Part shown: piece by piece, positions 1 to 57,277 of the stretch
How the letters are laid out: every line of letters starts with the position of its first letter
How positions within the stretch are numbered: position 1 is the stretch's first letter
IMG/VR virus record: IMGVR_UViG_2721755643_000007
Strand: one strand, 5' to 3'
Origin: a virus
Lineage: Duplodnaviria; Heunggongvirae; Uroviricota; Caudoviricetes
Length of the DNA stretch: 57,277 nucleotides
Program-made: the position numbers and the translations under genes
The notes under the pieces: generated by a model
Told to the model about the DNA's origin: nothing
The model's database searches: none
What the model saw: only the letters and a program-made list of their open reading frames with translations

Positions 1-426
1 TCACTGGCTACCTGCATCAGGCTGTTTTTTTGTTTCTTCCGCCTCCCGGATCCGGAATAGTTTTTCTGCTTCCGTATCCTTCACCCAGGCTGTGCCGTTC
101 CACTTCTGATATTCCCCTTCCGGCGATAACCAGGTGACATTTTCCGGTAACGAGCCAAGTTCAGAAATAAATAACGCGTCGCCGGAAGCCACGTCATAGA
201 CGGTTTTTCCCCGATGATCTTCAACGAGATGCCACGATGCCTCATCACTGTTGAAAACAGCCACAAAGCCAGCCGGAATATCTGGCGGTGCAATATCGGT
301 ACTGTTTGCTGGCAGACCTGTATGAGGCGGAATATATGCGTCACCTTCACCAATAAATTCATTAGTTCCGGCCAGCAGATTATAAATTTTTATGGTCCGT
401 GGTTGTTCACTCATTCTGAATGCCAT
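1..426 (-). CDS. tfa: tail fiber assembly protein (lambda Tfa-like, variant C-terminus)
   Basis: 141 aa ORF; N-terminus [24 protein letters not shown] matches recalled lambda Tfa; stop codon at 1-3; directly downstream of stf. Confidence 0.85.
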
Positions 427-3400
427 TATGCAAGCCTCACAATATAGTTAAATGCGATGTTTTTGACGGTGTTTTCCGCGTTACCAGCAGCGTTAACGGT
501 GATGGTGTGTCCATGTGAACCAATCGCAACGGAGTGCGTGTGTGCACCAATACCGACAGTATGTGCGTGTGCACCTGCAGATGCTGCTGTGCCGGACAGT
601 GAGTGGCTATGGTTACCATCTGTACTGGTATTAGCTAACGCCCCCGTAGACATACCTACTGAGCCTTGTACACCCCAGGTATTTTGACCTGAGCTTGTAT
701 AACCATATTGATAAGTATCTTTAAAAACACTGGGGTTAAATCGACGGCCATCTCTATGGCTGTGATTACCAGCTGCATTCGTGCTGCCACTTAAACTATG
801 GGTATGCGCACCAGTGTTATTCGTGGATTTAGTGCCGTAATCAAACGACGATGTGGTTTTCGTCCCCAAATCAGTACTGGATGCGCTGGCGCTGTGGGTA
901 TGCGATTTTATGCCGTCCTGTTCCTGAGACAATACGGCACGACCACTGGCGGGCTTGCCCTTAATCGTCCAGCCACACATATCAGGGATCACGCCTGACG
1001 GATAAGCAACTGCAAGTTTCGGGTAAGCAGATTTGTCAAAAGTCTGCCCCTGCATCAGGGCATAACCAGACGGAACGGTATCTGATGGCCACGGGATTGG
1101 TGCACCGACTGGATAAAACTCTGCAGGAGGATGAGCCGAGGTGTAAAGCTGCGCCCACGGCGACCAGTTTGCGTCGGTCGTATCCCGTCGTGAACGAATA
1201 AATGCCGGAGCATGAGCACCGCTTGTACCACTCCAGCCGATGAGTAACTCACCTTCGCCAACGGCTGTCATCCCTTTCAGGTGAATGATATTTCCATACG
1301 CTGTTGGATATCCGTTGTTATACACCTCGTATAACTCAAGACCTGTTGCCCCCTGCGTATTGTCTGTCAGCGCGGTTACCCGACCTTTTGAAGACAGATT
1401 AACTGATGATACTGCTGTTCCACCTGACGGTAACGCCCCGATCTCTGATGCCGTTGGCTTATTTCTGGAGTTATAGTCCCTTCGCCAGCCAGGTGAATAA
1501 TCTGTTCCGTGATTAATATAGGTAAACTGGGCGTTAGTTGTTCCACCACCAGTGGAGGTGGTCGGTGTGGTAATGCGGATCGTCATCGCTGACTTTATCC
1601 CCATTACTTCAATGACAGCTCCGGCGAGATGAATATTACCGCAGCCAGTATCAGTAATGATTTTATTATTGCCATAAGACCAGGAACCCTTGCACATCCA
1701 GTATGGATGGTTAAATGCTCCCTGAGAATCCAGCCACTCGATAAACTGTGCAGTCGTCCAGTTTCCTGTTGTTGTGCTTACTGACCCACCGAAGGCACGG
1801 CAGGCACCAATATTTTTCGTAAAGGTGTCTTTGCCAGGGATATCCGCACCGTTCTGATCTTTCTGCAGACGTTTCTCAGCATTGTCATTGGCTGCTTTTA
1901 CTGCCTTTGGCGTTGCCGCCAGCGTTTCAGACGTGCTGTTGGTCGCGCTGCTTAGCTGGATTATCCCTTTCTGTGCTGTCGTTGCATCCTGTGCGGTGTA
2001 TTTCCCGTTAGCCAGGTCATACGCGGCCTTAACGGCTTTTGGCGTTGCCGCCAGTGACTCGGAAGTGCTGTTGGTCGCACTGCTGAGCTGTACTATCCCC
2101 TTTTTCGTCGTGCTCGCATCCTCAAGCGCCACAGCGGATGCAATATCCTCTGCCCGTTTTGCTGCTGTCTCGGCGCGCGTTGCTGCGGATTCCGCCGTAC
2201 TTTTGCTCTGTGCTGCCGCCGTCGCACTGCCAGCTGCCTCTGTCGCCTTCGTGGATGCTGTCGTGGCGCTGCCCTTCGCTGCTGACGCTTGTCTGGTCGC
2301 CTCATCTTTTGAAGCAGACGCCGATGAGGCCGATGACGCCGCCGAACTGGCGGACGATGCGGCAGCCGTTTTTGAGGATTCTGCGCTGGTTTCCGACGCT
2401 TTCGCGTTCGTTTCGGATGTCTTCGCTGCGGAAGCTGACCTCGCTGCTGCGCTGGCCTGTTCAGTGGCTTCGCCAGCCTTCGTTGTGGCTGTTGAAGCGG
2501 ATGATGCGGCGCTTTCTGCCGACTTTCCGGCAGCGGTGGCACTGGCTGAGGCCTGCCCGGCACTTGTTGACGCGGCACTGGCAGACGACGCAGCCGCTGT
2601 TTTTGAGCCTGCCGCAGCTGAGGCGCTCTGTCCCGCTGCCGTCTCAGAAGACCTGGCGTTCGTCTCGGACGTTTTTGCCGCCTTCGCGGAATTTGCTGCC
2701 GCCGTTGCCGAGGAAGCTGCGCTACTGGCGCTCGAGGATGCGTTCGTTTCTGATGATTTTGCCGCCTCTTTTGAAGCCGACGCATCCCGGGCTGAGGTGG
2801 CAGCTTCTGACGCTTTCGTAGTCGCGGTGGATGCAGAAGTGGCTGCTGATTGTTGTGACGCTGCAGCATTCGTTTCTGACGTTTTCGCGGCTCTGGCACT
2901 GGTAGCTGCCGCGCTTTTTGAGGACTCTGCAGCGGCAGCACTTTTTTCCGCTTCAGTGGCCTTTGTTGATGCCGTTCCTGCGCTGGAAGTCGCTGACTGA
3001 GCCGACGACGCGGCCTGTCCGGCTGACGTGCTGGCTGCGCGTGCTGAGCCTGCAGCATCAGTCGCATGGGTTGCCGCCTCACGGGCTGATGTGCTGGCAT
3101 CACTGGCTGACTTCTTCGCGGCTGCCGTGTTCTGTGCCACCACGGACGCGTTACGCGCCACCTCTTCCACCATCAGCTCAAAACGGCGCAGTGCCTCCGG
3201 ACGGGCATCATCCTCCGTCATGGCACCGAGAAAATCATTCAGCGTACCGGGTCGGGAATCTTCATACACTGTGATGGTCCCGGCATGTGACGGCGGGAAT
3301 CCTTCCACCAACAGACTGACGCTGTACTGACCGTACTCAACGTCCATACTGTAACGCCCGGCTTCATCCGGATTTTCAGATGCCAGCGTGTTCACCACCA

Positions 3401-3497
3401 CCGTGGTACTGTTACGTTTTGCTTTCAGCTGGATTGTGCAGTTCTGTACCGGTTTTCCTGTGCCGTCTTTCAGTACACCTGAAATTTTTACTGCCAT
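426..3497 (-). CDS. stf: side tail fiber protein (lambda Stf-like)
   Basis: Start [17 protein letters not shown] matches lambda Stf; long Ala/Ser/Thr-rich repetitive shaft; C-terminal HxH repeats (HSHS, HAHT, HTHS, HGHT) and ending [11 protein letters not shown]. Confidence 0.85.
1880..3130. repeat. GC-rich periodic Ala/Ser-rich coding repeats inside stf, giving long spurious ORFs in several frames
   Basis: Reiterated [13 protein letters not shown] peptide units in the Stf translation; overlapping ORFs on both strands in the same span (1882-3000 +, 2093-3103 -, 2138-2821 +). Confidence 0.5.
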
Positions 3498-3508
3498 ATT
3501 CACCCCAC

Positions 3509-3537
3509 AAAAAAGCCCGCCTGAACCGGCGGGCTGT
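3509..3537 (-). terminator. putative rho-independent terminator between lom and stf
   Basis: Minus strand reads GCCCGCC-GGTTCA-GGCGGGC followed by TTTTTTG. Confidence 0.5.
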
Positions 3538-3561
3538 CATAACACTGTGTTACCTGGCTAA

Positions 3562-4161
3562 TCAGAATTTATAACCAACACCCACGATGAACCCGTCAGT
3601 GCGCCAGTCACCACTGCCGGAGCCTTCATAAGCGACATCAATGGCCACGGATTCGGTCGGGTTAAACTGCACGCCAGCTCCCCACGCCAGAGACGTGTTG
3701 CTGTGGCGACCGTCATCACTTCCGGTCAGCACATCGTGCTTTTTCCCCTTGTTGTCAGTTACGCGGAGATAATCCCCGGAGAAAGTCGACACACGGCTGT
3801 AAGCCACACCCGCCATCGCATACGCGCTGAACCATTCATTCACGCGCACAGACGGCCCCGCCATTACGCTGAACCAGCGGTTACGAACGGAATCTTCATG
3901 CCAGCGGGTATCGCTGTAACGGGTAAGCTGGCGATTCTTGTCTCCTGCATAGCTGAACGACGTCACCATCCCCAGTGTGTCCGTAAACTCATAACGGTAT
4001 TTCACGTTAATCCCGTTCAGATCATCACTGCCGGGAACGTTCGTCCGGGCATGAAGATACCCCGCGCTCAGCGTGGACTGATGTTCAGACGCCCATGCAG
4101 GCGCACCGGATACGGCCAGACAAATGGCTGCGGACAAAATGGCGGCATAAAGTTTACGCAT
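3562..4161 (-). CDS. lom: Lom outer membrane protein (Ail/Lom family)
   Basis: 199 aa with signal peptide, beta-barrel-like sequence ending GVGYKF; position between J and stf as in lambda. Confidence 0.9.
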
Positions 4162-4231
4162 AATTACCTCTCGCTTTTCTGCAATAAAAAAGGCGTCATT
4201 CCTGACGCCCTTTATTGGGGTTATAAATATT

Positions 4232-7200
4232 TCAACGAATACTGATGCCGGAAGCGGCTTTTTTGGTCACAATCACCGTACAGTCGGTGATATTGCCTGC
4301 CCCCTGATTGCCTTTCTGGAAAACCTTAAACTCCAGAGTGACGCTTCCCCTGCCACTCGGCATATCAATAACCGCACTGTAGCTACCGGGAATGGCCCCT
4401 TTAGTTTCTCTGGATGCGATTAATACACCGTTTTTGCGAACTTCAAAACCATAACCCGTGTATCTTGTACCTCCCGGGTTATTACCACTTCCCGGATCGC
4501 TATACGCTATTCCGTTAAAGATAATGGGCGGAATAATGATTTGACGGTCAAAGTTATGATCATCGCTGATGGTGACTGTAACCGTCCCGTTTGGTGTTTC
4601 CGTGTTACCCCACGTACCAGCCTGTTTCGGGAATGATTTGGATACAGCTTTAACGAAGTCACCTCTGACCTGAGTCGCCTCCAGCATGCCCTTAATCGTA
4701 CAGTTTTCATTTACCGTGACATTGTTGAGCGTCCCGGCGTTCGCATTCACGTTACCGCTGATATCGGCATTTTTCGCCGTCAGCCGCCCGTCCGGTGTCA
4801 GGGAAAATACCGGAGGATTACCGCCGCTGGTAATGGTGGGAGCCGTCAGGCGTTTCAGGAACACTTCGTTCATGAATATCTGATCGCCCTGACCAACAAA
4901 CATCGGCTTTGTGTTGCCATTCGCAGGATTAATCATCGCAATCCTGTCTGCCGCCAGCAGCACCTGACTCTGCATGCCGCCAGGGGTGTTCTCAATACCG
5001 GCACCAATACCCGCGATATAAAGGCGTCCGTCCTGCATCTGCTGCAGCTTCACAGCCCACATGCTGTTCAGGTTATTATTTGTATCAACCTGAACCTTCT
5101 GTATCTGCTGAATTGCCGCACTCTGGTCTTCCAGTTTCTTATTGACGGTCTGTGTGATTTCATTGCTGACATCCGTAATGGATGTCCTGATTTCAGCCAG
5201 GTCAGGCGCAAGCTGACCGTTATCAATCTGCGTCCACAGCTCCTGAGCCAGATGGGTTTTCCCTATCTCGCCTTTGAAAAAATCCAGATAGCCGGATGCG
5301 TCATCACTCGGCTGACCAACAGCCTCCACGAATGCCGATTTGCCAACGGTGTTCACACTGCGAACGTAAAAATAATAATCATGGCCCGGTTTGATATTGA
5401 TACTGGCGGCTATCCAGTACAGCGCCGTGCCAAGATAGCGGGCTGTGGTTTCAACCTGCCTGATATCCGCAATCCGCTTTTCCGAGAACCAGAACTCAAA
5501 CTGTACCGTCGGATCATAAACGGCAAGATGCGGCGTGGCGGTTATCTGAAAATAGCCCGGCGTCAGCTCAATCCGCGACGGCGCTGCCGGTGCGGCAATC
5601 CGGAACGATACCGACGCCGGATCGCCCTGCTGTCCCCATGCATTTACTGCCCGGACTGTCAGCCTGTAGTTCCCCAGAGCCAGTTGTGTGAAGCGGTAAG
5701 TGGTTTCCGTCGTCCGGGCCGTGCTGACCAGCCGCTCACTGCCGTCATCCGCTGCCACGGTCAGGCGAAGCATAAAGCTCACCCCCTTCACCACCTTCGG
5801 CGTGTCCCAGCGGGCCAGCACCTGGTATTCCCCGCTGTCTGCGGTGACTTCGGCGGTCAGATGCTGCACTGCTGGCGGCGTGACACCATTCACCGTGCCG
5901 CTCTGGTTACCGTCAAAGTGCGCCCCGTTATCCACGATGGCTTCTTTCTCCGGTACATGCTGCACTGCAGTGATGGCATACGTACCGTCGTCGTTCTCAC
6001 GGATACTCACACAGCGGAACAGGCGCTGGCGCAGCGTCGGCAGCTTCAGCCCCCACACGCTGTACTCGGCAACGCCGTCAGGAACCCGGCTCACTTTCAC
6101 CTTCACGCCGTCGGTGATGGACTGGACCTCCACGCTGACCGGACTCCCCTGCCCGTCAACCAGGCTTATCAGCGTGGTGCCGGAAGATGGCAGCGTGATT
6201 TCACGGTCGAGCGTCAGCGTCCGGGTCTGGCTGTTTACCGCCAGCACGCGCCCGCCGGTGCGGATACCGGCATAGTCATCATCGCAGATTTCAATGACAT
6301 CGCCCGGTACATGGCGAAGCCCTTCGGCACCCACGCTGAAGTCCACGGTCTGCGTTTCCAGCAGTTCTGTTTTAATCAGCCACAGCCCGGCGCGGTGTGC
6401 CTGCCCCCGGCTGGTACAGCCAAAGGCATCCATCTTCGTGACGTTACGACCGTAACGGGCAATGGCCTGCGTGTCCTCCACAAGCTCTGTCGCCGTCTCC
6501 CAGCCGTTATTCGGGTCAATCCAGTTCACCTCAACGGCATTATGGCGGTCCTTCAGGGCGCTGAAGCTGTAGCGGAACGGCGCACCATCATCCGGCATCA
6601 CCACATTACTGCGGTTATAGGTCCACACCTTATCCGACGGTCGGTCCTGCACGAACGTCAGCGTCTGCCCGTTCCATACCGGCATACAGCGCATCGCAGA
6701 GCAGAAATCACTGAGCACATCCCACGCCTTGCGCTGTGTGGTCAGGTACGCATTACAGGTGATGCGCGGCTCCGTGCCGCCAAAACCGTCCGGCACCGAC
6801 TGATCGCAATGCTGGCCGATGACATACAGCGCCCATTTGTCCACATCCGCCGCACCAAGACGTTTCCCCATGCCGTAGCGCGGATGGGTCAGCATATCCC
6901 ACAGACACCAGGCCATGTTGTTGCTGTATGCTGGCTTAAACGTTCCGTCCCAGATACCGCTGTATTGCCGCGTCTGCGGGTTATAGTTCGACGGCACCTG
7001 CAGAATGCGCCCGCGCAGATGATAATTACGGCTCACCTGCTGGCTGCCGAACTGCTCCGAATCCACCTGCACGCCGACCAGTGCCGTGTTCGGGTAGCAC
7101 TGTTTCACATCGATGATTTCGGTGTATGACGACCAGAGCGTTTTGTTCTGCAGCTGGTCTGTGGTGCTGTCCGGCGTCATCCTGCGCATCCGTATATTGA

Positions 7201-7729
7201 ACGGGCGCGGCGGCAGGTTACCCACCACCACCGAGGCCAGATACTGCGAGGTGGTTTTGCCCTTAATGGTGATGTCTTTTTCCGTCACCCAGCCACCATT
7301 ACGCTGGATCTGAACCAGCAGGCGGACTTCCGACGGATTCCGGTCCCCCTTTGAGGTGGTTTCCACCAGTGCCTGCACACCGAAGGTAAAGCGCAGACGG
7401 TCGATGTTTGCAGACGTGATGGTCCGGGTGATCGGCGTGTCGTATTTCACTTCCGTACCCAGCACCGTCTCGGAACCGGAGGATTCAAATCCCTCCGGCG
7501 GTGTCTGCTCTTGCTCACCTGCCCGGAACACCACCGTGACACCGGAGATGTTGGTATTCCCCTCACTGTCCAGCACCGGTGTACTGTTCAGCAGCACGCT
7601 TTTTAATCCATCCACCGGACCTTCAATCGGCCCTTCGCTGATGGCATCGATCACACTCAGCAGCTGCGTGGATTTCAGGTTATCCTTCGCTTCGCGCGGG
7701 GTATGCCCCTTACTGCTGCCTTTACCCAT
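4232..7729 (-). CDS. J: host specificity / central tail fiber protein J
   Basis: 1165 aa; N-terminus [37 protein letters not shown] typical of lambda J; position after I. Confidence 0.95.
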
Positions 7730-7789
7730 TCGTCATGCTCCATAAACGACAAAACCGCCCGGAGGCGGTTTCACATAAAACATTTTGCA

Positions 7790-8461
7790 TCAGCGACCAA
7801 TCACCACAACCTGACCACCGTCCCCTTCGTCTGCCGTGCTGATCTCCTGAGAAACCACCCGCGACCCCACACGCATTTCACCGTACAGAACAGGCAGAAC
7901 ATTGCCCTGAGCAACCATGTTATCCAGTGAGGAAAAATAGGTGTTCTGTTTGCCGTTATCCGTTGTCTGTGTACGGGGAGTTCTGGCTTTCGGTGCCAGC
8001 ATCTGCGCCACACCACCGAGCACCATACTGGCACCGAGAGAAAACAGGATGCCGGTCATACCACCGGCCCCAATGGCTGCCCCCCATGCTGCAAGGGTGG
8101 CTCCGGCAGTAAAGAATGATCCGGCAATGGCGGCAGCTCCCAGGACAATCTGGAATACACCACCTGACTTGGCCCCGGCGACTCTGGGAACAATATGAAT
8201 CACAGCGCCATCAGGCAGAGTCTCATGTAACTGCGCCGTTAATCCGGACGTGCTGACATCCCGCCCGGCAATCCGTACCTGATACCAGCCGTCGCTCAGT
8301 TTCTGACGAAACGCCGGGAGCTGTGTGGCCAGCGCCCGGATAGCTTCAGCCCCCGTTTTCACACGAAGATCGATGCGGCGGCCAAATCGTTGCAAATCCC
8401 CGTAAAGGCAGATGCGTGCCATGCCCGATGACGCCAGAGGGAGTGTGTGCGTCGCTGCCAT
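7790..8461 (-). CDS. I: tail assembly protein I
   Basis: 223 aa; MAATHTLPLASSGMARICLYGDLQRFG matches lambda I. Confidence 0.9.
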   Translation of the reverse strand: MAATHTLPLASSGMARICLYGDLQRFGRRIDLRVKTGAEAIRALATQLPAFRQKLSDGWYQVRIAGRDVSTSGLTAQLHETLPDGAVIHIVPRVAGAKSGGVFQIVLGAAAIAGSFFTAGATLAAWGAAIGAGGMTGILFSLGASMVLGGVAQMLAPKARTPRTQTTDNGKQNTYFSSLDNMVAQGNVLPVLYGEMRVGSRVVSQEISTADEGDGGQVVVIGR

Positions 8462-9102
8462 TTGTCGGTATACCTCTCTCGTTTGCTCAGTTGTTCAGGA
8501 ATATGGTGCAGCAGCTCGCCATCACCACAGTAAATGGCGGCATGATTCGGCACCGATGAACCAAAACAGCACAGCAGCACATCGCCCGGCTGCGCCGCTG
8601 ACAACGGCACCTGATACAGCCCTGTGGCCTCCAGATTATCCAGATAGAGATTCTGACCGTTACGCCACCAGTCATCCCCGCGATGAAAATCCGGCATCTC
8701 AATTCCCGCCAGATGGTAAGCGTCCCGGAACAGCGTGTAACAGTCCGTTACCCCGTGCTCAAAGCGCCGCCCGGTGAGATGCGGCACACAGCGGAACTTA
8801 TGAATCGCCCCCCGGCAGACCAGCCACCACGGCAAATCACTCTGTACCTGCAGCCGCCGGTCGGCCTCACTCAGCCAGGGCAGACCACCGGGGTGGCTGT
8901 GGACCAGCGCCACAATCTCTCCCTGCATTTCTGCACTCAGCCAGTCCTCCGGCGACATCCGGAAATACTCCTCCGGCTCACCGGAGATATTCACGCAGGG
9001 AAAATATCTTTCCTCCTCCGGCGTTCTCACCACGAAGCCGCACGACTCCGCTGGCGCACATCGCCGGGCGTGCGCCAGAATCGCTGATTCTGTCTCTGTC
9101 AT
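8359..9102 (-). CDS. K: tail assembly protein K (JAB/MPN plus NlpC/P60 domains)
   Basis: HSHP JAMM-like motif and a Cys/His peptidase region; overlaps I by 103 nt as in lambda; an alternative internal start near 8958 would give the 199 aa form. Confidence 0.85.
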   Translation of the reverse strand: MTETESAILAHARRCAPAESCGFVVRTPEEERYFPCVNISGEPEEYFRMSPEDWLSAEMQGEIVALVHSHPGGLPWLSEADRRLQVQSDLPWWLVCRGAIHKFRCVPHLTGRRFEHGVTDCYTLFRDAYHLAGIEMPDFHRGDDWWRNGQNLYLDNLEATGLYQVPLSAAQPGDVLLCCFGSSVPNHAAIYCGDGELLHHIPEQLSKRERYTDKWQRRTHSLWRHRAWHASAFTGICNDLAAASIFV

Positions 9103-9107
9103 GGGAT

Positions 9108-9806
9108 TTACTGCGAAAGTTTGTTAATGGAAAGGAAGCTGCCAAAGTTGCCGACATTATTGCGAAACTTACAGCCACTCAGGCATTTGCTGCATTTATC
9201 CTTCGTGATATCGGACGTCGGCTGGTCATATTCATCCGCGACCGCCGGACCGCTATAACCGCACTCATCGCCGCGATAGGTCCAGGTGCAGGTGTTGGCC
9301 AGCATGATACGTCCCGGAAAAACAGCGCCATCCGTTTCAGTCGGCGTGGACAGTACAAAAGAGGCACTGACCGCGCTCAGTTCGCTGCACTGCTCGATGC
9401 GCCAGCGGCTGATCACCTCCTGCTCCGGATCGGCTTCGCTGTTTCCGTTGACGAAGTTCACCGCATCCAGAAAGCGGGCGTAAACCTTACGCCGGACCAC
9501 CGTTCCGCCGACCAGACTCTGCAGATCTTCCGCCATCCCGGTGATCATGCCGTGCAGGTTAGAGACCGTCAGTGTCGGACGGGCAGCACTGCCCTTGCCG
9601 TTCATCTCAAATCCACTCCCCTGAATGGGATAGGCCTGATACTGCCGACTCTGCCAGGTGACAGACTCACCTTTTTCGTTCTGCTCATTACAGAAAAAGT
9701 AGCGATCCCCGCCTACCTCGGTCAGGTCGATTTCCCAGAGCACCACGCTGGCCGACTGCTCCGCACGGGTGCATTCATTCAGTGTTTCCTGCCGGATATC
9801 CTGCAT
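9108..9806 (-). CDS. L: minor tail protein L
   Basis: 232 aa between M and K; lambda L-like sequence. Confidence 0.9.
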   Translation of the reverse strand: MQDIRQETLNECTRAEQSASVVLWEIDLTEVGGDRYFFCNEQNEKGESVTWQSRQYQAYPIQGSGFEMNGKGSAARPTLTVSNLHGMITGMAEDLQSLVGGTVVRRKVYARFLDAVNFVNGNSEADPEQEVISRWRIEQCSELSAVSASFVLSTPTETDGAVFPGRIMLANTCTWTYRGDECGYSGPAVADEYDQPTSDITKDKCSKCLSGCKFRNNVGNFGSFLSINKLSQ

Positions 9807-10135
9807 CAGTTCACCACCTGTTCAAACTCTGCGCTGAACTCAACACGCAGCATACTGACCCGCGACGACCATTTTGCGCAGGTCACCTTTATCTGCCGCC
9901 ACTCATAAGGCGGCGTCCACAGAAAGGCTTTCCAGCCCCCGTGCTCTTCCAGAAACGACTCCAGTACCGTGGCCTCCTCACGGGGGACAGAAAGCGTCAC
10001 GCTGTACGTTTTCAGGTTGGCATTCAGCCCGGCAGGCGCTCGCTGGGAACAGCCATCACCAAAGCGCACCTTTCTTACAGAAGGGGCCGAAGCCACATCC
10101 ATACCGGGTTTCACTTTCCAGCGGAAGGTTTTCAT
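9806..10135 (-). CDS. M: minor tail protein M
   Basis: 109 aa; MKTFRWKVKPGMDVAS...EFSAEFEQVVN matches lambda M. Confidence 0.9.
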   Translation of the reverse strand: MKTFRWKVKPGMDVASAPSVRKVRFGDGCSQRAPAGLNANLKTYSVTLSVPREEATVLESFLEEHGGWKAFLWTPPYEWRQIKVTCAKWSSRVSMLRVEFSAEFEQVVN

Positions 10136-12692
10136 CGTCCACCTCCGGAGAACAGACCACCATCACGCATCTGCCCGGTCACAACATCCATTGCCGCCTT
10201 ACGGGCTACGTCATAAACAGCCTTCAGCGCCTGTGGCCCTATCTGACCGTTCGTGCCGTCGTTGTTAATCACCACATGGTTATTCTGCTCAAACGTCCCG
10301 GACGCCTGCGACCGACTGTCCGCCATGCTGCCCGGTGTACCGACATAACCGCCGGTGGCATAGCCGCGCATCAGCCGGTAAAGATTCCCCACGCCAATCC
10401 GGCTGGTTGCCTCCTTCGTGAAGACAAATTCACCACGGTGAACAATCCCCGCTGGCTCATATTTGCCGCCGGTTCCCGTAAATCCTCCGGTTGCAAAATG
10501 GAATTTCGCCGCAGCGGCCTGAATGGCTGTACCGCCTGACGCGGATGCGCCGCCACCAACAGCCCCGCCAATGGCGCTGCCGATACTCCCGACAATCCCC
10601 ACCATTGCCTGCTTAAGCAGAATTTCTGTCATCATGGACAGCACGGAACGGGTGAAGCTGCGCCAGTTCTGCTCACTGCCGGTCAGCATCGCCGCCATAT
10701 TCTGTGCAATACCATCAAAGGTCTGCGTGGCTGCACTTTTAACCTGCGACATACTGTCCGTGGCGCTCTCTTCCCACTCACTCCAGCCGGACTTCAGGCC
10801 TGCCATCCAGCTCCCGCGAAGCTGGTCTTCAGCCGCCCAGGTCTTTTTCTGCTCTGACATGACGTTATTCAGCGCCAGCGGATTATCGCCATACTGTTCC
10901 TTCAGGCGCTGTTCCGTGGCTTCCCGTTCTGCCTGCCGGTCAGTCAGCCCCCGGCTTTTCGCATCAATGGCGGCCCGTTTTGCCCGTTGCTGCTGTGCGA
11001 ATTTATCCGCCTGCTGCGCCAGCGCGTTCAGGCGCTCCTGATACGTAACCTTGTCGCCAAGTGCAGCCAGCTGGCGTTTGTACTCCAGCGTCTCATCTTT
11101 ATGCGCCAGCAGGGATTTCTCCTGTGCAGACAGCTGGCGACGTTGCGCCGCCTCCTCCAGTACCGCGAACTGGCTCTCCGCCTTCCACAAATCCCGGCGC
11201 TGCTGGCTGATTTTCTCATTTGCTCCGGCATGCTTCTCCAGCGTCCGGAGTTCTGCCTGAAGCGTCAGCAGGGCAGCATGAGCACTGTCTTCCTGACGAT
11301 CGCCCGCAGATACCTTCACGCCGGACTGTTTCGGCTTTTTCAGCGTCGCTTCATAATCCTTTTTCGCCGCCGCCATCAGCGTGTTGTAATCCGCCTGCAG
11401 GATTTTCCCGTCTTTCAGTGCCTTGTTCAGTTCTTCCTGACGGGCGGTATATTTCTCCAGCGGCGTCTGCAGCCGTTCGTAAGCCTTCTGCGCCTCTTCG
11501 GTATATTTCAGCCGTGACGCTTCGGTATCGCTCTGCTGCTGCGCATTTTTGTCCTGTTGAGTCTGCTGCTCAGCCTTCTTTCGGGCGGCTTCAAGCGCAA
11601 GACGGGCCTTTTCACGATCATCCCAGTAACGCGCCCGCGCTTCATCGTTAACAAAATAATCATCCTTGCGCAGATTCCAGATGTCGTCTGCTTTCTTAAA
11701 CGCAGCCTCTGCCTTAATCAGCATCTCCTGCGCGGTATCAGGACGACCAATATCCAGCACCGCATCCCACATGGATTTGAATGCCCGCGCAGTCCTGTCT
11801 GCCCAGGTCTCCAGCGTGCCCATGTTCTCTTTCAGGCGGCGGGTCTGGTCATCAAACCCTTTCGTTGCGGCCTCGTTCGCCGCCTGCAATGCCCCGGCTT
11901 CATCGCCGGAACGCTGCAACTGAGCAACATACGCAATCTGCTCCGCCGTCACGTTATGGAACTGGCGTGCCATCGCCGTCAGCCCCGACGTCGGGTCTGT
12001 GGTCAGCTTCCCGAAGGCTTCAGCGACCTTGTCCACCTCCACGCCGGATGCAGAGGAGAAACGCGCCACACTCTGGCTGATGGACGCAATCTGAGCCTCA
12101 CCGCTTACCCCCGCCTTAACCAGTGCGCTGAGTGACTCGCTGGTCTGGTTAAACGTCAGCCCTGCCGCCTGCCCGGCTCTGGACAGGACCAGCATACGAT
12201 CTGCCGTCAGTCCCGCCTGATTGCCGGAAAGGACCAGCGTTTGTTGAAATCGGACAGGGTTGAGTTGCCCTGATACCAGGCATACGCCAGCGCTCCGGTC
12301 GCCACCGCCAGCGAGGTAGCCCCGACCATCGGCAGGGTGATCGCACCGGCAAGCCCCCTGAACATGGGGATCATCCCGCCGAAGGAGTCCTTCACCTGAC
12401 CACCCTGTTGCAGCAGGATCAGCCACGGACTCTGCCCGCCTGCAAGCTGCGTGGCCACGTCAGTGAACTGCGCAGGCAGCATACGCATGGCGGCTTTATA
12501 CTGCCCGACGGAAATTCCCGCTTTCTGTGCAGCCAGCGCCTGCCGGTTCATCGACTGTTCAACGACTGCCGCTGTTTTTTTCGCATCACTTTCCGTACCG
12601 GAAAAATGACGCCTGACTCTGGCCATCTGCTCGTCAAATCTGGCCGCATCCAGACTCAAATCAACGACCAGATCGCCTACCGGTTCAGCCAT
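10132..12692 (-). pseudogene. H: tail tape measure protein H, disrupted by a single-base frameshift in a poly-A run
   Basis: ORF 12207-12692 encodes the H N-terminus (MAEPVGDLVVDLSLDAARFDEQ...STLSDFNK) then leaves frame; ORF 10132-12426 resumes H in another frame at TLVLSGNQAGLTADRM; junction at minus-strand TTCAACAAACGCTGG (plus ~12238-12245). Confidence 0.75.
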
Positions 12693-13119
12693 ACCGGACT
12701 CCTCCTGCGATCCCTTCTGATACTGTCATCAGCATTACGTCATCCTCCGTCATGTCCGCCACATCCGGGGAAGCGGGGATAACTTCATTCCCGTCCGGAC
12801 CAAAGCGGACGCCTCCGGCAAGCCCTGCCGCTTTCTGCATCAGCACATCATCTTCAGGCTCTTCGTCAGCCTCGCGCCGGTTCAGCAGACTGAAATCCAG
12901 CGGATGCATATCCGGATCGCTGAAAAACAGGCTGAGTACGGTGTACGTCAGCCCGGAAAAGTGCATATCCAGCAGAACATCATGAAAATAATGGGTACTG
13001 TAAAAGCGGTGCCAGTCGGCATACTCCGTGGATGACATCCCGGCAAGCATGGCGCGCCAGTCGGGTCGCCCCATCTCACGCGCCAGTTTCAGGGCAAAAC
13101 TCAGCTCACCGTCGAACAC
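12685..13119 (-). CDS. T: tail assembly chaperone T region (expressed as G-T fusion by -1 frameshift)
   Basis: 144 aa ORF beginning at the end of G; lambda T-like sequence. Confidence 0.8.
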   Translation of the reverse strand: MFDGELSFALKLAREMGRPDWRAMLAGMSSTEYADWHRFYSTHYFHDVLLDMHFSGLTYTVLSLFFSDPDMHPLDFSLLNRREADEEPEDDVLMQKAAGLAGGVRFGPDGNEVIPASPDVADMTEDDVMLMTVSEGIAGGVRYG

Positions 13120-13523
13120 TTTCCCGCAGAAACAGGCTCTGCTGGCCCGGCGTCATCTGCCTGTTCAGGTGCATCATTCACAACAAACTCAGACATACCG
13201 GACAGACGCATTACCACATTTTCAGCCTGAGCAATTGCCTCTGTGGGCCAGGTGGTAAGCACTTCCTGCTCAATTTGTTTAACGGCTTCATTCATGGACG
13301 GCATCTTTGTCTTCTGCGGATGGCTATGCCACAGGGACATCGCCACCAGAAAAGCACCGGTTCTGACGAGATCTTCCACGCTCACCTGTCGATTGAGACT
13401 GGATCCCGCCTGTTCTGCCTGTCGTTTCAGCAGGGCGAGATGCTCAATTCGCTGCAGGGCTGACAGTTCAGAAAGCGTGACGCTCACACCGTTATATTCA
13501 AATGATTCGGTTTTCAGGAACAT
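13101..13523 (-). CDS. G: tail assembly chaperone G
   Basis: 140 aa; MFLKTESFEYNGVSVTLSELSALQRIEHLALLKRQAEQ...SAGKCSTVS matches lambda G. Confidence 0.9.
   Translation of the reverse strand: MFLKTESFEYNGVSVTLSELSALQRIEHLALLKRQAEQAGSSLNRQVSVEDLVRTGAFLVAMSLWHSHPQKTKMPSMNEAVKQIEQEVLTTWPTEAIAQAENVVMRLSGMSEFVVNDAPEQADDAGPAEPVSAGKCSTVS
13119..13125 (-). other. programmed -1 ribosomal frameshift slippery heptamer GGGAAAG (G to G-T)
   Basis: Minus-strand CTGCGGGAAAGTG at the 3' end of G where the T frame opens. Confidence 0.6.
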
Positions 13524-13538
13524 CGCTGACTCTCCGGA

Positions 13539-14279
13539 TTAACTGTCGGTGACGGTGATTTCTGCAACCACAGCAAGTTCACCATTACCGGATACAACCG
13601 GAATGTTGACCTTGCCTGCAGCAACACCTTTCACGGTGATGGTCATACCACTGACCGACACGGTGGCTTTTGTTTTATCCGCAGACACCGCACGGAAGCT
13701 CTTGTCGGTTGCGCCTTCCGGCTGGAATGCCACGGTCAGCGTGGTGCTCTGCCCTTTCACCACCGAAGTGCTGGCAGGCGTCACGGTCATGCCGGTTGCC
13801 GCTGTTACCGTGCTGCGATCTTCTGCCATCGACGGACGTCTCACGTTGGTGACTTTCACCGTGCGGGTGATCACTTCCTTCGCCGTCACCGCCTTACCGA
13901 TACTGCTGACCCAGCCGCGGAACACATCGACCGTGCCGTTCGGGAAGCGGATTTTATAGGCACGGGTATCCCCTTCATTAAACCACGCCAGCAGCGCCTG
14001 CTGCCCCTGCTCTCCGGGCATCCACGCCAGCGTGAAGCTGGTATCTCCGGCAGATTTCTGCCCCTGCCCGGTCGCAGTCCAGTCCGCATCTTCATCATCG
14101 AGATAGCTGTCGTCATAGGACTCAGCGGTCAGTTCGCCGGGCGTCAGGTCTTTAACTTTAGCCAGACGCGACCAGTCAACGTCTGAAAGCGGGTTCGCAT
14201 AAGGGTCACCGTTCCCCTTATAAACCCACAGTGTGGTCCCGGCCCCTTTCACCGGCATTACTGGATTTGGTACAGGCAT
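13539..14279 (-). CDS. V: major tail protein V (with C-terminal Ig-like domain)
   Basis: Start [22 protein letters not shown]; lambda V-like throughout; ORF track extends 10 codons upstream to 14309. Confidence 0.9.
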
Positions 14280-14286
14280 ATCGTCC

Positions 14287-14682
14287 TCACATTTCATAGG
14301 TAATGACATAAGTCAGATCGGCTGAACTCCACAGGCCCGCATCATCGTCGCGCCGGTAGTCATAGCCACTGGCCACCATACTGGTGATCAAATCTGACAG
14401 TGCCGGGACATCGCTCATCACCGGATAAATCCGGGACTCCATCCACGAATCCAGCTCTGAATCCGGCACCTGAGCAGGCAGGAAAACTTCAATATGCAGC
14501 TCCGCCTGCCAGGTATCACTGTCCAGCTCTTCGCCCGTGTATTCAGCGCCGGTGAGATAAACGGCAATTGCCGGAAAATCCGCCTCATCAAAAACAGCGG
14601 GGCGACCATCAAAAAGTGTCGCCCCGGTGTCATGCTTCTCCAGTGCATCCAGTACGGCTGCACGGAGTTCAGTATGTTTCAT
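14287..14682 (-). CDS. U: tail terminator protein U
   Basis: 131 aa; position and sequence as lambda U. Confidence 0.9.
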
Positions 14683-15257
14683 CGCTTTATTACCATTCTC
14701 AGTTGATGCTGCAGCGCATAGCCCAGCTCTTTCGGAAGACGTTCACGCCGTATCCGTTCAATATTCTGTTTAAACGCCGTGGTAAGCGGCACCGCCATCG
14801 GGATTTTCACCACATCAATGGGGTAACGGTTTTTCCCGGCCACACGCTGCATGACATGCCACCGGCCATTTTTCAGTTGCTGAATAAACGCGCCGGGAAT
14901 ACGACGGTTTCCCACCACAAGCACGCTGCCGCCACCTTTCAGGGATGAACGCTGCCCCTTTTTACGACGTCTGCGGCGGGAAAGGACAACCCGCGCGTTA
15001 CCCAGCTTGATTACGGGCAAATCCCCCCGGTTAACCCTGATTCTGGCCTGCGGATTTTTGACCGTGGCCCTTTTCAGCCTGGCCCTTTCCTTTACCAGTT
15101 TCCGGCGTACCTTTGTCTCACGGGCAACCTGTGACGCAGACTGCGATATCGCGGATGACGCAACGCGGTTAATGGCCATTGCGGCGGCACTAGGCACCGC
15201 CGTTTTGCTGATACGGCTGAGGTTTTCAACGGCCTGCTCAAGACCTTTTATGGCCAT
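14679..15257 (-). CDS. Z: tail completion protein Z
   Basis: 192 aa; position between FII and U. Confidence 0.85.
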   Translation of the reverse strand: MAIKGLEQAVENLSRISKTAVPSAAAMAINRVASSAISQSASQVARETKVRRKLVKERARLKRATVKNPQARIRVNRGDLPVIKLGNARVVLSRRRRRKKGQRSSLKGGGSVLVVGNRRIPGAFIQQLKNGRWHVMQRVAGKNRYPIDVVKIPMAVPLTTAFKQNIERIRRERLPKELGYALQHQLRMVIKR

Positions 15258-15268
15258 ACATCCCCCTT

Positions 15269-15622
15269 TCAGCGGCGACGGTTAACGGCAGGCGGCACGC
15301 CACGCCCAAGCCAGAGATGACAGCTTCCGCCATCATCCGGCGAAATCCGGTCCACCCAGAAGTTTTCCTCGCCGATGGTCAGTGTGTCTCCACGCCGCAG
15401 CTGCCGCACATCATCAGTCCGGACAAACAGGGACGGGCTGGAGCCTTCAACGCGCACCCCCTGTCCGGCATAGCTGATATTTTCAGGGTCATCAAAAACA
15501 CCAAGTATCACAGCACCGGACAGCTCACCGGATGTCATGGTGGCTGACGTTCCCATGTACCCGCGTATCGTTTCATCGGCGCGGGCAATGGCAGCATCGA
15601 ACAGGTTATCGGAATCAGCCAC
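15269..15622 (-). CDS. FII: head-tail joining protein FII
   Basis: 117 aa; MADSDNLFDAAIARADETIRGYMG lambda FII-like. Confidence 0.85.
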   Translation of the reverse strand: MADSDNLFDAAIARADETIRGYMGTSATMTSGELSGAVILGVFDDPENISYAGQGVRVEGSSPSLFVRTDDVRQLRRGDTLTIGEENFWVDRISPDDGGSCHLWLGRGVPPAVNRRR

Positions 15623-15633
15623 AGCGCCTCCCG

Positions 15634-16029
15634 TTATTGCATTCTGGCCAGGCCATGTTCTGTCATTTCGGCTGCCACACCGGCAGAGACACGAAACGCC
15701 GTTCCCGGCAGCACAAATGCCACAGGCTCATCCCGCGTGGCGTGAAGTGCATCAGTATGCAGCGTCACCAGTGCCACGACCGTGACCAGAGCAGCCGTAT
15801 CAATCACGGTATCCGGCTGCGCTGATACCACCTCATTTTCATGTCCGGTCAGCGCATTTTCCGGGCTGACAGATGTGTCCTGACCGGCAGCGTCATCCGT
15901 GTCATCAAGCTCCTCTTCCAGCTCTGCCACACGGAGCACCAGTTCTTCTTTCGTCCCCGTCAGGCTGACATCACGGTTCAGTTGCTCACCCAGCACCTGA
16001 AGACGGGCAATCAGTTCATCTTTCGTCAT
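15634..16029 (-). CDS. FI: DNA packaging protein FI
   Basis: Start MTKDELIARLQ; position between E and FII. Confidence 0.8.
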   Translation of the reverse strand: MTKDELIARLQVLGEQLNRDVSLTGTKEELVLRVAELEEELDDTDDAAGQDTSVSPENALTGHENEVVSAQPDTVIDTAALVTVVALVTLHTDALHATRDEPVAFVLPGTAFRVSAGVAAEMTEHGLARMQ

Positions 16030-16070
16030 GGACTCCTCCACAGAGAGAAAATGGCCCCGAAGGGCCATGA

Positions 16071-17096
16071 TTACGCCAGTTGTACGGACACGAACGCATC
16101 AGGATCAGCCAGCAGCATCAGCGGTGCTGACTGAATCATGGTGAACTCACGCGCCGGATCGCCGGTGGTCACCCAGTTTTTCGGGTAGCGGGCAGAGGCG
16201 TTAATACCTTCGCGCTGTGCGTCCGCATCCTGAATGCAGCCATAGGTGCGCAGACCGCGTGCCTGAGTGTTCCCCAGCACCATCGTGTTGTCCGGCAGGA
16301 AGTTCTTTTTGACGTCGTTTTCCACGTACTGTCCGGAATACACGACGATCGCCGTATCGCCATACATCCCCTTATAGGACACCGCTTCGCCCAGGTCTTT
16401 TACCGCTGTCTCCAGCTCGGAATGAGAGCCGCGACGGGTATCCAGCTTCTCCTTGACGGCTTTGAAGGAACGGAACAGCGCCCAGCCTTTCGGATCAAAC
16501 ACGATGATATTCACCACGCCGCTGGCGTTCAGCGCATAGGCTTCGATATCGTCGGTCGGGTCATACGTGGACTTGTCACGCTTGCTCCACTCCGTACCAC
16601 CGGACTGTGTGATGTTGTTCGCCGCACTGCGGCCCATATCCACCTCAACCGGATCGAAGGCTTCACCGGTCATGGTGTATTTGCCCTTAAGCACAGCAGA
16701 AACTGCCTGCATCTCTTCGACCTGAGCAATGGCCAGCTCTTCGTCTCGCATGTTCTGCATGATGATGCGACGGCGGCGGTAAGCCGGGTCCGCCAGATTC
16801 TGCGGATCTTCATCCGGCAGGCGACGCAGGGTCATCTGCGGATTCACCTCATGCTTGGGTTTGACATATCCCGGCGTAAATTCAGAGGTGGAGCCGCCAC
16901 GGGAACGGATAACCTCACCGGAAACAATCGGCGAAACGTACAGCGCCATGTTTACCAGTCCCGGAATTTGTGAGAGATAGACTTTCTCCGTGGTGAAGGG
17001 ATAGCTCTCACGGAAAAAGAGACGCAGAAACAGCGGATCAAACTTAAATTTCTGCTCATTTGCCGCCAGCAGCTGGGCGGTTGTGTACATCGACAT
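16071..17096 (-). CDS. E: major capsid protein E
   Basis: 341 aa from MSMYTTAQLLAANEQKFKFDP to SVQLA; near-identical to recalled lambda gpE. Confidence 0.95.
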   Translation of the reverse strand: MSMYTTAQLLAANEQKFKFDPLFLRLFFRESYPFTTEKVYLSQIPGLVNMALYVSPIVSGEVIRSRGGSTSEFTPGYVKPKHEVNPQMTLRRLPDEDPQNLADPAYRRRRIIMQNMRDEELAIAQVEEMQAVSAVLKGKYTMTGEAFDPVEVDMGRSAANNITQSGGTEWSKRDKSTYDPTDDIEAYALNASGVVNIIVFDPKGWALFRSFKAVKEKLDTRRGSHSELETAVKDLGEAVSYKGMYGDTAIVVYSGQYVENDVKKNFLPDNTMVLGNTQARGLRTYGCIQDADAQREGINASARYPKNWVTTGDPAREFTMIQSAPLMLLADPDAFVSVQLA

Positions 17097-17151
17097 AAAA
17101 AAATCCCGTAAAAAAAGCCGCACAGGCGGCCTTTAGTGATGAAGGGTAAGG

Positions 17152-17484
17152 TTAAACGATGCTGATTGCCGTTCCGGCAAACGCGGTCCGTTTTTTCGTC
17201 TCGTCGCTGGCAGCCTCCGGCCAGAGCACATCCTCATAACGGAACGTGCCGGACTTGTAGAACGTCAGCGTGGAGCTGGTCTGGTCAGCATCAACCGCCA
17301 GAATGCCAACGGCAGTACCGTCGGTGGTGCCATCCCACGCAACCAGCTTACGGGTGGAGGTGTCCAGCATCAGCGGGGTCATTGCAGGCGCTTTCGCACT
17401 CAATCCGCCGGGCGCGGTTGCCGTATGTGCCGGGTCACTGTTGCCCAGCGGCTGGTAATGGGTAAAGGTTTCTTTGCTCGTCAT
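17152..17484 (-). CDS. D: capsid decoration protein D
   Basis: [27 protein letters not shown]...AISIV matches lambda gpD. Confidence 0.95.
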
Positions 17485-17493
17485 AAACATCCC

Positions 17494-18813
17494 TTACACT
17501 GGTGTGTTCAGCAAATCGTTAACGGCATCAGATGCCGGGTTACCTGCAGCCAGTGGTGCCGGTGCCCCCTGCATCAGACGATCCAGCGCAGTGTCACTGC
17601 GCGCCTGTGCACTCTGTGGTGCAGCTGCCAGAATGCGGCGGGCCGTTTCCACGGTCATACCGGGGGTTTCGGCCAGCACACGTGCCTGTTCTTCGCGTCC
17701 GTGAGCTTCCTCACAGTTGAGGATCCCCATAATGCGGCTGTTTTCTGCCGCAACCGCAGCGGTGATCTGCGCGTTCACGTCCGGCTGCGCCGCGCTGGCG
17801 TTTTCGCCCTCCGTCGCTTGCACCACGTCAGTAACGTCAGCCTGCGAAGCAGTGGCTGAAACAGTTGTTGATTGAGTCTCTTTGGTCATTCGCCCTCCTG
17901 AGAGACGGGATTTACGTGCATCCAGTGCATCACGCATAACGGTGATCGCATCGGTGCTGTTGACAAGTTCATCAGCCAGTCCGGCATCAATGGCCTCCTG
18001 ACCGCTGTACACTGCAGCCTCGGTATCCAGCACAGCCTGCACGGACAGGCCGGTATATGCCGACACCTTCTGCGCAAACATCCGGCGGGTTGCATCCATC
18101 CGGGACTGCAGTGTCTCCCGGACATCACCCGGTAGATGGCTGTAGGGGTTGCCATCCACCTTATGGCTGCCGCTGTAAATCAGCGTGATTTCCACGCCCT
18201 GTTTCTCCAGCGCAGCGCCGTAATTACTGTGAGCCATCATGACGCCGATGGAGCCTGTCCGGGCGGTCTGCGTGACCAGACGCCGGGAGGCGGCGCTGGC
18301 AAGCAGCTGACCTGCACTGCAGTTCATGTCGTTGGCCAGCGCCCATACCGGCTTTATGTCACGCACACGGGCGATGATGTCAGCACAGTCAAATGCTCCC
18401 GCCACCATCCCGCCCGGTGTGTCCATATCGAGCAGAATGCCGTCCACCATCGGATCGCTGGCAGCCTGTTGCAGACGAGCGATAATGCCGTTGTAACCGG
18501 TCATTCCCGAATACGGCTGCAGCGCCCGCGTCCGGCTGACCAGCGTACCGGACACCGGCAGCACGGCGATGCCGTTCATGACCTGATAACTGCGGGCCTG
18601 TCGTGGTCCGTCATCATCACCGGATAACGCCAGCGCCGCGGGTGCCTCTCCGGCAGTCAGGCTGTCGCCGGATACTGCATCCGTCAGGCGACTGATCCCA
18701 AGCTGGCCTGCAAGCGCACAAAAGAAAACCCGCGCATAGGCGGGTTCAAGCATCAGCGGCTCATTAAAAGCCATGCTGGCAATATGCGGGAGATTACGCA
18801 GCTCTGCTGTCAC
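17494..18813 (-). CDS. C: capsid protease/scaffold protein C (Nu3 nested in-frame)
   Basis: 439 aa lambda C-like from (V)TAELRNLPHIASMAF; GTG start preceded by AGGAGG; overlaps the end of B by 20 nt. Confidence 0.9.
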   Translation of the reverse strand: MTAELRNLPHIASMAFNEPLMLEPAYARVFFCALAGQLGISRLTDAVSGDSLTAGEAPAALALSGDDDGPRQARSYQVMNGIAVLPVSGTLVSRTRALQPYSGMTGYNGIIARLQQAASDPMVDGILLDMDTPGGMVAGAFDCADIIARVRDIKPVWALANDMNCSAGQLLASAASRRLVTQTARTGSIGVMMAHSNYGAALEKQGVEITLIYSGSHKVDGNPYSHLPGDVRETLQSRMDATRRMFAQKVSAYTGLSVQAVLDTEAAVYSGQEAIDAGLADELVNSTDAITVMRDALDARKSRLSGGRMTKETQSTTVSATASQADVTDVVQATEGENASAAQPDVNAQITAAVAAENSRIMGILNCEEAHGREEQARVLAETPGMTVETARRILAAAPQSAQARSDTALDRLMQGAPAPLAAGNPASDAVNDLLNTPV

Positions 18814-19567
18814 TCTTCTCCTCCTCTGTTGATTGTCGCAGTCCGGATTCAAATGCCGCAGCCGCCCAGGCGGGCGGTTTAAGACCGGCTGCACGGCGCT
18901 CCATCGTTTCACGGACCTGCTGGGCAAAAATTTCCTGATAGTCGTCACCGCGTTTCGCGCACTCTTTCTCGTAGGTGCTCAGTCCGGCTTCTATCAGCAT
19001 CACCGCTTCCTGAACTTCTTTCAGACCATCGATGGCCATACGACCGGAGCCTATCCAGTCGCAGTTCCCCCAGGCACTGCGGGCTTCCTGAAAGCTGAAG
19101 CGCGCTTTTGAAGGTAACGTCACCACGCGGCGAACGATGGCCTCTTCAAGCCAGCACAGAAACATCTGGCTCGCCTGACGGGATGCGACGAATTTTCGCC
19201 GCCCCATAAAGTACGCCCACGACTCGTTCGCACTGGCCCGTGCCGTGGAGTAGCTCATCTGGGCGTAATTCCGGGAAAGCTGCTCATACGAGACACCCAG
19301 CCCGGCAGCGATATACCGCAACAGTGACTGCTCAAACACGGAGTAGCCGTTATCCGTATCCTGAGCCGTCTGCAGGTTCAGTGAGTCCCCCGGCATCAGG
19401 TGCGGCACTTTTGCGCCTCCCAGACGGACCGGTGCTGCGGCGTAATACGCGGCAATTTCACCAATCCAGCCCGTCAGCCTTTCCCGCTGCTCCTGACTGT
19501 TCGCGCCCAGAATAAAATCCATCGCTGACTGCGTATCCAGCTCACTTTCAATGGTGGCGGCATACAT
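18794..19567 (-). pseudogene. B: portal protein B, C-terminal fragment (gene split by the island insertion)
   Basis: 257 aa MYAATIESELDTQSAMDFILGANSQEQ...EEEKSDSRAA matches the C-terminal part of lambda gpB; begins exactly at the insertion junction. Confidence 0.9.
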
Positions 19568-19645
19568 CGCCTTTATGAAAAGACAGGAAAAAATAAAATT
19601 TAAAAACAGTACATTACGAATGCTCAGACCTATCGTTTAAAGGAG

Positions 19646-19670
19646 TCGCAATACACACTGCAATACACGA
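19646..19670. repeat. direct repeats GCAATACAC(A) near the island left end, candidate integrase arm-type sites
   Basis: CGCAATACACA and CTGCAATACACGA in tandem; same motif occurs three times at the right end. Confidence 0.5.
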
Positions 19671-19702
19671 TTATTTATAAGATGAGCGGCATCCGTCATA
19701 AA

Positions 19703-19941
19703 GCTGGTGGATGCTTTTTCTATGCATATATGCACAGTTTTAGTGGGCGTTAATGTCGATATAGGGATCCCCATATCGAGATTGGATACCTGGCTTTTTT
19801 CCGGTTAACCTTTAATCAGGCTGGTGGGCTTTACCTGTTTTGTATGAGTGGTCATCATGACCATGTCATAACAAAAACCCCATATTCGTGGTTTTTCTGT
19901 GTCGGGCTATTCTGTCGTTGCTGTGCTGATTTGGCTGGTGG
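19703..19941 (+). other. cluster of three Chi sites (5'-GCTGGTGG-3') within 240 bp, same orientation
   Basis: Exact octamers at 19703-19710, 19820-19827 and 19934-19941 on the plus strand in non-coding DNA, interleaved with palindromes (TGCATATATGCA, TCGATATAGGGATCCCCATATCGA, TGGTCATCATGACCA). Confidence 0.7.
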
Positions 19942-20009
19942 GCTGAATCATCATTACGGCGATGCAGCTATGTAGACGTTCCGGCCTCCTCAAATTGAGG
20001 ATTGTGGAA

Positions 20010-20400
20010 GAATCAATGGGTTAGTCTTACTTTCCCGACATCCCCCAATGGGGGTTTTCGAAACAATCAATAGCTTAGGCTTACTTCCCCGATTTCCTGC
20101 ATTGCAGGTTTTCGAAATAATCAATGGGTTAGGCCATCGTGCAATTTTGCACTTTGCCAGCCAGCGCAATGTCGCGTTATCAGTCCTCAGATGTGAGGGA
20201 TGTAGCCAGCTTTTCCCCCAGTGGGGGATATCCAGCACCGACGGCTTAACTGTGCGTGCCAGCACAAGGTAGCCTTGAACTACTTACTGCATCCCATCTT
20301 ACAGGCCGTGCCTTCCTGCTTAACTTTTTGCAATGCAACAAGTCAGCCAGCGCAATTTTGCGTTATCGGGAATATCAGCAAGTTACCGCCGCAATCGTTC
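20010..20400. repeat. array of imperfect direct repeats each carrying a short GC-stem hairpin
   Basis: Recurring ATCAATGGGTTAG / ATCAATAGCTTAG and GTTTTCGAAA flanks around hairpins CCCCCAATGGGGG, CTGCATTGCAG, GTGCAATTTTGCAC, CCCCCAGTGGGGG; GCCAGCGCAAT(N)TTGCGTTATC present twice. Confidence 0.55.
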
Positions 20401-20664
20401 CGGCTTCTTCCACTGGTAAGTATTTTTCGCGCTCTCCCTCCGTTGTTGAGAACGGCGACGATATGCCAGCAACTCAAGGACTCTTGTTCGTATGTTGCGC
20501 ATATCCACGCCGTTAAGCTCAATACCGTCACGGCGCATCACCTCAGCCACTACACGCACATAATTATCTGCGGTCACGCTGTCCGGCTGCGTGGCCTGTT
20601 CGTCATGCTGCTTGCTGATTCCACAAGCACGGCGGATTAATCGCAGTATTTCGGATTCAGTCAT
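20383..20664 (-). CDS. hypothetical protein (93 aa) immediately downstream of the island small terminase
   Basis: ORF MTESEILRLIRRACGISKQHDEQ...; basic C-terminus; no family recognised. Confidence 0.5.
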   Translation of the reverse strand: MTESEILRLIRRACGISKQHDEQATQPDSVTADNYVRVVAEVMRRDGIELNGVDMRNIRTRVLELLAYRRRSQQRRESAKNTYQWKKPERLRR

Positions 20665-20675
20665 AGCGTACTACG

Positions 20676-21230
20676 TTACTTATCTTTATTCGGCTGCAAC
20701 TTATCCGGTACGTTTCCGGCAGTTTCCATCAGATAATCGGACAGCATCAGCGGTATGTTTTCGTCAAGTTTTGCGCATGCGTTACAGGCTCTGATAACTT
20801 CTTTTTTCAGTCCATCCAGCATAGACGGCTTCATGTCGGGAAACTTCCTTGTCATGGCAAGCGGCAGGCTGTCCATGATTGAAGAAATCTGACTCGCCAA
20901 TTTTGAAAGCACGTATATACAAAACGCTGTATCAATAACGTCGCCGCGTTCGCGCTCGTTTTTAAGCTCCTGCGCCTCTGCCTGTGCTGTCAGCAATCTG
21001 ATCCTGACTCGTAGGAGTTCATCATCATCAATCTCGCCTTTGTCGTCTGTAATCTGGTTAATTGCATTGCTAACCCGATTGTCTATTACGCTGGCAACAT
21101 CATAAAACGCCTCGCGGCCTTTACGTTCAACGGGAGTCACTCCCCACTTGTCGAACGCTGTCGCACTTACACGGCAGCTTTGCGCCATGTTTTTTTTGTT
21201 CATCAGGTGCGATTTCATCAATATCCCCAC
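20676..21230 (-). CDS. terminase small subunit paralog (lambda Nu1-like) encoded by the island
   Basis: C-terminal two thirds align to helper Nu1 (RLLTAQAEAQELKNERERGDVIDTAFCIYVLSKLASQISSIMDSLPL versus [47 protein letters not shown]); adjacent to the island cos; true start may be the internal MNKK. Confidence 0.8.
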   Translation of the reverse strand: MGILMKSHLMNKKNMAQSCRVSATAFDKWGVTPVERKGREAFYDVASVIDNRVSNAINQITDDKGEIDDDELLRVRIRLLTAQAEAQELKNERERGDVIDTAFCIYVLSKLASQISSIMDSLPLAMTRKFPDMKPSMLDGLKKEVIRACNACAKLDENIPLMLSDYLMETAGNVPDKLQPNKDK

Positions 21231-21329
21231 TTAAGTAATGTTTCAGGTTGGTGTATTGGCTTTATCTTTTCCTTTTTATTCATAGAGATAGAGCGAACAA
21301 CAAAACCACCACCAGCACCCGAAAAAGGC

Positions 21330-21394
21330 TCATAAATAGCGAAAACCCGCGAGGTCGCCGCCCCGTAGCCTACCGGATCGCCGGAAAGGACCCG
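21330..21394. other. island cos site: cosN and cosQ-side sequence shared with helper cos, cosB side divergent
   Basis: 65 bp block nearly identical to 34091-34154 (3 mismatches); contains AGGTCGCCGCCC at 21352-21363, the reverse complement of the lambda cohesive end GGGCGGCGACCT; flanks diverge toward the TerS gene. Confidence 0.8.
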
Positions 21395-21419
21395 CCAGCC
21401 AGAACGGGCCCTAATTTCA

Positions 21420-21803
21420 TCAACCAATCAACTTATAGCGACCATCCCGTGCATTGCGACGTACACGCTCAATCTTGAGGCATAGCGCCGCATCTGGCTT
21501 TTTTGGGACAGGTACGCGGCAATATTCAGAAGATCGAGGAATATTGTTTATCCAGTCGATCACTTCACTTAAATACCAGGCCTTACGCCCTTCCGTAACC
21601 TGTACGCGTTCGGGGAACTCTCCGCGAGCCTCAAGGTTTAGCAATGTGCGACGGCTAAGGGTAGTAAGTTCCATCACCTGATTCATATCAACAAGGCGTT
21701 CACTTAAACGCATTTTGTCAGCAATAGCCTTTAATTCCTCTACTGCTGGATCCGGATACATCATTTCGGCAATTGGCTTAAGGTCATTGTAATGATTCTG
21801 CAT
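21420..21803 (-). CDS. AlpA-family HTH DNA-binding protein (second copy in the island)
   Basis: 127 aa with MELTTLSRRTLLNLEARGEFPERVQVTEGRKAWYLSEVIDWINN resembling AlpA-type motifs. Confidence 0.6.
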   Translation of the reverse strand: MQNHYNDLKPIAEMMYPDPAVEELKAIADKMRLSERLVDMNQVMELTTLSRRTLLNLEARGEFPERVQVTEGRKAWYLSEVIDWINNIPRSSEYCRVPVPKKPDAALCLKIERVRRNARDGRYKLIG

Positions 21804-21814
21804 TGTATCCCCCT

Positions 21815-22156
21815 TTACACACGAGCCAGCGGCTGAACAGAAATACCTGAGCCAACAAACGCGGCAACCTTTGCCGACAGTTCTTTTACAGACTCAGGCC
21901 AGTTCAGAGCATCAACATTTAAAACACCTGTCTTATAAACCTGTGCCTGTGTTTTTTTCACTGTGTCGATTTGTACAGCGGAAACATAAACCGCTTTACC
22001 TACGCTCGAACCATCCCATACCACCAGTGCACCTGTTGCATCTTCCTGCATCAGTGGCGTAAATGCAGGAATTACCCCTTTATTAGCTGAAAATATCCCC
22101 AGCGTAGTCACCAGTGCTTCAGTGCCAGCCATGAGTTCAGTGTAATGAGTAGCCAT
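21815..22156 (-). CDS. capsid decoration protein paralog (gpD-like) encoded by the island
   Basis: 113 aa; shares spaced motifs with helper D (TPLM.D, LV.WDG, YK.G, WPE, AF.G..IS) at low identity. Confidence 0.7.
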   Translation of the reverse strand: MATHYTELMAGTEALVTTLGIFSANKGVIPAFTPLMQEDATGALVVWDGSSVGKAVYVSAVQIDTVKKTQAQVYKTGVLNVDALNWPESVKELSAKVAAFVGSGISVQPLARV

Positions 22157-22165
22157 TGCTCCCCC

Positions 22166-23212
22166 TTAGCCAATGCGAACGGTAACAAAACGATTGATGC
22201 GGGCCGGTATTGGCTGTGGTGCTGAATGTGTCTGCACATATTCAATAGCCGGATCACCAGGCACAATATAGTTTTTCGGTGCAAGTTCGGCTTTAGTCAG
22301 CCCCATTCGGATTAGCTCCGGATCCTGAATACCGCCATAGGCGACAATCCCCTGAAGAGCCGTATTGCCAAGCACCATCAAATCAGGATCAAGGAAATGT
22401 TTTTCTGTTCCGTCCTCGTCGGTATAACGCCCGCTGTAAACAACAATCGCAACATCGCCCATATACCCTTTAAAACTCACCGAATCACCAAGGTCTTTAA
22501 GGGCCGTTTCCAGTTCGGAATTAGAACCACGACGGGTATCCAAAGCCTCTTTTATCGCTCTGAATGAACGGTATTTCTTCCATACATTACCACCCATAAT
22601 GATGATATTAGTGACGCCCTCACTAAATTCTGCGTAGCTCTCAATATCATCATTTGGATCAAAAGTTTCTTTATCCTTACCTGACCACTCAGTACCGCCA
22701 GACTGAGTGATGATATTTTGTGGTTTTATATTCCAGTCCAGCTCATAACGTTCAATACCATCGCCCTCAATGATATTTTTCCCCGTTGTGATTGCCTGAA
22801 CAGCAAGCCATTCAATACGTGCACGAATAGCTTTAGCCTGATTTACAATCGCCTGTTTAACTTTAATATTACGCGCCCCAAAAGCATTGTATTGCTCAGG
22901 TGACACACCAGCAGGGCGCACAGCTAACTTATTTGGATCAATGCTGCTTTTCGGCTTCATATAACCTGGACGAATTGTTTTTGATTCGTATCCCTCATCT
23001 CGTGAAACTTTACTGCCCACCATAGGAGAGCAAAACGCCGCGATCGGGATATTTGGATCGTCGATCGTATCAAGAATAATGTCTCTCGATTCAAACATTA
23101 CCGAGCGAGTGAAAAACAAACTGGTAAACAACGCATTTAATTTTTTTTGCACATCTTCAGCATTAGCCACCTGCACAAGCTGTGTAGGCGAATATAAATC
23201 AACCATACTCAT
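22166..23212 (-). CDS. major capsid protein paralog (gpE-like) encoded by the island
   Basis: Start MSMVDLYS; shares ITQSGGTEWS, DTRRGS.SELETA.KDLG and AIVVYSG with helper gpE; rough by-eye identity 35-40%. Confidence 0.85.
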   Translation of the reverse strand: MSMVDLYSPTQLVQVANAEDVQKKLNALFTSLFFTRSVMFESRDIILDTIDDPNIPIAAFCSPMVGSKVSRDEGYESKTIRPGYMKPKSSIDPNKLAVRPAGVSPEQYNAFGARNIKVKQAIVNQAKAIRARIEWLAVQAITTGKNIIEGDGIERYELDWNIKPQNIITQSGGTEWSGKDKETFDPNDDIESYAEFSEGVTNIIIMGGNVWKKYRSFRAIKEALDTRRGSNSELETALKDLGDSVSFKGYMGDVAIVVYSGRYTDEDGTEKHFLDPDLMVLGNTALQGIVAYGGIQDPELIRMGLTKAELAPKNYIVPGDPAIEYVQTHSAPQPIPARINRFVTVRIG

Positions 23213-23423
23213 CCTCTTTACATTCATTACAAATAATTGTGAATATATTCTATTACCGATGTCTGCTATGCGAATACATGCAACCAAGTGCAATGTTGTA
23301 TAAAATATGCCGTAACAACTTCAGTGCTGATAATTCGTGTTAATGTATTTACTTCCTTTGGTCGGGATTTATGTAGCATGCCGGAAAATCTATTTTTTTC
23401 CGGCATCTTTTTGTTTGCAGAAT

Positions 23424-23846
23424 TTAAAACGGTATATTATCGCCGTACGGATCATCATTCCCCGACTGTTGTTTTGCCCTGTTCAGTGCGTCAGTGGCCT
23501 GCCCCTGCTGGCCTTTTTTGCCGCCCGGTCGCGCCGTTCGCGCACTGATTACGCTGTCTGCGATAACCTGCCAGCCCCGCCGCGTTTCGCCGTTCTGGCC
23601 TGTCCACTGGCTTACCTGCATGTTACCCGCCACGCTCACCAGTTCGCCTTTGTGGTGTTTTGCCAGTGCGTCGGCCTGTCTGCCAAACGCCAGGACGGAT
23701 AACCACATCGTCGCCGTTCCGTCATCTGCCTGGCTGCACGGCAGGGGAACCGCCATACTCGCCATCGCCATTTGTGTCCCTTTGCTGGTGGTCTTTAACT
23801 GCGGGTCAGCCACCAGCCGCCCGTAAGCCGCTATCTGTGCTGTCAT
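23424..23846 (-). CDS. single-stranded DNA-binding protein (SSB-like)
   Basis: 140 aa; OB-fold-like N-terminus, Gly/Gln-rich linker, acidic tail ending DDPYGDNIPF. Confidence 0.75.
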   Translation of the reverse strand: MTAQIAAYGRLVADPQLKTTSKGTQMAMASMAVPLPCSQADDGTATMWLSVLAFGRQADALAKHHKGELVSVAGNMQVSQWTGQNGETRRGWQVIADSVISARTARPGGKKGQQGQATDALNRAKQQSGNDDPYGDNIPF

Positions 23847-24157
23847 GCTGTCTGCTCTCCGGTTTTAACATTGATGGTTGTCACCTGTTCCGCTTCGGCA
23901 ATCTCCCGTTCTGTCAGCGTGGCAAAGTTTGCCGCTGCTGTGGTCATGAATGCGCTTATCAGGTCGGGATGTTCCTTCGCGTATCCTGCCCGTGTGTGGT
24001 GGTCTATCGCTTTGATTGCCACCTTTAAGGAAAGCTCTGTCATGTCTAACGCTTTATATTTTGCCTGTGTTCTGTCTCTGCGAATTTTGGTCATTTGTCG
24101 CCCCTGATTCATGTTTTCGGCTGGCATGTTTGTTAAGTGATTTTTATGTATGCGCAT
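23843..24157 (-). CDS. hypothetical protein (104 aa)
   Basis: ORF with stop/start overlap to SSB, downstream of the ori iterons. Confidence 0.45.
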   Translation of the reverse strand: MRIHKNHLTNMPAENMNQGRQMTKIRRDRTQAKYKALDMTELSLKVAIKAIDHHTRAGYAKEHPDLISAFMTTAAANFATLTEREIAEAEQVTTINVKTGEQTA

Positions 24158-24169
24158 TTATTTTCACCC

Positions 24170-24440
24170 CCCCTCGTTTAAAAAGTTTTTAGTTGTGCCT
24201 CCCCCCCTCTACCCATCTACCCGAATGCTCACCATGTCAGTAATGGCGCGGCTTTCAGCGGGTAGATAGCTTTTTGACTCCTCTACCTGCCGTCTACCCT
24301 GCTACCTGAAACTGATAAAATCAGGTAGAAGAGGTAGAGAGCTTTTATTAGCCTTCTACCTAGCCCTATACCCACTTATCATGTTGAATAATATGCGTTT
24401 ATTTTGTTCAGGTAGATGGGGTAGATGGCTTTTACAAAAA
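24170..24440. repeat. iteron array (GGTAGA / TCTACC motifs), candidate island replication origin
   Basis: Many copies in both orientations (CTCTACCCATCTACCC, GGGTAGATAG, CAGGTAGAAGAGGTAGAGAG, CAGGTAGATGGGGTAGATGG) immediately 3' of the primase-helicase gene. Confidence 0.65.
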
Positions 24441-24441
24441 A

Positions 24442-26196
24442 TTATAAAAACGCGTCGCAATCGTCTGTTGTAATTGCGTTGGTCTGCGTTACTCCCTTAA
24501 CTTTTCGCGTAATATATTCATGCCCGTAAACTTTCGCCGCTGGCTTCATGGCCTTGCTGAACTCAGCCACGTTTAGCGGTTTGCTCCTGCCCGCGTATGC
24601 CATAAACGCCAGATAGACGCGGTAAAGGCTGTTCCTGGTCGTGTACTTCACTGAATCACCACCGCCACCCATCATCAGGCCGCGCGCTTCCTCCAGAAAA
24701 TTCAGGAACTGGCAAAACTCAATAACCGGATCCGTCTGTTGCTTTATTGCCAGTGCTTCATCACCGTCACGCTGTTCCAGTAGTAAAGCCCGTGCCTTCT
24801 CAGGGTCGGTAAAGTTCGCCAGCAATCGGCGGATAATAACGGGGATTTCAGCCGCAATCTTTTCCGGTAGCTCCCTGTCTTTTTCGGCCTCACTGACGAT
24901 ATTGTCGAAACGGAAAATCACGCGACGACGTGCCACACCTCCGGCCCGTTCGGTGAATATCATCGGGTTGTTGTTGGTCGCCAGCACCACCGCCCTGATT
25001 ACCGCCGTGAAACGCTTTTCATATTTCGGGTTAATTTCCACGGGGTCGCCGCCTGTGATTTTCTTGATGCCCGTTCCTTCGCCTGTATATTTCGGCTGGT
25101 CAGCCAGGACGATAAGACGACTCCCGACAACCTGCGCACGTCCACCAGCATCATCAAGCGATGTCATTTCAGCGCTTACCGTGTTCTGTTTCCCTGCCAG
25201 AAGGCTGGCTATGTGTGTGAATGTACTTTTACCGCTCCCGCCGTCTCCGGTGGCCTCAATAAACATCTGCCAGTCGTACCGATTCGCCATAATCATGTAC
25301 AGCGCGGCACATATACGCATCATCTTGCGCGGGTCTTTTCCGGCTGCGTGCTCAAGCCATTTATGAAAGTTTGGCGCGTTATCGCGGATGTTCTCCCCTG
25401 GTGCTGGTGGCGTGTACTCAATGCCGTTGTGCGTGGTGATCCAGTTCTCCGGCGTGTGCGGGGAAAATTCCCCCGTTTTCAGGTCAAGCGCACCATTGGC
25501 GAACGGCAGCAAATCGCCAGACGGCTCGCCCATTGGTTCGGCAATAACTTTTAACGCTTCCACGGCGTTATTGATTACGCGCTTGCTGAAAGTGGCCCTG
25601 TGCTCTGAATAGATCGCCACCATTTCGCGGCTAAGTTCCATTGTGCTGACCGGACACCATACCCCGCCGCGCCATACGTGAACGATTTCACTTTCAGGAT
25701 GTACGCAAACGCCATCAAAGCGATCGGCAAGCAACTGCGCGCGCTCACTGTCCGCCATCTGCGAAAGTTGCGCCTTTTGCTTTACCGGAAGCTCAATGAC
25801 CAGACCATCAGAAAGATTCTGGCGTTCACGGGCCAGATATTCGCGCCAGTTCTGCACCTCCTGGCCGTGCATACCCTCAGGATAAAAATTTGCATCCTGT
25901 ACGCCTGCTGCCGCCAGCTTCTGACCAATCGCCTTTATCATTACAGGCGCAAGATATCCGGCCCTGTATATGCGTGCTGATTTTCGGCCTTCCGGCACAA
26001 TTTGCAGATTATCCAGTTCGGATAGCTGCTGCTCCCCAAGCCACACAGGAGGCTCATTATCTCCGGCCATACGCGCATCATGTTCCTGCCATTGTTTCGC
26101 GTGTGCCCAGGCATCACTACCCGCAAAAATAATGACTTCTGTTCCTTTGTGTTTTATGCCGCGTGACTGCTGTTTTACGTTCGGTGCCAGTTTCAT
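24442..26196 (-). CDS. primase-helicase (D5 / P4 alpha-like NTPase with Walker A)
   Basis: 584 aa; Walker A GDGGSGKST; size and domain order typical of satellite and plasmid primase-helicases. Confidence 0.8.
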   Translation of the reverse strand: MKLAPNVKQQSRGIKHKGTEVIIFAGSDAWAHAKQWQEHDARMAGDNEPPVWLGEQQLSELDNLQIVPEGRKSARIYRAGYLAPVMIKAIGQKLAAAGVQDANFYPEGMHGQEVQNWREYLARERQNLSDGLVIELPVKQKAQLSQMADSERAQLLADRFDGVCVHPESEIVHVWRGGVWCPVSTMELSREMVAIYSEHRATFSKRVINNAVEALKVIAEPMGEPSGDLLPFANGALDLKTGEFSPHTPENWITTHNGIEYTPPAPGENIRDNAPNFHKWLEHAAGKDPRKMMRICAALYMIMANRYDWQMFIEATGDGGSGKSTFTHIASLLAGKQNTVSAEMTSLDDAGGRAQVVGSRLIVLADQPKYTGEGTGIKKITGGDPVEINPKYEKRFTAVIRAVVLATNNNPMIFTERAGGVARRRVIFRFDNIVSEAEKDRELPEKIAAEIPVIIRRLLANFTDPEKARALLLEQRDGDEALAIKQQTDPVIEFCQFLNFLEEARGLMMGGGGDSVKYTTRNSLYRVYLAFMAYAGRSKPLNVAEFSKAMKPAAKVYGHEYITRKVKGVTQTNAITTDDCDAFL

Positions 26197-26492
26197 TTTT
26201 TACCTCTGAATCCGTTAATCATGGTTTTCATTTTCTGGATATTTCCCCACGCTTTTTCCCTGCTGATGGGCTTACTGCGGGGTGCGGCATATACCAGGGA
26301 AAAATCACGCCGGAACTGATAAACAGGCATCACGCAGTCATAGCTATACCCCTCACGGCGGTAAGTGATGCGCCGTTCTGCCACGCCTTTAATCGTTACC
26401 GTGCCGCCGTATTTATCGCGGTAAATATCGCCGTTCATAAATTCAGGTCGAGCGGGGCCGCTGGCAATAAAGCCAGAATTTTTCATTTCCAT
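26193..26492 (-). CDS. hypothetical protein (99 aa)
   Basis: ORF overlapping the primase start by 4 nt (operon-like). Confidence 0.45.
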   Translation of the reverse strand: MEMKNSGFIASGPARPEFMNGDIYRDKYGGTVTIKGVAERRITYRREGYSYDCVMPVYQFRRDFSLVYAAPRSKPISREKAWGNIQKMKTMINGFRGKK

Positions 26493-26509
26493 ATTATTTA
26501 TTCCTCGAC

Positions 26510-26731
26510 TTAACTCGACTTATTTGATAGCAGGGCACTATTTATTGCGTCATTGAGTTTTTCTGCTGATTCATCAATAAGTGACAACAGGCCATAAGCA
26601 ATATTTGCATCTTCATTGTCATTTATGCAATCAAGCCACATATTTAATATTGCTTTTGCTGAATTATTTAAAGTTAATGAACTTTCTGCACATGCTAACA
26701 ATTTAAAAAAGACTTCCCGTTCTGTATTCAT
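26510..26731 (-). CDS. hypothetical protein (73 aa)
   Basis: Small ORF in a tightly packed co-oriented cluster. Confidence 0.4.
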   Translation of the reverse strand: MNTEREVFFKLLACAESSLTLNNSAKAILNMWLDCINDNEDANIAYGLLSLIDESAEKLNDAINSALLSNKSS

Positions 26732-26923
26732 TTAATCCCCCACCAGCTTACTTTCTTCCTCAATCAAAAAACTAGCGACACTTCCCGAAAGACGCGCCAG
26801 TAGGCTCGCCAGTGCGGATATATCAGCATCTGTAATTTTGTTCGGGTATACCTCAAGAAGGCGGCAAATAATTTCTGTCTGGTGCGCACGTTCAGCGGCT
26901 TCGTGTAATGTAATTTCCTGCAT
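26732..26923 (-). CDS. hypothetical protein (63 aa)
   Basis: Small ORF, abutting its neighbours. Confidence 0.4.
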   Translation of the reverse strand: MQEITLHEAAERAHQTEIICRLLEVYPNKITDADISALASLLARLSGSVASFLIEEESKLVGD

Positions 26924-27108
26924 TAATGCACCTCTTTTAATTCATACACTGCTGAAATAATGACTTGTGATAAGCCATATTCTGATGATTCGCTTCTCAC
27001 CGCAGCAATAGCCGTCTGAACATTAACAGCCTTCACATTCTGAGCGATACCAATTGTGTGGCCTATTGGGTTAACAGCTCGGGCAAATACACGGAAGGTT
27101 TTAAGCAT
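26923..27108 (-). CDS. hypothetical protein (61 aa)
   Basis: First gene of the leftward small-ORF operon, facing the divergent control region. Confidence 0.4.
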   Translation of the reverse strand: MLKTFRVFARAVNPIGHTIGIAQNVKAVNVQTAIAAVRSESSEYGLSQVIISAVYELKEVH

Positions 27109-27389
27109 GACTCACTCCCTGGCGGATTTTTGCAGCGAATACAGCAACACAACCGGACGGGCAACGGCTACGCGCTTCGCGTTCCGTCCAGGCGGTTACG
27201 TGGATGATTTGAGATTCTCCGGCACTCAGTGCCAGAAAACGCCACACAAAGGCCGTTTGTGTGTGTACAAGGTGTGGTATATGATTTACAGCAACCATAA
27301 CGGCTCCTAGTTTACGTTGTTGGTTAGACGCCCCGTATGTGTTCCCAGCACTGCGGGGCGTTGCTCTTTGTATTTCAACAATCCTTTCG

Positions 27390-27468
27390 GTGTGTTTCAT
27401 GTTATGAGCGCATGAAACACACGTCAAGGCTTTTTGTATTTCTTTTTTTGTGTATACTGAAACACACC
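27390..27468. promoter_or_regulatory. candidate operator/promoter: 12-bp perfect inverted repeat plus an extra half-site overlapping a -10-like TATACT
   Basis: GTGTGTTTCATG-(9 nt)-CATGAAACACAC at 27390-27422; half-site TGAAACACACC at 27458-27468; TATACT at 27453-27458; AGGAG before the ATG at 27489. Confidence 0.5.
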
Positions 27469-27488
27469 GATGATTAGGAGTTTCAGAA

Positions 27489-27794
27489 ATGGCAACGGCT
27501 AACAAAAACGCAAAATCACAACTGACAACTGTCAGAGTCCCACTAGATGTTATGCAAGGGATGGAATCCGTTAAGCTGGACGGTGAAAGCAATGCCGGAT
27601 TTATCGTAACCGCCATGCGCGGAGAAATAGCCCGCCGCCAAGCAGAAGGCAGCGGAGAAAATCCCCTTGTGTCGTCACTGGATGCCCTGGCTAAGGTCGA
27701 ACAAATCGGCATCAAAGCAGCCGAGGAGATCGGGCAACTCGTCACCGTCGCGCGTGAAGAACTCCAGCGACGCAAGGTCAAAGAGCATGAATAG
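27489..27794 (+). CDS. putative ribbon-helix-helix DNA-binding regulator (candidate island repressor)
   Basis: 101 aa; N-terminal TTVRVPLDVMQGMESV fits the RHH beta-strand/helix pattern; transcribed opposite to the replication operon. Confidence 0.5.
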   Translation: MATANKNAKSQLTTVRVPLDVMQGMESVKLDGESNAGFIVTAMRGEIARRQAEGSGENPLVSSLDALAKVEQIGIKAAEEIGQLVTVAREELQRRKVKEHE

Positions 27795-27851
27795 CCAATA
27801 TCAGCGCCATAGTTTGAGGAACGCAGGCGCATTGCTTTACAGGACAGCACC

Positions 27852-28031
27852 ATGAGCGACACAGAATCAACCAAAACACCATCACCAACTCGTAAGAGAC
27901 GACGCAAAAATATAGCGCATGAACATGAATCAGAAAGATTCGCACCTTGTTCGTTTGCTCTTGAGAAATTCCTTAAAGAGCACAGGAAAAAGCTCTCGTT
28001 GCAAACCTTGGAACGAACCAAATCTGACTGA
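27852..28031 (+). CDS. small hypothetical protein (59 aa)
   Basis: ORF MSDTESTKTPSPTRKRRRKNIAHEHE... co-oriented with the RHH gene; below the ORF-track length cutoff. Confidence 0.3.
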   Translation: MSDTESTKTPSPTRKRRRKNIAHEHESERFAPCSFALEKFLKEHRKKLSLQTLERTKSD

Positions 28032-28127
28032 TCACATTGCCCACCAGCCGCAAATGTGGCATTGTTGGTGATGCTTTTGTTTTCCCTTGTTTCCACTGGC
28101 GACCCTTTTGCGGTCGCCTTTGTTTTG

Positions 28128-28706
28128 TCACTGAATGCGGTTACCAAAGTAAAACTCAGGCTGATATTCACGTATCAGCGTTTTTTCTTCTTCCTCCAGC
28201 TCACGCTTTTTGCGCTTACATGCCTGTAGCTCCCTCCCCTTCTCGCTGGCACTTATTTGATATTGCTCTTTACGGCGGGAAAAATCCTGTAATGCACCCC
28301 ACGGGATACCATAAGTCCCCGTTTTTCTGATACCTGGTATCACATTTCTGAATACCCAGTTACTGAAACGATGAGCAAATGTGCCAGGCGTCGTTGCTTT
28401 GCGGCTGCGGGCTATTAGTTTGTAGAAACCTGACTCAGAGATAATTCTCATATTCTGATTTCCTCCTGGGGTGTAAGTTAAATTTACTCCCTTTTCATCA
28501 TCATCAAGCATCTGCAACGCCGTACGCGAATTGGTTAGTTCCAGCGCAGCACAAACATCTTTTGCAACAAACCACGGATCGCCGTTCAGATACACCACAC
28601 GAACGTTCACACTATCAAAGCGCAGAACGACGAGATCACGAATATCGCAGAATTTTTTCACTGGACGAGCGTACCCCTTGCCCGTCACGGCAATATTTTT
28701 ATTCAT
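28128..28706 (-). CDS. Bro-N domain protein (antirepressor-like)
   Basis: 192 aa; N-terminal FDSVNVRVVYLNGDPWFVAKDVCAALEL typical of Bro-N. Confidence 0.75.
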   Translation of the reverse strand: MNKNIAVTGKGYARPVKKFCDIRDLVVLRFDSVNVRVVYLNGDPWFVAKDVCAALELTNSRTALQMLDDDEKGVNLTYTPGGNQNMRIISESGFYKLIARSRKATTPGTFAHRFSNWVFRNVIPGIRKTGTYGIPWGALQDFSRRKEQYQISASEKGRELQACKRKKRELEEEEKTLIREYQPEFYFGNRIQ

Positions 28707-28762
28707 CGCGTTTTTACCTTATAGACAAAAAACCCCTCGTGATGAGGGGCATTATTTACTGG

Positions 28763-29020
28763 TTATTGCTGTTTTGTTTTTCCAGGTTTCCATCCAGGAT
28801 GCCACTCACCACGGATCCATGCCTGAACCTCTGAAAGTCGATACCCTGCAGCACGTTCACCGATCTTGATACGTCGCGGGAATTTACCTGCCTGCTCCAT
28901 TTTCCAGCGTGTTGAGTTTGCCAGCGTGGTAAGTGCTATGCACTCTTTTTCACGAATGAACCGATCAATGTCCTTCATTGTGCGCAAATCGTTTTCATCA
29001 ACAAGAGAATAAATTGTCAT
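28763..29020 (-). CDS. AlpA-family transcriptional regulator / excisionase-like protein
   Basis: 85 aa; CIALTTLANSTRWKMEQAGKFPRRIKIGERAAGYRLSEVQAWI matches the AlpA pattern; immediately downstream of int. Confidence 0.8.
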   Translation of the reverse strand: MTIYSLVDENDLRTMKDIDRFIREKECIALTTLANSTRWKMEQAGKFPRRIKIGERAAGYRLSEVQAWIRGEWHPGWKPGKTKQQ

Positions 29021-29021
29021 A

Positions 29022-30263
29022 TCACACCACCTCTTTATTAAGCTCGATAACGTTGTTGTTAAATCCTGCTATCGTATTAAGGTAATTAACCCACATATTA
29101 AGCACCTCAAGTTTTTTCTTTATATGCCTGCTTTTATTGTAAACACCAGCAACCCCTTTCACTTTATGACCTAAAAGAAGTTCGACAATATAAGGATCCG
29201 CCCCCATATCATTAAGCGTAGTGGAAAATGTGCGCCTGAAATCATGTATGCACCACAAGCCATTAGTATCATGACCAAGACGCCTGCATATTCTGTTTGC
29301 AGCCCCTGTTATTGTCGCCCTTTGCAAAGCACAACCGACAACATAACCGCGATTTTTTGTTTCTGCGTAAAGATTAACGATCCATTGTTTTATTCCGTCA
29401 GGAACAGGCCTTACTATAGCCTCCTTGTTTTTGCTGTGCTCTTTTGGGACTGTCCATACCCAGTTTTTTAAATCCCATTCGTCCCAGGTGGATAGCCTCG
29501 CCTCCTGCTGTCGGCAACCAAACACCAGGCAGATAACCATTATTCTTCGGTTATATATTGATGACAGAGTTAGCAAATTATTACCGTAAGCATAAGACCA
29601 TACATCAGCGGTTTCATTGATATTAAGAACGCGATCCCTTATACCGGATGAGCGCCCGACATAACTTACGTTAATATCTCCAAAGGGATCGCACGCGATG
29701 TATTGCCTGACGCGACAAAAACGCAACGCCTGTTTGATATCAAGAAAAATTGCACCAGACATAACAGGCGCATTTTTTTTGATCCTGTCAAAGACGGTAA
29801 GCCATGTGTGTAATTTGCACTGTTCTATAGCCATATCACCGATATAGGGGAAGATATGCTTTTCAAATCGTTTTATTAAATATTCATGCTCTTTTCTGGC
29901 TGTTGTGGCGTGATTGTCGTACCAGTAAAACAGCGCATCCCTTACGGTCACTGGTTGCATAGTTTTTTCGGCAGCAAGTTTTATTTGCCTGCGGGGGTCC
30001 AGATTTTCAGCCAGCCATTCACGGCACTGATCACGCATGCGCCTGGCCGTTGCAAGAGACATGTCAGGATAGCGACCAAGTGTAAGCCATACCGGAGGGG
30101 ATTCCCTGCCACCAAGACGATAGTAAAAAACAAAGCTGATCCCCCCAACCATGCTTACACGCACAGACAACCCGCGCCCATCCGCTATTGTTTTTTGTTT
30201 GTCCTGCCGTTTTCCGACAAGACTCTTTAACAGTTTGTCACTGAGTTTGTTTTCAATAGCCAT
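29022..30263 (-). CDS. tyrosine integrase (P4-type, with N-terminal arm-binding domain)
   Basis: 413 aa; N-terminal DGRGLSVRV / YRLGG / LGRYPDMSLATAR motifs; C-terminal HDFRRTF ... LLGH ... VYNKS. Confidence 0.9.
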   Translation of the reverse strand: MAIENKLSDKLLKSLVGKRQDKQKTIADGRGLSVRVSMVGGISFVFYYRLGGRESPPVWLTLGRYPDMSLATARRMRDQCREWLAENLDPRRQIKLAAEKTMQPVTVRDALFYWYDNHATTARKEHEYLIKRFEKHIFPYIGDMAIEQCKLHTWLTVFDRIKKNAPVMSGAIFLDIKQALRFCRVRQYIACDPFGDINVSYVGRSSGIRDRVLNINETADVWSYAYGNNLLTLSSIYNRRIMVICLVFGCRQQEARLSTWDEWDLKNWVWTVPKEHSKNKEAIVRPVPDGIKQWIVNLYAETKNRGYVVGCALQRATITGAANRICRRLGHDTNGLWCIHDFRRTFSTTLNDMGADPYIVELLLGHKVKGVAGVYNKSRHIKKKLEVLNMWVNYLNTIAGFNNNVIELNKEVV

Positions 30264-30281
30264 TAAAAGCCCTCAAGAGAT

Positions 30282-30335
30282 TTGCAATACACACCCATCC
30301 CGATCGCCAATTTGCAATACACATTGCAATACACA
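30282..30335. repeat. three direct copies of TTGCAATACACA between int and the right junction, candidate arm-type sites
   Basis: Copies at 30282-30293, 30312-30323 and 30324-30335; same motif as at 19646-19670. Confidence 0.5.
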
Positions 30336-30411
30336 AAACCGCGAAAAACTGGAAGGGTGATGAACGGTCATCAAAAGCATGGAAAACGACATTCCAGACG
30401 CAGCAAGGGTT

Positions 30412-33392
<2,981 letters not shown>

Positions 33393-33418
<26 letters not shown>

Positions 33419-33938
33419 TCAGCAACCCCGGTATCAGTTCATCCAGCGCGGCTGCTTTGTTCATGGCTTTGATGATATCCCGTTTCAGGAAATCAACATG
33501 TCGGTTTTCCAGTTCCGGAAAACGCCGCTGCACCGACAGGGGGATCCCGTCGAGAATACTGGCAATTTCACCTGCGATCCGCGACAACACGAAAGTACAG
33601 AATGCGGTTTCCACCACTTCAGCGGAGTCTCTGGCATTCTTCAGTTCCTGTGCGTCGGCCTGCGCACGCGTAAGTCGATGGCGTTCGTACTCAATAGTCC
33701 CTGGCTGGAGATCTGCCTCGCTGGCCTGCCGCAGTTCTTCAACCTCCCGGCGCAGCTTTTCGTTCTCAATTTCAGCATCCCTTTCGGCATACCATTTTAT
33801 GACGGCGGCAGAGTCATAAAGCACCTCATTACCCTTGCCACCGCCTCGCAGAACGGGCATTCCCTGTTCCTGCCAGTTCTGAATGGTACGGATACTCGCA
33901 CCGAAAATGTCAGCCAGCTGCTTTTTGTTGACTTCCAT
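33393..33938 (-). CDS. Nu1: terminase small subunit Nu1
   Basis: 181 aa MEVNKKQLADIFGASIRTIQNWQEQGMPV matches lambda Nu1. Confidence 0.95.
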
Positions 33939-34160
33939 TGTTCATTCCACGGACAAAAACAGAGAAAGGAAACGACAGAGGCCAAAAAGCTCGCTTTCAG
34001 CACCTGTCGCTTCCTTTCTTTTCAGAGGGTATTTTAAATAAAAACATTAAGTTATGACGAAGAAGAACGGAAACGCCTTAAACCGGAAAATTTTCATAAA
34101 TAGCGAAAACCCGCGAGGTCGCCGCCCCGTAACCTGTCGGATCGCCGGAAAGGACCCGCA
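33939..34160. other. helper prophage cos site (cosB-cosN-cosQ)
   Basis: AGGTCGCCGCCC at 34116-34127 is the reverse complement of the lambda cohesive end; flanking sequence matches the recalled lambda left end toward Nu1. Confidence 0.85.
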
Positions 34161-34326
34161 AAATGATAATAATTATCATCTGCATGTCACAACGTGCATC
34201 TACGCCATCAAACCACGTCAAATAATCAATTATGACGCAGGTATCATATTAATTGATCTGCATCAACTTAACGTAAAAACAACTTCAGACAATACAAATC
34301 AGCGACACTAAATACGGGACAACCTC

Positions 34327-34560
34327 ATGTCAACGAAGAACAGAACCCGCAGAACAACAATCCGCAACATCCGCTTTCCTAACCAAATGATTGAACAAAT
34401 TAACATCGCTCTTGATCAAAAAGGGTCCGGGAATTTCTCAGCCTGGGTCATTGAAGCCTGCCGCCGGAGACTGTGCTCAGAAAAAAGAGTTTCTCCTGAA
34501 GCAAACAAAGAAAAGAGTGACATTACTGAATTGCTCAGAAAACAGATCAGACCAGATTGA
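34327..34560 (+). CDS. small DNA-binding protein, ribbon-helix-helix-like
   Basis: 77 aa; IRNIRFPNQMIEQINIALDQ...NFSAWVIEA fits an RHH fold. Confidence 0.45.
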   Translation: MSTKNRTRRTTIRNIRFPNQMIEQINIALDQKGSGNFSAWVIEACRRRLCSEKRVSPEANKEKSDITELLRKQIRPD

Positions 34561-34601
34561 AGCAATTTAGATAATCGTGCAGACTACGCCCCTCATATCA
34601 C

Positions 34602-35027
34602 ATGGAAGGTACTACAATGGCTCAGGTTGCCATTTTTAAACAAATATTCGATAAAGTGCGAAATAATTTAAACTATCACTGGTTTTATTCTGAACTAAAA
34701 CGTCACAATGTCTCACATTACATTTACTATTTAGCTACAGAGAATATTCATCTTGTTCTTGAAAACGATAATACGGTTTTAATAAAAGGACAGGGTAAGG
34801 TTGTAAATGTAAGATTTTCAAAAAATAAATGCCTTATAGAAGCCACCTTAAAAGGATTCAAATCAGGAGAGTTATCATTTTACGAATACAGGAAAAATCT
34901 TGCTACAGCAGGGGTTTTCAGATGGATTACAAATATCCACGAAAACAAAAGGTATTACTATACCTTTGATAATTCATTACTCTTTACTGAGAACATTCAG
35001 AACACTACACAAATATTTCCGCACTAA
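34602..35027 (+). CDS. hypothetical protein (141 aa) in the post-lysis moron region
   Basis: ORF in AT-rich DNA; no family recognised. Confidence 0.4.
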
Positions 35028-35376
35028 ATCATAACGTCCGGTTTCTTCCGTGCCAGAACCGGACTCGCTGGCATGATGAAATATGTGTACCCGGTAACCC
35101 CGGTGTGCATCGTTTTTGATTATTCCCGCACACTCGCGCAGAAGGAGTTCCCCGTCGGGCTACGGTCTCTGTTAATACGGGAATACGGCGACGATACAGC
35201 GCATGATGTGTCAGGCTTGAATGCCTTTATCCGTTAAAAGGGATATCAGTTAAGTTATCCCGTGCAGGGTATAAGCCATTATCAAGCCCACCCGTAGATG
35301 GGCTTTGTAATGGATAGCCGTTGCTCAGTTCTAGTAATGCTTTGATTTTTTCGATAACGCAGTTTTGCGTTTGCCA

Positions 35377-35898
35377 TCAGCACGCGATATCGAGAGTCAA
35401 CTGCAGTTGCTCGCGCCAGTACTCAACATTTGCTTCAATAACCGGCTTATCCCATCGCCAGCGAGCCATCTCTCTTGCCCCATTGCTGGCTTTTGATTTC
35501 CGGTCATCGCGAATGCGACATGCTTGCTCATATTTCTGCTGCTCAGTCAGTTCACCGCGAAGCAGACTATCAATGTGCAGGTCGCACCACACAGCAAAAC
35601 GAGCATCACACCAACGGGCAAATGCAACTGAAAGTTTTGGATGTAGCCACGTACCACCACCCCTGTCCTTTCGTGCCTTGCTGGTTTTTACATACCTCGA
35701 TTGTGAGGGATGTAAAATTTGAGATTCTTTCCCGGTCAACGCTTCGTCTAAAGCACGAACGTATTCAAGCGTTTCTGCCAAACGCATCCAGTTATCAATG
35801 CGTTTCCCAAATCTCTCAGCAACACCTGTGACGTTGATCCAACCATCAGTGTTGAAACTGACAATTTCACCTTTGTAATTAAGTGGCACGATATTCAT
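35377..35898 (-). CDS. putative KilA-N / antirepressor-like domain protein
   Basis: 173 aa; N-terminal region resembles KilA-N domains; assignment tentative. Confidence 0.4.
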   Translation of the reverse strand: MNIVPLNYKGEIVSFNTDGWINVTGVAERFGKRIDNWMRLAETLEYVRALDEALTGKESQILHPSQSRYVKTSKARKDRGGGTWLHPKLSVAFARWCDARFAVWCDLHIDSLLRGELTEQQKYEQACRIRDDRKSKASNGAREMARWRWDKPVIEANVEYWREQLQLTLDIAC

Positions 35899-36102
35899 AA
35901 CGTTTACCTACCATTTGAAATGAACCTTTGCCGCACAGGAAACCAGCCCACCGAGGCTCGCCAGCACTAACTGGTATCCTCAAAGGCCCATTCCAAAGGG
36001 GCAGGTTCGGTGTAAAAAAAACATGCGTTGCGGTACGCATTTATTGCAAAAAAGCCCCGCATCGCGAGGCTCATTAAATGGACTTTGTGATTTGCAAAAA
36101 AA

Positions 36103-36552
36103 TTATTTCAGACATTGCGTCCTGATGTACTCCTGCAGGTAGTTAACCTGCGCGGTTATCCTGTCGATTCCACTTCGGAGACGGTAATAATTGAGTTCAG
36201 CATCTGCTGTAAGTCTTGGGCTTTCTCCATCGCCCATGCTGCTGGCTCCGGTCTTTGACTTTGCACAGGAGGCGGCGACTTGCAGCCGCTTACGCCCAGC
36301 AGAAACATCATCACGGAAACTTTCGATAGTCGCGTTAGCATCAGCAAGCTCCTTTGTATATCTGGCATCGAGTTCTGCTACGTCACGTTGACGCTTCTGC
36401 ATGTCAGCGATGATGGATGTGGCTTTGTCGCGCTGTTCTTTGTAGGTCATGGCGTTATCACGGTAATGATTAACAGCCCATGACAGGCAGACGATGATGC
36501 AGATAACCAGAGCGGAGATAATCGCGGTTACTCTGTTCATTGCTGACCCCAC
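36103..36552 (-). CDS. Rz: i-spanin Rz
   Basis: N-terminal [29 protein letters not shown] and coiled-coil like lambda Rz. Confidence 0.9.
36156..36341 (-). CDS. Rz1: o-spanin Rz1 (lipoprotein embedded in the +1 frame of Rz)
   Basis: Embedded ORF with lipobox LLGVSGC and a Pro-rich segment. Confidence 0.65.
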
Positions 36553-37034
36553 AAACAGATTTCACGCTCAATCTCACGACGAGTCATGAGACCTTTCCAT
36601 TGCTTACCGCCAGCATATGTCCAGCGACGTAGCTGATCACATGCGCCTTTGATATCGCCCTGGTTTATTTTGCGAAGAAGCGTCGATGTTCTGAAATTGC
36701 CAGCACCCACGTTGTAAACGAATGAGTAAAGAGCGCCGCGCATTGTTTCCGGTATATCGACTTTGATGTACGGGTTAATTTGTCTGGCGACCGTGGCAAG
36801 GTCTTTATTCAGGAGGGCTTTGCATTCTGCTTTGGTATACGTTTTACCGAGCATGATGTCTTTTCCTGTATGCCCGTGACATACAGTCCATACACCAACA
36901 ATATCTTTGTATGGTATGTAGCTGACACCTTCCAGACCATCGTTACCACTTGGGCCAGTAATTAACACTGATGCTATAGCAATTGCTCCGCCACCAATAG
37001 CAGCAGCAACGGCTTTTCGTAATGATGGAGGCAT
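36537..37034 (-). CDS. R: SAR endolysin (phage 21 R-like lysozyme)
   Basis: 165 aa [27 protein letters not shown] with Gly/Ala-rich SAR segment; matches recalled phage 21 endolysin. Confidence 0.9.
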
Positions 37035-37249
37035 TATTCACCTCTCGCAGCCTTGTGCTTATCTTCTTTAATCTTGAAATAAAGGTTTGTCAGGTACGTC
37101 AGCAGGCCAAATACCAGGCTACCCAGCACACCTATTGCTGCCCACTGTGAGGGCGTGACTTTATCGAGCAGCTGTAAAAACCAGTAACCGGCACTACCTG
37201 CTGAGGTGCCATAGGCGACACCCGTTGTTAACTTATCCATGGATTTCAT
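37034..37249 (-). CDS. S: pinholin (S21-like)
   Basis: [29 protein letters not shown]...; two TM segments, dual-start MK..M motif. Confidence 0.85.
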
Positions 37250-37294
37250 AACCCCACCTCGCAGACAAAGCGGGTGTAAATTGAGGGAATACAA

Positions 37295-37837
37295 CGTATC
37301 GCAAAAAAGCAGAAACGTAACAGACTCGGAGTCAGTGAATAACTCAGGTATTGAGTTATCAGCTAATATCGAGACTCAAAAAATGGAAAAACCAGCTCGA
37401 CGGCGGGTTTAAGCTGTGTGACGAAGTAACCACTCTTAACAGCATAACCAATTTTTTACGTACGTAAACCACTGAATGATATTTATGAGAATGCTACCGA
37501 GTGTTCAAAACACCACCACAAATACATAAGAAAACCTCAACAAATAACCAATAAATAATTTCAGAGGTTATTTTTAGTTGATTTAAATTAAACTGCCGAA
37601 TTATAGAACCCCCATAAATAACAGCCATTAATATAAATTAGCTAATAGGTTTATTTTTGTTCAAATAAGAGCCATAAATAGGTTTCGATAGAAAAAGTTC
37701 AGATAAAAATAGAGATCTACTTCACAAATTAAATGAGAAACTAAAACTTACATCTTGAAATAATCACATTGATTAGATGAATATTTATCGCGCAGTGACA
37801 TCATTTTTTAATAATAGTTCAAAAAAAAGGGCTCACG
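37295..37837. promoter_or_regulatory. AT-rich upstream region of the porin gene
   Basis: About 540 bp of AT-rich non-coding DNA with curved-DNA-like A/T tracts. Confidence 0.35.
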
Positions 37838-38920
37838 ATGAAAAAATTAACAGTGGCAATTTCTGCTGTAGCTGCATCAGTACTGATGGCGATGTCTGCT
37901 CAGGCAGCTGAAATTTATAATAAAGACAGTAACAAGCTGGATCTGTACGGGAAAGTTAATGCTAAGCACTACTTCTCCTCTAATGATGCAGATGATGGTG
38001 ATACTACTTATGCCCGTCTTGGCTTCAAAGGTGAAACCCAAATCAACGATCAACTGACTGGTTTCGGTCAGTGGGAATATGAATTCAAAGGCAACCGCGC
38101 TGAATCTCAAGGTTCCTCCAAAGACAAAACCCGTCTTGCATTTGCAGGCCTGAAATTCGGTGACTACGGCTCAATCGATTACGGCCGTAACTACGGTGTA
38201 GCATACGACATCGGTGCGTGGACTGACGTTCTGCCAGAATTCGGTGGCGATACCTGGACCCAAACAGATGTATTCATGACTGGTCGCACCACAGGTGTTG
38301 CAACTTATCGTAACAACGACTTCTTTGGTCTGGTTGATGGCCTGAACTTTGCAGCTCAGTATCAGGGCAAAAATGACCGAAATGAAGTAACTGAAGCTAA
38401 TGGCGATGGTTTCGGTTTCTCAACTACTTATGAGTATGAAGGATTCGGCGTGGGTGCAACCTATGCTAAATCTGATCGCACTAATAATCAGGTTATCTAC
38501 GGTAACAACGGTCTGAATGCTTCTGGTCAAAATGCTGAAGTATGGGCAGCTGGTCTGAAATATGATGCGAACAACATCTATCTGGCCACCACCTATTCTG
38601 AAACCCAGAACATGACTGTTTTTGGTAATAACCATATTGCCAACAAAGCACAAAACTTCGAAGCTGTTGCACAATATCAGTTCGACTTCGGCCTGCGTCC
38701 ATCCGTTGCTTACCTGCATTCTAAAGGAAAAGACTTGGGTGTTTGGGGTGATCAGGACCTGGTTGAATATGTTGATGTAGGTGCAACCTATTACTTCAAC
38801 AAAAATATGTCCACTTTTGTTGACTACAAAATCAACCTGATTGATAAGAGCGATTTCACGAAAGCATCTGGCGTTGCTACCGATGATATCGTTGCTGTAG
38901 GTATGGTTTACCAGTTCTAA
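37838..38920 (+). CDS. nmpC: outer membrane porin (NmpC/Lc family, lysogenic conversion)
   Basis: 360 aa with signal peptide; OmpC-family sequence ending VAVGMVYQF; sits between Q and the lysis genes in opposite orientation as in DLP12. Confidence 0.85.
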
Positions 38921-39056
38921 TTTGATTACTAAAAGATATGTTGCGGGAGGCTTTGCCTCCCCAACATATAAGTGGCTCCCTCAAGCCACTTCCTTTAGGA
39001 GCACAACCTTGCTTCTAACTATATAAACCTTCTGTTATATATTACCCTTTATTTTT

Positions 39057-39082
39057 GGGGGCGTCTCAACGCCCCATTTTTA
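39057..39082 (+). terminator. rho-independent terminator downstream of the porin gene
   Basis: GGGGCG-TCTCAA-CGCCCC followed by ATTTTTAATAATTTTT. Confidence 0.55.
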
Positions 39083-39108
39083 ATAATTTTTAGTAAACAA
39101 TTGGCATA

Positions 39109-39492
39109 TTAATTAGAGTTATTAACAACGATATCCATCTCTAACCGGATATCTAATGCCATTAACATCCCTTCAATTATACCCTCAGCCTTCTGTAACC
39201 TTTTCCCGATATAACCATCAGAGCAGCAATGCTTACCTGCCAGTGACATGAATGTCATACCGACTACATAATAATCTACTAATAAATCGTGCAAATCGCT
39301 GTTGTTCTTTTTCAGACGGGCCATGCACCCGCAAATGATCATCGCGTCATCGTCACAACATTGCGGGCGAGATTTTACTTTTGAAGGAATTAATCCCTTA
39401 AAACCGGCGGCAATGGACGACCAGGTCACATCTTCATGATTATTAGCCGCCCACGCTCCCCAACGCTCAAGAACCATCTGAATATCACGCAT
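39109..39492 (-). CDS. Q: late-gene antiterminator Q (82/21 type)
   Basis: [33 protein letters not shown] matches recalled DLP12 quuD-type Q; ORF track extends 5 codons upstream. Confidence 0.85.
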
Positions 39493-39714
39493 CAACTTAC
39501 TCCACAAAAATCAGACCAGAACGCCAATTACAAGCAAAAATCAATAAAACAGTATTAGTTGATTGTTATCTCTGACTTCATACTCCTGCTCCTGTCAGGG
39601 TTTTGGCGTAATTCCTCAGTATTCGGTAATCGGTCAAAACAGAACCGGGGAAACGATATAAGCGCAGGCGCATCCAGCGGTGGCGAAGACGTTCTGCCAT
39701 ATAAGACTCAAACA

Positions 39715-40077
39715 TCATTCATCTCCCAGTTCAGTGATGGTCAGTTCCAGCTTCCCACCTTTGGTAACAGGCATCTTCACAACGCGGTAATCAACGACCA
39801 GCTCATCATCCAGCCAGAAACCTGCTTTAGTGAGTGCGTCAAAAGCGGCTTTTTGCAGATTATCCAGGTCACGGCGACAGCGATCCGGCATGTGGCACTC
39901 AATGCGGATTTTCACAGGCATAGCCAGGCCGATATCCAGCATTGCGTTTTTAATGATTCGGGCGACGTTATCGCGGTATGCCTGCCCCTCTGCGCTGACG
40001 TGCGTGCGCCCGCGATTATGGCGGTAATAGCGATTATTGCTCGGAGGCCAGGGTAATGTGATGCTGTAGGTATTCAC
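39715..40077 (-). CDS. rusA: Holliday junction resolvase RusA
   Basis: 120 aa [36 protein letters not shown] matches RusA. Confidence 0.9.
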
Positions 40078-40364
40078 GCCTTAATAACCCCCTCTTTCAG
40101 CCAGATAACCTGTATTCTCGCCATACCTTCCAGCGCGCATTCTTTTGCATATGCAGCATCGACAAAATGCGTGCGGCGGTCGATTTCGTCGTGGCAGGCA
40201 GAACATGCAATGGTGGCAATCAGGTCTGGCGGTTTGGTACCGGTGCCGCACAATCCAGTCAGCCGGATATGTGCCAGTACAGACGTTTCAGGGTTGCCAT
40301 TACATACGCCAGGGATTCTTACCTGGCATTCCCGACCACGCGCTGCTTTTCTCAAATCAGCCAT
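40074..40364 (-). CDS. YbcO-like protein (DUF1364)
   Basis: Start [23 protein letters not shown]; start overlaps the ninE stop (ATGGCTGA). Confidence 0.75.
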
Positions 40365-40527
40365 GATTCCTCCTTGCTGCCAGTCGCAACCATTTTTTAT
40401 CAACCAGGCTGGCGGTATATCCGAGCAGTGTTGGTATTTCGGATGGTTTCAGCTCAGGCTTACGCTTACGACGATTTGGTACTCTGTAGATGTGTCCGTT
40501 CATGACACGAATAAGCGGTGTAGCCAT
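40357..40527 (-). CDS. ninE: NinE
   Basis: 56 aa [56 protein letters not shown] translated by hand from the minus strand; below the ORF-track cutoff. Confidence 0.75.
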   Translation of the reverse strand: MATPLIRVMNGHIYRVPNRRKRKPELKPSEIPTLLGYTASLVDKKWLRLAARRNHG

Positions 40528-40982
40528 TACGCCTCCTGCTTGTCGCGCAGCAGCTGGAACTCGCAGCTCTGCGGAATAGTCAGGTGGCAGCCAATATTCA
40601 TCGCCCAGGCTTCAACCTTACACAGGAAGACATACATCTCTCCGGTATCAAGATTGGAGGTATGACGTAATGACTGAATGGTGGTGATTTCACCGGTTAC
40701 GACATCAACCAGTTCTTTGGTTTCATAACCGAGATAAGTGTGTTTGAGAGCATCTTTTACCCAAGCTGGAGTGGCGAACGTTTTACCCCTGCTGATGAGG
40801 TATTCACTGATTTCGCTGTACCACATGTGGCTGAGTGCATTCTGGGAAAGACTGCGTCTCTCGCGCCACGGTTTAAGCACCATGCGAAAGCATTTGCCGT
40901 CCTCCAGATAAGGCTGGATCTGCCGACCGATAGCGGTGAAGTTACCGCGATGCAATTTGATACCATCTTGTGGGAGGTTCAC
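40527..40982 (-). CDS. YbcN-like protein (nin region)
   Basis: 151 aa [30 protein letters not shown] matches recalled DLP12 YbcN. Confidence 0.8.
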
Positions 40983-41174
40983 GCTTCACCTCCGCAGAGA
41001 TCAAACGCTGGATGCAAAATATCGCAGGTGCATTTCTGCATCTGTGAATGGAGAAGAGAGGTTGGATTGTATGTGCGCATAAACGTCCCCGTTTAGCGCA
41101 GAAGTCACCGGAGGAGTTCAAACTCCGGTGACTTAATTATGGCAAGTTGATTGTTGAAAATCAATTTAGTGGAT

Positions 41175-41957
41175 TTAGGCGCAATACAAAGGATCATTAG
41201 CAGCTCTAATACCGCCCTGAATCGCAAGCCCTGTATGGCAATTTGACATTGAGCATGATTGCCATCTGTGCAAGGGACCTCCATTAATCGAAACTTCCAG
41301 CAGATCTTTATCTCCTTTCATCCTGACCCCTTCATACAACATATCAAGACGCTCAACAATCAATCCTGTTGGAGGTTCCATTTTTAGAACGAGGGCAAAC
41401 TCTCCTGGCCCACGTCGTATTGTTATACGCGGGCCGGTACACTCCACATCCCAATTGTCTGATTTAGCTTTCCATTCATTTTCATCTATCAGTAAAGTCT
41501 CCTTACCAATAGAATTACAGAAAATTCCTGATAAAAGCATCGGTCCATGTGGTATGGGTGAAGGTTTCACAGAAAGAATGGGTTGTTCGTTGACTACAAT
41601 CAAATTTTGACAGTTATGAAACGTCACTCCTGCAAATTTTACTGTTATAGGCTCATTATGAAAATCAAACATTTCATTTGCAAAACCAGCCTGTAAGCAC
41701 TTGGGATTTCTGTCAGCTATTTCCACTGTCTGTGCTGAAAGTCTACCACGAGCTCTTTTTTGATTGCATTGGGAGCAAAGAAGTGTCATTCCATTCGGAT
41801 CATGTATTTTGGCATCAACGAAGTCAGGTTTAAAATGCTCATAATCATAAAATCCAAATCCACAAATTACACAGCCAAAGCCGCACCTTTGCCTTATCTG
41901 ACGTTTTATTGTCTCAGGTATTCTTCTTGAGAGCCCGTGTTTATTAATATTGTCCAT
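41175..41957 (-). CDS. HNH endonuclease domain protein with an unknown C-terminal domain
   Basis: 260 aa; N-terminal Cys pairs CGFGCVIC ... CSQCNQ with YDYEHFKP and HDPNG between; AT-rich flanks. Confidence 0.6.
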   Translation of the reverse strand: MDNINKHGLSRRIPETIKRQIRQRCGFGCVICGFGFYDYEHFKPDFVDAKIHDPNGMTLLCSQCNQKRARGRLSAQTVEIADRNPKCLQAGFANEMFDFHNEPITVKFAGVTFHNCQNLIVVNEQPILSVKPSPIPHGPMLLSGIFCNSIGKETLLIDENEWKAKSDNWDVECTGPRITIRRGPGEFALVLKMEPPTGLIVERLDMLYEGVRMKGDKDLLEVSINGGPLHRWQSCSMSNCHTGLAIQGGIRAANDPLYCA

Positions 41958-42131
41958 ATGGTTAGTACGCTATAAGTTTGTTTCTATAATTTTACCACAA
42001 TAGATAAGTTTGTATCAGAAATCGCTATATGGAGTGAGCGGAATATTTATATTATTCATGCAATTGCTCTCCCGTACGCAGCCCGCACTTCCGTCATCGC
42101 AGAATGACGGAAGCCTTACTAACTAGCGCCT

Positions 42132-42455
42132 TTATTGAAACAGATTCTGAGGTAAATGCGGCAATACTTGACTCCACTTATCATCCTGCCACGGCTGAAG
42201 TTTTACATGTGCCGTTTCTCGGGCGAGGATTGCTCGCGCTCTGTTGAGTCTCTGGGGATATTCTTGCTCGATGGAAGTGAAGTGACCAGCCTCACCATGC
42301 TCCGCATCCTGAAGAAGATGAGTAACGTTCTGGTAGGCAATTAACATCACATTCCCTGCTCGCCATAACCAGGCGAGTGTGCAAAGTTCGTTATCAGTGA
42401 ATTGTTTTGTGATTGGGAATTGTTGAACTGCTAGAACGGGAACGCCAGCATCCAT
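42132..42455 (-). CDS. hypothetical protein (107 aa)
   Basis: ORF between the HNH gene and the serine recombinase; 10-bp stem-loop CTTCCGTCAT..ATGACGGAAG just downstream. Confidence 0.4.
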   Translation of the reverse strand: MDAGVPVLAVQQFPITKQFTDNELCTLAWLWRAGNVMLIAYQNVTHLLQDAEHGEAGHFTSIEQEYPQRLNRARAILARETAHVKLQPWQDDKWSQVLPHLPQNLFQ

Positions 42456-42566
42456 TGGCAGTCCCTATAGTAAAACCATAGCTCAGGACGCTTCGTTCAG
42501 GATAGATACTTTTATTGTACTTACCTAACTTTCTTACTATAGCACGGTTGGAAAAGTGATTATTAC

Positions 42567-44093
42567 TCAAAAATAAACCTCACCATCAACCATATATTTG
42601 AGAGTACTTATCGCCTGCTGGGCGGATATTGTTTTCATTAAAGGATAGTGTTTAAAAACAATGCCATTCATAAAATAGATATCACAGGTTTTATTATCTG
42701 TATTGATTATGATTTTTTCGAATGTTTTATAGGCAAGTGTACGACATAGCTCTCGCCCATTTTTACTGGTTAAGTCAATAGCATGAAAATCACCAAGTGA
42801 ACTCACCGCTTTACTCTTCAAAGTTTTTAATGATACCGAAGCCCTTCGTAATTCCTTATCTAATACTCTGATTTTTTCTGCTATAGCGGTAACTTCAGGC
42901 GCAACAGATAATGCAGCAATTAAATTATTAATTTTCATCTGGAGCTCAATAATTTTCAACTCTAAAGTTTCATTAGCATCTTTCTTGTTTTCAACTGGTT
43001 GGATTTTACTACAATTAAAAAGCAACTCATTAATGATATTATAATCAACCAAATCTCTCTTTATTGATGGCCTGTCACATCGATGCAGTCTTCTCATCGG
43101 ACAAACATAATAGCCATGCAAACTTCCAGATACCGCATGAACAATCATGGTATTACCACAAGCCTCGCACTTCATAACTGTTCGAAGTAGATTTATCAAC
43201 ATAGGATTTTTGCTACTATTGCTAATACCAAAAGGTGCCAACCGAATTTCCTGCACAGCGTAAAACAAATCATCTGATATGACTCTGGGATAATAGCCAG
43301 CGATTTCACTTATTCCTTTACCTCTTGCACGATATGAAGGTACGCATATACCTATCAGAGCTTTATTCGCTAATAATTTTTCAATTACAGAAGGCCCCCA
43401 TGCACTTTCTTTGCCTGAGAAATTTTTTACAGCATGATCATTTAAATACTTGGCTATTGCATTCAATGATCGCCTTTCCATCCTGAGTTTAAAAATTAGC
43501 TCAATCGTTTTCACCCTGTCGGGGTCTGGAATAAAAGCTGTTCTTTTGTCATCCAATGAGAGCCATCTCGGACAAGACGCCGTCATAATCGTGCCTGACT
43601 CCAGTGCATCCTGCCGTTTTTTCTTCCATGATAATTTAACCCGACTTGACTTTATCTCGCTTTCTTCATTTGCCCTTTGTGCTATAAGTATGGCTTTTAT
43701 TAATGAATATGGATCATTCAAAGAGTCAATGTTATAGACTGTATTATCGCAAAGAGTTATAACATCAATACCGTGATTCAAAATCAATTTCAGACGCTCA
43801 ATCGCTTCACCGACTTTTTCTCTTGAAAGTCTGTCCAAACTTTCAACTAACAATGTAGTTCCTGGCAATATATAACCATGCTCTATAGCATCTAAAAATT
43901 CCGAAAAAGCTCCTGATTGTGCATGCTTTCCTTTGAATGCACTTAATCCTAAATCTTCATATGTTATGGTATCAAGATAATAATTACTATTTACCTTTAA
44001 CCATTCAGCAATAAGTCTTCTCTGTCGGTTCAATGAGTCGCCAGACATCTGACCTGGTGATGAAAATCGCATATATGCTATGGCTTTTTTCAT
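42567..44093 (-). CDS. large serine recombinase (YbcK-like)
   Basis: 508 aa; N-terminal resolvase motif AIAYMRFSSPGQ, recombinase domain and Cys-rich zinc ribbon. Confidence 0.85.
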   Translation of the reverse strand: MKKAIAYMRFSSPGQMSGDSLNRQRRLIAEWLKVNSNYYLDTITYEDLGLSAFKGKHAQSGAFSEFLDAIEHGYILPGTTLLVESLDRLSREKVGEAIERLKLILNHGIDVITLCDNTVYNIDSLNDPYSLIKAILIAQRANEESEIKSSRVKLSWKKKRQDALESGTIMTASCPRWLSLDDKRTAFIPDPDRVKTIELIFKLRMERRSLNAIAKYLNDHAVKNFSGKESAWGPSVIEKLLANKALIGICVPSYRARGKGISEIAGYYPRVISDDLFYAVQEIRLAPFGISNSSKNPMLINLLRTVMKCEACGNTMIVHAVSGSLHGYYVCPMRRLHRCDRPSIKRDLVDYNIINELLFNCSKIQPVENKKDANETLELKIIELQMKINNLIAALSVAPEVTAIAEKIRVLDKELRRASVSLKTLKSKAVSSLGDFHAIDLTSKNGRELCRTLAYKTFEKIIINTDNKTCDIYFMNGIVFKHYPLMKTISAQQAISTLKYMVDGEVYF

Positions 44094-44348
44094 GGTGACA
44101 CCTGCTAACGTATGCTTTTATAAACCTTAGTGGTGAGATATAACTTTTGTTTAATTTTTATTTAAAAAGACAATTAAGGTCACATTATCTTGAATATACA
44201 ACAATAATCGTATTGCAATTTTCTCACGCCATAATCTTGAAAGCACAAAAGAATACATAAAAAATAAAGACATTAACAAAAAGCATAAAACGAGGCTCAT
44301 ATAAATATAAGAGCCTCCATATTTTAGTCGTTTAAAAACAAATTATTT

Positions 44349-44681
44349 TTAATGTGGTGTGCTTCGTGACAATAAATTAATAACCAACACACCGGCACAA
44401 ATCAACATCATGCCTATAATGGCTGGCAGGTCCAGCCGTTGGCCGAAAAATCCCCATGACAGTAAGCTAATCAGGACAATACCGACTCCTGACCAGATAG
44501 CATAAGCAATCCCTGTAGGAATATAAGCCAGCGTCTGAGCTAATAACCAGAATGATGCACAATAACAAATAATTGTACCAACAGATGGCCATAACCGTGT
44601 AAAACCTTCTGAAAACTTCATTAAGGTTGTACCAATGACCTCTGCAAGTATTGCACCACCAAGATAAATATAAGGGTTCAT
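44349..44681 (-). CDS. emrE: small multidrug resistance efflux transporter EmrE
   Basis: 110 aa MNPYIYLGGAILAEVIGTTLMKFSEGFTRLWPSVGTIICY matches recalled EmrE; four TM helices. Confidence 0.9.
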   Translation of the reverse strand: MNPYIYLGGAILAEVIGTTLMKFSEGFTRLWPSVGTIICYCASFWLLAQTLAYIPTGIAYAIWSGVGIVLISLLSWGFFGQRLDLPAIIGMMLICAGVLVINLLSRSTPH

Positions 44682-44818
44682 AGCATATTCTTTCCTGTTC
44701 AAACTGGAGAGAATTGTACTACAGTTTGAAATCAACTCACCTGTTTCATCATTGTGTACCCATTGATGTTCTTTTATATACCCTCAATACGCGTTTCATC
44801 GCGGCACTGGATTTGCCC

Positions 44819-45724
44819 CTATATTTCCAGACATCTGTTATCACTTAACCCATTACAAGCCCGCTGCCGCAGATATTCCCGTGGCGAGCGATAACCCAGC
44901 GCACTATGCGGATGCCATTCGTTATAATGCTCGAACGCCTCTGCAAGGTTCTTTGCTGCCGTTAACCCGTCTGGTTTGGGCATGATACTGATGTAGTCAC
45001 GCTTTATCGTTTTCACGAAGCTCTCTGCTATTCCGTTACTCTCCGGACTCCGCACCGCCGTGTTCTTCGGTTCAAGTCCCAACATCCGGGCGAACTGGCG
45101 TGTTTCATTAGCCCGGTAGCATGAACCATTATCCGTCAGCCACTCCACTGGAGACGACGGAAGATCGTTGCCGAAGCGGCGTTCCACCGCTCCCAGCATG
45201 ACGTCCTGTACTGTTTCACTGTTGAAGCCGCCGGTAGTCACCGCCCAGTGCAGTGCCTCACGATCACAGCAGTCCAGCGCGAACGTGACACGCAGTCTCT
45301 CTCCGTTATCACAGCAGAACTCGAACCCGTCAGAGCACCATCGCTGATTGCTTTCTTTCACGGCCACTCTGCCTGTATGTGCCCGTTTCGATGGCGGTAC
45401 AGCAGGTTTTCGCTCAAGCAACAGCGCATTCTGGCGCATGATCCGGTAAACACGTTTGGCATTGATCGCAGGCATACCATCAAGTTCTGCCTGTCTGCGA
45501 AGCAGCGCCCATACCCGACGATAACCATACGTGGGCAGCTCTCCGATAACATGGTGTATACGGAGAAGCACATCCGTATCATCAGTGTGACGACTGCGGC
45601 GGCCATCCATCCAGTCATCGGTTCGTCTGAGAATGACGTGCAACTGCGCACGCGACACCCGGAGACAACGGCTGACTAAGCTTACTCCCCATCCCCGGGC
45701 AATAAGGGCGCGTGCGCTATCCAC
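44819..45724 (-). CDS. insD: IS2 transposase OrfB (InsD)
   Basis: 301 aa with DDE integrase-like core; IS2 InsD-like sequence. Confidence 0.9.
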
Positions 45725-46047
45725 TTTTTTGCCCGTCCATATTCAACGGCTTCTTTGAGGAGTTCATTTTCCATCGTTTTCTTGCCGAGCAGGCGCTGGA
45801 GTTCTTTAATCTGCTTCATGGCGGCAGCAAGTTCAGAGGCAGGAACAACCTGTTCTCCGGCGGCCACAGCAGTAAGACTTCCTTCCTGGTATTGCTTACG
45901 CCAGAGAAATAACTGGCTGGCTGCTACACCATGTTGCCGGGCAACGAGGGAGACCGTCATCCCCGGTTCAAAGCTCTGCTGAACAATTGCGATCTTTTCC
46001 TGTGTGGTACGCCGTCTGCGTTTCTCCGGCCCTAAGACATCAATCAT
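45682..46047 (-). CDS. insC: IS2 OrfA (InsC)
   Basis: Start [41 protein letters not shown]; HTH protein overlapping insD. Confidence 0.9.
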
Positions 46048-46383
46048 CTGTACTCCAATGACTAGTCTAAAAACTAGTATTAAGACTATCACTTATTTAA
46101 GTGATACTGGTTGTCTGGAGATTCAGGGGGCCAGTCTAGGCACTCTGGCGACACTCCTTAAAAATCAGATTCGTGCTCACCTTTCCTTCCCGTTCTTCTC
46201 TGGTAGCGAACCGGTAATACACCGTTCGCCAGACCTTACCATCAACGACCAGGATTCCTGCCCGCGTCATTTTAGCCGCAGCCTGATTTATGCTGGTTAC
46301 GGTTGCGCCTGTTACCGCGGCAACGTCCTGTGCACAGAAGCTCTTATGCGTCCCCAGGTAATGAATAATTGCCTCTTTGCCCG

Positions 46384-47085
46384 TCATACACTTGCTCCTT
46401 TCAGTCCGAACTTAGCTTTAATTTCTGCGATCTTCGCCAGAGCCTGTGCACGATTTAGAGGTCTACCGCCCATAACAGGAAGTTGTTTTACTGGTTCAGG
46501 TATCGTCTCACCACGGTTAATTCGCGCTGTCATACAGGTCAGTTCATCGGCAGCCTTGCGCCGTAATTCCGCGTCAGTCAGCGCATTGGCCCGCATGTTC
46601 TGGTACAAGTTGGTAACCAACCAGTAATGCGCGTTCGATTTCCACGGATAAGACTCTGCATCCGGATACAGGCCACGCTTCCGGCAATACTCGTAAACCA
46701 TATCAACCAGCTCGCTGACGTTTGGCAGCCCGGCGTTAACAGATGCTTCTTCCCGGCACCAGGCGACAAACTGCCCGGGTGATGGCAGGAATGGTCGATT
46801 CTGCCGACGGGCTACGCGCATTCCAGCGTTAACCTGTTCCATTGTGGTGATCCCGTTTTCCCGGAAAGCCAGAACCCACTGGCGGCGGATTTCGTTCAGT
46901 TCATTCTGGTCACGGTTAGCCAGGCTCGCCGGGAAAGTTGCCAGTAACTGGCTGAACACACCGTTGATGATCTGCGCTACCTGCTGTACCTGTGGCTTTT
47001 CGTCGTACTGTTCCGGCATGTTGTTGGCGATCCGGCGCATCTGCTCACAGTCAAAGTTAACCATCTGTGCGGCGATGTTTTTCAT
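46384..47085 (-). CDS. P: replication protein P (DnaB helicase loader)
   Basis: 233 aa MKNIAAQMVNFDCEQMRRIANNMPEQYDEKPQ matches lambda P. Confidence 0.95.
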   Translation of the reverse strand: MKNIAAQMVNFDCEQMRRIANNMPEQYDEKPQVQQVAQIINGVFSQLLATFPASLANRDQNELNEIRRQWVLAFRENGITTMEQVNAGMRVARRQNRPFLPSPGQFVAWCREEASVNAGLPNVSELVDMVYEYCRKRGLYPDAESYPWKSNAHYWLVTNLYQNMRANALTDAELRRKAADELTCMTARINRGETIPEPVKQLPVMGGRPLNRAQALAKIAEIKAKFGLKGASV

Positions 47086-48011
47086 AGCTCCACCCCGTAA
47101 ATCCAGTCAGTGTTCGTCAGGTCGAGTTTTGGTTTGCCGGCTATCACGCCAGCCTGTTGCTTGTTTCGGTTGATTTCGAGCTGGGTCCACTTGTCGCGGA
47201 GTTTGGCCGGACTTAGCACGTTACCGGACCAGAAGTTGTCCTGGCATGCCCAGCGGAACAGCACACACATGTCGCGGTGGTTACGTCCGTCACGTTCACG
47301 CATCAGGCGGATATCGTTAGCCCACCCTGCAAAATTCGGTTTTCTGGCTGATGGCGCGATGGTCTTCACCATGTCAAACATCCACTCTGCGGCGGTCAGG
47401 TCTTCTGCTGTCCCCCACTTGCTGCCGCTCTGAATTGCAGCATCCGGTTTCACCACAGGAAGATCGTTTTCTGGTTGGTCAGAGGATTCGCCAGAATTCT
47501 CGGACGAAAAAGGTTTTATATTGTCTTTTGTTAGTTTGTCTTTTGTGTTTACCTGATTCGGGTAAACGCCTTTACCTGATTTGGGTAAACTTTTTTTACC
47601 TGATTCAGGTAAATTTACCTCTTTCAGGTAAACTTTATTTTTCTTACCTGATTCGGGTAATGTTGACCATTCACTGACCACATTATTAATGCCGGTATTC
47701 CGCCCGCTCTGAATAAAAATCCCACGCTTTACCAGAACACTTTTTGCAGCAGAACACTTGTGCGGCAATATCCCGGTTAATTCGGAAAGTTGCTCGTTGC
47801 TAACCCAATCCAGTTTTTTATTAAAGCCATATGTTTTGCGCATGACAGCCAGAAAGACCAGAAGCTGGTGCTGTGTTAATCCGGCCAGCATCACAGCTTC
47901 CAGCAACTCATTTGCAATGCGCGTATAACCATCATCGAGATCTGCCACGCGCGGCTCCTTTTGTGCCGCATCCGGCACTGGAAAATTGAATATCTCAGCA
48001 GTGTTTGCCAT
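47082..48011 (-). CDS. O: replication initiator O
   Basis: Start MANTAEIFNFPVPD; ori iterons embedded in the gene; ORF track extends 30 codons upstream. Confidence 0.85.
   Translation of the reverse strand: MANTAEIFNFPVPDAAQKEPRVADLDDGYTRIANELLEAVMLAGLTQHQLLVFLAVMRKTYGFNKKLDWVSNEQLSELTGILPHKCSAAKSVLVKRGIFIQSGRNTGINNVVSEWSTLPESGKKNKVYLKEVNLPESGKKSLPKSGKGVYPNQVNTKDKLTKDNIKPFSSENSGESSDQPENDLPVVKPDAAIQSGSKWGTAEDLTAAEWMFDMVKTIAPSARKPNFAGWANDIRLMRERDGRNHRDMCVLFRWACQDNFWSGNVLSPAKLRDKWTQLEINRNKQQAGVIAGKPKLDLTNTDWIYGVEL
47530..47660. repeat. ori iterons within gene O
   Basis: Four or more copies of TACCTGATTCGGGTAA-like repeats (GTTTACCTGATTCGGGTAAACG, TTTACCTGATTTGGGTAAAC, TTACCTGATTCAGGTAAA ...) next to an AT-rich tract. 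Confidence 0.8.
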
Positions 48012-48097
48012 AATTCCTCCCGCAATGAGTGTGTTACGATTTGCACCTGAAAGTCGGTTCTGTTCCAGCAGACCGGCTTTCGCCATTTCTGAACCTG

Positions 48098-48637
48098 TCA
48101 TATCGCCCCCAGCATGGTAGTAACCATCGCCATCAATGGACCAGCCAGATCTGGGTCCACACGAAACATCGACACAATACCTTCACTAATTTCCTTCAGT
48201 TTCTGGTGGCGTGGTGCGTTGAGAATGACAGCCTGTTTTGCCTCACTGAGTTCCTTTTCCATTTCAGCCAACCTAGCCATGAAGCTATCCTGCTCAACCA
48301 GGTAACCGCGATATTCCAGCGGTAGTACCGCCAGAATTGCCGGGGTCAGTTCACGCACGTTATTTCGGTATTTTTCAGAATCGAATTTGTTATCGAGGAA
48401 GCGGAACAGCTTCTGGCGTGCACGGCTGACATCATCAGGGAAATCGATGGTGCCGCCGCCCTGCTCCCGATACTCATTCACAATGAGTGTGGCAACGACA
48501 TCCTGATTATCTACAGCCGACCAGGCGCGGACGGCATCACGGATTTTTTCGTGGCCTGGCACCTGTTTTGTTTGAGAACGATTTATCACCGCAGTCGGGC
48601 TAAATCCGCTAGTCTGTTGGTATGTAAGTGGTTGCAT
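48098..48637 (-). CDS. hypothetical early regulatory protein (possibly YdaT/CII-like)
   Basis: 179 aa between the cro-like gene and O, where CII-type regulators sit; family assignment tentative. Confidence 0.4.
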   Translation of the reverse strand: MQPLTYQQTSGFSPTAVINRSQTKQVPGHEKIRDAVRAWSAVDNQDVVATLIVNEYREQGGGTIDFPDDVSRARQKLFRFLDNKFDSEKYRNNVRELTPAILAVLPLEYRGYLVEQDSFMARLAEMEKELSEAKQAVILNAPRHQKLKEISEGIVSMFRVDPDLAGPLMAMVTTMLGAI

Positions 48638-48706
48638 AATTGACTCCTTTAGTTTGAATTGACTGTTAAGTTGATTGCTTATTGTTAAAGAGCGTGAAAT
48701 GGAAAT

Positions 48707-48937
48707 TTAAGCTGCGTTCTTTTCGGTGTGTGGAAACAACTTCGGAAGATCCGGGCGAATCTGGTATGCCTTCACTACTCCACCAGTAGCCGTAACAATG
48801 CTGCCGACATGTTCAGGGGATACCTTTGCTTTGTTGTGAAGCCACTTATAGACGGCCTGCTGTGAAACTTCGCAAGCAGCGCCCAGTTTCTTTTGTGAAC
48901 CAACGATATTGATCGCTGTTTTGATAGCTGGGTTCAT
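48707..48937 (-). CDS. Cro-like HTH repressor
   Basis: 76 aa with HTH GSQKKLGAACEVSQQAVYKWL; divergent from cI. Confidence 0.75.
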   Translation of the reverse strand: MNPAIKTAINIVGSQKKLGAACEVSQQAVYKWLHNKAKVSPEHVGSIVTATGGVVKAYQIRPDLPKLFPHTEKNAA

Positions 48938-49041
48938 AACAACCTCCGTGGTTAATTTGAATCAAGATTAAAACTATGGTTGTTTTTAGTCAACAACCAT
49001 TTTCGTTTGATGGGATAAAACCTTGGTTGTACATTTGGACT
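48938..49041. promoter_or_regulatory. immunity-region operators/promoters (OR-like) between cro and cI
   Basis: Inverted repeat ATGGTTGTT-tttagtc-AACAACCAT plus a further CCTTGGTTGT half-site in the divergent intergenic region. Confidence 0.6.
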
Positions 49042-49731
49042 ATGAAAACAACACTCTCAGAAAGACTTAAAGAAGCCAGATTAGCGCGAGGCCTTACACA
49101 AAAGGCGCTTGGGGATTTGGTCGGGGTTAGCCAGGCTGCTATTCAGAAAATCGAAACAGGGAAAGCTAATCAAACAACTAAAATCGTGGAGATCGCGAAC
49201 GCTTTGGGTGTGCGCGCAGAATGGTTATCTTCTGGCGTTGGAAATATGTCAGACAGTACAGTGCAACCAATACAATCAACTGTCAGCCATTCCAAATACT
49301 TCAAGATTGACGTTCTTGATATAGAAGTCAGTGCTGGGCCGGGAGTCATCAACCGTGAGTTTGTAGAAGTTCTACGCTCGGTTGAGTACTCGTTTGACGA
49401 TGCTCGTCACATGTTCGATGGTAGGAAGGCGGAAAATATCCGCATCATTAACGTGCGTGGTGACAGCATGTCAGGAACGATCGAACCAGGTGATCTGCTG
49501 TTCGTTGATATCACAGTTAAATCTTTCGACGGTGATGGTATCTATGCGTTTCTGTACGACGACACAGCCCATGTAAAGCGCCTGCAAATGATGAAGGATA
49601 AGCTGCTGGTCATCTCTGATAACAAAAGCTACTCACCGTGGGACCCGATCGAGAAAGACGAGATGAACCGGGTGTTCATCTTCGGTAAGGTTATTGGGAG
49701 CATGCCGCAGACATATAGGAAGCATGGGTAG
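49042..49731 (+). CDS. cI: CI-type repressor (HTH plus S24 LexA-like peptidase domain)
   Basis: Start MKTTLSERLKEARLARGLTQKALGDLVGVSQAAIQKIE; C-terminal GDSM ... K catalytic-dyad region; ORF track extends 22 codons upstream. Confidence 0.85.
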   Translation: MKTTLSERLKEARLARGLTQKALGDLVGVSQAAIQKIETGKANQTTKIVEIANALGVRAEWLSSGVGNMSDSTVQPIQSTVSHSKYFKIDVLDIEVSAGPGVINREFVEVLRSVEYSFDDARHMFDGRKAENIRIINVRGDSMSGTIEPGDLLFVDITVKSFDGDGIYAFLYDDTAHVKRLQMMKDKLLVISDNKSYSPWDPIEKDEMNRVFIFGKVIGSMPQTYRKHG

Positions 49732-49852
49732 TACCAATTAAAAATTATCAACTGGGCATTGTGCTCATTCAGTAAAGAACTAATTCCTATCTTTGCTCTA
49801 GGTAGTAATATTAAGCCACCGCAATAATATCTTTACCTAACGGCGTAAGAAT

Positions 49853-49879
49853 CCCGGTCACCGTGCCGGGTTTTCTTTT
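49853..49879 (+). terminator. rho-independent terminator downstream of cI
   Basis: CCCGGTCACCGTGCCGGG followed by TTTTCTTTT. Confidence 0.6.
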
Positions 49880-50010
49880 GCCCTCCCCTCATCACACACA
49901 CACCGTTAAAAAAACCACCATAACCTCGCTTCAGTTATCGCTATGCGATTCAAGTCACAAAATAAATCCATCCTAAATACAACCAGTTATATCTAAAACA
50001 ACCAATAAAA

Positions 50011-50053
50011 CAACTTTTGTTGTTGACGATAAAACAACTATAGTTTTAAATAA
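50011..50053 (+). promoter_or_regulatory. pL-like promoter with OL-like operator
   Basis: AACAAC-TTTT-GTTGTT inverted repeat overlapping TTGACG (50025-50030), 17-nt spacer, TTAAAT (50048-50053); shares the ACAAC half-site with the OR region. Confidence 0.45.
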
Positions 50054-50244
50054 GTTCATCGCAACAACACAACGATACGGCAACTACCTGATTCACCGTT
50101 GCGATGACCGCTTAGATCCGCAGTTTGAATTTCAGCAGGCTTCGGGGAGTGCGAGGGGTGAAACGGACGCGTGAACGTCGGTGTGACCAGCTGAAATTAA
50201 CTCAACATTTCATACCTTAGTCGCTTCAACGAGGCGGCTTAGTT

Positions 50245-50535
50245 ATGACAACCGGCGGCCATCCACCGCCTGAATACGCGCAGAAGTCTCTATATGTTCA
50301 GCAGCCCAGCTTACGGGCAGGAGTTTTTATGGTTCATCAACATTATGGAACGCAGACCGTTAATCGAGGTGCGGTCATGCCAGGAATGCTGGTCAAACAC
50401 AAAGATGGTACCTGGACTGCATCAGCTAATTTACGCGGACGGCTTTATCTGCATCGCGGCATCGAGCGCACTTATACCCGTGATTTGCTCGTGGAAGTTT
50501 TTCTCGACGGACGCGGTAACGGCCTGAATCACTAA
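50245..50535 (+). CDS. hypothetical protein (96 aa), first ORF of the leftward early operon
   Basis: ORF upstream of gam; not similar to recalled lambda N, cIII or kil. Confidence 0.35.
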
Positions 50536-50610
50536 TCCCCTTTCCTGTTTTCCTAATCAGCCTGGCATTTCGCGGGCGATATTTTCACAGCCATTTTCAG
50601 GAGGTCAGCC

Positions 50611-50907
50611 ATGAACGCTTATTACATTCAGGATCGTCTTGAGGCTCAGAGCTGGGCGCGTCACTACCAGCAGATCGCCCGTGAAGAGAAAGAGGCAGAA
50701 CTGGCAGACGACATGGAAAAAGGCCTGCCCCAGCACCTGTTTGAATCGCTATGCATCGATCATTTGCAACGCCACGGGGCCAGCAAAAAAGCCATTACCC
50801 GTGCGTTTGATGACGATGTTGAGTTTCAGGAGCGCATGGCAGAACACATCCAGTACATGGTTGAAACCATTGCTCACCACCAGGTTGATATTGATTCAGA
50901 GGTATAA
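50611..50907 (+). CDS. gam: Gam (RecBCD inhibitor, short form)
   Basis: 98 aa [56 protein letters not shown] matches lambda GamS. Confidence 0.95.
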
Positions 50908-50912
50908 AACGG

Positions 50913-51698
50913 ATGAGTACAGCACTCGCAACGCTGGCAGGGAAGCTGGCTGAACGTGTCGGCATGGATTCTGTCGACCCACAGGAACTGATCACCACTC
51001 TTCGCCAGACGGCATTTAAAGGTGATGCCAGCGATGCGCAGTTCATCGCATTGTTGATCGTCGCCAACCAGTACGGCCTTAATCCGTGGACGAAAGAAAT
51101 TTACGCCTTCCCTGATAAGCAGAACGGCATCGTTCCGGTGGTGGGCGTTGATGGCTGGTCCCGCATCATCAATGAAAACCAGCAGTTTGATGGCATGGAC
51201 TTTGAGCAGGACAATGAATCCTGTACATGCCGGATTTACCGCAAGGACCGTAATCATCCGATCTGCGTTACCGAATGGATGGATGAATGCCGCCGCGAAC
51301 CATTCAAAACTCGCGAAGGCAGAGAAATCACGGGGCCGTGGCAGTCGCATCCCAAACGGATGTTACGGCATAAAGCCATGATTCAGTGTGCCCGTCTGGC
51401 CTTCGGATTTGCTGGTATCTATGACAAGGATGAAGCCGAGCGCATTGTCGAAAATACCGCATACACTGCAGAACGTCAGCCAGAACGCGACATCACTCCG
51501 GTTAACGATGAAACCATGCAGGAGATTAACACTCTGCTGATCGCCCTGGATAAAACATGGGATGACGACTTATTGCCGCTCTGTTCCCAGATATTTCGCC
51601 GCGACATTCGCGCATCGTCAGAACTGACACAGGCCGAAGCAGTGAAAGCTCTTGGATTCCTGAAACAGAAAGCCACTGAGCAGAAGGTGGCAGCATGA
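50913..51698 (+). CDS. bet: Bet (Red beta single-strand annealing protein)
   Basis: 261 aa [50 protein letters not shown] matches lambda Bet. Confidence 0.95.
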
Positions 51699-52375
51699 CA
51701 CCGGACATTATCCTGCAGCGTACCGGGATCGACGTGAGAGCTGTCGAACAGGGGGATGATGCATGGCACAAATTACGGCTCGGCGTCATCACCGCTTCAG
51801 AAGTTCACAACGTGATAGCAAAGCCCCGCTCAGGAAAGAAGTGGCCTGACATGAAAATGTCCTACTTCCACACCCTGCTGGCTGAGGTTTGCACCGGTGT
51901 GGCTCCGGAAGTTAATGCTAAGGCGCTGGCCTGGGGAAAACAGTACGAGAACGACGCCAGAACCCTGTTTGAATTCACTTCCGGCGTGAATGTTACTGAA
52001 TCCCCGATCATCTATCGCGACGAAAGTATGCGCACCGCCTGCTCTCCCGATGGTTTATGCAGTGACGGCAACGGCCTTGAACTGAAATGCCCGTTTACCT
52101 CCCGGGATTTCATGAAGTTCCGGCTCGGTGGTTTCGAGGCCATAAAATCGGCTTACATGGCCCAGGTGCAGTACAGCATGTGGGTGACGCGAAAAGATGC
52201 CTGGTACTTTGCCAACTATGACCCGCGTATGAAGCGTGAAGGCCTGCATTATGTCGTGATTGAGCGGAATGAAAAGTACATGGCGAATTTTGACGAGATG
52301 GTGCCGGAGTTCATCGAAAAAATGGACGTGGCACTGGCTGAAATTGGTTTTGTATTTGGGGAGCAATGGCGATGA
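51695..52375 (+). CDS. exo: Exo (lambda exonuclease)
   Basis: 226 aa [51 protein letters not shown] matches lambda Exo. Confidence 0.95.
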
Positions 52376-52554
52376 AGCATCCTCACGATAATATCCGGGT
52401 AGGCACGATCACTTTCGTCTACTCCGTTACGAAGCGAGGCTGGGTATTTCCCGGCCTTTCTGTTATCCGAAATCCCCTGAAAGCACAGCGGCTGGCTGAG
52501 GAGATAAATAATAAACGGGGAGCTGTATGCACAAAGCATCTCCCGTTGAGTTAA
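52366..52554 (+). CDS. small hypothetical ORF (62 aa)
   Basis: Small ORF overlapping the exo stop, co-oriented with the operon. Confidence 0.35.
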
Positions 52555-52718
52555 GAACGAGTATCGAGATGGCACATAGCCTCGCTCAAATTGGAGTCAG
52601 GTTTGTGCCAATACCAGTAGAAACAGACGAAGAATTTCATACGTTAGCCGCATCCCTTTCACAAAAGCTGGAAATGATGGTGGCGAAAGCAGAAGCAGAT
52701 GAGAGAGACCAGGTATGA
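52527..52718 (+). CDS. small hypothetical ORF (63 aa)
   Basis: Small co-oriented ORF. Confidence 0.35.
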   Translation: MHKASPVELRTSIEMAHSLAQIGVRFVPIPVETDEEFHTLAASLSQKLEMMVAKAEADERDQV

Positions 52719-53010
52719 CAACCACGGAATGCATTTTTCTGGCAGCGGACTTCATATTCTGTGTGCTTATGCTTGCCGACATGGGACTTGTTCAATGACA
52801 CCTCAGCAGGAAAACGCCCTTCGCAGCATTGCCCGTCAGGCTAATTCTGAAATCAAAAAAGCCAGACAGCAGTTTCCGGATAAAAACGTCGATGACATTT
52901 GCCGTAGCGTACTGAAGAAGCACCGCGAAACGGTAACGCTGATGGGATTCACACCGACTCATTTAAGCCTGGCAATCGGCATGTTAAACGGCGTCTTTAA
53001 GGAACGATGA
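52699..53010 (+). CDS. small hypothetical protein (true start possibly the internal MTPQQENALRSIARQ)
   Basis: Co-oriented ORF in the ea-type region. Confidence 0.4.
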   Translation: MRETRYDNHGMHFSGSGLHILCAYACRHGTCSMTPQQENALRSIARQANSEIKKARQQFPDKNVDDICRSVLKKHRETVTLMGFTPTHLSLAIGMLNGVFKER

Positions 53011-53108
53011 ACATGAAAAGCAAAATCATCAGGGAGCTACAGGCTCCTTTTTTATTATTCGCATTCACCCTCAAGCGTATTAACCAACAATTCAGGGATT
53101 AATGGAAG

Positions 53109-53330
53109 ATGGCAGACATCATTGATTCAGCATCAGAAATTGAAGAATTACAGCGCAACACAGCAATAAAAATGCGCCGCCTGAACCACCAGGCTATATC
53201 TGCCACTCATTGTTGTGAGTGTGGCGATCCGATAGATGAACGAAGACGCCTGGTCGTTCAGGGTTGTCGGACTTGTGCAAGTTGCCAGGAGGATCTGGAG
53301 CTTATCAGTAAACAGAGAGGTTCGAAGTGA
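53109..53330 (+). CDS. DksA/TraR-family C4 zinc-finger protein
   Basis: 73 aa with CCECGDPIDERRR ... CRTCASCQ four-Cys motif. Confidence 0.8.
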   Translation: MADIIDSASEIEELQRNTAIKMRRLNHQAISATHCCECGDPIDERRRLVVQGCRTCASCQEDLELISKQRGSK

Positions 53331-53540
53331 GCGAAATTAACTAGAAGCCAAAGATAAAATCATCGCTGAGCAGGAGAAAATCGCTAACGGAGAAAAGACA
53401 GTAAGTCAGTATATGAAAACCGCATGATATCATCAGATAAAAATCGGTCGTAAAGCGAAATATTAATACCAGAACAAACGAGTCGAGGTAAATTATATTA
53501 CCTCGATAAATTAACTAAAACTTGCCCGCTATATACTATA

Positions 53541-54143
53541 TCATTCAGTATCATCACGCGCGGTCTGTGCATATGTCACTACCGCACCTAATATATTAAT
53601 TTTCTTTTCAACATAGATAATATTATCGTACTCATAATTGCCATACGGATAGCAAATGCGAATATTCTCATGTAGTTCGGGGTCATCCACCTCAGCTCCA
53701 GAACAACTTTTTGAACTACCGGAAGTATACCGATACGGTGCAACATAAGACGATGTCTCTCCAGGCAAAAAATAAGTTAGTGTCGTAAGGGGTATAATCA
53801 GAAAAAATCCAGCAAATATGCACATCCCTGCATAAACCTTAAGGTATGCTGACAGACTCTTCCAGCCTCTTTGTTTTACTATCCCCTTCTTAACCCAAAA
53901 CAGAGATAACAGAAAAGCTATTCCCATGCTAAACAGAATGTAATAGTGGGATATACTCTGATTAAGAAACGTGACCCTGTAGATATCTGCCCGCCACCAG
54001 AAGAAAAGGAAAATAAAGATCAGCCCTGAAACTGTCATGCAAATCAAATAAGGATACGAATCTTTTTTCATGTTTAGCGCCCATAAAATTTTTCCTGACC
54101 CGGACAAATTTACCATCCATTTTTTGCGCAGAAAATAGCTCAT
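53541..54143 (-). CDS. integral membrane protein (4 predicted TM segments), moron-like
   Basis: 200 aa with hydrophobic segments LICMTVSGLIFIFLFFWW, YYILFSMGIAFLLSLFWV, MCIFAGFFLIIPLTTLTYF; AT-rich; opposite to neighbours. Confidence 0.55.
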   Translation of the reverse strand: MSYFLRKKWMVNLSGSGKILWALNMKKDSYPYLICMTVSGLIFIFLFFWWRADIYRVTFLNQSISHYYILFSMGIAFLLSLFWVKKGIVKQRGWKSLSAYLKVYAGMCIFAGFFLIIPLTTLTYFLPGETSSYVAPYRYTSGSSKSCSGAEVDDPELHENIRICYPYGNYEYDNIIYVEKKINILGAVVTYAQTARDDTE

Positions 54144-54385
54144 TACTTACTGCACAATAATACACAAAATTGCGTAAATTTTTTGCATGGATTTTAGCTC
54201 TTTCAGCCGAAATTTAAGGGGTAAATAGCATTTCCTAAAAGCAACTGCACCAACCCAACAGAATGGGCTACCGCTTACGTTGAGAGCAAAAAAGTGTATA
54301 GCAGCAATGAACAGCATCCTCGCACTGACGAGGATTTCTTTTATCTGAACTCGCTACGGCGGGTTTTGTTTTATGGAGATGATAA

Positions 54386-54553
54386 ATGCACTTCCGAGTC
54401 ACAGGTGAATGGAATGGAGAACCATTCAACAGAGTTATCGAAGCCGAGAACATCAGCGACTGCTATGACCACTGGATGCTGTGGGCGCAGATAGCACATG
54501 CAGACGTAACCAATATTCGAATTGAAGAACTGAAAGAACACCAAGCCGCCTGA
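54386..54553 (+). CDS. small hypothetical protein (55 aa) upstream of xis
   Basis: MHFRVTGEWNGEPFNRVIEAENISDCYDHWMLWAQIAHADVTNIRIEELKEHQAA; GGAG 7 nt upstream; translated by hand. Confidence 0.45.
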   Translation: MHFRVTGEWNGEPFNRVIEAENISDCYDHWMLWAQIAHADVTNIRIEELKEHQAA

Positions 54554-54566
54554 TGGCGGTTTTTTC
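54545..54566 (+). terminator. putative rho-independent terminator overlapping the end of the small ORF
   Basis: CCGCC-TGAT-GGCGG followed by TTTTTTC. Confidence 0.5.
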
Positions 54567-54592
54567 TTGCGTGTAATTGCGGAGACTTTGCG

Positions 54593-54811
54593 ATGTACTT
54601 GACACTTCAGGAGTGGAACGCACGCCAGCGACGCCCAAGAAGCCTTGAAACAGTTCGTCGATGGGTACGCGAGTGCAGGATATTCCCTCCTCCGGTTAAG
54701 GATGGAAGAGAGTATCTGTTCCACGAATCAGCGGTAAAGGTTGACTTAAATCGACCAGTAACAGGTAGCCTTTTGAAGAGGATCAGAAATGGGAAGAAGG
54801 CGAAGTCATGA
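54593..54811 (+). CDS. xis: excisionase Xis
   Basis: 72 aa MYLTLQEWNARQRRPRSLETVRRWVRECRIFPPPVKDGREYLF matches lambda Xis. Confidence 0.95.
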   Translation: MYLTLQEWNARQRRPRSLETVRRWVRECRIFPPPVKDGREYLFHESAVKVDLNRPVTGSLLKRIRNGKKAKS

Positions 54812-55859
54812 GCGCCGGGATTTACCCCCTAACCTTTATATAAGAAACAATGGATATTACTGCTACAGGGACCCAAGGACGGGTAAAGAGTTTGGATTAG
54901 GCAGAGACAGGCGAATCGCAATCACTGAAGCCATACAGGCCAACATTGAGTTATTTTCAGGACACAAACACAAGCCTCTGACAGCGAGAATCAACAGTGA
55001 TAATTCCGTTACGTTACATTCATGGCTTGATCGCTACGAAAAAATCCTGGCCAGCAGAGGAATCAAGCAGAAGACACTCATAAATTACATGAGCAAAATT
55101 AAAGCAATAAGGAGGGGTCTGCCTGATGCTCCACTTGAAGACATCACCACAAAAGAAATTGCGGCAATGCTCAATGGATACATAGACGAGGGCAAGGCGG
55201 CGTCAGCCAAGTTAATCAGATCAACACTGAGCGATGCATTCCGAGAGGCAATAGCTGAAGGCCATATAACAACAAACCCTGTCGCTGCCACTCGCGCAGC
55301 AAAATCAGAGGTAAGGAGATCAAGACTTACGGCTGACGAATACCTGAAAATTTATCAAGCAGCAGAATCATCACCATGTTGGCTCAGACTTGCAATGGAA
55401 CTGGCTGTTGTTACCGGGCAACGAGTTGGTGATTTATGCGAAATGAAGTGGTCTGATATCGTAGATGGATATCTTTATGTCGAGCAAAGCAAAACAGGCG
55501 TAAAAATTGCCATCCCAACAGCATTGCATGTTGATGCTCTCGGAATATCAATGAAGGAAACACTTGATAAATGCAAAGAGATTCTTGGCGGAGAAACCAT
55601 AATTGCATCTACTCGTCGCGAACCGCTTTCATCCGGCACAGTATCAAGGTATTTTATGCGCGCACGAAAAGCATCAGGTCTTTCCTTCGAAGGGGATCCG
55701 CCTACCTTTCACGAGTTGCGCAGTTTGTCTGCAAGACTCTATGAGAAGCAGATAAGCGATAAGTTTGCTCAACATCTTCTCGGGCATAAGTCGGACACCA
55801 TGGCATCACAGTATCGTGATGACAGAGGCAGGGAGTGGGACAAAATTGAAATCAAATAA
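54789..55859 (+). CDS. int: lambda integrase (tyrosine recombinase)
   Basis: 356 aa MGRRRSHERRDLPPNLYIRNNGYYCYRDPRTGKEFGLGRDRR matches lambda Int. Confidence 0.95.
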   Translation: MGRRRSHERRDLPPNLYIRNNGYYCYRDPRTGKEFGLGRDRRIAITEAIQANIELFSGHKHKPLTARINSDNSVTLHSWLDRYEKILASRGIKQKTLINYMSKIKAIRRGLPDAPLEDITTKEIAAMLNGYIDEGKAASAKLIRSTLSDAFREAIAEGHITTNPVAATRAAKSEVRRSRLTADEYLKIYQAAESSPCWLRLAMELAVVTGQRVGDLCEMKWSDIVDGYLYVEQSKTGVKIAIPTALHVDALGISMKETLDKCKEILGGETIIASTRREPLSSGTVSRYFMRARKASGLSFEGDPPTFHELRSLSARLYEKQISDKFAQHLLGHKSDTMASQYRDDRGREWDKIEIK

Positions 55860-55955
55860 TGATTTTATTTTGACTGATAGTGACCTGTTCGTTGCAACAA
55901 ATTGATAAGCAATGCTTTTTTATAATGCCAACTTAGTATAAAAAAGCAGGCTTCA
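55860..55955. other. attL (B-O-P') of the lambda-like prophage
   Basis: Reverse complement reads CCTGCTTTTTTATACTAAGTTGGCATTATAAAAAAGCATTGCTTATCAATTTGTTGCAACGAACAGGTCACTATCAGTCAAAATAAAATCA, i.e. the lambda core GCTTTTTTATACTAA (within 55932-55947) joined to the P' arm; host DNA begins beyond. Confidence 0.85.
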
Positions 55956-55993
55956 ACGGATTCATTTTTCTATTTCATAGCCCGGAGCAACCT

Positions 55994-57277
55994 GTGAACA
56001 CATTTTCAGTTTCCCGTCTGGCGCTGGCATTGGCTTTTGGCGTGACGCTGACCGCCTGTAGCTCAACCCCGCCCGATCAACGTCCTTCTGATCAAACCGC
56101 GCCTGGTACCTCTTCTCGCCCGATTCTGTCGGCAAAAGAAGCGCAGAATTTCGATGCTCAACACTATTTTGCATCCCTGACACCAGGTGCTGCAGCGTGG
56201 AATCCTTCCCCGATTACCCTGCCTGCGCAACCTGACTTTGTTGTCGGCCCGGCGGGCACTCAAGGTGTAACGCATACCACGATTCAGGCGGCGGTAGATG
56301 CGGCAATTATCAAGCGTACCAACAAGCGCCAGTATATTGCCGTGATGCCTGGTGAGTATCAGGGAACGGTATATGTCCCTGCCGCTCCGGGTGGAATTAC
56401 TCTGTACGGTACAGGTGAAAAACCGATTGATGTGAAGATTGGGCTTTCCCTTGATGGTGGCATGAGCCCTGCCGACTGGCGTCACGACGTCAACCCGCGC
56501 GGCAAATATATGCCAGGTAAACCAGCGTGGTATATGTACGATAGCTGCCAGAGCAAACGCAGCGACAGTATCGGTGTTCTCTGCTCTGCGGTCTTCTGGT
56601 CACAAAACAATGGCCTGCAACTGCAAAATCTGACCATCGAAAACACGCTGGGCGATAGCGTAGATGCAGGTAACCATCCGGCGGTGGCACTGCGTACTGA
56701 TGGTGACCAGGTACAGATTAACAACGTTAACATTCTCGGTCGTCAGAACACCTTCTTTGTCACCAACAGCGGTGTGCAGAACCGTCTGGAAACCAACCGT
56801 CAGCCGCGTACGCTGGTGACCAACAGCTACATTGAAGGGGATGTGGATATCGTTTCTGGTCGCGGCGCAGTGGTGTTCGATAACACCGAATTCCGCGTGG
56901 TGAACTCACGTACTCAGCAAGAAGCGTATGTGTTTGCACCGGCTACGCTGTCCAACATTTACTACGGTTTCCTCGCCGTAAACAGCCGTTTCAATGCTTT
57001 CGGTGATGGTGTGGCGCAACTGGGCCGCTCGCTGGATGTTGATGCCAATACCAACGGTCAGGTGGTGATCCGTGATAGCGCCATCAACGAAGGTTTTAAC
57101 ACGGCTAAACCGTGGGCCGATGCGGTGATCTCTAATCGTCCGTTTGCGGGTAATACCGGCAGCGTAGATGATAACGACGAAATACAGCGCAATCTGAATG
57201 ACACTAACTACAACCGCATGTGGGAATACAATAACCGCGGCGTGGGTAGTAAAGTGGTTGCAGAGGCGAAGAAGTAA
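55994..57277 (+). CDS. ybhC: host lipoprotein YbhC (pectinesterase-family thioesterase)
   Basis: 427 aa with lipoprotein signal MNTFSVSRLALALAFGVTLTACSS; known neighbour of the lambda attB. Confidence 0.85.
   Translation: MNTFSVSRLALALAFGVTLTACSSTPPDQRPSDQTAPGTSSRPILSAKEAQNFDAQHYFASLTPGAAAWNPSPITLPAQPDFVVGPAGTQGVTHTTIQAAVDAAIIKRTNKRQYIAVMPGEYQGTVYVPAAPGGITLYGTGEKPIDVKIGLSLDGGMSPADWRHDVNPRGKYMPGKPAWYMYDSCQSKRSDSIGVLCSAVFWSQNNGLQLQNLTIENTLGDSVDAGNHPAVALRTDGDQVQINNVNILGRQNTFFVTNSGVQNRLETNRQPRTLVTNSYIEGDVDIVSGRGAVVFDNTEFRVVNSRTQQEAYVFAPATLSNIYYGFLAVNSRFNAFGDGVAQLGRSLDVDANTNGQVVIRDSAINEGFNTAKPWADAVISNRPFAGNTGSVDDNDEIQRNLNDTNYNRMWEYNNRGVGSKVVAEAKK

Follow-up and report, generated by a model that had tools for sequence, protein, structure and literature searches.

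An element at the lambda attachment site of Escherichia coli VL46, very probably an ordinary mosaic lambda-family prophage, carries emrE and a porin gene

The window considered here, the whole 57,277-nucleotide stretch of DNA analysed, matches E. coli VL46 NZ_CM177010.1 3344401–3401677 at 100% identity. The prophage in it is ~58 kb long and delimited by exact copies of the 15-bp lambda att core; a single copy lies in the window (chance expectation 0.01), and a second lies ~2.2 kb to its left (L002 2781–2795), adjoining ybhB. The following features run leftward from the core in the window towards cos.

55933–55947, minus strand: attL core, an exact match to the 15-bp lambda att common core GCTTTTTTATACTAA, between int and ybhC (55994–57277)
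54593–55859, plus strand: xis (54593–54811) and int (54789–55859), each 99% identical to lambda Xis/Int over full length
53541–54143, minus strand: gene for a 200-aa hypothetical protein at the place of lambda ea8.5/ea22, on the strand opposite xis/int
50329–53330, plus strand: pL operon (kil-like, gam, bet, exo, DUF1317, DUF1382, orf61-like, TraR-like), 98% nucleotide identity to lambda 33193–30380
48098–49731: non-lambda immunity genes, namely a cI-like S24 repressor (49042–49731, plus), a cro-like gene (48707–48937, minus) and a YdaT-domain cII-like gene (48098–48637, minus)
46384–48101, minus strand: replication genes O-like (47082–48101) and P (46384–47085), compared with lambda below
44808–46138, minus strand: IS2, 1331 bp, in the 3′ end of ren, with a 5-bp target duplication (GGCAC) at 44803–44807 and 46139–46143
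42567–44681, minus strand: cargo module of emrE (44349–44681), ylcJ (44151–44300) and the large serine recombinase gene ybcK (42567–44093), 96.8% nucleotide identity to DLP12
41175–42455, minus strand: variable slot at the place of DLP12 ybcL-ybcM, with genes for a P22AR C-terminal-domain protein (42132–42455) and a 260-aa hypothetical protein (41175–41957)
39109–41080, minus strand: DLP12-type nin/late-control block (ylcH, ybcN, ninE, ybcO, rusA, ylcG and Q, the last at 39109–39492), 96.8% nucleotide identity to DLP12
37838–38920, plus strand: intact porin gene of OmpC/NmpC type (Pfam Porin_1, E 3.6e-152), lying between Q and S in antisense to the late operon
36103–37249, minus strand: lysis cassette of S21-type pinholin (37034–37249), SAR endolysin R (36537–37034) and Rz (36103–36540)
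within 36156–36368, minus strand: Rz1 lipoprotein ORF embedded in Rz, lipobox LLGVSGC
34327–35898: lysis-to-cos region (PGAP annotation), with a KilA-N protein gene at the bor place (35377–35898, minus; Pfam KilA-N), DUF1398 (34617–35027, plus) and YlcI (34327–34560, plus)

In nucleotide alignments, homology to lambda stops precisely at lambda 27724, the first base of the core. Lambda matches of 94–99% cover 54316–55947 (xis, int, P′ arm), 50529–53342 (gam to orf61), 46139–47548 (ren, P and the 3′ part of O) and 30459–34489 (5′ part of B, W, A, Nu1, cos), and none of at least 90% falls within 35203–46139. Matches to DLP12 reach 96.8% over 38879–41164 and 42558–44808 and 89.5% over 36281–38862. 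An earlier, sequence-only reading had described lambda modules joined at att-lambda to a DLP12-type nin, late and lysis module; the module map and protein identities bear this out, the nin and lysis region being less lambda-like than the structural region. Its placement of the element beside ybhC agrees with the positions of the two cores. Our data indicate that VL46 very probably has an ordinary mosaic prophage of the lambda family at its lambda attachment site and, with similar assurance, that 34160–55955 comprises the half of this ~58-kb temperate prophage that serves regulation, replication, recombination and lysis. The lambda structural genes, earlier counted within that interval, fall outside it. 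No evidence contradicting the identification was encountered.

Gam, Bet and Exo are 97%, 100% and 98% identical to their lambda counterparts, and P is 97% identical. Over 92% of its length, O is 66% identical to lambda O, and it is 98% identical to O of phage PhiR70_1; the lambda nucleotide match ends at window position 47548, and the lambda-like portion of the gene is the 3′ part only. The near-identity to lambda proposed earlier holds for Int, Xis, Exo, Bet, Gam, P, Nu1, A, W and E (97–100%), but not for O. The kil-like product matches phrog_294. The 200-aa gene found no match in lambda, DLP12, PhiR70_1, PhiR34_1, Pfam or PADLOC, and the C-terminal half of its product matches phrog_1416 (function unknown).

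The immunity genes sit within a non-lambda stretch (47548–50529), and lambda cI, cro, cII, N and cIII are each without a match across the window. We found no N ORF between cI and kil and no plus-strand ORF of at least 40 aa in 49732–50245; the missing N-type antiterminator weighs against full function of this copy. The immunity region, however, is 99.8% identical to that of phage PhiR34_1 and 99.6% identical to that of phage Turner, both of which share its N-less arrangement. The sequence-only reading had passed over this stretch, as it had the IS2, the frameshift in H and the satellite in B described below. The IS2 transposase has the same orientation as emrE, and the element, which lies 126 bp upstream of emrE, is 99.4–99.7% identical to IS2 copies within phage records (PGAP label, IS2 family transposase). 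Relatives are without this IS2.

EmrE (Pfam Multi_Drug_Res) and YbcK (Pfam Resolvase, Recombinase and Zn_ribbon_recom) are 99% and 97% identical to their DLP12 counterparts; a simple consensus scan 5′ of emrE gave no clear promoter. YbcK has a complete large-serine-recombinase domain set, an intact catalytic motif (YMRFSSPGQ) and a dN/dS of 0.08, and the mosaic boundaries coincide with module ends, features that would fit a separate integrative emrE-ylcJ-ybcK cassette moved by YbcK and present in the nin region by chance. We consider such a cassette very unlikely, however: every one of the 12 phage records, like the E. coli genomes sampled, has the module beside ren at one position and in one orientation, no alternative insertion site was seen, and the sole other emrE context found (fliE-yedK) is without ybcK.

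Beyond this module, the mosaic prophage continues with the variable slot, whose genes match phrog_7640 and phrog_6544 and have no match in lambda, DLP12, PhiR70_1, PhiR34_1 or PADLOC. The nin/late-control block shows 85–99% protein identity to DLP12 (Q 99%, rusA 94%, ybcO 98%, ninE 98%, ybcN 95%). Q, previously called 82-type, matches PF06530 (E 8.5e-54) and the Q21 structures 6jnx/6p18 (E 7.6e-8) and lacks similarity to the Q82-like protein of phage 434; its sequence places it in the Q21 family (PF06530), not the Q82 family. The porin is 91% identical to the IS5-disrupted NmpC of DLP12 and 99% identical to the 'OmpD' of PhiR70_1. In the lysis cassette, S matches Pfam 'Bacteriophage P21 holin S' (E 7e-35), R is identical to PDB 3hde over 165 aa, and both are 99% identical to their DLP12 counterparts. 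The window contains no bor homologue.

Lambdoid phages can acquire DLP12 late regions, and a hybrid could have formed recently in VL46 when a lambda-like phage entered and recombined with a DLP12 remnant already resident there, as for the classical qsr′ substitution phages and 434B. One phage 434 record is annotated with non-homology to '434B' and crossover points in DLP12-like genes, and another (OL657227.1) has an IS5-disrupted nmpC. Here, however, the DLP12-like segments are only 89.5–96.8% identical to K-12 DLP12, the porin gene is intact and close to that of PhiR70_1, and the junctions of ren with emrE, ybcK with the slot and the slot with ylcH are common to free phages of unrelated sources. 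At least 80% of the region is present in 56 genomes. A recent origin in VL46 is therefore highly improbable.

On the left, from cos onward, the mosaic prophage carries its late genes, interrupted by a satellite.

34116–34127, minus strand: cosN, the 12-nt lambda cohesive end AGGTCGCCGCCC; window 34127/34128 equals lambda 1/48502
30472–33938, minus strand: Nu1, A, W and the 5′ part of portal gene B (30472–31293), 98% nucleotide identity to lambda 1–3670
19574–30471, minus strand: helper-embedded PICI satellite (HE-PICI) of 10,898 bp at codon 275 of B, with the 8-bp identity block ATCGCCTT at 19566–19573 and 30464–30471
4232–19573, minus strand: 3′ part of B, C, D, E, FI, FII, Z, U, V, G, T, H, M, L, K, I and J, 96% nucleotide identity to lambda 3658–18002

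Nu1, A and W are each 99% identical to lambda, and E is 98% identical. The proteins of 4232–19573 are full length except H, the tape-measure protein, whose ORF is split at about codon 150: near 12243 a single base is missing from a run that reads A4 in lambda, phage 21 and PhiR70_1 and A3 here. The tfa gene is also frameshifted. Because B is split by the PICI, H is frameshifted and ren is interrupted by IS2, induction of this copy to infectious particles is uncertain.

Together with the tfa frameshift, these lesions raise the possibility of a grounded, defective prophage, with emrE and the porin gene as resident chromosomal genes rather than cargo of a mobilisable phage, a reading to which we give somewhat less than an even chance. 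The ren gene, however, is dispensable, and laboratory lambda is without functional side tail fibres. The two single-base indels fall within homopolymers in a whole-genome-shotgun assembly and could be assembly errors. The remaining lambda morphogenetic genes are intact, as are int, xis, both att cores, O, P, Q, S, R and Rz.

The 10.9-kb insert that splits B is a site-specific HE-PICI, and simulated excision gives back a portal ORF of 533 aa (528/533 identical to lambda B), so that, judged from the sequence, the split is reversible if the PICI excises; excision of such an island after induction is reported to have been observed (PMC10111431). The element encodes int, AlpA, Bro-N, a D5/DUF5906 primase, SSB, and capsid-E-like, HDPD-like and Nu1-like products, and has its own cosN at 21319–21395. 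It shares with HE-PICI group B:Phage_portal_2:241 (B_Phage_portal_2_241; Tommasini, Mageeney and Williams 2023, PMC10111431) the target gene, the att identity block aaggcgat, the ~10.9-kb size, co-orientation with the late gene, the zone order int-AlpA / Bro-N / primase / late genes and a doubled TGTATTGC motif either side of attP (here 19648–19667 and 30314–30333). In the window PICI a Nu1 homologue (38% identical) is present at full length; terS is said to be missing from the type element 11capE (PMC10111431). We found no contradictions with the published group. The satellite lies beyond 34160–55955 yet within the same prophage.

The mosaic prophage would have been placed between ybhC and ybhB by lambda Int. 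Its lambda-type parts (int/xis/attP, Red genes, P/ren, cos, terminase, head and tail) are joined to a non-lambda immunity/origin module (S24-type cI, cro, YdaT-type cII, the O N-terminus, no N) and to a DLP12 (qsr′)-type module, ordered emrE, ylcJ, ybcK, variable slot, ybcN, ninE, ybcO, rusA, ylcG and Q21-family Q, followed by antisense porin, S21-type pinholin, R21 SAR endolysin and Rz/Rz1. This mosaic type probably circulates as viable phage. The cI-like repressor would keep lysogeny until its SOS-induced self-cleavage led to the lytic programme; Int and Xis would excise the prophage at the 15-bp cores, O and P would replicate it, and Q may act as the late antiterminator, letting transcription run across the antisense porin gene to the genes for lysis and morphogenesis. 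Both emrE and the porin gene are probably morons (accessory and unneeded for the phage cycle), which would spread by lysogenic conversion. IS2 and the PICI are probably later insertions in this copy, and the PICI would have to excise before portal protein synthesis.

The combination ren-emrE-ybcK is carried by 11 distinct sequenced lambdoid phages (12 records): PhiR70_1 (PV340577), PhiR34_1 (PV340559), 4A7, Lambda_4C10, 1W, 3W, D2, Perceval, Turner, PhiR47_2 and PhiR68_2. Records of phages with the same architecture give E. coli C or K-12 as host. Among 5426 complete E. coli genomes, 1386 have the module. EmrE was reported in two lambda isolates by Mathieu et al. (2020; PMC6969025). The arrangement is not new: emrE, porin and YbcK recombinase on such phages are already documented by the sequenced free phages and the 2020 paper. 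The earlier suggestion that emrE and a porin ride on a potentially inducible lambda-type phage is true in kind, with the inducibility of this copy in doubt.

Relative to lambda, the att core, Int, Xis, Exo, Bet, Gam, P, cos, Nu1, A, W and B through I are 94–100% identical in the window prophage, whereas J (82%) and Lom (45%), like O, are more distant, and homologues of N, cIII, cI, cro, cII, ninB, ninG, Q, S, R and bor are absent. Phage 21 has an R 100% identical to the window R and an S 85% identical with a common dual-start pinholin layout; its Q belongs to the same Pfam family yet is only 30% identical. Phage 21 differs in its lambda-type nin (ninB, ninE, ninF, ninG), in tRNA genes after pR′, in a different integrase at icd and in being without emrE, ybcK and porin; the 'phage-21-like' label given earlier to nin and lysis suits R and S but not nin.

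PhiR70_1 and PhiR34_1 have the overall architecture of the window prophage. PhiR70_1 aligns with it nearly end to end at 96–98%, taking in lambda int/xis, Red, O/P/ren, emrE-ybcK, Q, porin, S, R and the lambda structural genes, but its cro and the N-terminus of its cI are different, and cI is followed by three additional genes; PhiR34_1 differs in its integrase. The window copy is set apart by IS2, the HE-PICI and the 200-aa gene, and by different contents of its ybcK-ybcN and bor slots.

DLP12 (qsr′) of E. coli K-12 shares with the window the gene order ren, emrE, ylcJ, ybcK, then ylcH, ybcN, ninE, ybcO, rusA, ylcG, quuD, nmpC (antisense), essD, rrrD, Rz, then ylcI and nohD, with most products 94–99% identical (porin 91%). 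DLP12 occupies argU and has another integrase; its genes for immunity, replication and structure have been lost, and its ren and nmpC contain IS3 and IS5, respectively, whereas the window prophage, at att-lambda, has IS2 in ren, an intact porin gene, complete lambda-type int/xis, Red, O/P and morphogenesis genes, P22AR-C and 260-aa genes for ybcL/ybcM, and KilA-N for borD. K-12 DLP12 is a decayed remnant of the same kind of phage.

The E. coli VL46 chromosome (NZ_CM177010.1) contains the finding region (window 34160-55955) at 100% identity; the window occupies its positions 3344401-3401677, and in the RefSeq annotation the prophage is flanked by ybhB/bioA and, at the opposite end, by ybhC. A single exact copy of the 15-bp lambda att core GCTTTTTTATACTAA was found in the window (0.01 copies expected by chance), at 55933-55947 in the interval between int and ybhC, which identifies the int-proximal junction as attL, as the sequence-only reading had it. 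A second exact and unique core adjoins ybhB at 2781-2795 of L002, the locus to the left, about 2.2 kb from the window's left end, giving a core-to-core prophage length of ~58.2 kb. Since cores stand at both ends, the prophage was integrated by a lambda Int. Int and Xis are full length and each 99% identical to their lambda counterparts, and the nucleotide match extends to lambda position 27724, the core boundary. With the core, Int/Xis and P′ arm, and the cos-to-tail genes all present, the element is a lambda-type prophage integrated at att-lambda.

The first reading had described a mosaic in which lambda modules are joined to a nin, late and lysis region of the type found in DLP12 (qsr′), the cryptic prophage of E. 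coli K-12. BLAST comparisons of the window were made with lambda and phage 21, with the DLP12 region of K-12 and with two free phages; the alignments to lambda and DLP12 bore this description out. The nin/lysis region was not as lambda-like as the structural region: between 35203 and 46139 there was no lambda match at ≥90% identity.

Segments of the prophage by nucleotide match (window positions)
5233-19573: lambda, 94-99%; J back to the 3′ part of B
30459-34489: lambda, 94-99%; 5′ part of B, W, A, Nu1, cos, lambda right end
46139-47548: lambda, 94-99%; ren, P, 3′ part of O
50529-53342: lambda, 94-99%; gam, bet, exo, small ORFs
54316-55947: lambda, 94-99%; xis, int, P′ arm to core
36281-38862: DLP12, 89.5%; Rz, R, S, porin
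38879-41164: DLP12, 96.8%; quuD back to ylcH
42558-44808: DLP12, 96.8%; ybcK, ylcJ, emrE
bor position: unmatched; KilA-N gene
41175-42455: unmatched; P22AR-C protein and 260-aa protein in the ybcL/ybcM position
44808-46138: unmatched; IS2
53541-54143: unmatched; 200-aa opposite-strand ORF between TraR and xis

Protein comparisons followed the same division. Near-identity to lambda, which had been proposed for O as well, held for Int and Xis together with Exo (98%), Bet (100%), Gam (97%), P (97%), Nu1, A and W (99% each) and E (98%), but not for O, which is only 66% identical. Nu1 through J were all found in lambda order at 82-100% identity, with B split by an insert and H frameshifted. On the other side of the mosaic, the DLP12 order is kept (emrE, ylcJ, ybcK, then ybcN, ninE, ybcO, rusA, ylcG, Q, the antisense porin, S, R and Rz), and identity to DLP12 is 99% for Q, S, R and EmrE, 98% for ybcO and ninE, 97% for YbcK, 95% for ybcN, 94% for rusA and 91% for the porin; the departures from DLP12 are ybcL/ybcM and borD, which are replaced. 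As judged from these alignments, the original observation is confirmed with errors of detail, and its mosaic interpretation is right.

Lambda, DLP12 and the lambdoid phages PhiR70_1 and PhiR34_1 have no match to four short segments (listed as unmatched), and those segments that encode proteins all belong to existing PHROG families. Pfam gave no match for the 260-aa and 200-aa ORFs. A reading of the variable slots as defence systems is unsupported: in PADLOC the 260-aa and 200-aa products, YbcK and the P22AR-C and YdaT-type proteins had no match, and the KilA-N protein had just a weak one, to PDC-S22.

The early control region departs furthest from lambda. The lambda nucleotide match stops at 47548, within O, and the N-terminal, origin-specific part of O therefore differs. 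From there to 50529 lies a non-lambda immunity region encoding a cI of the S24 type together with cro-like and cII-like proteins, the last with a YdaT domain; homologues of lambda N, cIII, cI, cro and cII were absent from the window, and no N-sized ORF was found between cI and kil. Besides N and cIII, homologues of ral, sieB and rex are lacking in the interval 49732-50330, and the pL operon seems to open directly with a kil-like gene. Phages PhiR34_1 and Turner share this N-less immunity region (99.8% and 99.6% identity), so it is not a deletion peculiar to the VL46 prophage. PhiR70_1 and others differ in carrying two or three additional genes after cI, and phage 21 differs in having tRNA genes after pR′; searches of the whole window with Rfam (gathering thresholds) and ARAGORN found no RNA family and no tRNA, so the absence of N from the early region is not explained by any known RNA family. 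Lacking lambda immunity and N, the element is lambdoid with a heterologous immunity module rather than lambda proper.

The late regulator had been called an 82-type Q, and this assignment fails. PF06530, the Q21 family, was the only Pfam match to the window Q (E = 8.5e-54, covering the whole profile), while PF06323, the Q82 family (PMC9388147), was found in the Q82-like protein of phage 434 (E = 1e-91), our Q82 comparator, which bears no similarity to the window Q (BLASTP E = 46). The window Q also matches the Q21 structures 6jnx/6p18 (E = 7.6e-8); as its identity to Q21 is just 30%, it represents the DLP12 QuuD branch of the Q21 family. The description of the nin and lysis region as phage-21-like stands for S and R only, since phage 21 itself has a lambda-type nin region with ninB, ninE, ninF and ninG. 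S has two starts, M1 and M4, and belongs to the Pfam family "P21 holin S" (E = 7e-35). All 165 residues of R agree with phage 21 R and with PDB 3hde (full-length R21), and the Rz gene holds an embedded lipoprotein ORF. These features identify the lysis system as one of the phage 21 pinholin and SAR-endolysin type, with spanins. The neighbouring antisense gene encodes a protein of the Pfam family Porin_1.

Apart from B (split) and H (frameshifted), the lambda morphogenetic genes from Nu1 to J are full length in this copy. H has lost one base near 12243, where lambda, phage 21 and PhiR70_1 read A4 and this copy A3, and its ORF is split at about codon 150; PhiR70_1 has a different 1-bp deletion in H. 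A 1-bp indel beside an A-run likewise frameshifts tfa, which spans window 1-426 and L002 4841-5426. Both indels lie in homopolymers and could be real mutations or assembly errors. If real, the H frameshift would be lethal for the phage; that in tfa would not be, since laboratory lambda lacks functional side tail fibres.

Two further features of this end of the prophage deserve mention. At window 3562-7729 the host-range genes depart from lambda: J shares 82% identity with lambda J and 90% with J of phage 21 and PhiR70_1, and identity to lambda falls to 45% in the Lom-like protein; given this divergence, receptor specificity may differ from that of lambda. To the left, in the equivalent of the b region between the tail-fibre assembly gene and attR, L002 3436-4767 (~230-1560 bp left of window position 1) encodes a sensor-domain diguanylate cyclase, a possible further moron.

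The insert in the portal gene is the more striking feature of the prophage, yet it matches a published group. It occupies 10,898 bp (19574-30471), outside the finding region, and splits B at codon 275, its core genes all lying on the same strand as B. Zones follow in the order int-AlpA, Bro-N, primase/SSB and late genes (homologues of capsid protein E, decoration protein D and Nu1), and the integrase combines the Arm-DNA-bind_3 and Phage_integrase domains. The doubled motif tgTGTATTGCantgTGTATTGCa (family motif TGTATTGC) occurs exactly twice in the window, in co-oriented copies at 19648-19667 and 30314-30333, with the nearest motif edges 78.5 and 134.5 bp from the reconstructed attP centre; in helper-embedded PICIs (HE-PICIs), co-oriented motif copies lie 81 and 132 bp from the attP centre (PMC10111431), and both pairs of distances sum to 213. 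The 8-bp att block of the island, ATCGCCTT, is the reverse complement of aaggcgat, the block listed for Eco14781.11.B_Phage_portal_2_241, an element of 10,899 bp (supplement, PMC10111431). These correspondences indicate that the island is a helper-embedded PICI of the published group B:Phage_portal_2:241 (Tommasini, Mageeney and Williams, PMC10111431). At ≥80% coverage it is present in at least 52 complete E. coli genomes, and the top-listed matches run through the portal flanks.

Simulated excision joins GGCGGCATACATCGCCTT to CACAATGG (window plus strand) and yields a 533-aa portal ORF identical to lambda B at 528 of 533 positions. Taken with the HE-PICI features of the island, this makes the split a regulated interruption and not necessarily a lesion. 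In window 20676-21395 the island also carries its own cosN (21319-21395), with a 12-nt cohesive end equal to that of the helper, one flank kept and the other diverged, and a full-length Nu1 homologue 38% identical to lambda Nu1; the type element 11capE is described as lacking terS (PMC10111431). Together, the cosN and the diverged Nu1 homologue suggest that packaging specificity may be redirected through the satellite's own small terminase subunit.

The gene families present point to the following life cycle. The S24-type repressor would silence the prophage until SOS-triggered self-cleavage derepressed the early operons; Int and Xis would then recombine the two cores, and O/P would replicate the DNA. 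Q of the Q21 family would load at the late promoter and take RNA polymerase through a 1.9-kb stretch containing the antisense porin gene, so that Q-modified transcription could enter the lysis genes S, R and Rz/Rz1 and pass over cos into the morphogenetic genes, with portal synthesis waiting on excision of the satellite. emrE and the porin gene would be morons, spreading by lysogenic conversion with the whole phage and not by transduction of host DNA.

EmrE belongs to the SMR family (PF00893, E = 2e-35) and differs from K-12 EmrE by one amino acid. The IS2 at 44808-46138 (1331 bp, IS3 family) is 99.4-99.7% identical to annotated IS2 copies and flanked on both sides by a 5-bp GGCAC duplication. 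The insertion, which the first reading had not mentioned, interrupts ren at its 3′ end; it lies upstream of emrE by 126 bp and in the same orientation, and is absent from most close relatives, being shared among them only with strain RMDEC364. A consensus promoter scan of the IS2/emrE junction found no outward hybrid promoter, and any effect of IS2 on emrE expression in VL46 is speculative.

YbcK is the one element of the prophage without a known role, and that role is the only point here with some wider reach. Its domains (PF00239, Resolvase; PF07508, Recombinase; PF13408, zinc-ribbon) mark it as a putative large serine recombinase, the N-terminal catalytic motif YMRFSSPGQ is intact, and a dN/dS of 0.08 against three other alleles indicates strong purifying selection. 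Within the phage collection it is confined to the ren-emrE-ybcK module, the next-best matches being ≤33% identical. Since YbcK is intact and under purifying selection in the nin region of an entire clade of lambda-type phages, which already use the tyrosine recombination functions Int/Xis, we allow a slim chance that it serves an undescribed job there: it might provide a second integration/excision route, move or invert the emrE cargo, or interfere with other mobile elements. Otherwise YbcK would be a relic. We also considered emrE-ybcK as an independent cassette, but the phage records and the sampled E. coli genomes yielded no other context containing ybcK.

The history of emrE has two further aspects. 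Within 42567-44681, emrE has at most one difference from each of its alleles in DLP12, PhiR70_1 and PhiR34_1, whereas ybcK shows a dS of ~0.16 to the same three alleles, which are nearly identical to one another; this contrast implies a recombination breakpoint between emrE and ybcK. Outside the window, a locus of E. coli 85.0412 (NZ_CP122448.1 2219985-2223428) has fliE, emrE, ybcL, ybcM, an antisense porin gene and yedK; the four genes between fliE and yedK are the cargo genes of the DLP12-type module, and their relative orientation is retained. The genes ren, ybcK and other phage genes are not annotated there. Diverged emrE of this fliE-yedK type (92% identity) occurs in many E. coli genomes, and the cluster represents either the source of the cargo or what is left of a prophage after extreme decay.

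The proposal that this prophage places emrE and a porin gene on a lambda-type phage is true in kind, but such carriage is not new. Lambdoid porin conversion (lc of PA-2; nmpC in qsr′/DLP12) has been known since the 1980s, and records of phage 434 contain the DLP12 late region, including an IS5-disrupted nmpC, on a lambdoid phage. EmrE has been reported in two lambda isolates (Mathieu et al. 2020, PMC6969025). Eleven distinct sequenced lambdoid phages share the order ren-emrE-ylcJ-ybcK (Turner, Perceval, Lambda_4C10, 4A7, 1W, 3W, D2, PhiR34_1, PhiR47_2, PhiR68_2 and PhiR70_1), the status of the PhiR members as isolated phages resting on the host field of their records (a literature search did not find the source paper), and at ≥80% coverage the module occurs in 1386 of 5426 complete E. 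coli genomes, roughly one in four.

PhiR70_1 (recorded host E. coli C) aligns with the prophage almost end to end at 96-98%, taking in int/xis, Red, O/P/ren, emrE-ybcK, ybcN to Q, the porin, S, R and the lambda morphogenetic genes. PhiR70_1 and PhiR34_1 as a pair account for 77% of the finding region at ≥90% identity, against 49% for lambda and DLP12. A recent origin by recombination with a resident DLP12 was rejected on the identity levels and on junctions held in common with free phages. The relevance of the arrangement is small beyond correct annotation: the "chromosomal" emrE, nmpC-type porin and ybcK of K-12 belong to a module still carried by viable lambda-type phages, and the VL46 att-lambda prophage is a composite of helper phage, embedded satellite and IS2, whose mosaic arrangement and its implication are already known from sequence databases and, in part, from the literature.

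Follow-up and report, generated by a model that had tools for sequence, protein, structure and literature searches.

Does the small HNH gene in the nin region of this prophage defend the bacterial host, or does it serve the phage that carries it? The window, which is the whole 57,277-nucleotide stretch analysed here, contains a DLP12-like E. coli prophage. An earlier note on it had placed a 260-aa HNH protein and a neighbouring 107-aa ORF in an AT-rich pocket, at the position of ybcL and ybcM, and had put them forward, as a speculation, as moron-like candidates for anti-phage or abortive-infection cargo. Both ORFs are present on the minus strand, at positions 41175-41957 (260 aa; WP_001301145.1, annotated as hypothetical in RefSeq) and 42132-42455 (107 aa). 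A literature search for WP_001301145 returned no paper. The flanking genes are on the same strand. Upstream lies ybcK (42567-44093), a low-GC backbone gene for a large serine recombinase with Pfam Resolvase, Recombinase and Zn_ribbon_recom domains. Downstream, the start of the conserved nin block (40527-41080) consists of a ylcH-like 33-codon ORF (40979-41080) and ybcN (40527-40982), both assigned from the annotation of an identical region in strain A19 and from the K-12 gene order.

The gene order in K-12 DLP12 is ybcK-ybcL-ybcM-ylcH-ybcN, and both ORFs sit between ybcK and ylcH/ybcN. In blastn comparisons, homology between the window and K-12 DLP12 stops at 41164 and picks up again at 42558, so the proposed ybcL/ybcM position is right. 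The breakpoints with phage Turner fall at 41164 and 42152 and delimit a 987-bp cassette on the minus strand (41165-42151) that contains the HNH gene. Its GC content is 0.40, against 0.50 for the whole window. The AT-rich pocket is thus real for the HNH cassette but does not extend to the 107-aa ORF, whose GC content is 0.475. Elsewhere the slot holds ybcL and ybcM (K-12) or three small ORFs (Turner), and in sister genomes it is filled with different cargo or reduced by deletion to a 50-bp stub. E. coli ZH193 has a SIR2 gene in the same prophage region, and this gene matches the PADLOC candidate PDC-S65. Neither ybcL nor ybcM, the K-12 occupants, is a defence gene. The low-GC cassette is a self-contained, exchangeable module.

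Possible expression signals lie in and beside the cassette. A sigma-70 promoter-like site (41989-42018, minus strand; CTGATA, 18-nt spacer, TG, TAAAAT) was found by consensus scan about 30 nt upstream of the ATG of the HNH gene, with 9 of 12 consensus matches and an extended -10. The call is weak because, taken over the full region, such sites are not enriched relative to shuffled sequences. No Shine-Dalgarno sequence is evident for the HNH gene. RNA folding predicted two hairpins on the minus strand, each with a 12-bp stem. The first (42087-42114), which separates the 107-aa ORF from the promoter region of the HNH gene, has a folding energy of -20.7 kcal/mol (z = -2.7). The second, downstream of the HNH gene (41102-41134; -20.4 kcal/mol, z = -4.7), is conserved backbone upstream of ylcH, within the block common to K-12 and Turner. 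A clear T-run is absent from both. The moron-like character suggested earlier would fit an exchangeable module with sharp breakpoints, low GC, stable hairpins on either side and a promoter-like site that agrees with the consensus at 9 of 12 positions.

The 107-aa ORF belongs to a module distinct from that of the HNH gene. It matches the Pfam P22_AR_C domain (1.5e-13) and aligns with the C-terminal end of the 213-319-aa Ant PHROGs. It resembles the P22 Ant and Bro-N antirepressors in these matches and differs from them in the loss of the whole N-terminal part, since P22_AR_C is the sole domain found with Pfam and no Bro-N, ANT or KilA-N domain is present. Its frame is closed by a stop codon 12 nt before the ATG, and the gap to ybcK is only 111 bp. 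Its homologues are confined to E. coli and include many shortened forms, and its dN/dS is 0.42 versus 0.07 for ybcK. Because it is E. coli-confined, often truncated and under relaxed selection, the 107-aa ORF is a decaying, pseudogene-like C-terminal remnant of a P22-Ant/Bro-type antirepressor. Phage Turner has this ORF and no HNH gene. A two-gene system was rejected on the different mosaic modules, the presence of the 107-aa ORF alone in Turner, and its restricted range, truncation and dN/dS. Grouping the two ORFs, as had been done before, does not hold, and the defence proposal gains partial, indirect support for the 260-aa gene.

This gene belongs to a large family. We found 307 homologues of the 260-aa protein, and the two-domain family comprises 1,485 clusters at 50% identity. 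At the species level it occurs in at least 163 genomes, and these range from Proteobacteria to Cyanobacteria, Actinobacteria, bacteria of the candidate phyla radiation (CPR) and Archaea. Among complete E. coli genomes, 79 of 5,426 carry the gene, always in the same context. In both domains dN is 0.14-0.34 and dS is saturated. The gene is intact, with both domains under strong purifying selection, and the size and conservation of the family together with these values show that the ORF is not a chance one. Across 80 loci from diverse phyla, no neighbouring family recurs in more than 4, and hence no conserved partner gene was found. The 260-aa gene is autonomous.

Residues 1 to 90 (41688-41957, minus strand) form a basic zinc-ribbon HNH domain with the beta-beta-alpha-metal fold of the HNH / His-Me finger superfamily (Pfam PF01844), in agreement with the Cys/His signature first noted. 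Across 34 homologues, E40-H41, H52, N65, C29-x2-C32 and C61-x2-C64 show little or no variation. The spacing of these motifs suggests roles as catalytic His, metal-binding Asn/His and zinc-binding Cys. The protein scores 14.4 bits against PF01844, under the gathering cut-off of 21.4, while its distant relative P0201 passes with 25.0 bits; the 260-aa protein therefore represents a divergent HNH subfamily. The model of the whole protein has a pLDDT of 89. The protein matches phrog_6544 (E 3e-141), for which no function is annotated, and no PDB chain has sequence similarity to it, whether searched as a single sequence or as a family profile. PADLOC, one of the checks proposed in the earlier note, holds no model for this family. 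Its sole match was PtuB, at an insignificant E = 0.04.

Residues 91 to 260 (41178-41687, minus strand) form an acidic all-beta domain that is modelled as a 17-strand beta meander and whose fold family is unassigned. It was described at the outset as uncharacterised, and it indeed has no relative in Pfam, PDB or BFVD. Internal repeats were not found, as hhalign of its segments returned the deliberate overlap alone. A profile search gave 1,485 clusters. Among the 150 best hits listed, almost every protein has the domain following the HNH, and nearly all the full-length ones have its start close to residue 90. In this set no fusion to another effector (TIR, SIR2, PLD etc.) was seen, and the only extra modules are C-terminal TPR or CxxCxxCC tails. 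The C-terminal domain is thus a new conserved domain, acidic and strictly coupled to this HNH. The family means are a net charge of -8 and a pI of 4.9 for the C-terminal domain, versus a charge of +5 for the HNH domain. This opposition of charge argues against DNA recognition by the C-terminal domain. From its charge and the absence of known DNA-binding folds, we infer that its role may be regulatory.

We examined the genomic contexts of the homologues. This analysis revealed that the cassette sits in cargo hotspots of several mobile elements, namely P2 old/tin, a P4-like satellite, an integron and lambdoid nin slots. A P2-like prophage of Buttiauxella has the gene between gpA and the portal gene, and in Pseudomonas luteola it follows a P2-type portal gene and a RelE/XRE pair. 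The P2 gpA-gpQ (old/tin) locus is an experimentally validated defence hotspot (Rousset et al. 2022, PMC9122126). In Hafnia the gene adjoins a P4-alpha-like primase and an Ash protein, as in a P4-like satellite, and in Paraburkholderia a mad3-like gene (MADS-like). The V. cholerae homologue P0120 is an integron cassette with VCR repeats on both sides, within the cassette array that is a source of validated single-gene HNH defences (bioRxiv 10.1101/2024.07.02.601686). Outside Proteobacteria and phages, enrichment in defence genes is not evident: with Pfam and PADLOC, 144 neighbours were heterogeneous and mostly housekeeping. The literature searched contains no paper describing a defence hotspot in the nin region. 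Together with the SIR2 gene in the sister prophage, the P2, P4-like, integron and MADS-like contexts make the 260-aa gene a credible candidate anti-phage gene.

The protein was compared with known systems. Cap5, the HNH-SAVED effector of CBASS (PDB 7RWK, 7RWM, 8FM1), ends in a SAVED domain, whereas the 260-aa protein ends in an acidic all-beta meander; moreover, no CD-NTase or other partner is present at the window locus, which is flanked by ybcK, the Ant remnant, ylcH and ybcN. The likeness to Septu PtuB is that of an HNH nuclease from a defence system and the sole PADLOC match; unlike Septu (PtuAB), the window gene has no adjacent ATPase (PtuA) gene. Both P2 old and the 260-aa gene are single genes of the nuclease type that travel on temperate phages, and homologues of the latter occupy exactly the old/tin locus of P2-like prophages. 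However, Old is an ATPase-Toprim protein of an unrelated family, and the window gene sits in a lambdoid nin-region slot instead. Sirona and Nemetona are anti-phage systems of the V. cholerae superintegron, each a cassette with one His-Me/HNH gene (Darracq et al., bioRxiv 10.1101/2024.07.02.601686). They are small, are missed by DefenseFinder and occur in many Pseudomonadota genera (same reference). By description, the V. cholerae homologue P0120 resembles them as a single small His-Me gene in an attC-flanked (VCR) cassette. No abundant homologue from the pandemic lineage of V. cholerae was seen among the 120 proteins most closely related to the Vibrio protein, which suggests that the families may be different.

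Our best explanation, to which we give about an even chance, is that the 260-aa protein is a stand-alone anti-phage nuclease whose acidic domain regulates its HNH. Several points weigh against it: the lone PADLOC match to PtuB, the weak promoter call, the absence of an evident Shine-Dalgarno sequence, the mostly housekeeping neighbours outside Proteobacteria, and the non-defence genes ybcL and ybcM as other occupants of the slot. Another is the position of the gene. Both in the window and in about 20 viral contigs from enterobacteria, it points the same way as the early-right operon and has the replication genes on one side and NinB/DUF1367-Q on the other, an arrangement that would suit a lytic-cycle function equally well. 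The protein could be a nin-region enzyme like RusA, YbcO or NinG/Rap, read from pR at induction, that processes replication or recombination intermediates or degrades host DNA for the phage. In prophages of E. coli, Enterobacter and Klebsiella the gene comes straight after the replication genes, its recurrent neighbours in viral contigs are Rep O, DnaC-like, Ead/Ea22-like, DUF1367 and Q, the nin block already contains nucleases, and a faint PHROG match to NinG/Rap was found (E = 0.52). However, the two-domain protein is also encoded where there is no lytic programme, in the integron cassette and on chromosomes of Cyanobacteria, Planctomycetes, Actinobacteria and Archaea. The gene also occurs in the P2 old/tin locus, lies antisense to the neighbouring early genes in a Pseudomonas prophage, is dispensable, being replaced in Turner and K-12, and is found in just 1 of 50,697 sequenced phage genomes. 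We consider an accessory lytic role unlikely. The same near-absence, especially from virulent phages, speaks against a selfish free-standing homing endonuclease that would spread by cutting cassette-less alleles with no gain for the host. A single HNH gene of patchy distribution between conserved phage genes would suit such an element, as would its high conservation over distant hosts: gamma- and beta-proteobacterial homologues share 50-60% identity, which implies horizontal transfer. Yet the contexts vary (after lambda P, gpA or the portal gene, in an integron cassette, among housekeeping genes), no empty-site allele was seen, the sister genomes have different cargo or the deletion stub, the acidic tail provides neither a DNA-binding extension nor a known DNA-binding fold, and E. 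coli genomes have the gene in a single copy (a median of 1 match and no more than 2). The earlier note had named homology to a homing endonuclease, with no defence phenotype, as evidence against its own proposal, and such homology was not found. Homing was rejected on position, architecture and distribution, and we regard it as very improbable. A terminase-associated HNH of the HK97 gp74 type was likewise rejected, as about 8 kb separate this nin-region gene from Nu1/gpA (33393-33938 and 31493-33418) and its product has 260 aa and a second domain.

A further alternative is a methylation-aware nuclease of the restriction type. Such an enzyme would be blocked by a cis or host DNA methyltransferase, in the manner of R-M systems, or would require modified DNA, as Type IV enzymes do, and its C-terminal domain would read the modification. 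EcoKMcrA, a Type IV HNH enzyme of the cryptic prophage e14, is one example. In the Pseudomonas or Klebsiella prophages, a C5 methylase is encoded next to the gene. Matches to McrA, TagI, ScoMcrA and VcaM4I were obtained; these span about 72-80 residues and cover the HNH part alone. The domain order is the reverse of that in McrA, with the HNH at the N-terminus of the 260-aa protein, and the acidic second domain is unlike the 5mC reader of McrA or any SRA/PUA fold. Searched alone, the C-terminal domain gave no match to McrA, TagI, ScoMcrA or VcaM4I and contained no reader domain (McrA-N, SRA, PUA/EVE, SBD). We hold a methylation-aware nuclease of this type to be quite doubtful.

Under the preferred reading of a stand-alone anti-phage nuclease, the gene would be autonomous prophage cargo for a single-polypeptide immune nuclease. 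Its basic, zinc-stabilised HNH domain would be the DNA-cutting effector, and the acidic beta-domain would act as a regulator, either sensor or auto-inhibitor, rather than as a DNA-recognition module. In a lysogen, a weak promoter of its own would drive production of the protein, which would be kept inactive. A cue from an infecting phage or another mobile element would release the nuclease, which would destroy the invader DNA, and possibly the host DNA too in the manner of abortive infection, such that the host population of the prophage would be protected. The beta-domain might even be both built-in inhibitor and sensor, possibly as a DNA mimic that covers the basic surface with which its own HNH binds DNA, until it is bound and displaced by a DNA-binding, anti-restriction or recombination protein of a phage. 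In that case the family would represent a minimal decoy-guard immune nuclease made of one protein, found in both bacteria and archaea and passed among integrons and lambdoid, P2-like and P4-like elements. We offer this last proposal as a speculation with a rather low chance of being right.

Even if the anti-phage phenotype fails, a new conserved domain has been defined and the 107-aa ORF is re-read as a pseudogene-like remnant. If the phenotype is true, a very compact family of single-gene immune nucleases would be gained (260 aa in a cassette of about 1 kb), for which PADLOC has no model and whose sensor domain has no known relative. The DLP12-type slot between the replication genes and ylcH/ybcN would then be one that swaps defence cargo, HNH here and SIR2 in ZH193, much like P2 old/tin. 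It would thus provide a positional handle for finding more systems in the many E. coli genomes that share this backbone.

The HNH gene lies in a lambdoid prophage of E. coli that is of DLP12 type and largely complete, with the majority of its genes on the minus strand. ORF finding confirmed both this 260-aa ORF (41175-41957, minus strand) and a neighbouring 107-aa ORF (42132-42455, minus strand). In descending coordinates, replication genes O and P are followed by ren, an IS element, emrE, ylcJ, ybcK, the 107-aa ORF, the HNH gene, ylcH, ybcN, ninE, ybcO, rusA, ylcG, quuD and an nmpC/ompC-like porin gene. DLP12 of K-12 has the order ybcK-ybcL-ybcM-ylcH-ybcN, and blastn aligned the window to K-12 at 97% identity up to 41164 and again from 42558. 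Therefore 41165-42557 stands in for the 1.85-kb ybcL/ybcM segment, which bears out the position assigned to the two ORFs in the earlier note. Among 5,426 complete E. coli genomes, 79 have an identical 1.8-kb stretch, located in every case between ybcK and ybcN, and its 260-aa product is entered in RefSeq as a 'hypothetical protein' (WP_001301145.1).

Several other features of the prophage were observed. The porin gene downstream of quuD (37838-38920) is intact and encodes 360 aa; nmpC of K-12 DLP12, by contrast, is disrupted by IS5. The element between emrE and ren belongs to the IS3 family (44809-46138, 1,330 bp) and has ORFs of 136 and 301 aa, the latter presumably resembling InsD of IS2. 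Its site differs from that of IS3C in K-12 DLP12, and the ren region is unbroken across the K-12 IS3C insertion point. The lambda-family portal gene is split into two pieces (within 18794-31293), an ORF at 30412-31293 matching positions 2-242 of the Phage_portal_2 profile and another at 18794-19567 matching positions 238-354. The ~11-kb insert that separates them (about 19.6-30.4 kb) encodes a tyrosine integrase of its own (29022-30263), along with Bro-N (28128-28706) and D5_N/DUF5906 primase-like (24442-26196) proteins. A Nu1-like fragment (20676-21230) and a second homologue of major capsid E (22166-23293, in addition to the prophage copy at 16071-17123) are also present. The insert resembles a capsid-forming satellite of the PICI type that has integrated into the portal gene of a helper-type prophage.

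The 107-aa ORF consists of a lone P22_AR_C domain (Pfam E 1.5e-13) and aligns with the C-terminal ends of Ant-type PHROGs of 213-319 aa. Its ATG is preceded, 12 nt upstream, by an in-frame stop, and the gap to ybcK is only 111 bp. Its relatives are confined to E. coli and occur in many truncated lengths (61 to 121 aa). Compared with Turner, an isolated lambdoid phage that has the O-P-ren-emrE-ybcK backbone in common with the window, its dN/dS is 0.42 versus 0.07 for the adjoining ybcK. We read it as a decaying C-terminal remnant of an antirepressor gene, with no relation to the HNH gene. Turner matches the window up to 41164 and again from 42152, so that the HNH unit spans 41165-42151 (987 bp). 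A single unit comprising both ORFs was ruled out by the 42152 breakpoint, since Turner has the 107-aa ORF and, where the HNH gene would be, three other small ORFs. The AT-rich character attributed to the pocket holds for the HNH cassette (GC 0.40 versus 0.50 for the window) but not for the 107-aa ORF (GC 0.475).

In E. coli ZH193, the HNH gene is reduced to its last 50 bp, which lie next to ylcH and to a frameshifted copy of the 107-aa ORF. In 26 further E. coli genomes, the same 50 bp (41175-41224 in the window) are the gene's sole remainder. ZH193 also encodes a 643-aa SIR2 protein (L015 4540-6471) in place of ren-emrE-ybcK, in the interval bounded by replication gene P and the Ant remnant; it is matched by the PADLOC Aga_SIR2 models (E 5e-63) and by PDC-S65, a single-gene candidate (E 4e-33). 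Thus, from the variation in Turner and ZH193, the interval from the replication genes to ylcH/ybcN is a cargo-exchange region. The cargo of the ylcH-adjoining slot varies from prophage to prophage, and there is an indication, which we count as new, that this slot of DLP12-type prophages swaps defence-type cargo.

Local signals bear on the moron-like placement proposed previously. Stable hairpins with 12-bp stems flank the HNH gene, one upstream at 42087-42114 (-20.7 kcal/mol) and the other, which belongs to the conserved backbone, downstream at 41102-41134 (-20.4 kcal/mol), and a promoter-like site (CTGATA, 18-nt spacer, TG, TAAAAT) lies ~30 nt upstream of its ATG. However, the region is not enriched in such sites relative to shuffles, no Shine-Dalgarno sequence is evident upstream of the gene, and neither hairpin has a clear T-run; the moron label is therefore plausible, not proven.

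Sequence models scarcely detect the HNH domain. The protein scores 14.4 bits against Pfam HNH, under the 21.4 cut-off that some distant relatives exceed, has no match in NCBIfam, and matches phrog_6544 ('unknown function') in PHROGs. The PADLOC search suggested in the earlier note gave PtuB (E = 0.04) as its sole match. A confident AlphaFold model built on 34 homologues (pLDDT 89, pTM 0.79) has an HNH domain in its first ~90 residues. Comparison with known HNH structures listed, with unlabelled figures, the CBASS effector Cap5 (9.2), IscB (7.7), EcoKMcrA (7.1), the HNH subunit of Type I-E Cascade (6.5) and GVE2 HNH (6.5). The two CxxC pairs (C29/C32 and C61/C64), E40-H41, H52 and N65 vary little or not at all, and motif spacing suggests a role for each. 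The HNH-type signature noted earlier agrees with both model and conservation, and the predicted active site looks intact.

Residues 91-260 form a meander of ~17 β-strands in the AlphaFold model, and an hhalign comparison of segments of this domain revealed no internal repeats. This domain has no Pfam family, as its description as uncharacterised had implied. Its profile matches 1,485 clusters (50% identity) in a set of 1.84 billion representative proteins. Of the full-length proteins among the 150 best hits listed, nearly all have the domain starting at about residue 90, behind the same HNH domain. A few relatives end in additional TPR repeats or a CxxCxxCC domain. Enterobacterial and Burkholderia forms (260-265 aa) share a conserved tail motif, A-N-D-P-x-Y, which the shorter forms of Pseudomonas and Vibrio (247-249 aa) lack. 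On family average, the domain is acidic (net charge -8, pI 4.9) and the HNH domain basic (+5, pI 8.9). Such a charge would run opposite to that expected of a DNA-recognition module, and would suit a regulatory, protein-binding or self-masking role.

A first search returned 307 homologues, usually of 247-265 aa, with 50-60% identity between gamma- and beta-proteobacterial members. Scanning one genome per species, we found the family, with both domains kept, in 163 species of Proteobacteria, Cyanobacteria, Bacteroidota, Planctomycetota, Verrucomicrobiota, Chloroflexota, Actinobacteria, candidate-phyla-radiation lineages and Archaea (Methanothrix, Methanophagales). In comparisons with relatives of 61-79% identity, dN was 0.14-0.34 and dS saturated; where computable, dN/dS is 0.05-0.17 in both domains. 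The ORF is a real protein under purifying selection.

In lambdoid prophages of Enterobacter, Klebsiella and E. coli, the gene stands at the start of the nin region, after the replication genes and in the orientation of the early-right operon. Relatives occur on 72 IMG/VR contigs; the 55 non-identical ones analysed show the same picture, with Rep O, DnaC-like, Ead/Ea22-like, DUF1367 and Q as recurring neighbours. A Pseudomonas prophage homologue is antisense to the early genes around it. In a Buttiauxella P2-like prophage the homologue is flanked by gpA (Phage_GPA, E 1e-123) on one side and by the portal and terminase genes on the other, and in Pseudomonas luteola it follows a P2-type portal gene and a RelE/XRE pair. 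The gpA-gpQ interval occupied in both is the old/tin locus, an experimentally demonstrated hotspot of anti-phage systems (Rousset et al., PMC9122126). The Hafnia homologue lies directly beside genes for an Ash protein and a P4-alpha-like primase, marking the locus as a P4-like satellite, and that of Paraburkholderia adjoins a 1,987-aa mad3-like protein. Seven of 72,556 plasmids carry the gene.

A Vibrio cholerae homologue (53% identical; L098 1-2161) is a superintegron cassette bounded by VCR attC repeats, one beginning at its stop codon, between GNAT acetyltransferase and glyoxalase cassettes. The 120 relatives nearest to the Vibrio protein include no abundant pandemic-lineage homologue. Darracq et al. 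found 16 of 88 such cassettes to be anti-phage, including two single-gene His-Me/HNH proteins, Sirona and Nemetona (bioRxiv 10.1101/2024.07.02.601686); the V. cholerae homologue resembles these in cassette setting and HNH type.

The 144 flanking proteins are heterogeneous by Pfam and PADLOC summaries, and a search for a conserved partner in 80 loci from diverse phyla found no neighbour family in more than four loci. With no partner gene, the protein must therefore be host-safe unaided, by specificity or self-regulation. A related ORF of 118-131 aa lies directly downstream, on the same strand, in four distant loci (L054 6725-7117, L055 822-1175, L079 1752-2114, L085 6753-7124) from a delta-proteobacterial genome, Nitrospira, a proteobacterial metagenome-assembled genome and Smithellaceae. 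This ORF, which the window lacks, might encode a clade-specific partner, for instance one for immunity or regulation. A C-5 cytosine DNA methylase (PF00145, 650-790 aa) lies one to four genes from the homologue, on either side and either strand, in ~11-13 of the 55 contigs (L132, L155, L156, L158-L160, L163, L167, L168 and others) and likewise in a Pseudomonas prophage (L007 4866-6977). Klebsiella prophages have an MT-A70 methylase two genes upstream. This nearness may reflect functional pairing or merely common cargo space.

We give roughly even chances to the HNH gene being a stand-alone immune nuclease borne as prophage cargo, in which the HNH domain would act as effector and the acidic β-domain as its regulator or sensor. 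This logic is analogous to that of Cap5, although the protein is not of the Cap5 family. A nuclease of the nin region that acts in the lytic cycle of the phage itself would accord with the gene's orientation and position in lambdoid phages, yet the gene is dispensable and the family also occurs in integrons, non-phage chromosomal loci and the P2 old/tin locus, which makes this reading unlikely. We consider a restriction-type enzyme aware of methylation quite improbable: large C5 methylases do lie within four genes in that subset of viral contigs, but none is present within the 20 kb of annotation surrounding an identical copy of the gene, and the tail domain is neither a known reader nor basic. 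That the gene is a selfish homing endonuclease is very doubtful, given varied insertion contexts, no empty-site allele, no DNA-binding extension, and rarity in phage genomes (1 of 50,697 sequenced, a Klebsiella prophage-derived record).

HNH effectors and single-gene nuclease defences are already known kinds; the obligate fusion of HNH to an uncharacterised acidic β-domain is new, as is the breadth of the family. Rather than a demonstrated system, the 260-aa gene is a well-defined and cheaply testable defence candidate.

Follow-up and report, generated by a model that had tools for sequence, protein, structure and literature searches.

A candidate antitermination RNA in the pL leader of an N-less lambda-like prophage

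The DNA analysed here, referred to below as the window, spans 57,277 nt and holds a lambda-like prophage adjoining ybhC. P, O, a YdaT/cII-like gene and a YdaS/cro-like gene are read from the minus strand, while on the plus strand the terminator of cI is followed in order by the pL promoter, a leader, an open reading frame (ORF) of 96 aa, gam, bet, exo, xis and int. The features that frame the region of interest are as follows.

48976-49731, plus strand: S24-type cI repressor gene
49853-49870, plus strand: terminator of cI
50005-50021 and 50029-50045, plus strand: OL operator repeats, with an inverted counterpart at OR (48968-48986)
50023-50028 (TTGACG) and 50046-50051 (TTAAAT), plus strand: -35 and -10 hexamers of a pL-type promoter, read from the sequence, with a 17-nt spacer
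50329-50535, plus strand: kil, encoding a KilR-type FtsZ inhibitor of 68 aa (PHROG_294), the C-terminal part of the 96-aa ORF
52436-52468, plus strand: terminator-like hairpin just 3' of exo, within DNA 98% identical to lambda
53031-53059, plus strand: strong intrinsic-terminator-like site, an 8-bp stem followed by TTTTATTATT
54789-55859, plus strand: lambda int

From position 50529 onwards, beginning inside the 3' end of kil, the DNA is essentially that of lambda: 50529-53342 shares 98% identity with lambda 33193-30380, and the figure for 54316-55947 against lambda 29355-27724 is 98.8%. By contrast, the lambda segment between pL and kil, with nutL, N, tL1, ral, sieB, ea10 and cIII, is entirely absent from the window, and its place is taken by a leader of ~270 nt and a kil gene that is not of lambda type. 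An earlier reading of the sequence (the first-pass annotation) had found no N, ral or cIII between pL and gam, and the ORF list together with Pfam and PHROGs profiles bears this out. Of the two terminator-like sites further downstream, the hairpin behind exo stands at what we take to be the position of lambda tL3; the site at 53031-53059 lies between an orf61 homologue and a TraR-like gene, upstream of xis and int. tL3 serves as a terminator in CRIM vectors (PMC2532685).

The same annotation had also reported the absence of kil, and had left the 96-aa ORF either as an unrecognised protein or as a possible analogue of N. Both statements have to be revised, since in a PHROGs profile search residues 20-96 of the ORF match PHROG_294, ‘Kil protein for bacterial septation inhibition’, with an E-value of 1.2e-38, and neither this nor any other ORF, nor the arginine-rich frame considered below, matches the N family in Pfam or PHROGs. 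What had been read as one protein is two ORFs joined in frame: a separate, short and conserved leader ORF supplies the first 28 codons, and a Kil of 68 aa the rest. We place the start of kil most likely at the ATG at 50329, on the strength of an AGGAG Shine-Dalgarno sequence and an N-terminus reading MVHQHYG; HK225 Kil is annotated as 68 aa from the equivalent ATG, and the PGAP annotation of an O157:H7 prophage also gives a 68-aa Kil. Position agrees with profile, in that kil lies directly upstream of gam as the first gene before gam and the recombination genes, and by eye a distant likeness to KilR of the Rac prophage can be seen. This corrects the annotation even if the antitermination reading developed below should fail: ORFs of 96, 128 or 136 aa recorded as ‘Kil’ or ‘hypothetical’ consist of a 68-aa Kil, a leader ORF and non-coding RNA.

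The segment immediately upstream of kil is a conserved unit in its own right, which we call the ‘post-tL1’ leader module.

50211-50328, plus strand: ‘post-tL1’ leader module, comprising CATACC (50211-50216), a hairpin and a short ORF
50219-27/50231-39, plus strand: core of the module hairpin, covarying, which sequesters a GAGG Shine-Dalgarno sequence
start at 50245, plus strand: short ORF ATGACAACCGGCGGCCATCCACC (MTTGGHPPP..), which runs in frame into kil

The module hairpin folds with a z-score of -4.7, and all substitutions within the family preserve its pairing. The window sequence 50208-50270 recurs in phi80, HK639 and HK225, and the module is also present in 17 genomes of Citrobacter, Enterobacter, Scandinavium and Huaxiibacter. 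Elsewhere it consists of CATACC, a hairpin that varies in sequence and keeps its pairing, and an ORF of 11-21 codons starting MTTGGHPP, the frame of which extends further in some loci. In the other phages with the module, CATACC directly adjoins a canonical intrinsic terminator, called tL1A in the phi80 record; no intrinsic terminator abuts it in the window. The ‘96-aa ORF’ arises because the short ORF has lost its stop codon here and continues into kil.

At the other end of the leader, the first-pass annotation had described a pL-like promoter, and this description holds, with -35 and -10 hexamers at a 17-nt spacing and repeated operators alongside; a direct repeat marks the OL region, and inverted repeats connect it with the OR region (48968-49014). 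Transcription probably starts at about 50058, in keeping with the point at which heteroimmune relatives enter the common leader (50056-50059, close to +1). The transcript would begin with the following structure.

50056-50107, plus strand: 5'-terminal hairpin of the pL transcript, a 10-bp stem with a C-rich loop of 32 nt

Its two arms, TCATCGCAAC (50056-50065) and GTTGCGATGA (50098-50107), form a perfect stem (z = -3.0, with none of 200 shuffles folding as well). The hairpin is retained in immunity types a and b, is reduced to ~5 bp in type c (O157:H7 prophages), where a mosaic junction falls inside its loop, and is absent from Enterobacter-type leaders, whose 5' end is phi80-like. A second inverted repeat is formed by AATTTCAGCAGG (50128-50139) and CCAGCTGAAATT (50187-50198), with 11 of 12 positions able to pair. 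Both long repeats that had been described in the leader are thus present; the 196-nt leader taken as a whole gives an unremarkable z-score of -1.43.

Comparison of related leaders delimits, between the 5' hairpin and the module, a stretch of ~90 bases with a consensus fold of its own, referred to below as the element.

50106-50196, plus strand: candidate antiterminator RNA cassette (covariance-model match 50103-50201)
50109-50153, plus strand: Domain I, with P1 (50109-11/50151-53), P2 (50118-20/50143-45), P3 (50122-27/50136-41) and apical loop AAUUUCAG
50157-50188, plus strand: Domain II, with P4 (50157-59/50186-88) and P5 (50163-68/50177-82)
50130-35 (UUUCAG) with 50191-96 (CUGAAA), plus strand: possible loop-tail pseudoknot

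The consensus fold was derived from an alignment of 19 distinct variants (A2) and consists of two imperfect stem-loops with a possible pseudoknot between loop and tail. Over its 26 pairs and the 19 variants, 99.8% of cells are paired, compared with 29-42% when the partners are slid (another count gave 99.7% and 27-39%), and four pairs have changed on both sides (AU to CG, GC to AU, and AU to GC twice). This last number is not exceptional, being reached by 151 of 500 shuffles in a control, and the compensatory changes represent few independent events because the variants fall into about four lineages with identities of at least ~80%. The folding energy of the element is likewise ordinary (z between -0.3 and -1.5). 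When the window is folded only as far as 50190, as would occur during transcription, the two consensus stem-loops are the minimum-energy structure; the six pairs of the pseudoknot can form in every variant and are compatible with the two stem-loops. We rejected the second inverted repeat as a long functional hairpin, as first drawn, in favour of this pairing: pairing in the long hairpin reaches 92%, none of its pairs has changed on both sides, it clashes with P3 and it is broken in two of the loci (L225 and L228), and its central 6 bp remain as the possible pseudoknot. No reading frame that crosses the element is conserved.

A covariance model built on the consensus fold (R2) scores 124 bits at 50103-50201 and only 14 bits at the next match in the window, and it finds no second copy of the element in the window or in any of 28 loci, each having one. 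A second copy downstream of pR had been proposed as a check on the idea of a put-like signal; a blast of the leader against the window returns nothing but the operators on that side. Rfam, run on 45000-57277, gives no match to the leader (50000-50550) at E ≤ 10, which says little because Rfam lacks put and leaves true put sites unmatched at E ≤ 0.1 as well. Two known RNAs were considered and set aside as identities for the element. The ‘M3-like RNA’ of the HK639 pR operon shows no similarity to it; the HK639 record lists only this and a put-like RNA, neither of which resembles the element. The small RNA svsR of the NC101 prophage is a different feature, located at the 3' end of cI.

The context of the element outside E. 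coli proved the most informative. When the first 150 nt of the leader were compared with every collected locus by local blast, the first divergent copy of the element came to light. L225, an Enterobacter intestinihominis prophage that had entered the collection through a scan of genome contigs for the MTTGG module, is 82% identical to the window over 50103-50200, and its element is embedded in a pL leader of phi80/HK639 type. HK639 and three loci (L272, L233 and L225) share a 5' flank ending in GCCAGCGGCGAAGTGGAG and a 3' flank TTTACCAGCAGCTCTTTGCGAGGGGCTGACGG; the stretch that these enclose is annotated in HK639 as a ‘putL-like antiterminator RNA’ and is the element in the three loci. The exchange is clearest in L272, where ~3 kb of the pL operon match HK639 at 93% identity and the terminator region is kept, with putL swapped precisely for the element. 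The same cassette occurs in about twenty IMG/VR and metagenome contigs with several immunity regions, among them phi80-like (L233) and HK022-like (L330) ones; a scan of metagenomes added only two further loci, both of known subtypes.

We also took a census of the sequences that follow the conserved 5' flank in IMG/VR and in the loci already collected. Automatic classification gave 59 boxA, 52 put, 30 ‘other’ and 2 element sequences, and inspection of the ‘other’ class by eye showed nearly all of them to be boxA variants and two to be further variants of the element. On this census the site hosts three kinds of cassette (boxA/nutL, put and the element), of which the two known kinds, boxA/nutL and put, are antitermination signals. 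The shared flanks could, nevertheless, be recombination joints that accept any insert.

Throughout, the position of the element follows the pL start, not kil: relative to the inferred start its place is about +50 to +140, and this holds for eight or more immunity contexts. A distance of 0.7-2 kb, with other genes and terminators in between, separates it from kil in the phages from Enterobacter and IMG/VR. Intrinsic terminators follow the element in the relatives, two in L272, one in L225, and one in L322 (AACCCGCTCCGGCGGGTT and a T run, 5715-5732), where it lies ~1 kb past the element and before kil-gam-bet-exo. The ORFs that follow the element in phages from outside E. coli are lineage-specific with nothing in common, and the window has none. 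The complete genome of Perceval, a functional phage, has Q as its only annotated antiterminator, and the element-carrying O157:H7 prophage lacks N. Within E. coli the leader is very common: of 5426 complete genomes, 2209-2230 (~41%) contain it, the carriers including ST131 (EC958), O157:H7, O26:H11, O55:H7, LF82 and NC101. It was also found in 16 sequenced phages, including PhiR34_1 (100% identical), Perceval, 4A7 and Lambda_4C10.

The first-pass annotation had suggested an RNA-based antitermination signal resembling the HK022 put sites, and had proposed a covariance comparison with putL. For this comparison we collected 57 distinct putL sequences from IMG/VR and aligned 26 of them with HK022 putR into a model of 27 sequences (R1). 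The positive controls are recovered (HK022 putL at 94 bits, HK639 putL at 90.7 bits and HK022 putR at 47.4 bits), whereas an unfiltered search of the window reaches no more than 8.8 bits (E 0.8) and yields nothing in 48600-50330. Because R1 is negative and no second copy lies past pR, we do not count the element as a member of the put family. The functional part of the suggestion fares better: the cassette swap, the downstream terminators and the covarying fold do support it, if indirectly.

We propose that 50106-50196 is an apparently new cis-acting signal for processive antitermination that works with no dedicated phage protein, a reading to which we assign a probability of roughly 0.5. It is the best-supported reading, on positional and comparative grounds: the natural exchange with putL, the shared 5' flank, the terminators downstream, the lack of N and the maintained structure. 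The element would be complete by about nucleotide 140 of the pL transcript and would fold co-transcriptionally into its two imperfect stem-loops, possibly locked by the loop-to-tail pseudoknot. It would then enable the RNA polymerase that is transcribing it to resist terminators further downstream, acting alone or with host elongation factors and needing no N-like phage protein, as a functional analogue of HK022/HK639 put and of nutL with N that is unrelated to them in sequence and fold. In this prophage pL transcription would thereby be carried through the long untranslated leader and the lambda-derived terminators behind exo into xis and int, on the assumption that those terminators are efficient. 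Since tL1 is gone here, the terminators past exo (52436-52458 and 53031-53049) would be the nearest that call for read-through, and with no terminator close behind it the element could be partly a passenger in this particular prophage. More tentatively, and with slightly less conviction than we attach to the signal itself, the element may represent a third class of autonomous processive-antiterminator RNA, one that binds RNA polymerase as put does through a different fold and is naturally interchangeable with putL and nutL.

The alternative that retains most weight, though we regard it as unlikely, is that the leader is an ordinary regulatory 5' untranslated region for the toxic kil gene with no part in antitermination, the phage tolerating partial read-through. 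It could stabilise the mRNA through its 5' hairpin, be a target of RNase III, act as a Rho-dependent attenuator or give rise to a small RNA. The Rac prophage offers precedents. Silencing of its kilR is reportedly exerted via Rho. It has been shown to work through NusG (PMC5793797), and the 5' untranslated region of the same gene gives rise to the small RNA KilS (PMC8175672). Several features of the window would suit such a role: the element lies just ~130 nt upstream of kil, tL1 is absent, the 5' hairpin has a loop that, like rut sites, is rich in C and poor in G, and the conserved short leader ORF resembles a regulatory leader peptide. However, the 0.7-2 kb of genes and terminators between element and kil in the Enterobacter and IMG/VR phages make the adjacency to kil a peculiarity of the E. 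coli type, and the element invariably tracks the start of pL rather than kil. The Rac leader is, moreover, unrelated in sequence, and we found no similarity between the window leader and the Rac kilR leader or KilS.

Distinctly unlikely in our judgement is that the element is a nut-like loading site dependent on a trans-acting protein (an unrecognised phage protein or the host Nus set) rather than an autonomous RNA. The element does sit behind the same conserved 5' flank as the boxA/boxB nutL of phi80-type phages, its invariant 5' segment GACCGCUUAGA is faintly like boxA (CGCUCUUA), and the pR side of the prophage has a feature that makes the use of Nus factors in its early transcription plausible.

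48682-48694, minus strand: perfect rrn-type boxA CGCTCTTTAACAA, 12 nt past the cro stop codon, the position of nutR

This boxA is the sole 12/12 match in 57 kb and may serve the right operon by attracting host Nus factors. Yet no boxB hairpin is found in the 50 nt that follow it, it is limited to the immunity type of the window, and the Perceval-type relatives have no boxA at all. On the pL side, no boxA within 3/12 mismatches occurs in 50000-50400. Because the apical loop of P5 varies by lineage (GCGUGAAC, GUGAGAGC and AAUGGAGA), it is no conserved boxB; the regions downstream of the element have no ORF in common, and the swap with putL took place in an HK639 background where the leader signal is annotated as an antiterminator RNA.

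A very improbable reading takes the region to be a functionless scar left by deletion of an ancestral nutL-N-tL1 segment. It would account for the direct passage, in the window, from the element to a module that elsewhere follows tL1, and N-independent expression of gam, bet and exo requires only that tL1 be absent. Against it stand the clean boundaries of the cassette across no fewer than eight immunity contexts and several genera, its presence in some two-fifths of complete E. coli genomes, its occurrence in phages deposited as complete genomes with recorded hosts, the pairings kept by compensatory changes, and the lack of similarity to any N gene or nut region.

The last candidate is a frame that overlaps the element and that we judge to be non-coding.

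50125-50220, plus strand: arginine-rich frame ..RLRGVRGVKRTRERRCDQ.. (..KRTRERR..)

We give almost no credence to the idea that this frame, or its fusion to Kil, is a minimal N-like peptide and the 96- or 136-aa ORF an analogue of N: although ..KRTRERR.. resembles the arginine-rich motif of lambda N (TRRRERR), although CAG replaces TAG 50218 in 42 of 53 variants, where TTG 50125 begins an uninterrupted frame of 136 aa that takes in Kil, and although several records annotate the long ‘Kil’, the frame is stopped by TAG 50218 in the window, is thrown out of phase in four E. coli variants by an insertion of 5 nt, contains in-frame TGA codons in the Enterobacter homologue L225 (read directly from its sequence), shows non-conservative changes upstream of its candidate GTG starts, matches no protein family and has no boxB partner at pR, and the annotators of HK225, like PGAP, settled on the 68-aa Kil.

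To our knowledge, RNA-only processive antitermination in phages comprises essentially one family, put, with one solved structure. If the antitermination reading of the element is correct, a second, unrelated RNA would show that different folds can reprogramme RNA polymerase, and it would account for expression of the early left operon, excision and recombination genes included, in the N-less lambda-like prophages, a very common group with members in ST131, O157:H7, O26, LF82 and NC101. The element would also provide a compact part for building terminator-proof transcription units, and the natural exchanges of put for the element amount to ready-made isogenic test constructs.

Among known systems, the Rac kilR leader shares with the window a KilR-type gene behind a long structured untranslated leader; it differs in that KilS ends in an intrinsic terminator, of which the window leader has none, and in that the element is unlinked to kil in relatives. 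The rrn antitermination system (NusB/E/A/G, SuhB and S4) acts mainly on Rho-dependent terminators. The pR transcript matches its boxA core GCTCTTTAACAA at 12/12 positions and carries no phage boxB; this likeness is confined to the pR side and to one immunity type, and the pL element has no boxA. With the N-nut systems of lambda and phi80 the element shares an early position in the left leader, phi80 nutL lying behind the same 5' flank, and the prophage shares with them a boxA at the nutR position. It differs from lambda in having no N protein, no boxA or boxB in the pL leader and no boxB beside the pR boxA.

The closest parallel is with the put sites of HK022 and HK639, the latter of which reportedly lacks N. 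Neither sequence nor covariance models reveal any similarity between put and the element, the helices and conserved nucleotides being different, and unlike HK022 the prophage has no second copy of the putR type. Where put has a stem-I triplex (PMC9378689), the element has a possible loop-tail pseudoknot. Read-through at put depends on the zinc-binding domain of the beta' subunit and is blocked by the rpoC mutation Y75N. In other respects the two correspond: both occupy the first ~50-150 nt of the pL transcript in lambdoid phages devoid of N, both measure ~75-90 nt, both form two imperfect stem-loops and both lie upstream of intrinsic terminators. With its stem-loops at about +51 to +131 and no N, the element has the architecture of put, a resemblance that is architectural only. 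The HK639 record annotates its put-like copy in the left operon only, and the element is likewise a single left-operon copy; in the relatives that share the HK639 leader, it is found at the very site of the put-like RNA, between identical flanks.

3′ of tL1, many Enterobacteriaceae lambdoid prophages carry a conserved module, in which CATACC is followed by a covarying hairpin over the Shine-Dalgarno sequence, then by a short ORF that starts MTTGGHPP(P/T/S) and has a polyproline stretch, and by a conserved GAAGTCTTGT. The genes downstream of the module differ between loci. One possible role is that of a translation- or Rho-coupled attenuator. The module was located in the window and in comparison loci from other phages and prophages (L-numbers) as follows:

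Window 50211-50328, post-tL1 module
L004 3501-3600, L005 3490-3580, L006 3500-3640 and L210-L226, the same module

The MTTGG ORF, from 50245 in the window, is in frame with the 68-aa kil gene (50329-50535), and annotation of this region is affected in the window and its relatives. Across it (50125-50535 in the window and the equivalent stretch of relatives), gene callers report either 'Kil' proteins of 128-139 aa or, instead, a 77-aa ORF in the wrong frame. These oversized or wrong-frame calls are a fusion of non-coding leader, MTTGG ORF and 68-aa Kil.

Window 50294-50527, wrong-frame 77-aa ORF called in the kil region
L001 4377-4763, L208 7057-7476 and L010 2297-2707, relatives with such kil-region calls

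Just past ren in the pR operon lies an ORF judged by eye to be IS3-family transposase orfA-like (45682-46092, - strand), which suggests an insertion sequence within the early right operon of the prophage. A 200-aa membrane-protein-like ORF on the opposite strand (53541-54143, - strand) separates xis from the lambda-like orf61/TraR region; pL transcription reaching xis and int must traverse it antisense.

On the pR side, the only 12/12 boxA match across the window is restricted to its immunity type, and was not found in Perceval-type relatives with the same pL leader.

Window 48682-48694, - strand, perfect rrn-type boxA, CGCTCTTTAACAA, 12 nt past the cro stop, without boxB

Two IMG/VR loci (L141 and L158) have hybrid leaders, in which stem I of the HK022-type put RNA (..AAACCATGCGTCGG) is joined directly to a consensus boxA, AACCGCTCTTTAACAA, in place of put stem II. 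In L322, which carries the candidate antiterminator element, a stretch of the phage pL operon ~280 nt 3′ of the element (4959-5005) matches bacterial 16S rRNA positions 237-283 (Rfam, 37 bits, E 2e-7).

Lastly, a related small hairpin, CATCG..CGAT, opens the pL transcripts of the heteroimmune phi80, HK225, HK639, window type and O157 type, despite their differing promoters and operators.

Window 50057-50076, L004 ~2776-2796, L005 ~2276-2296 and L041, pL transcript starts with this hairpin
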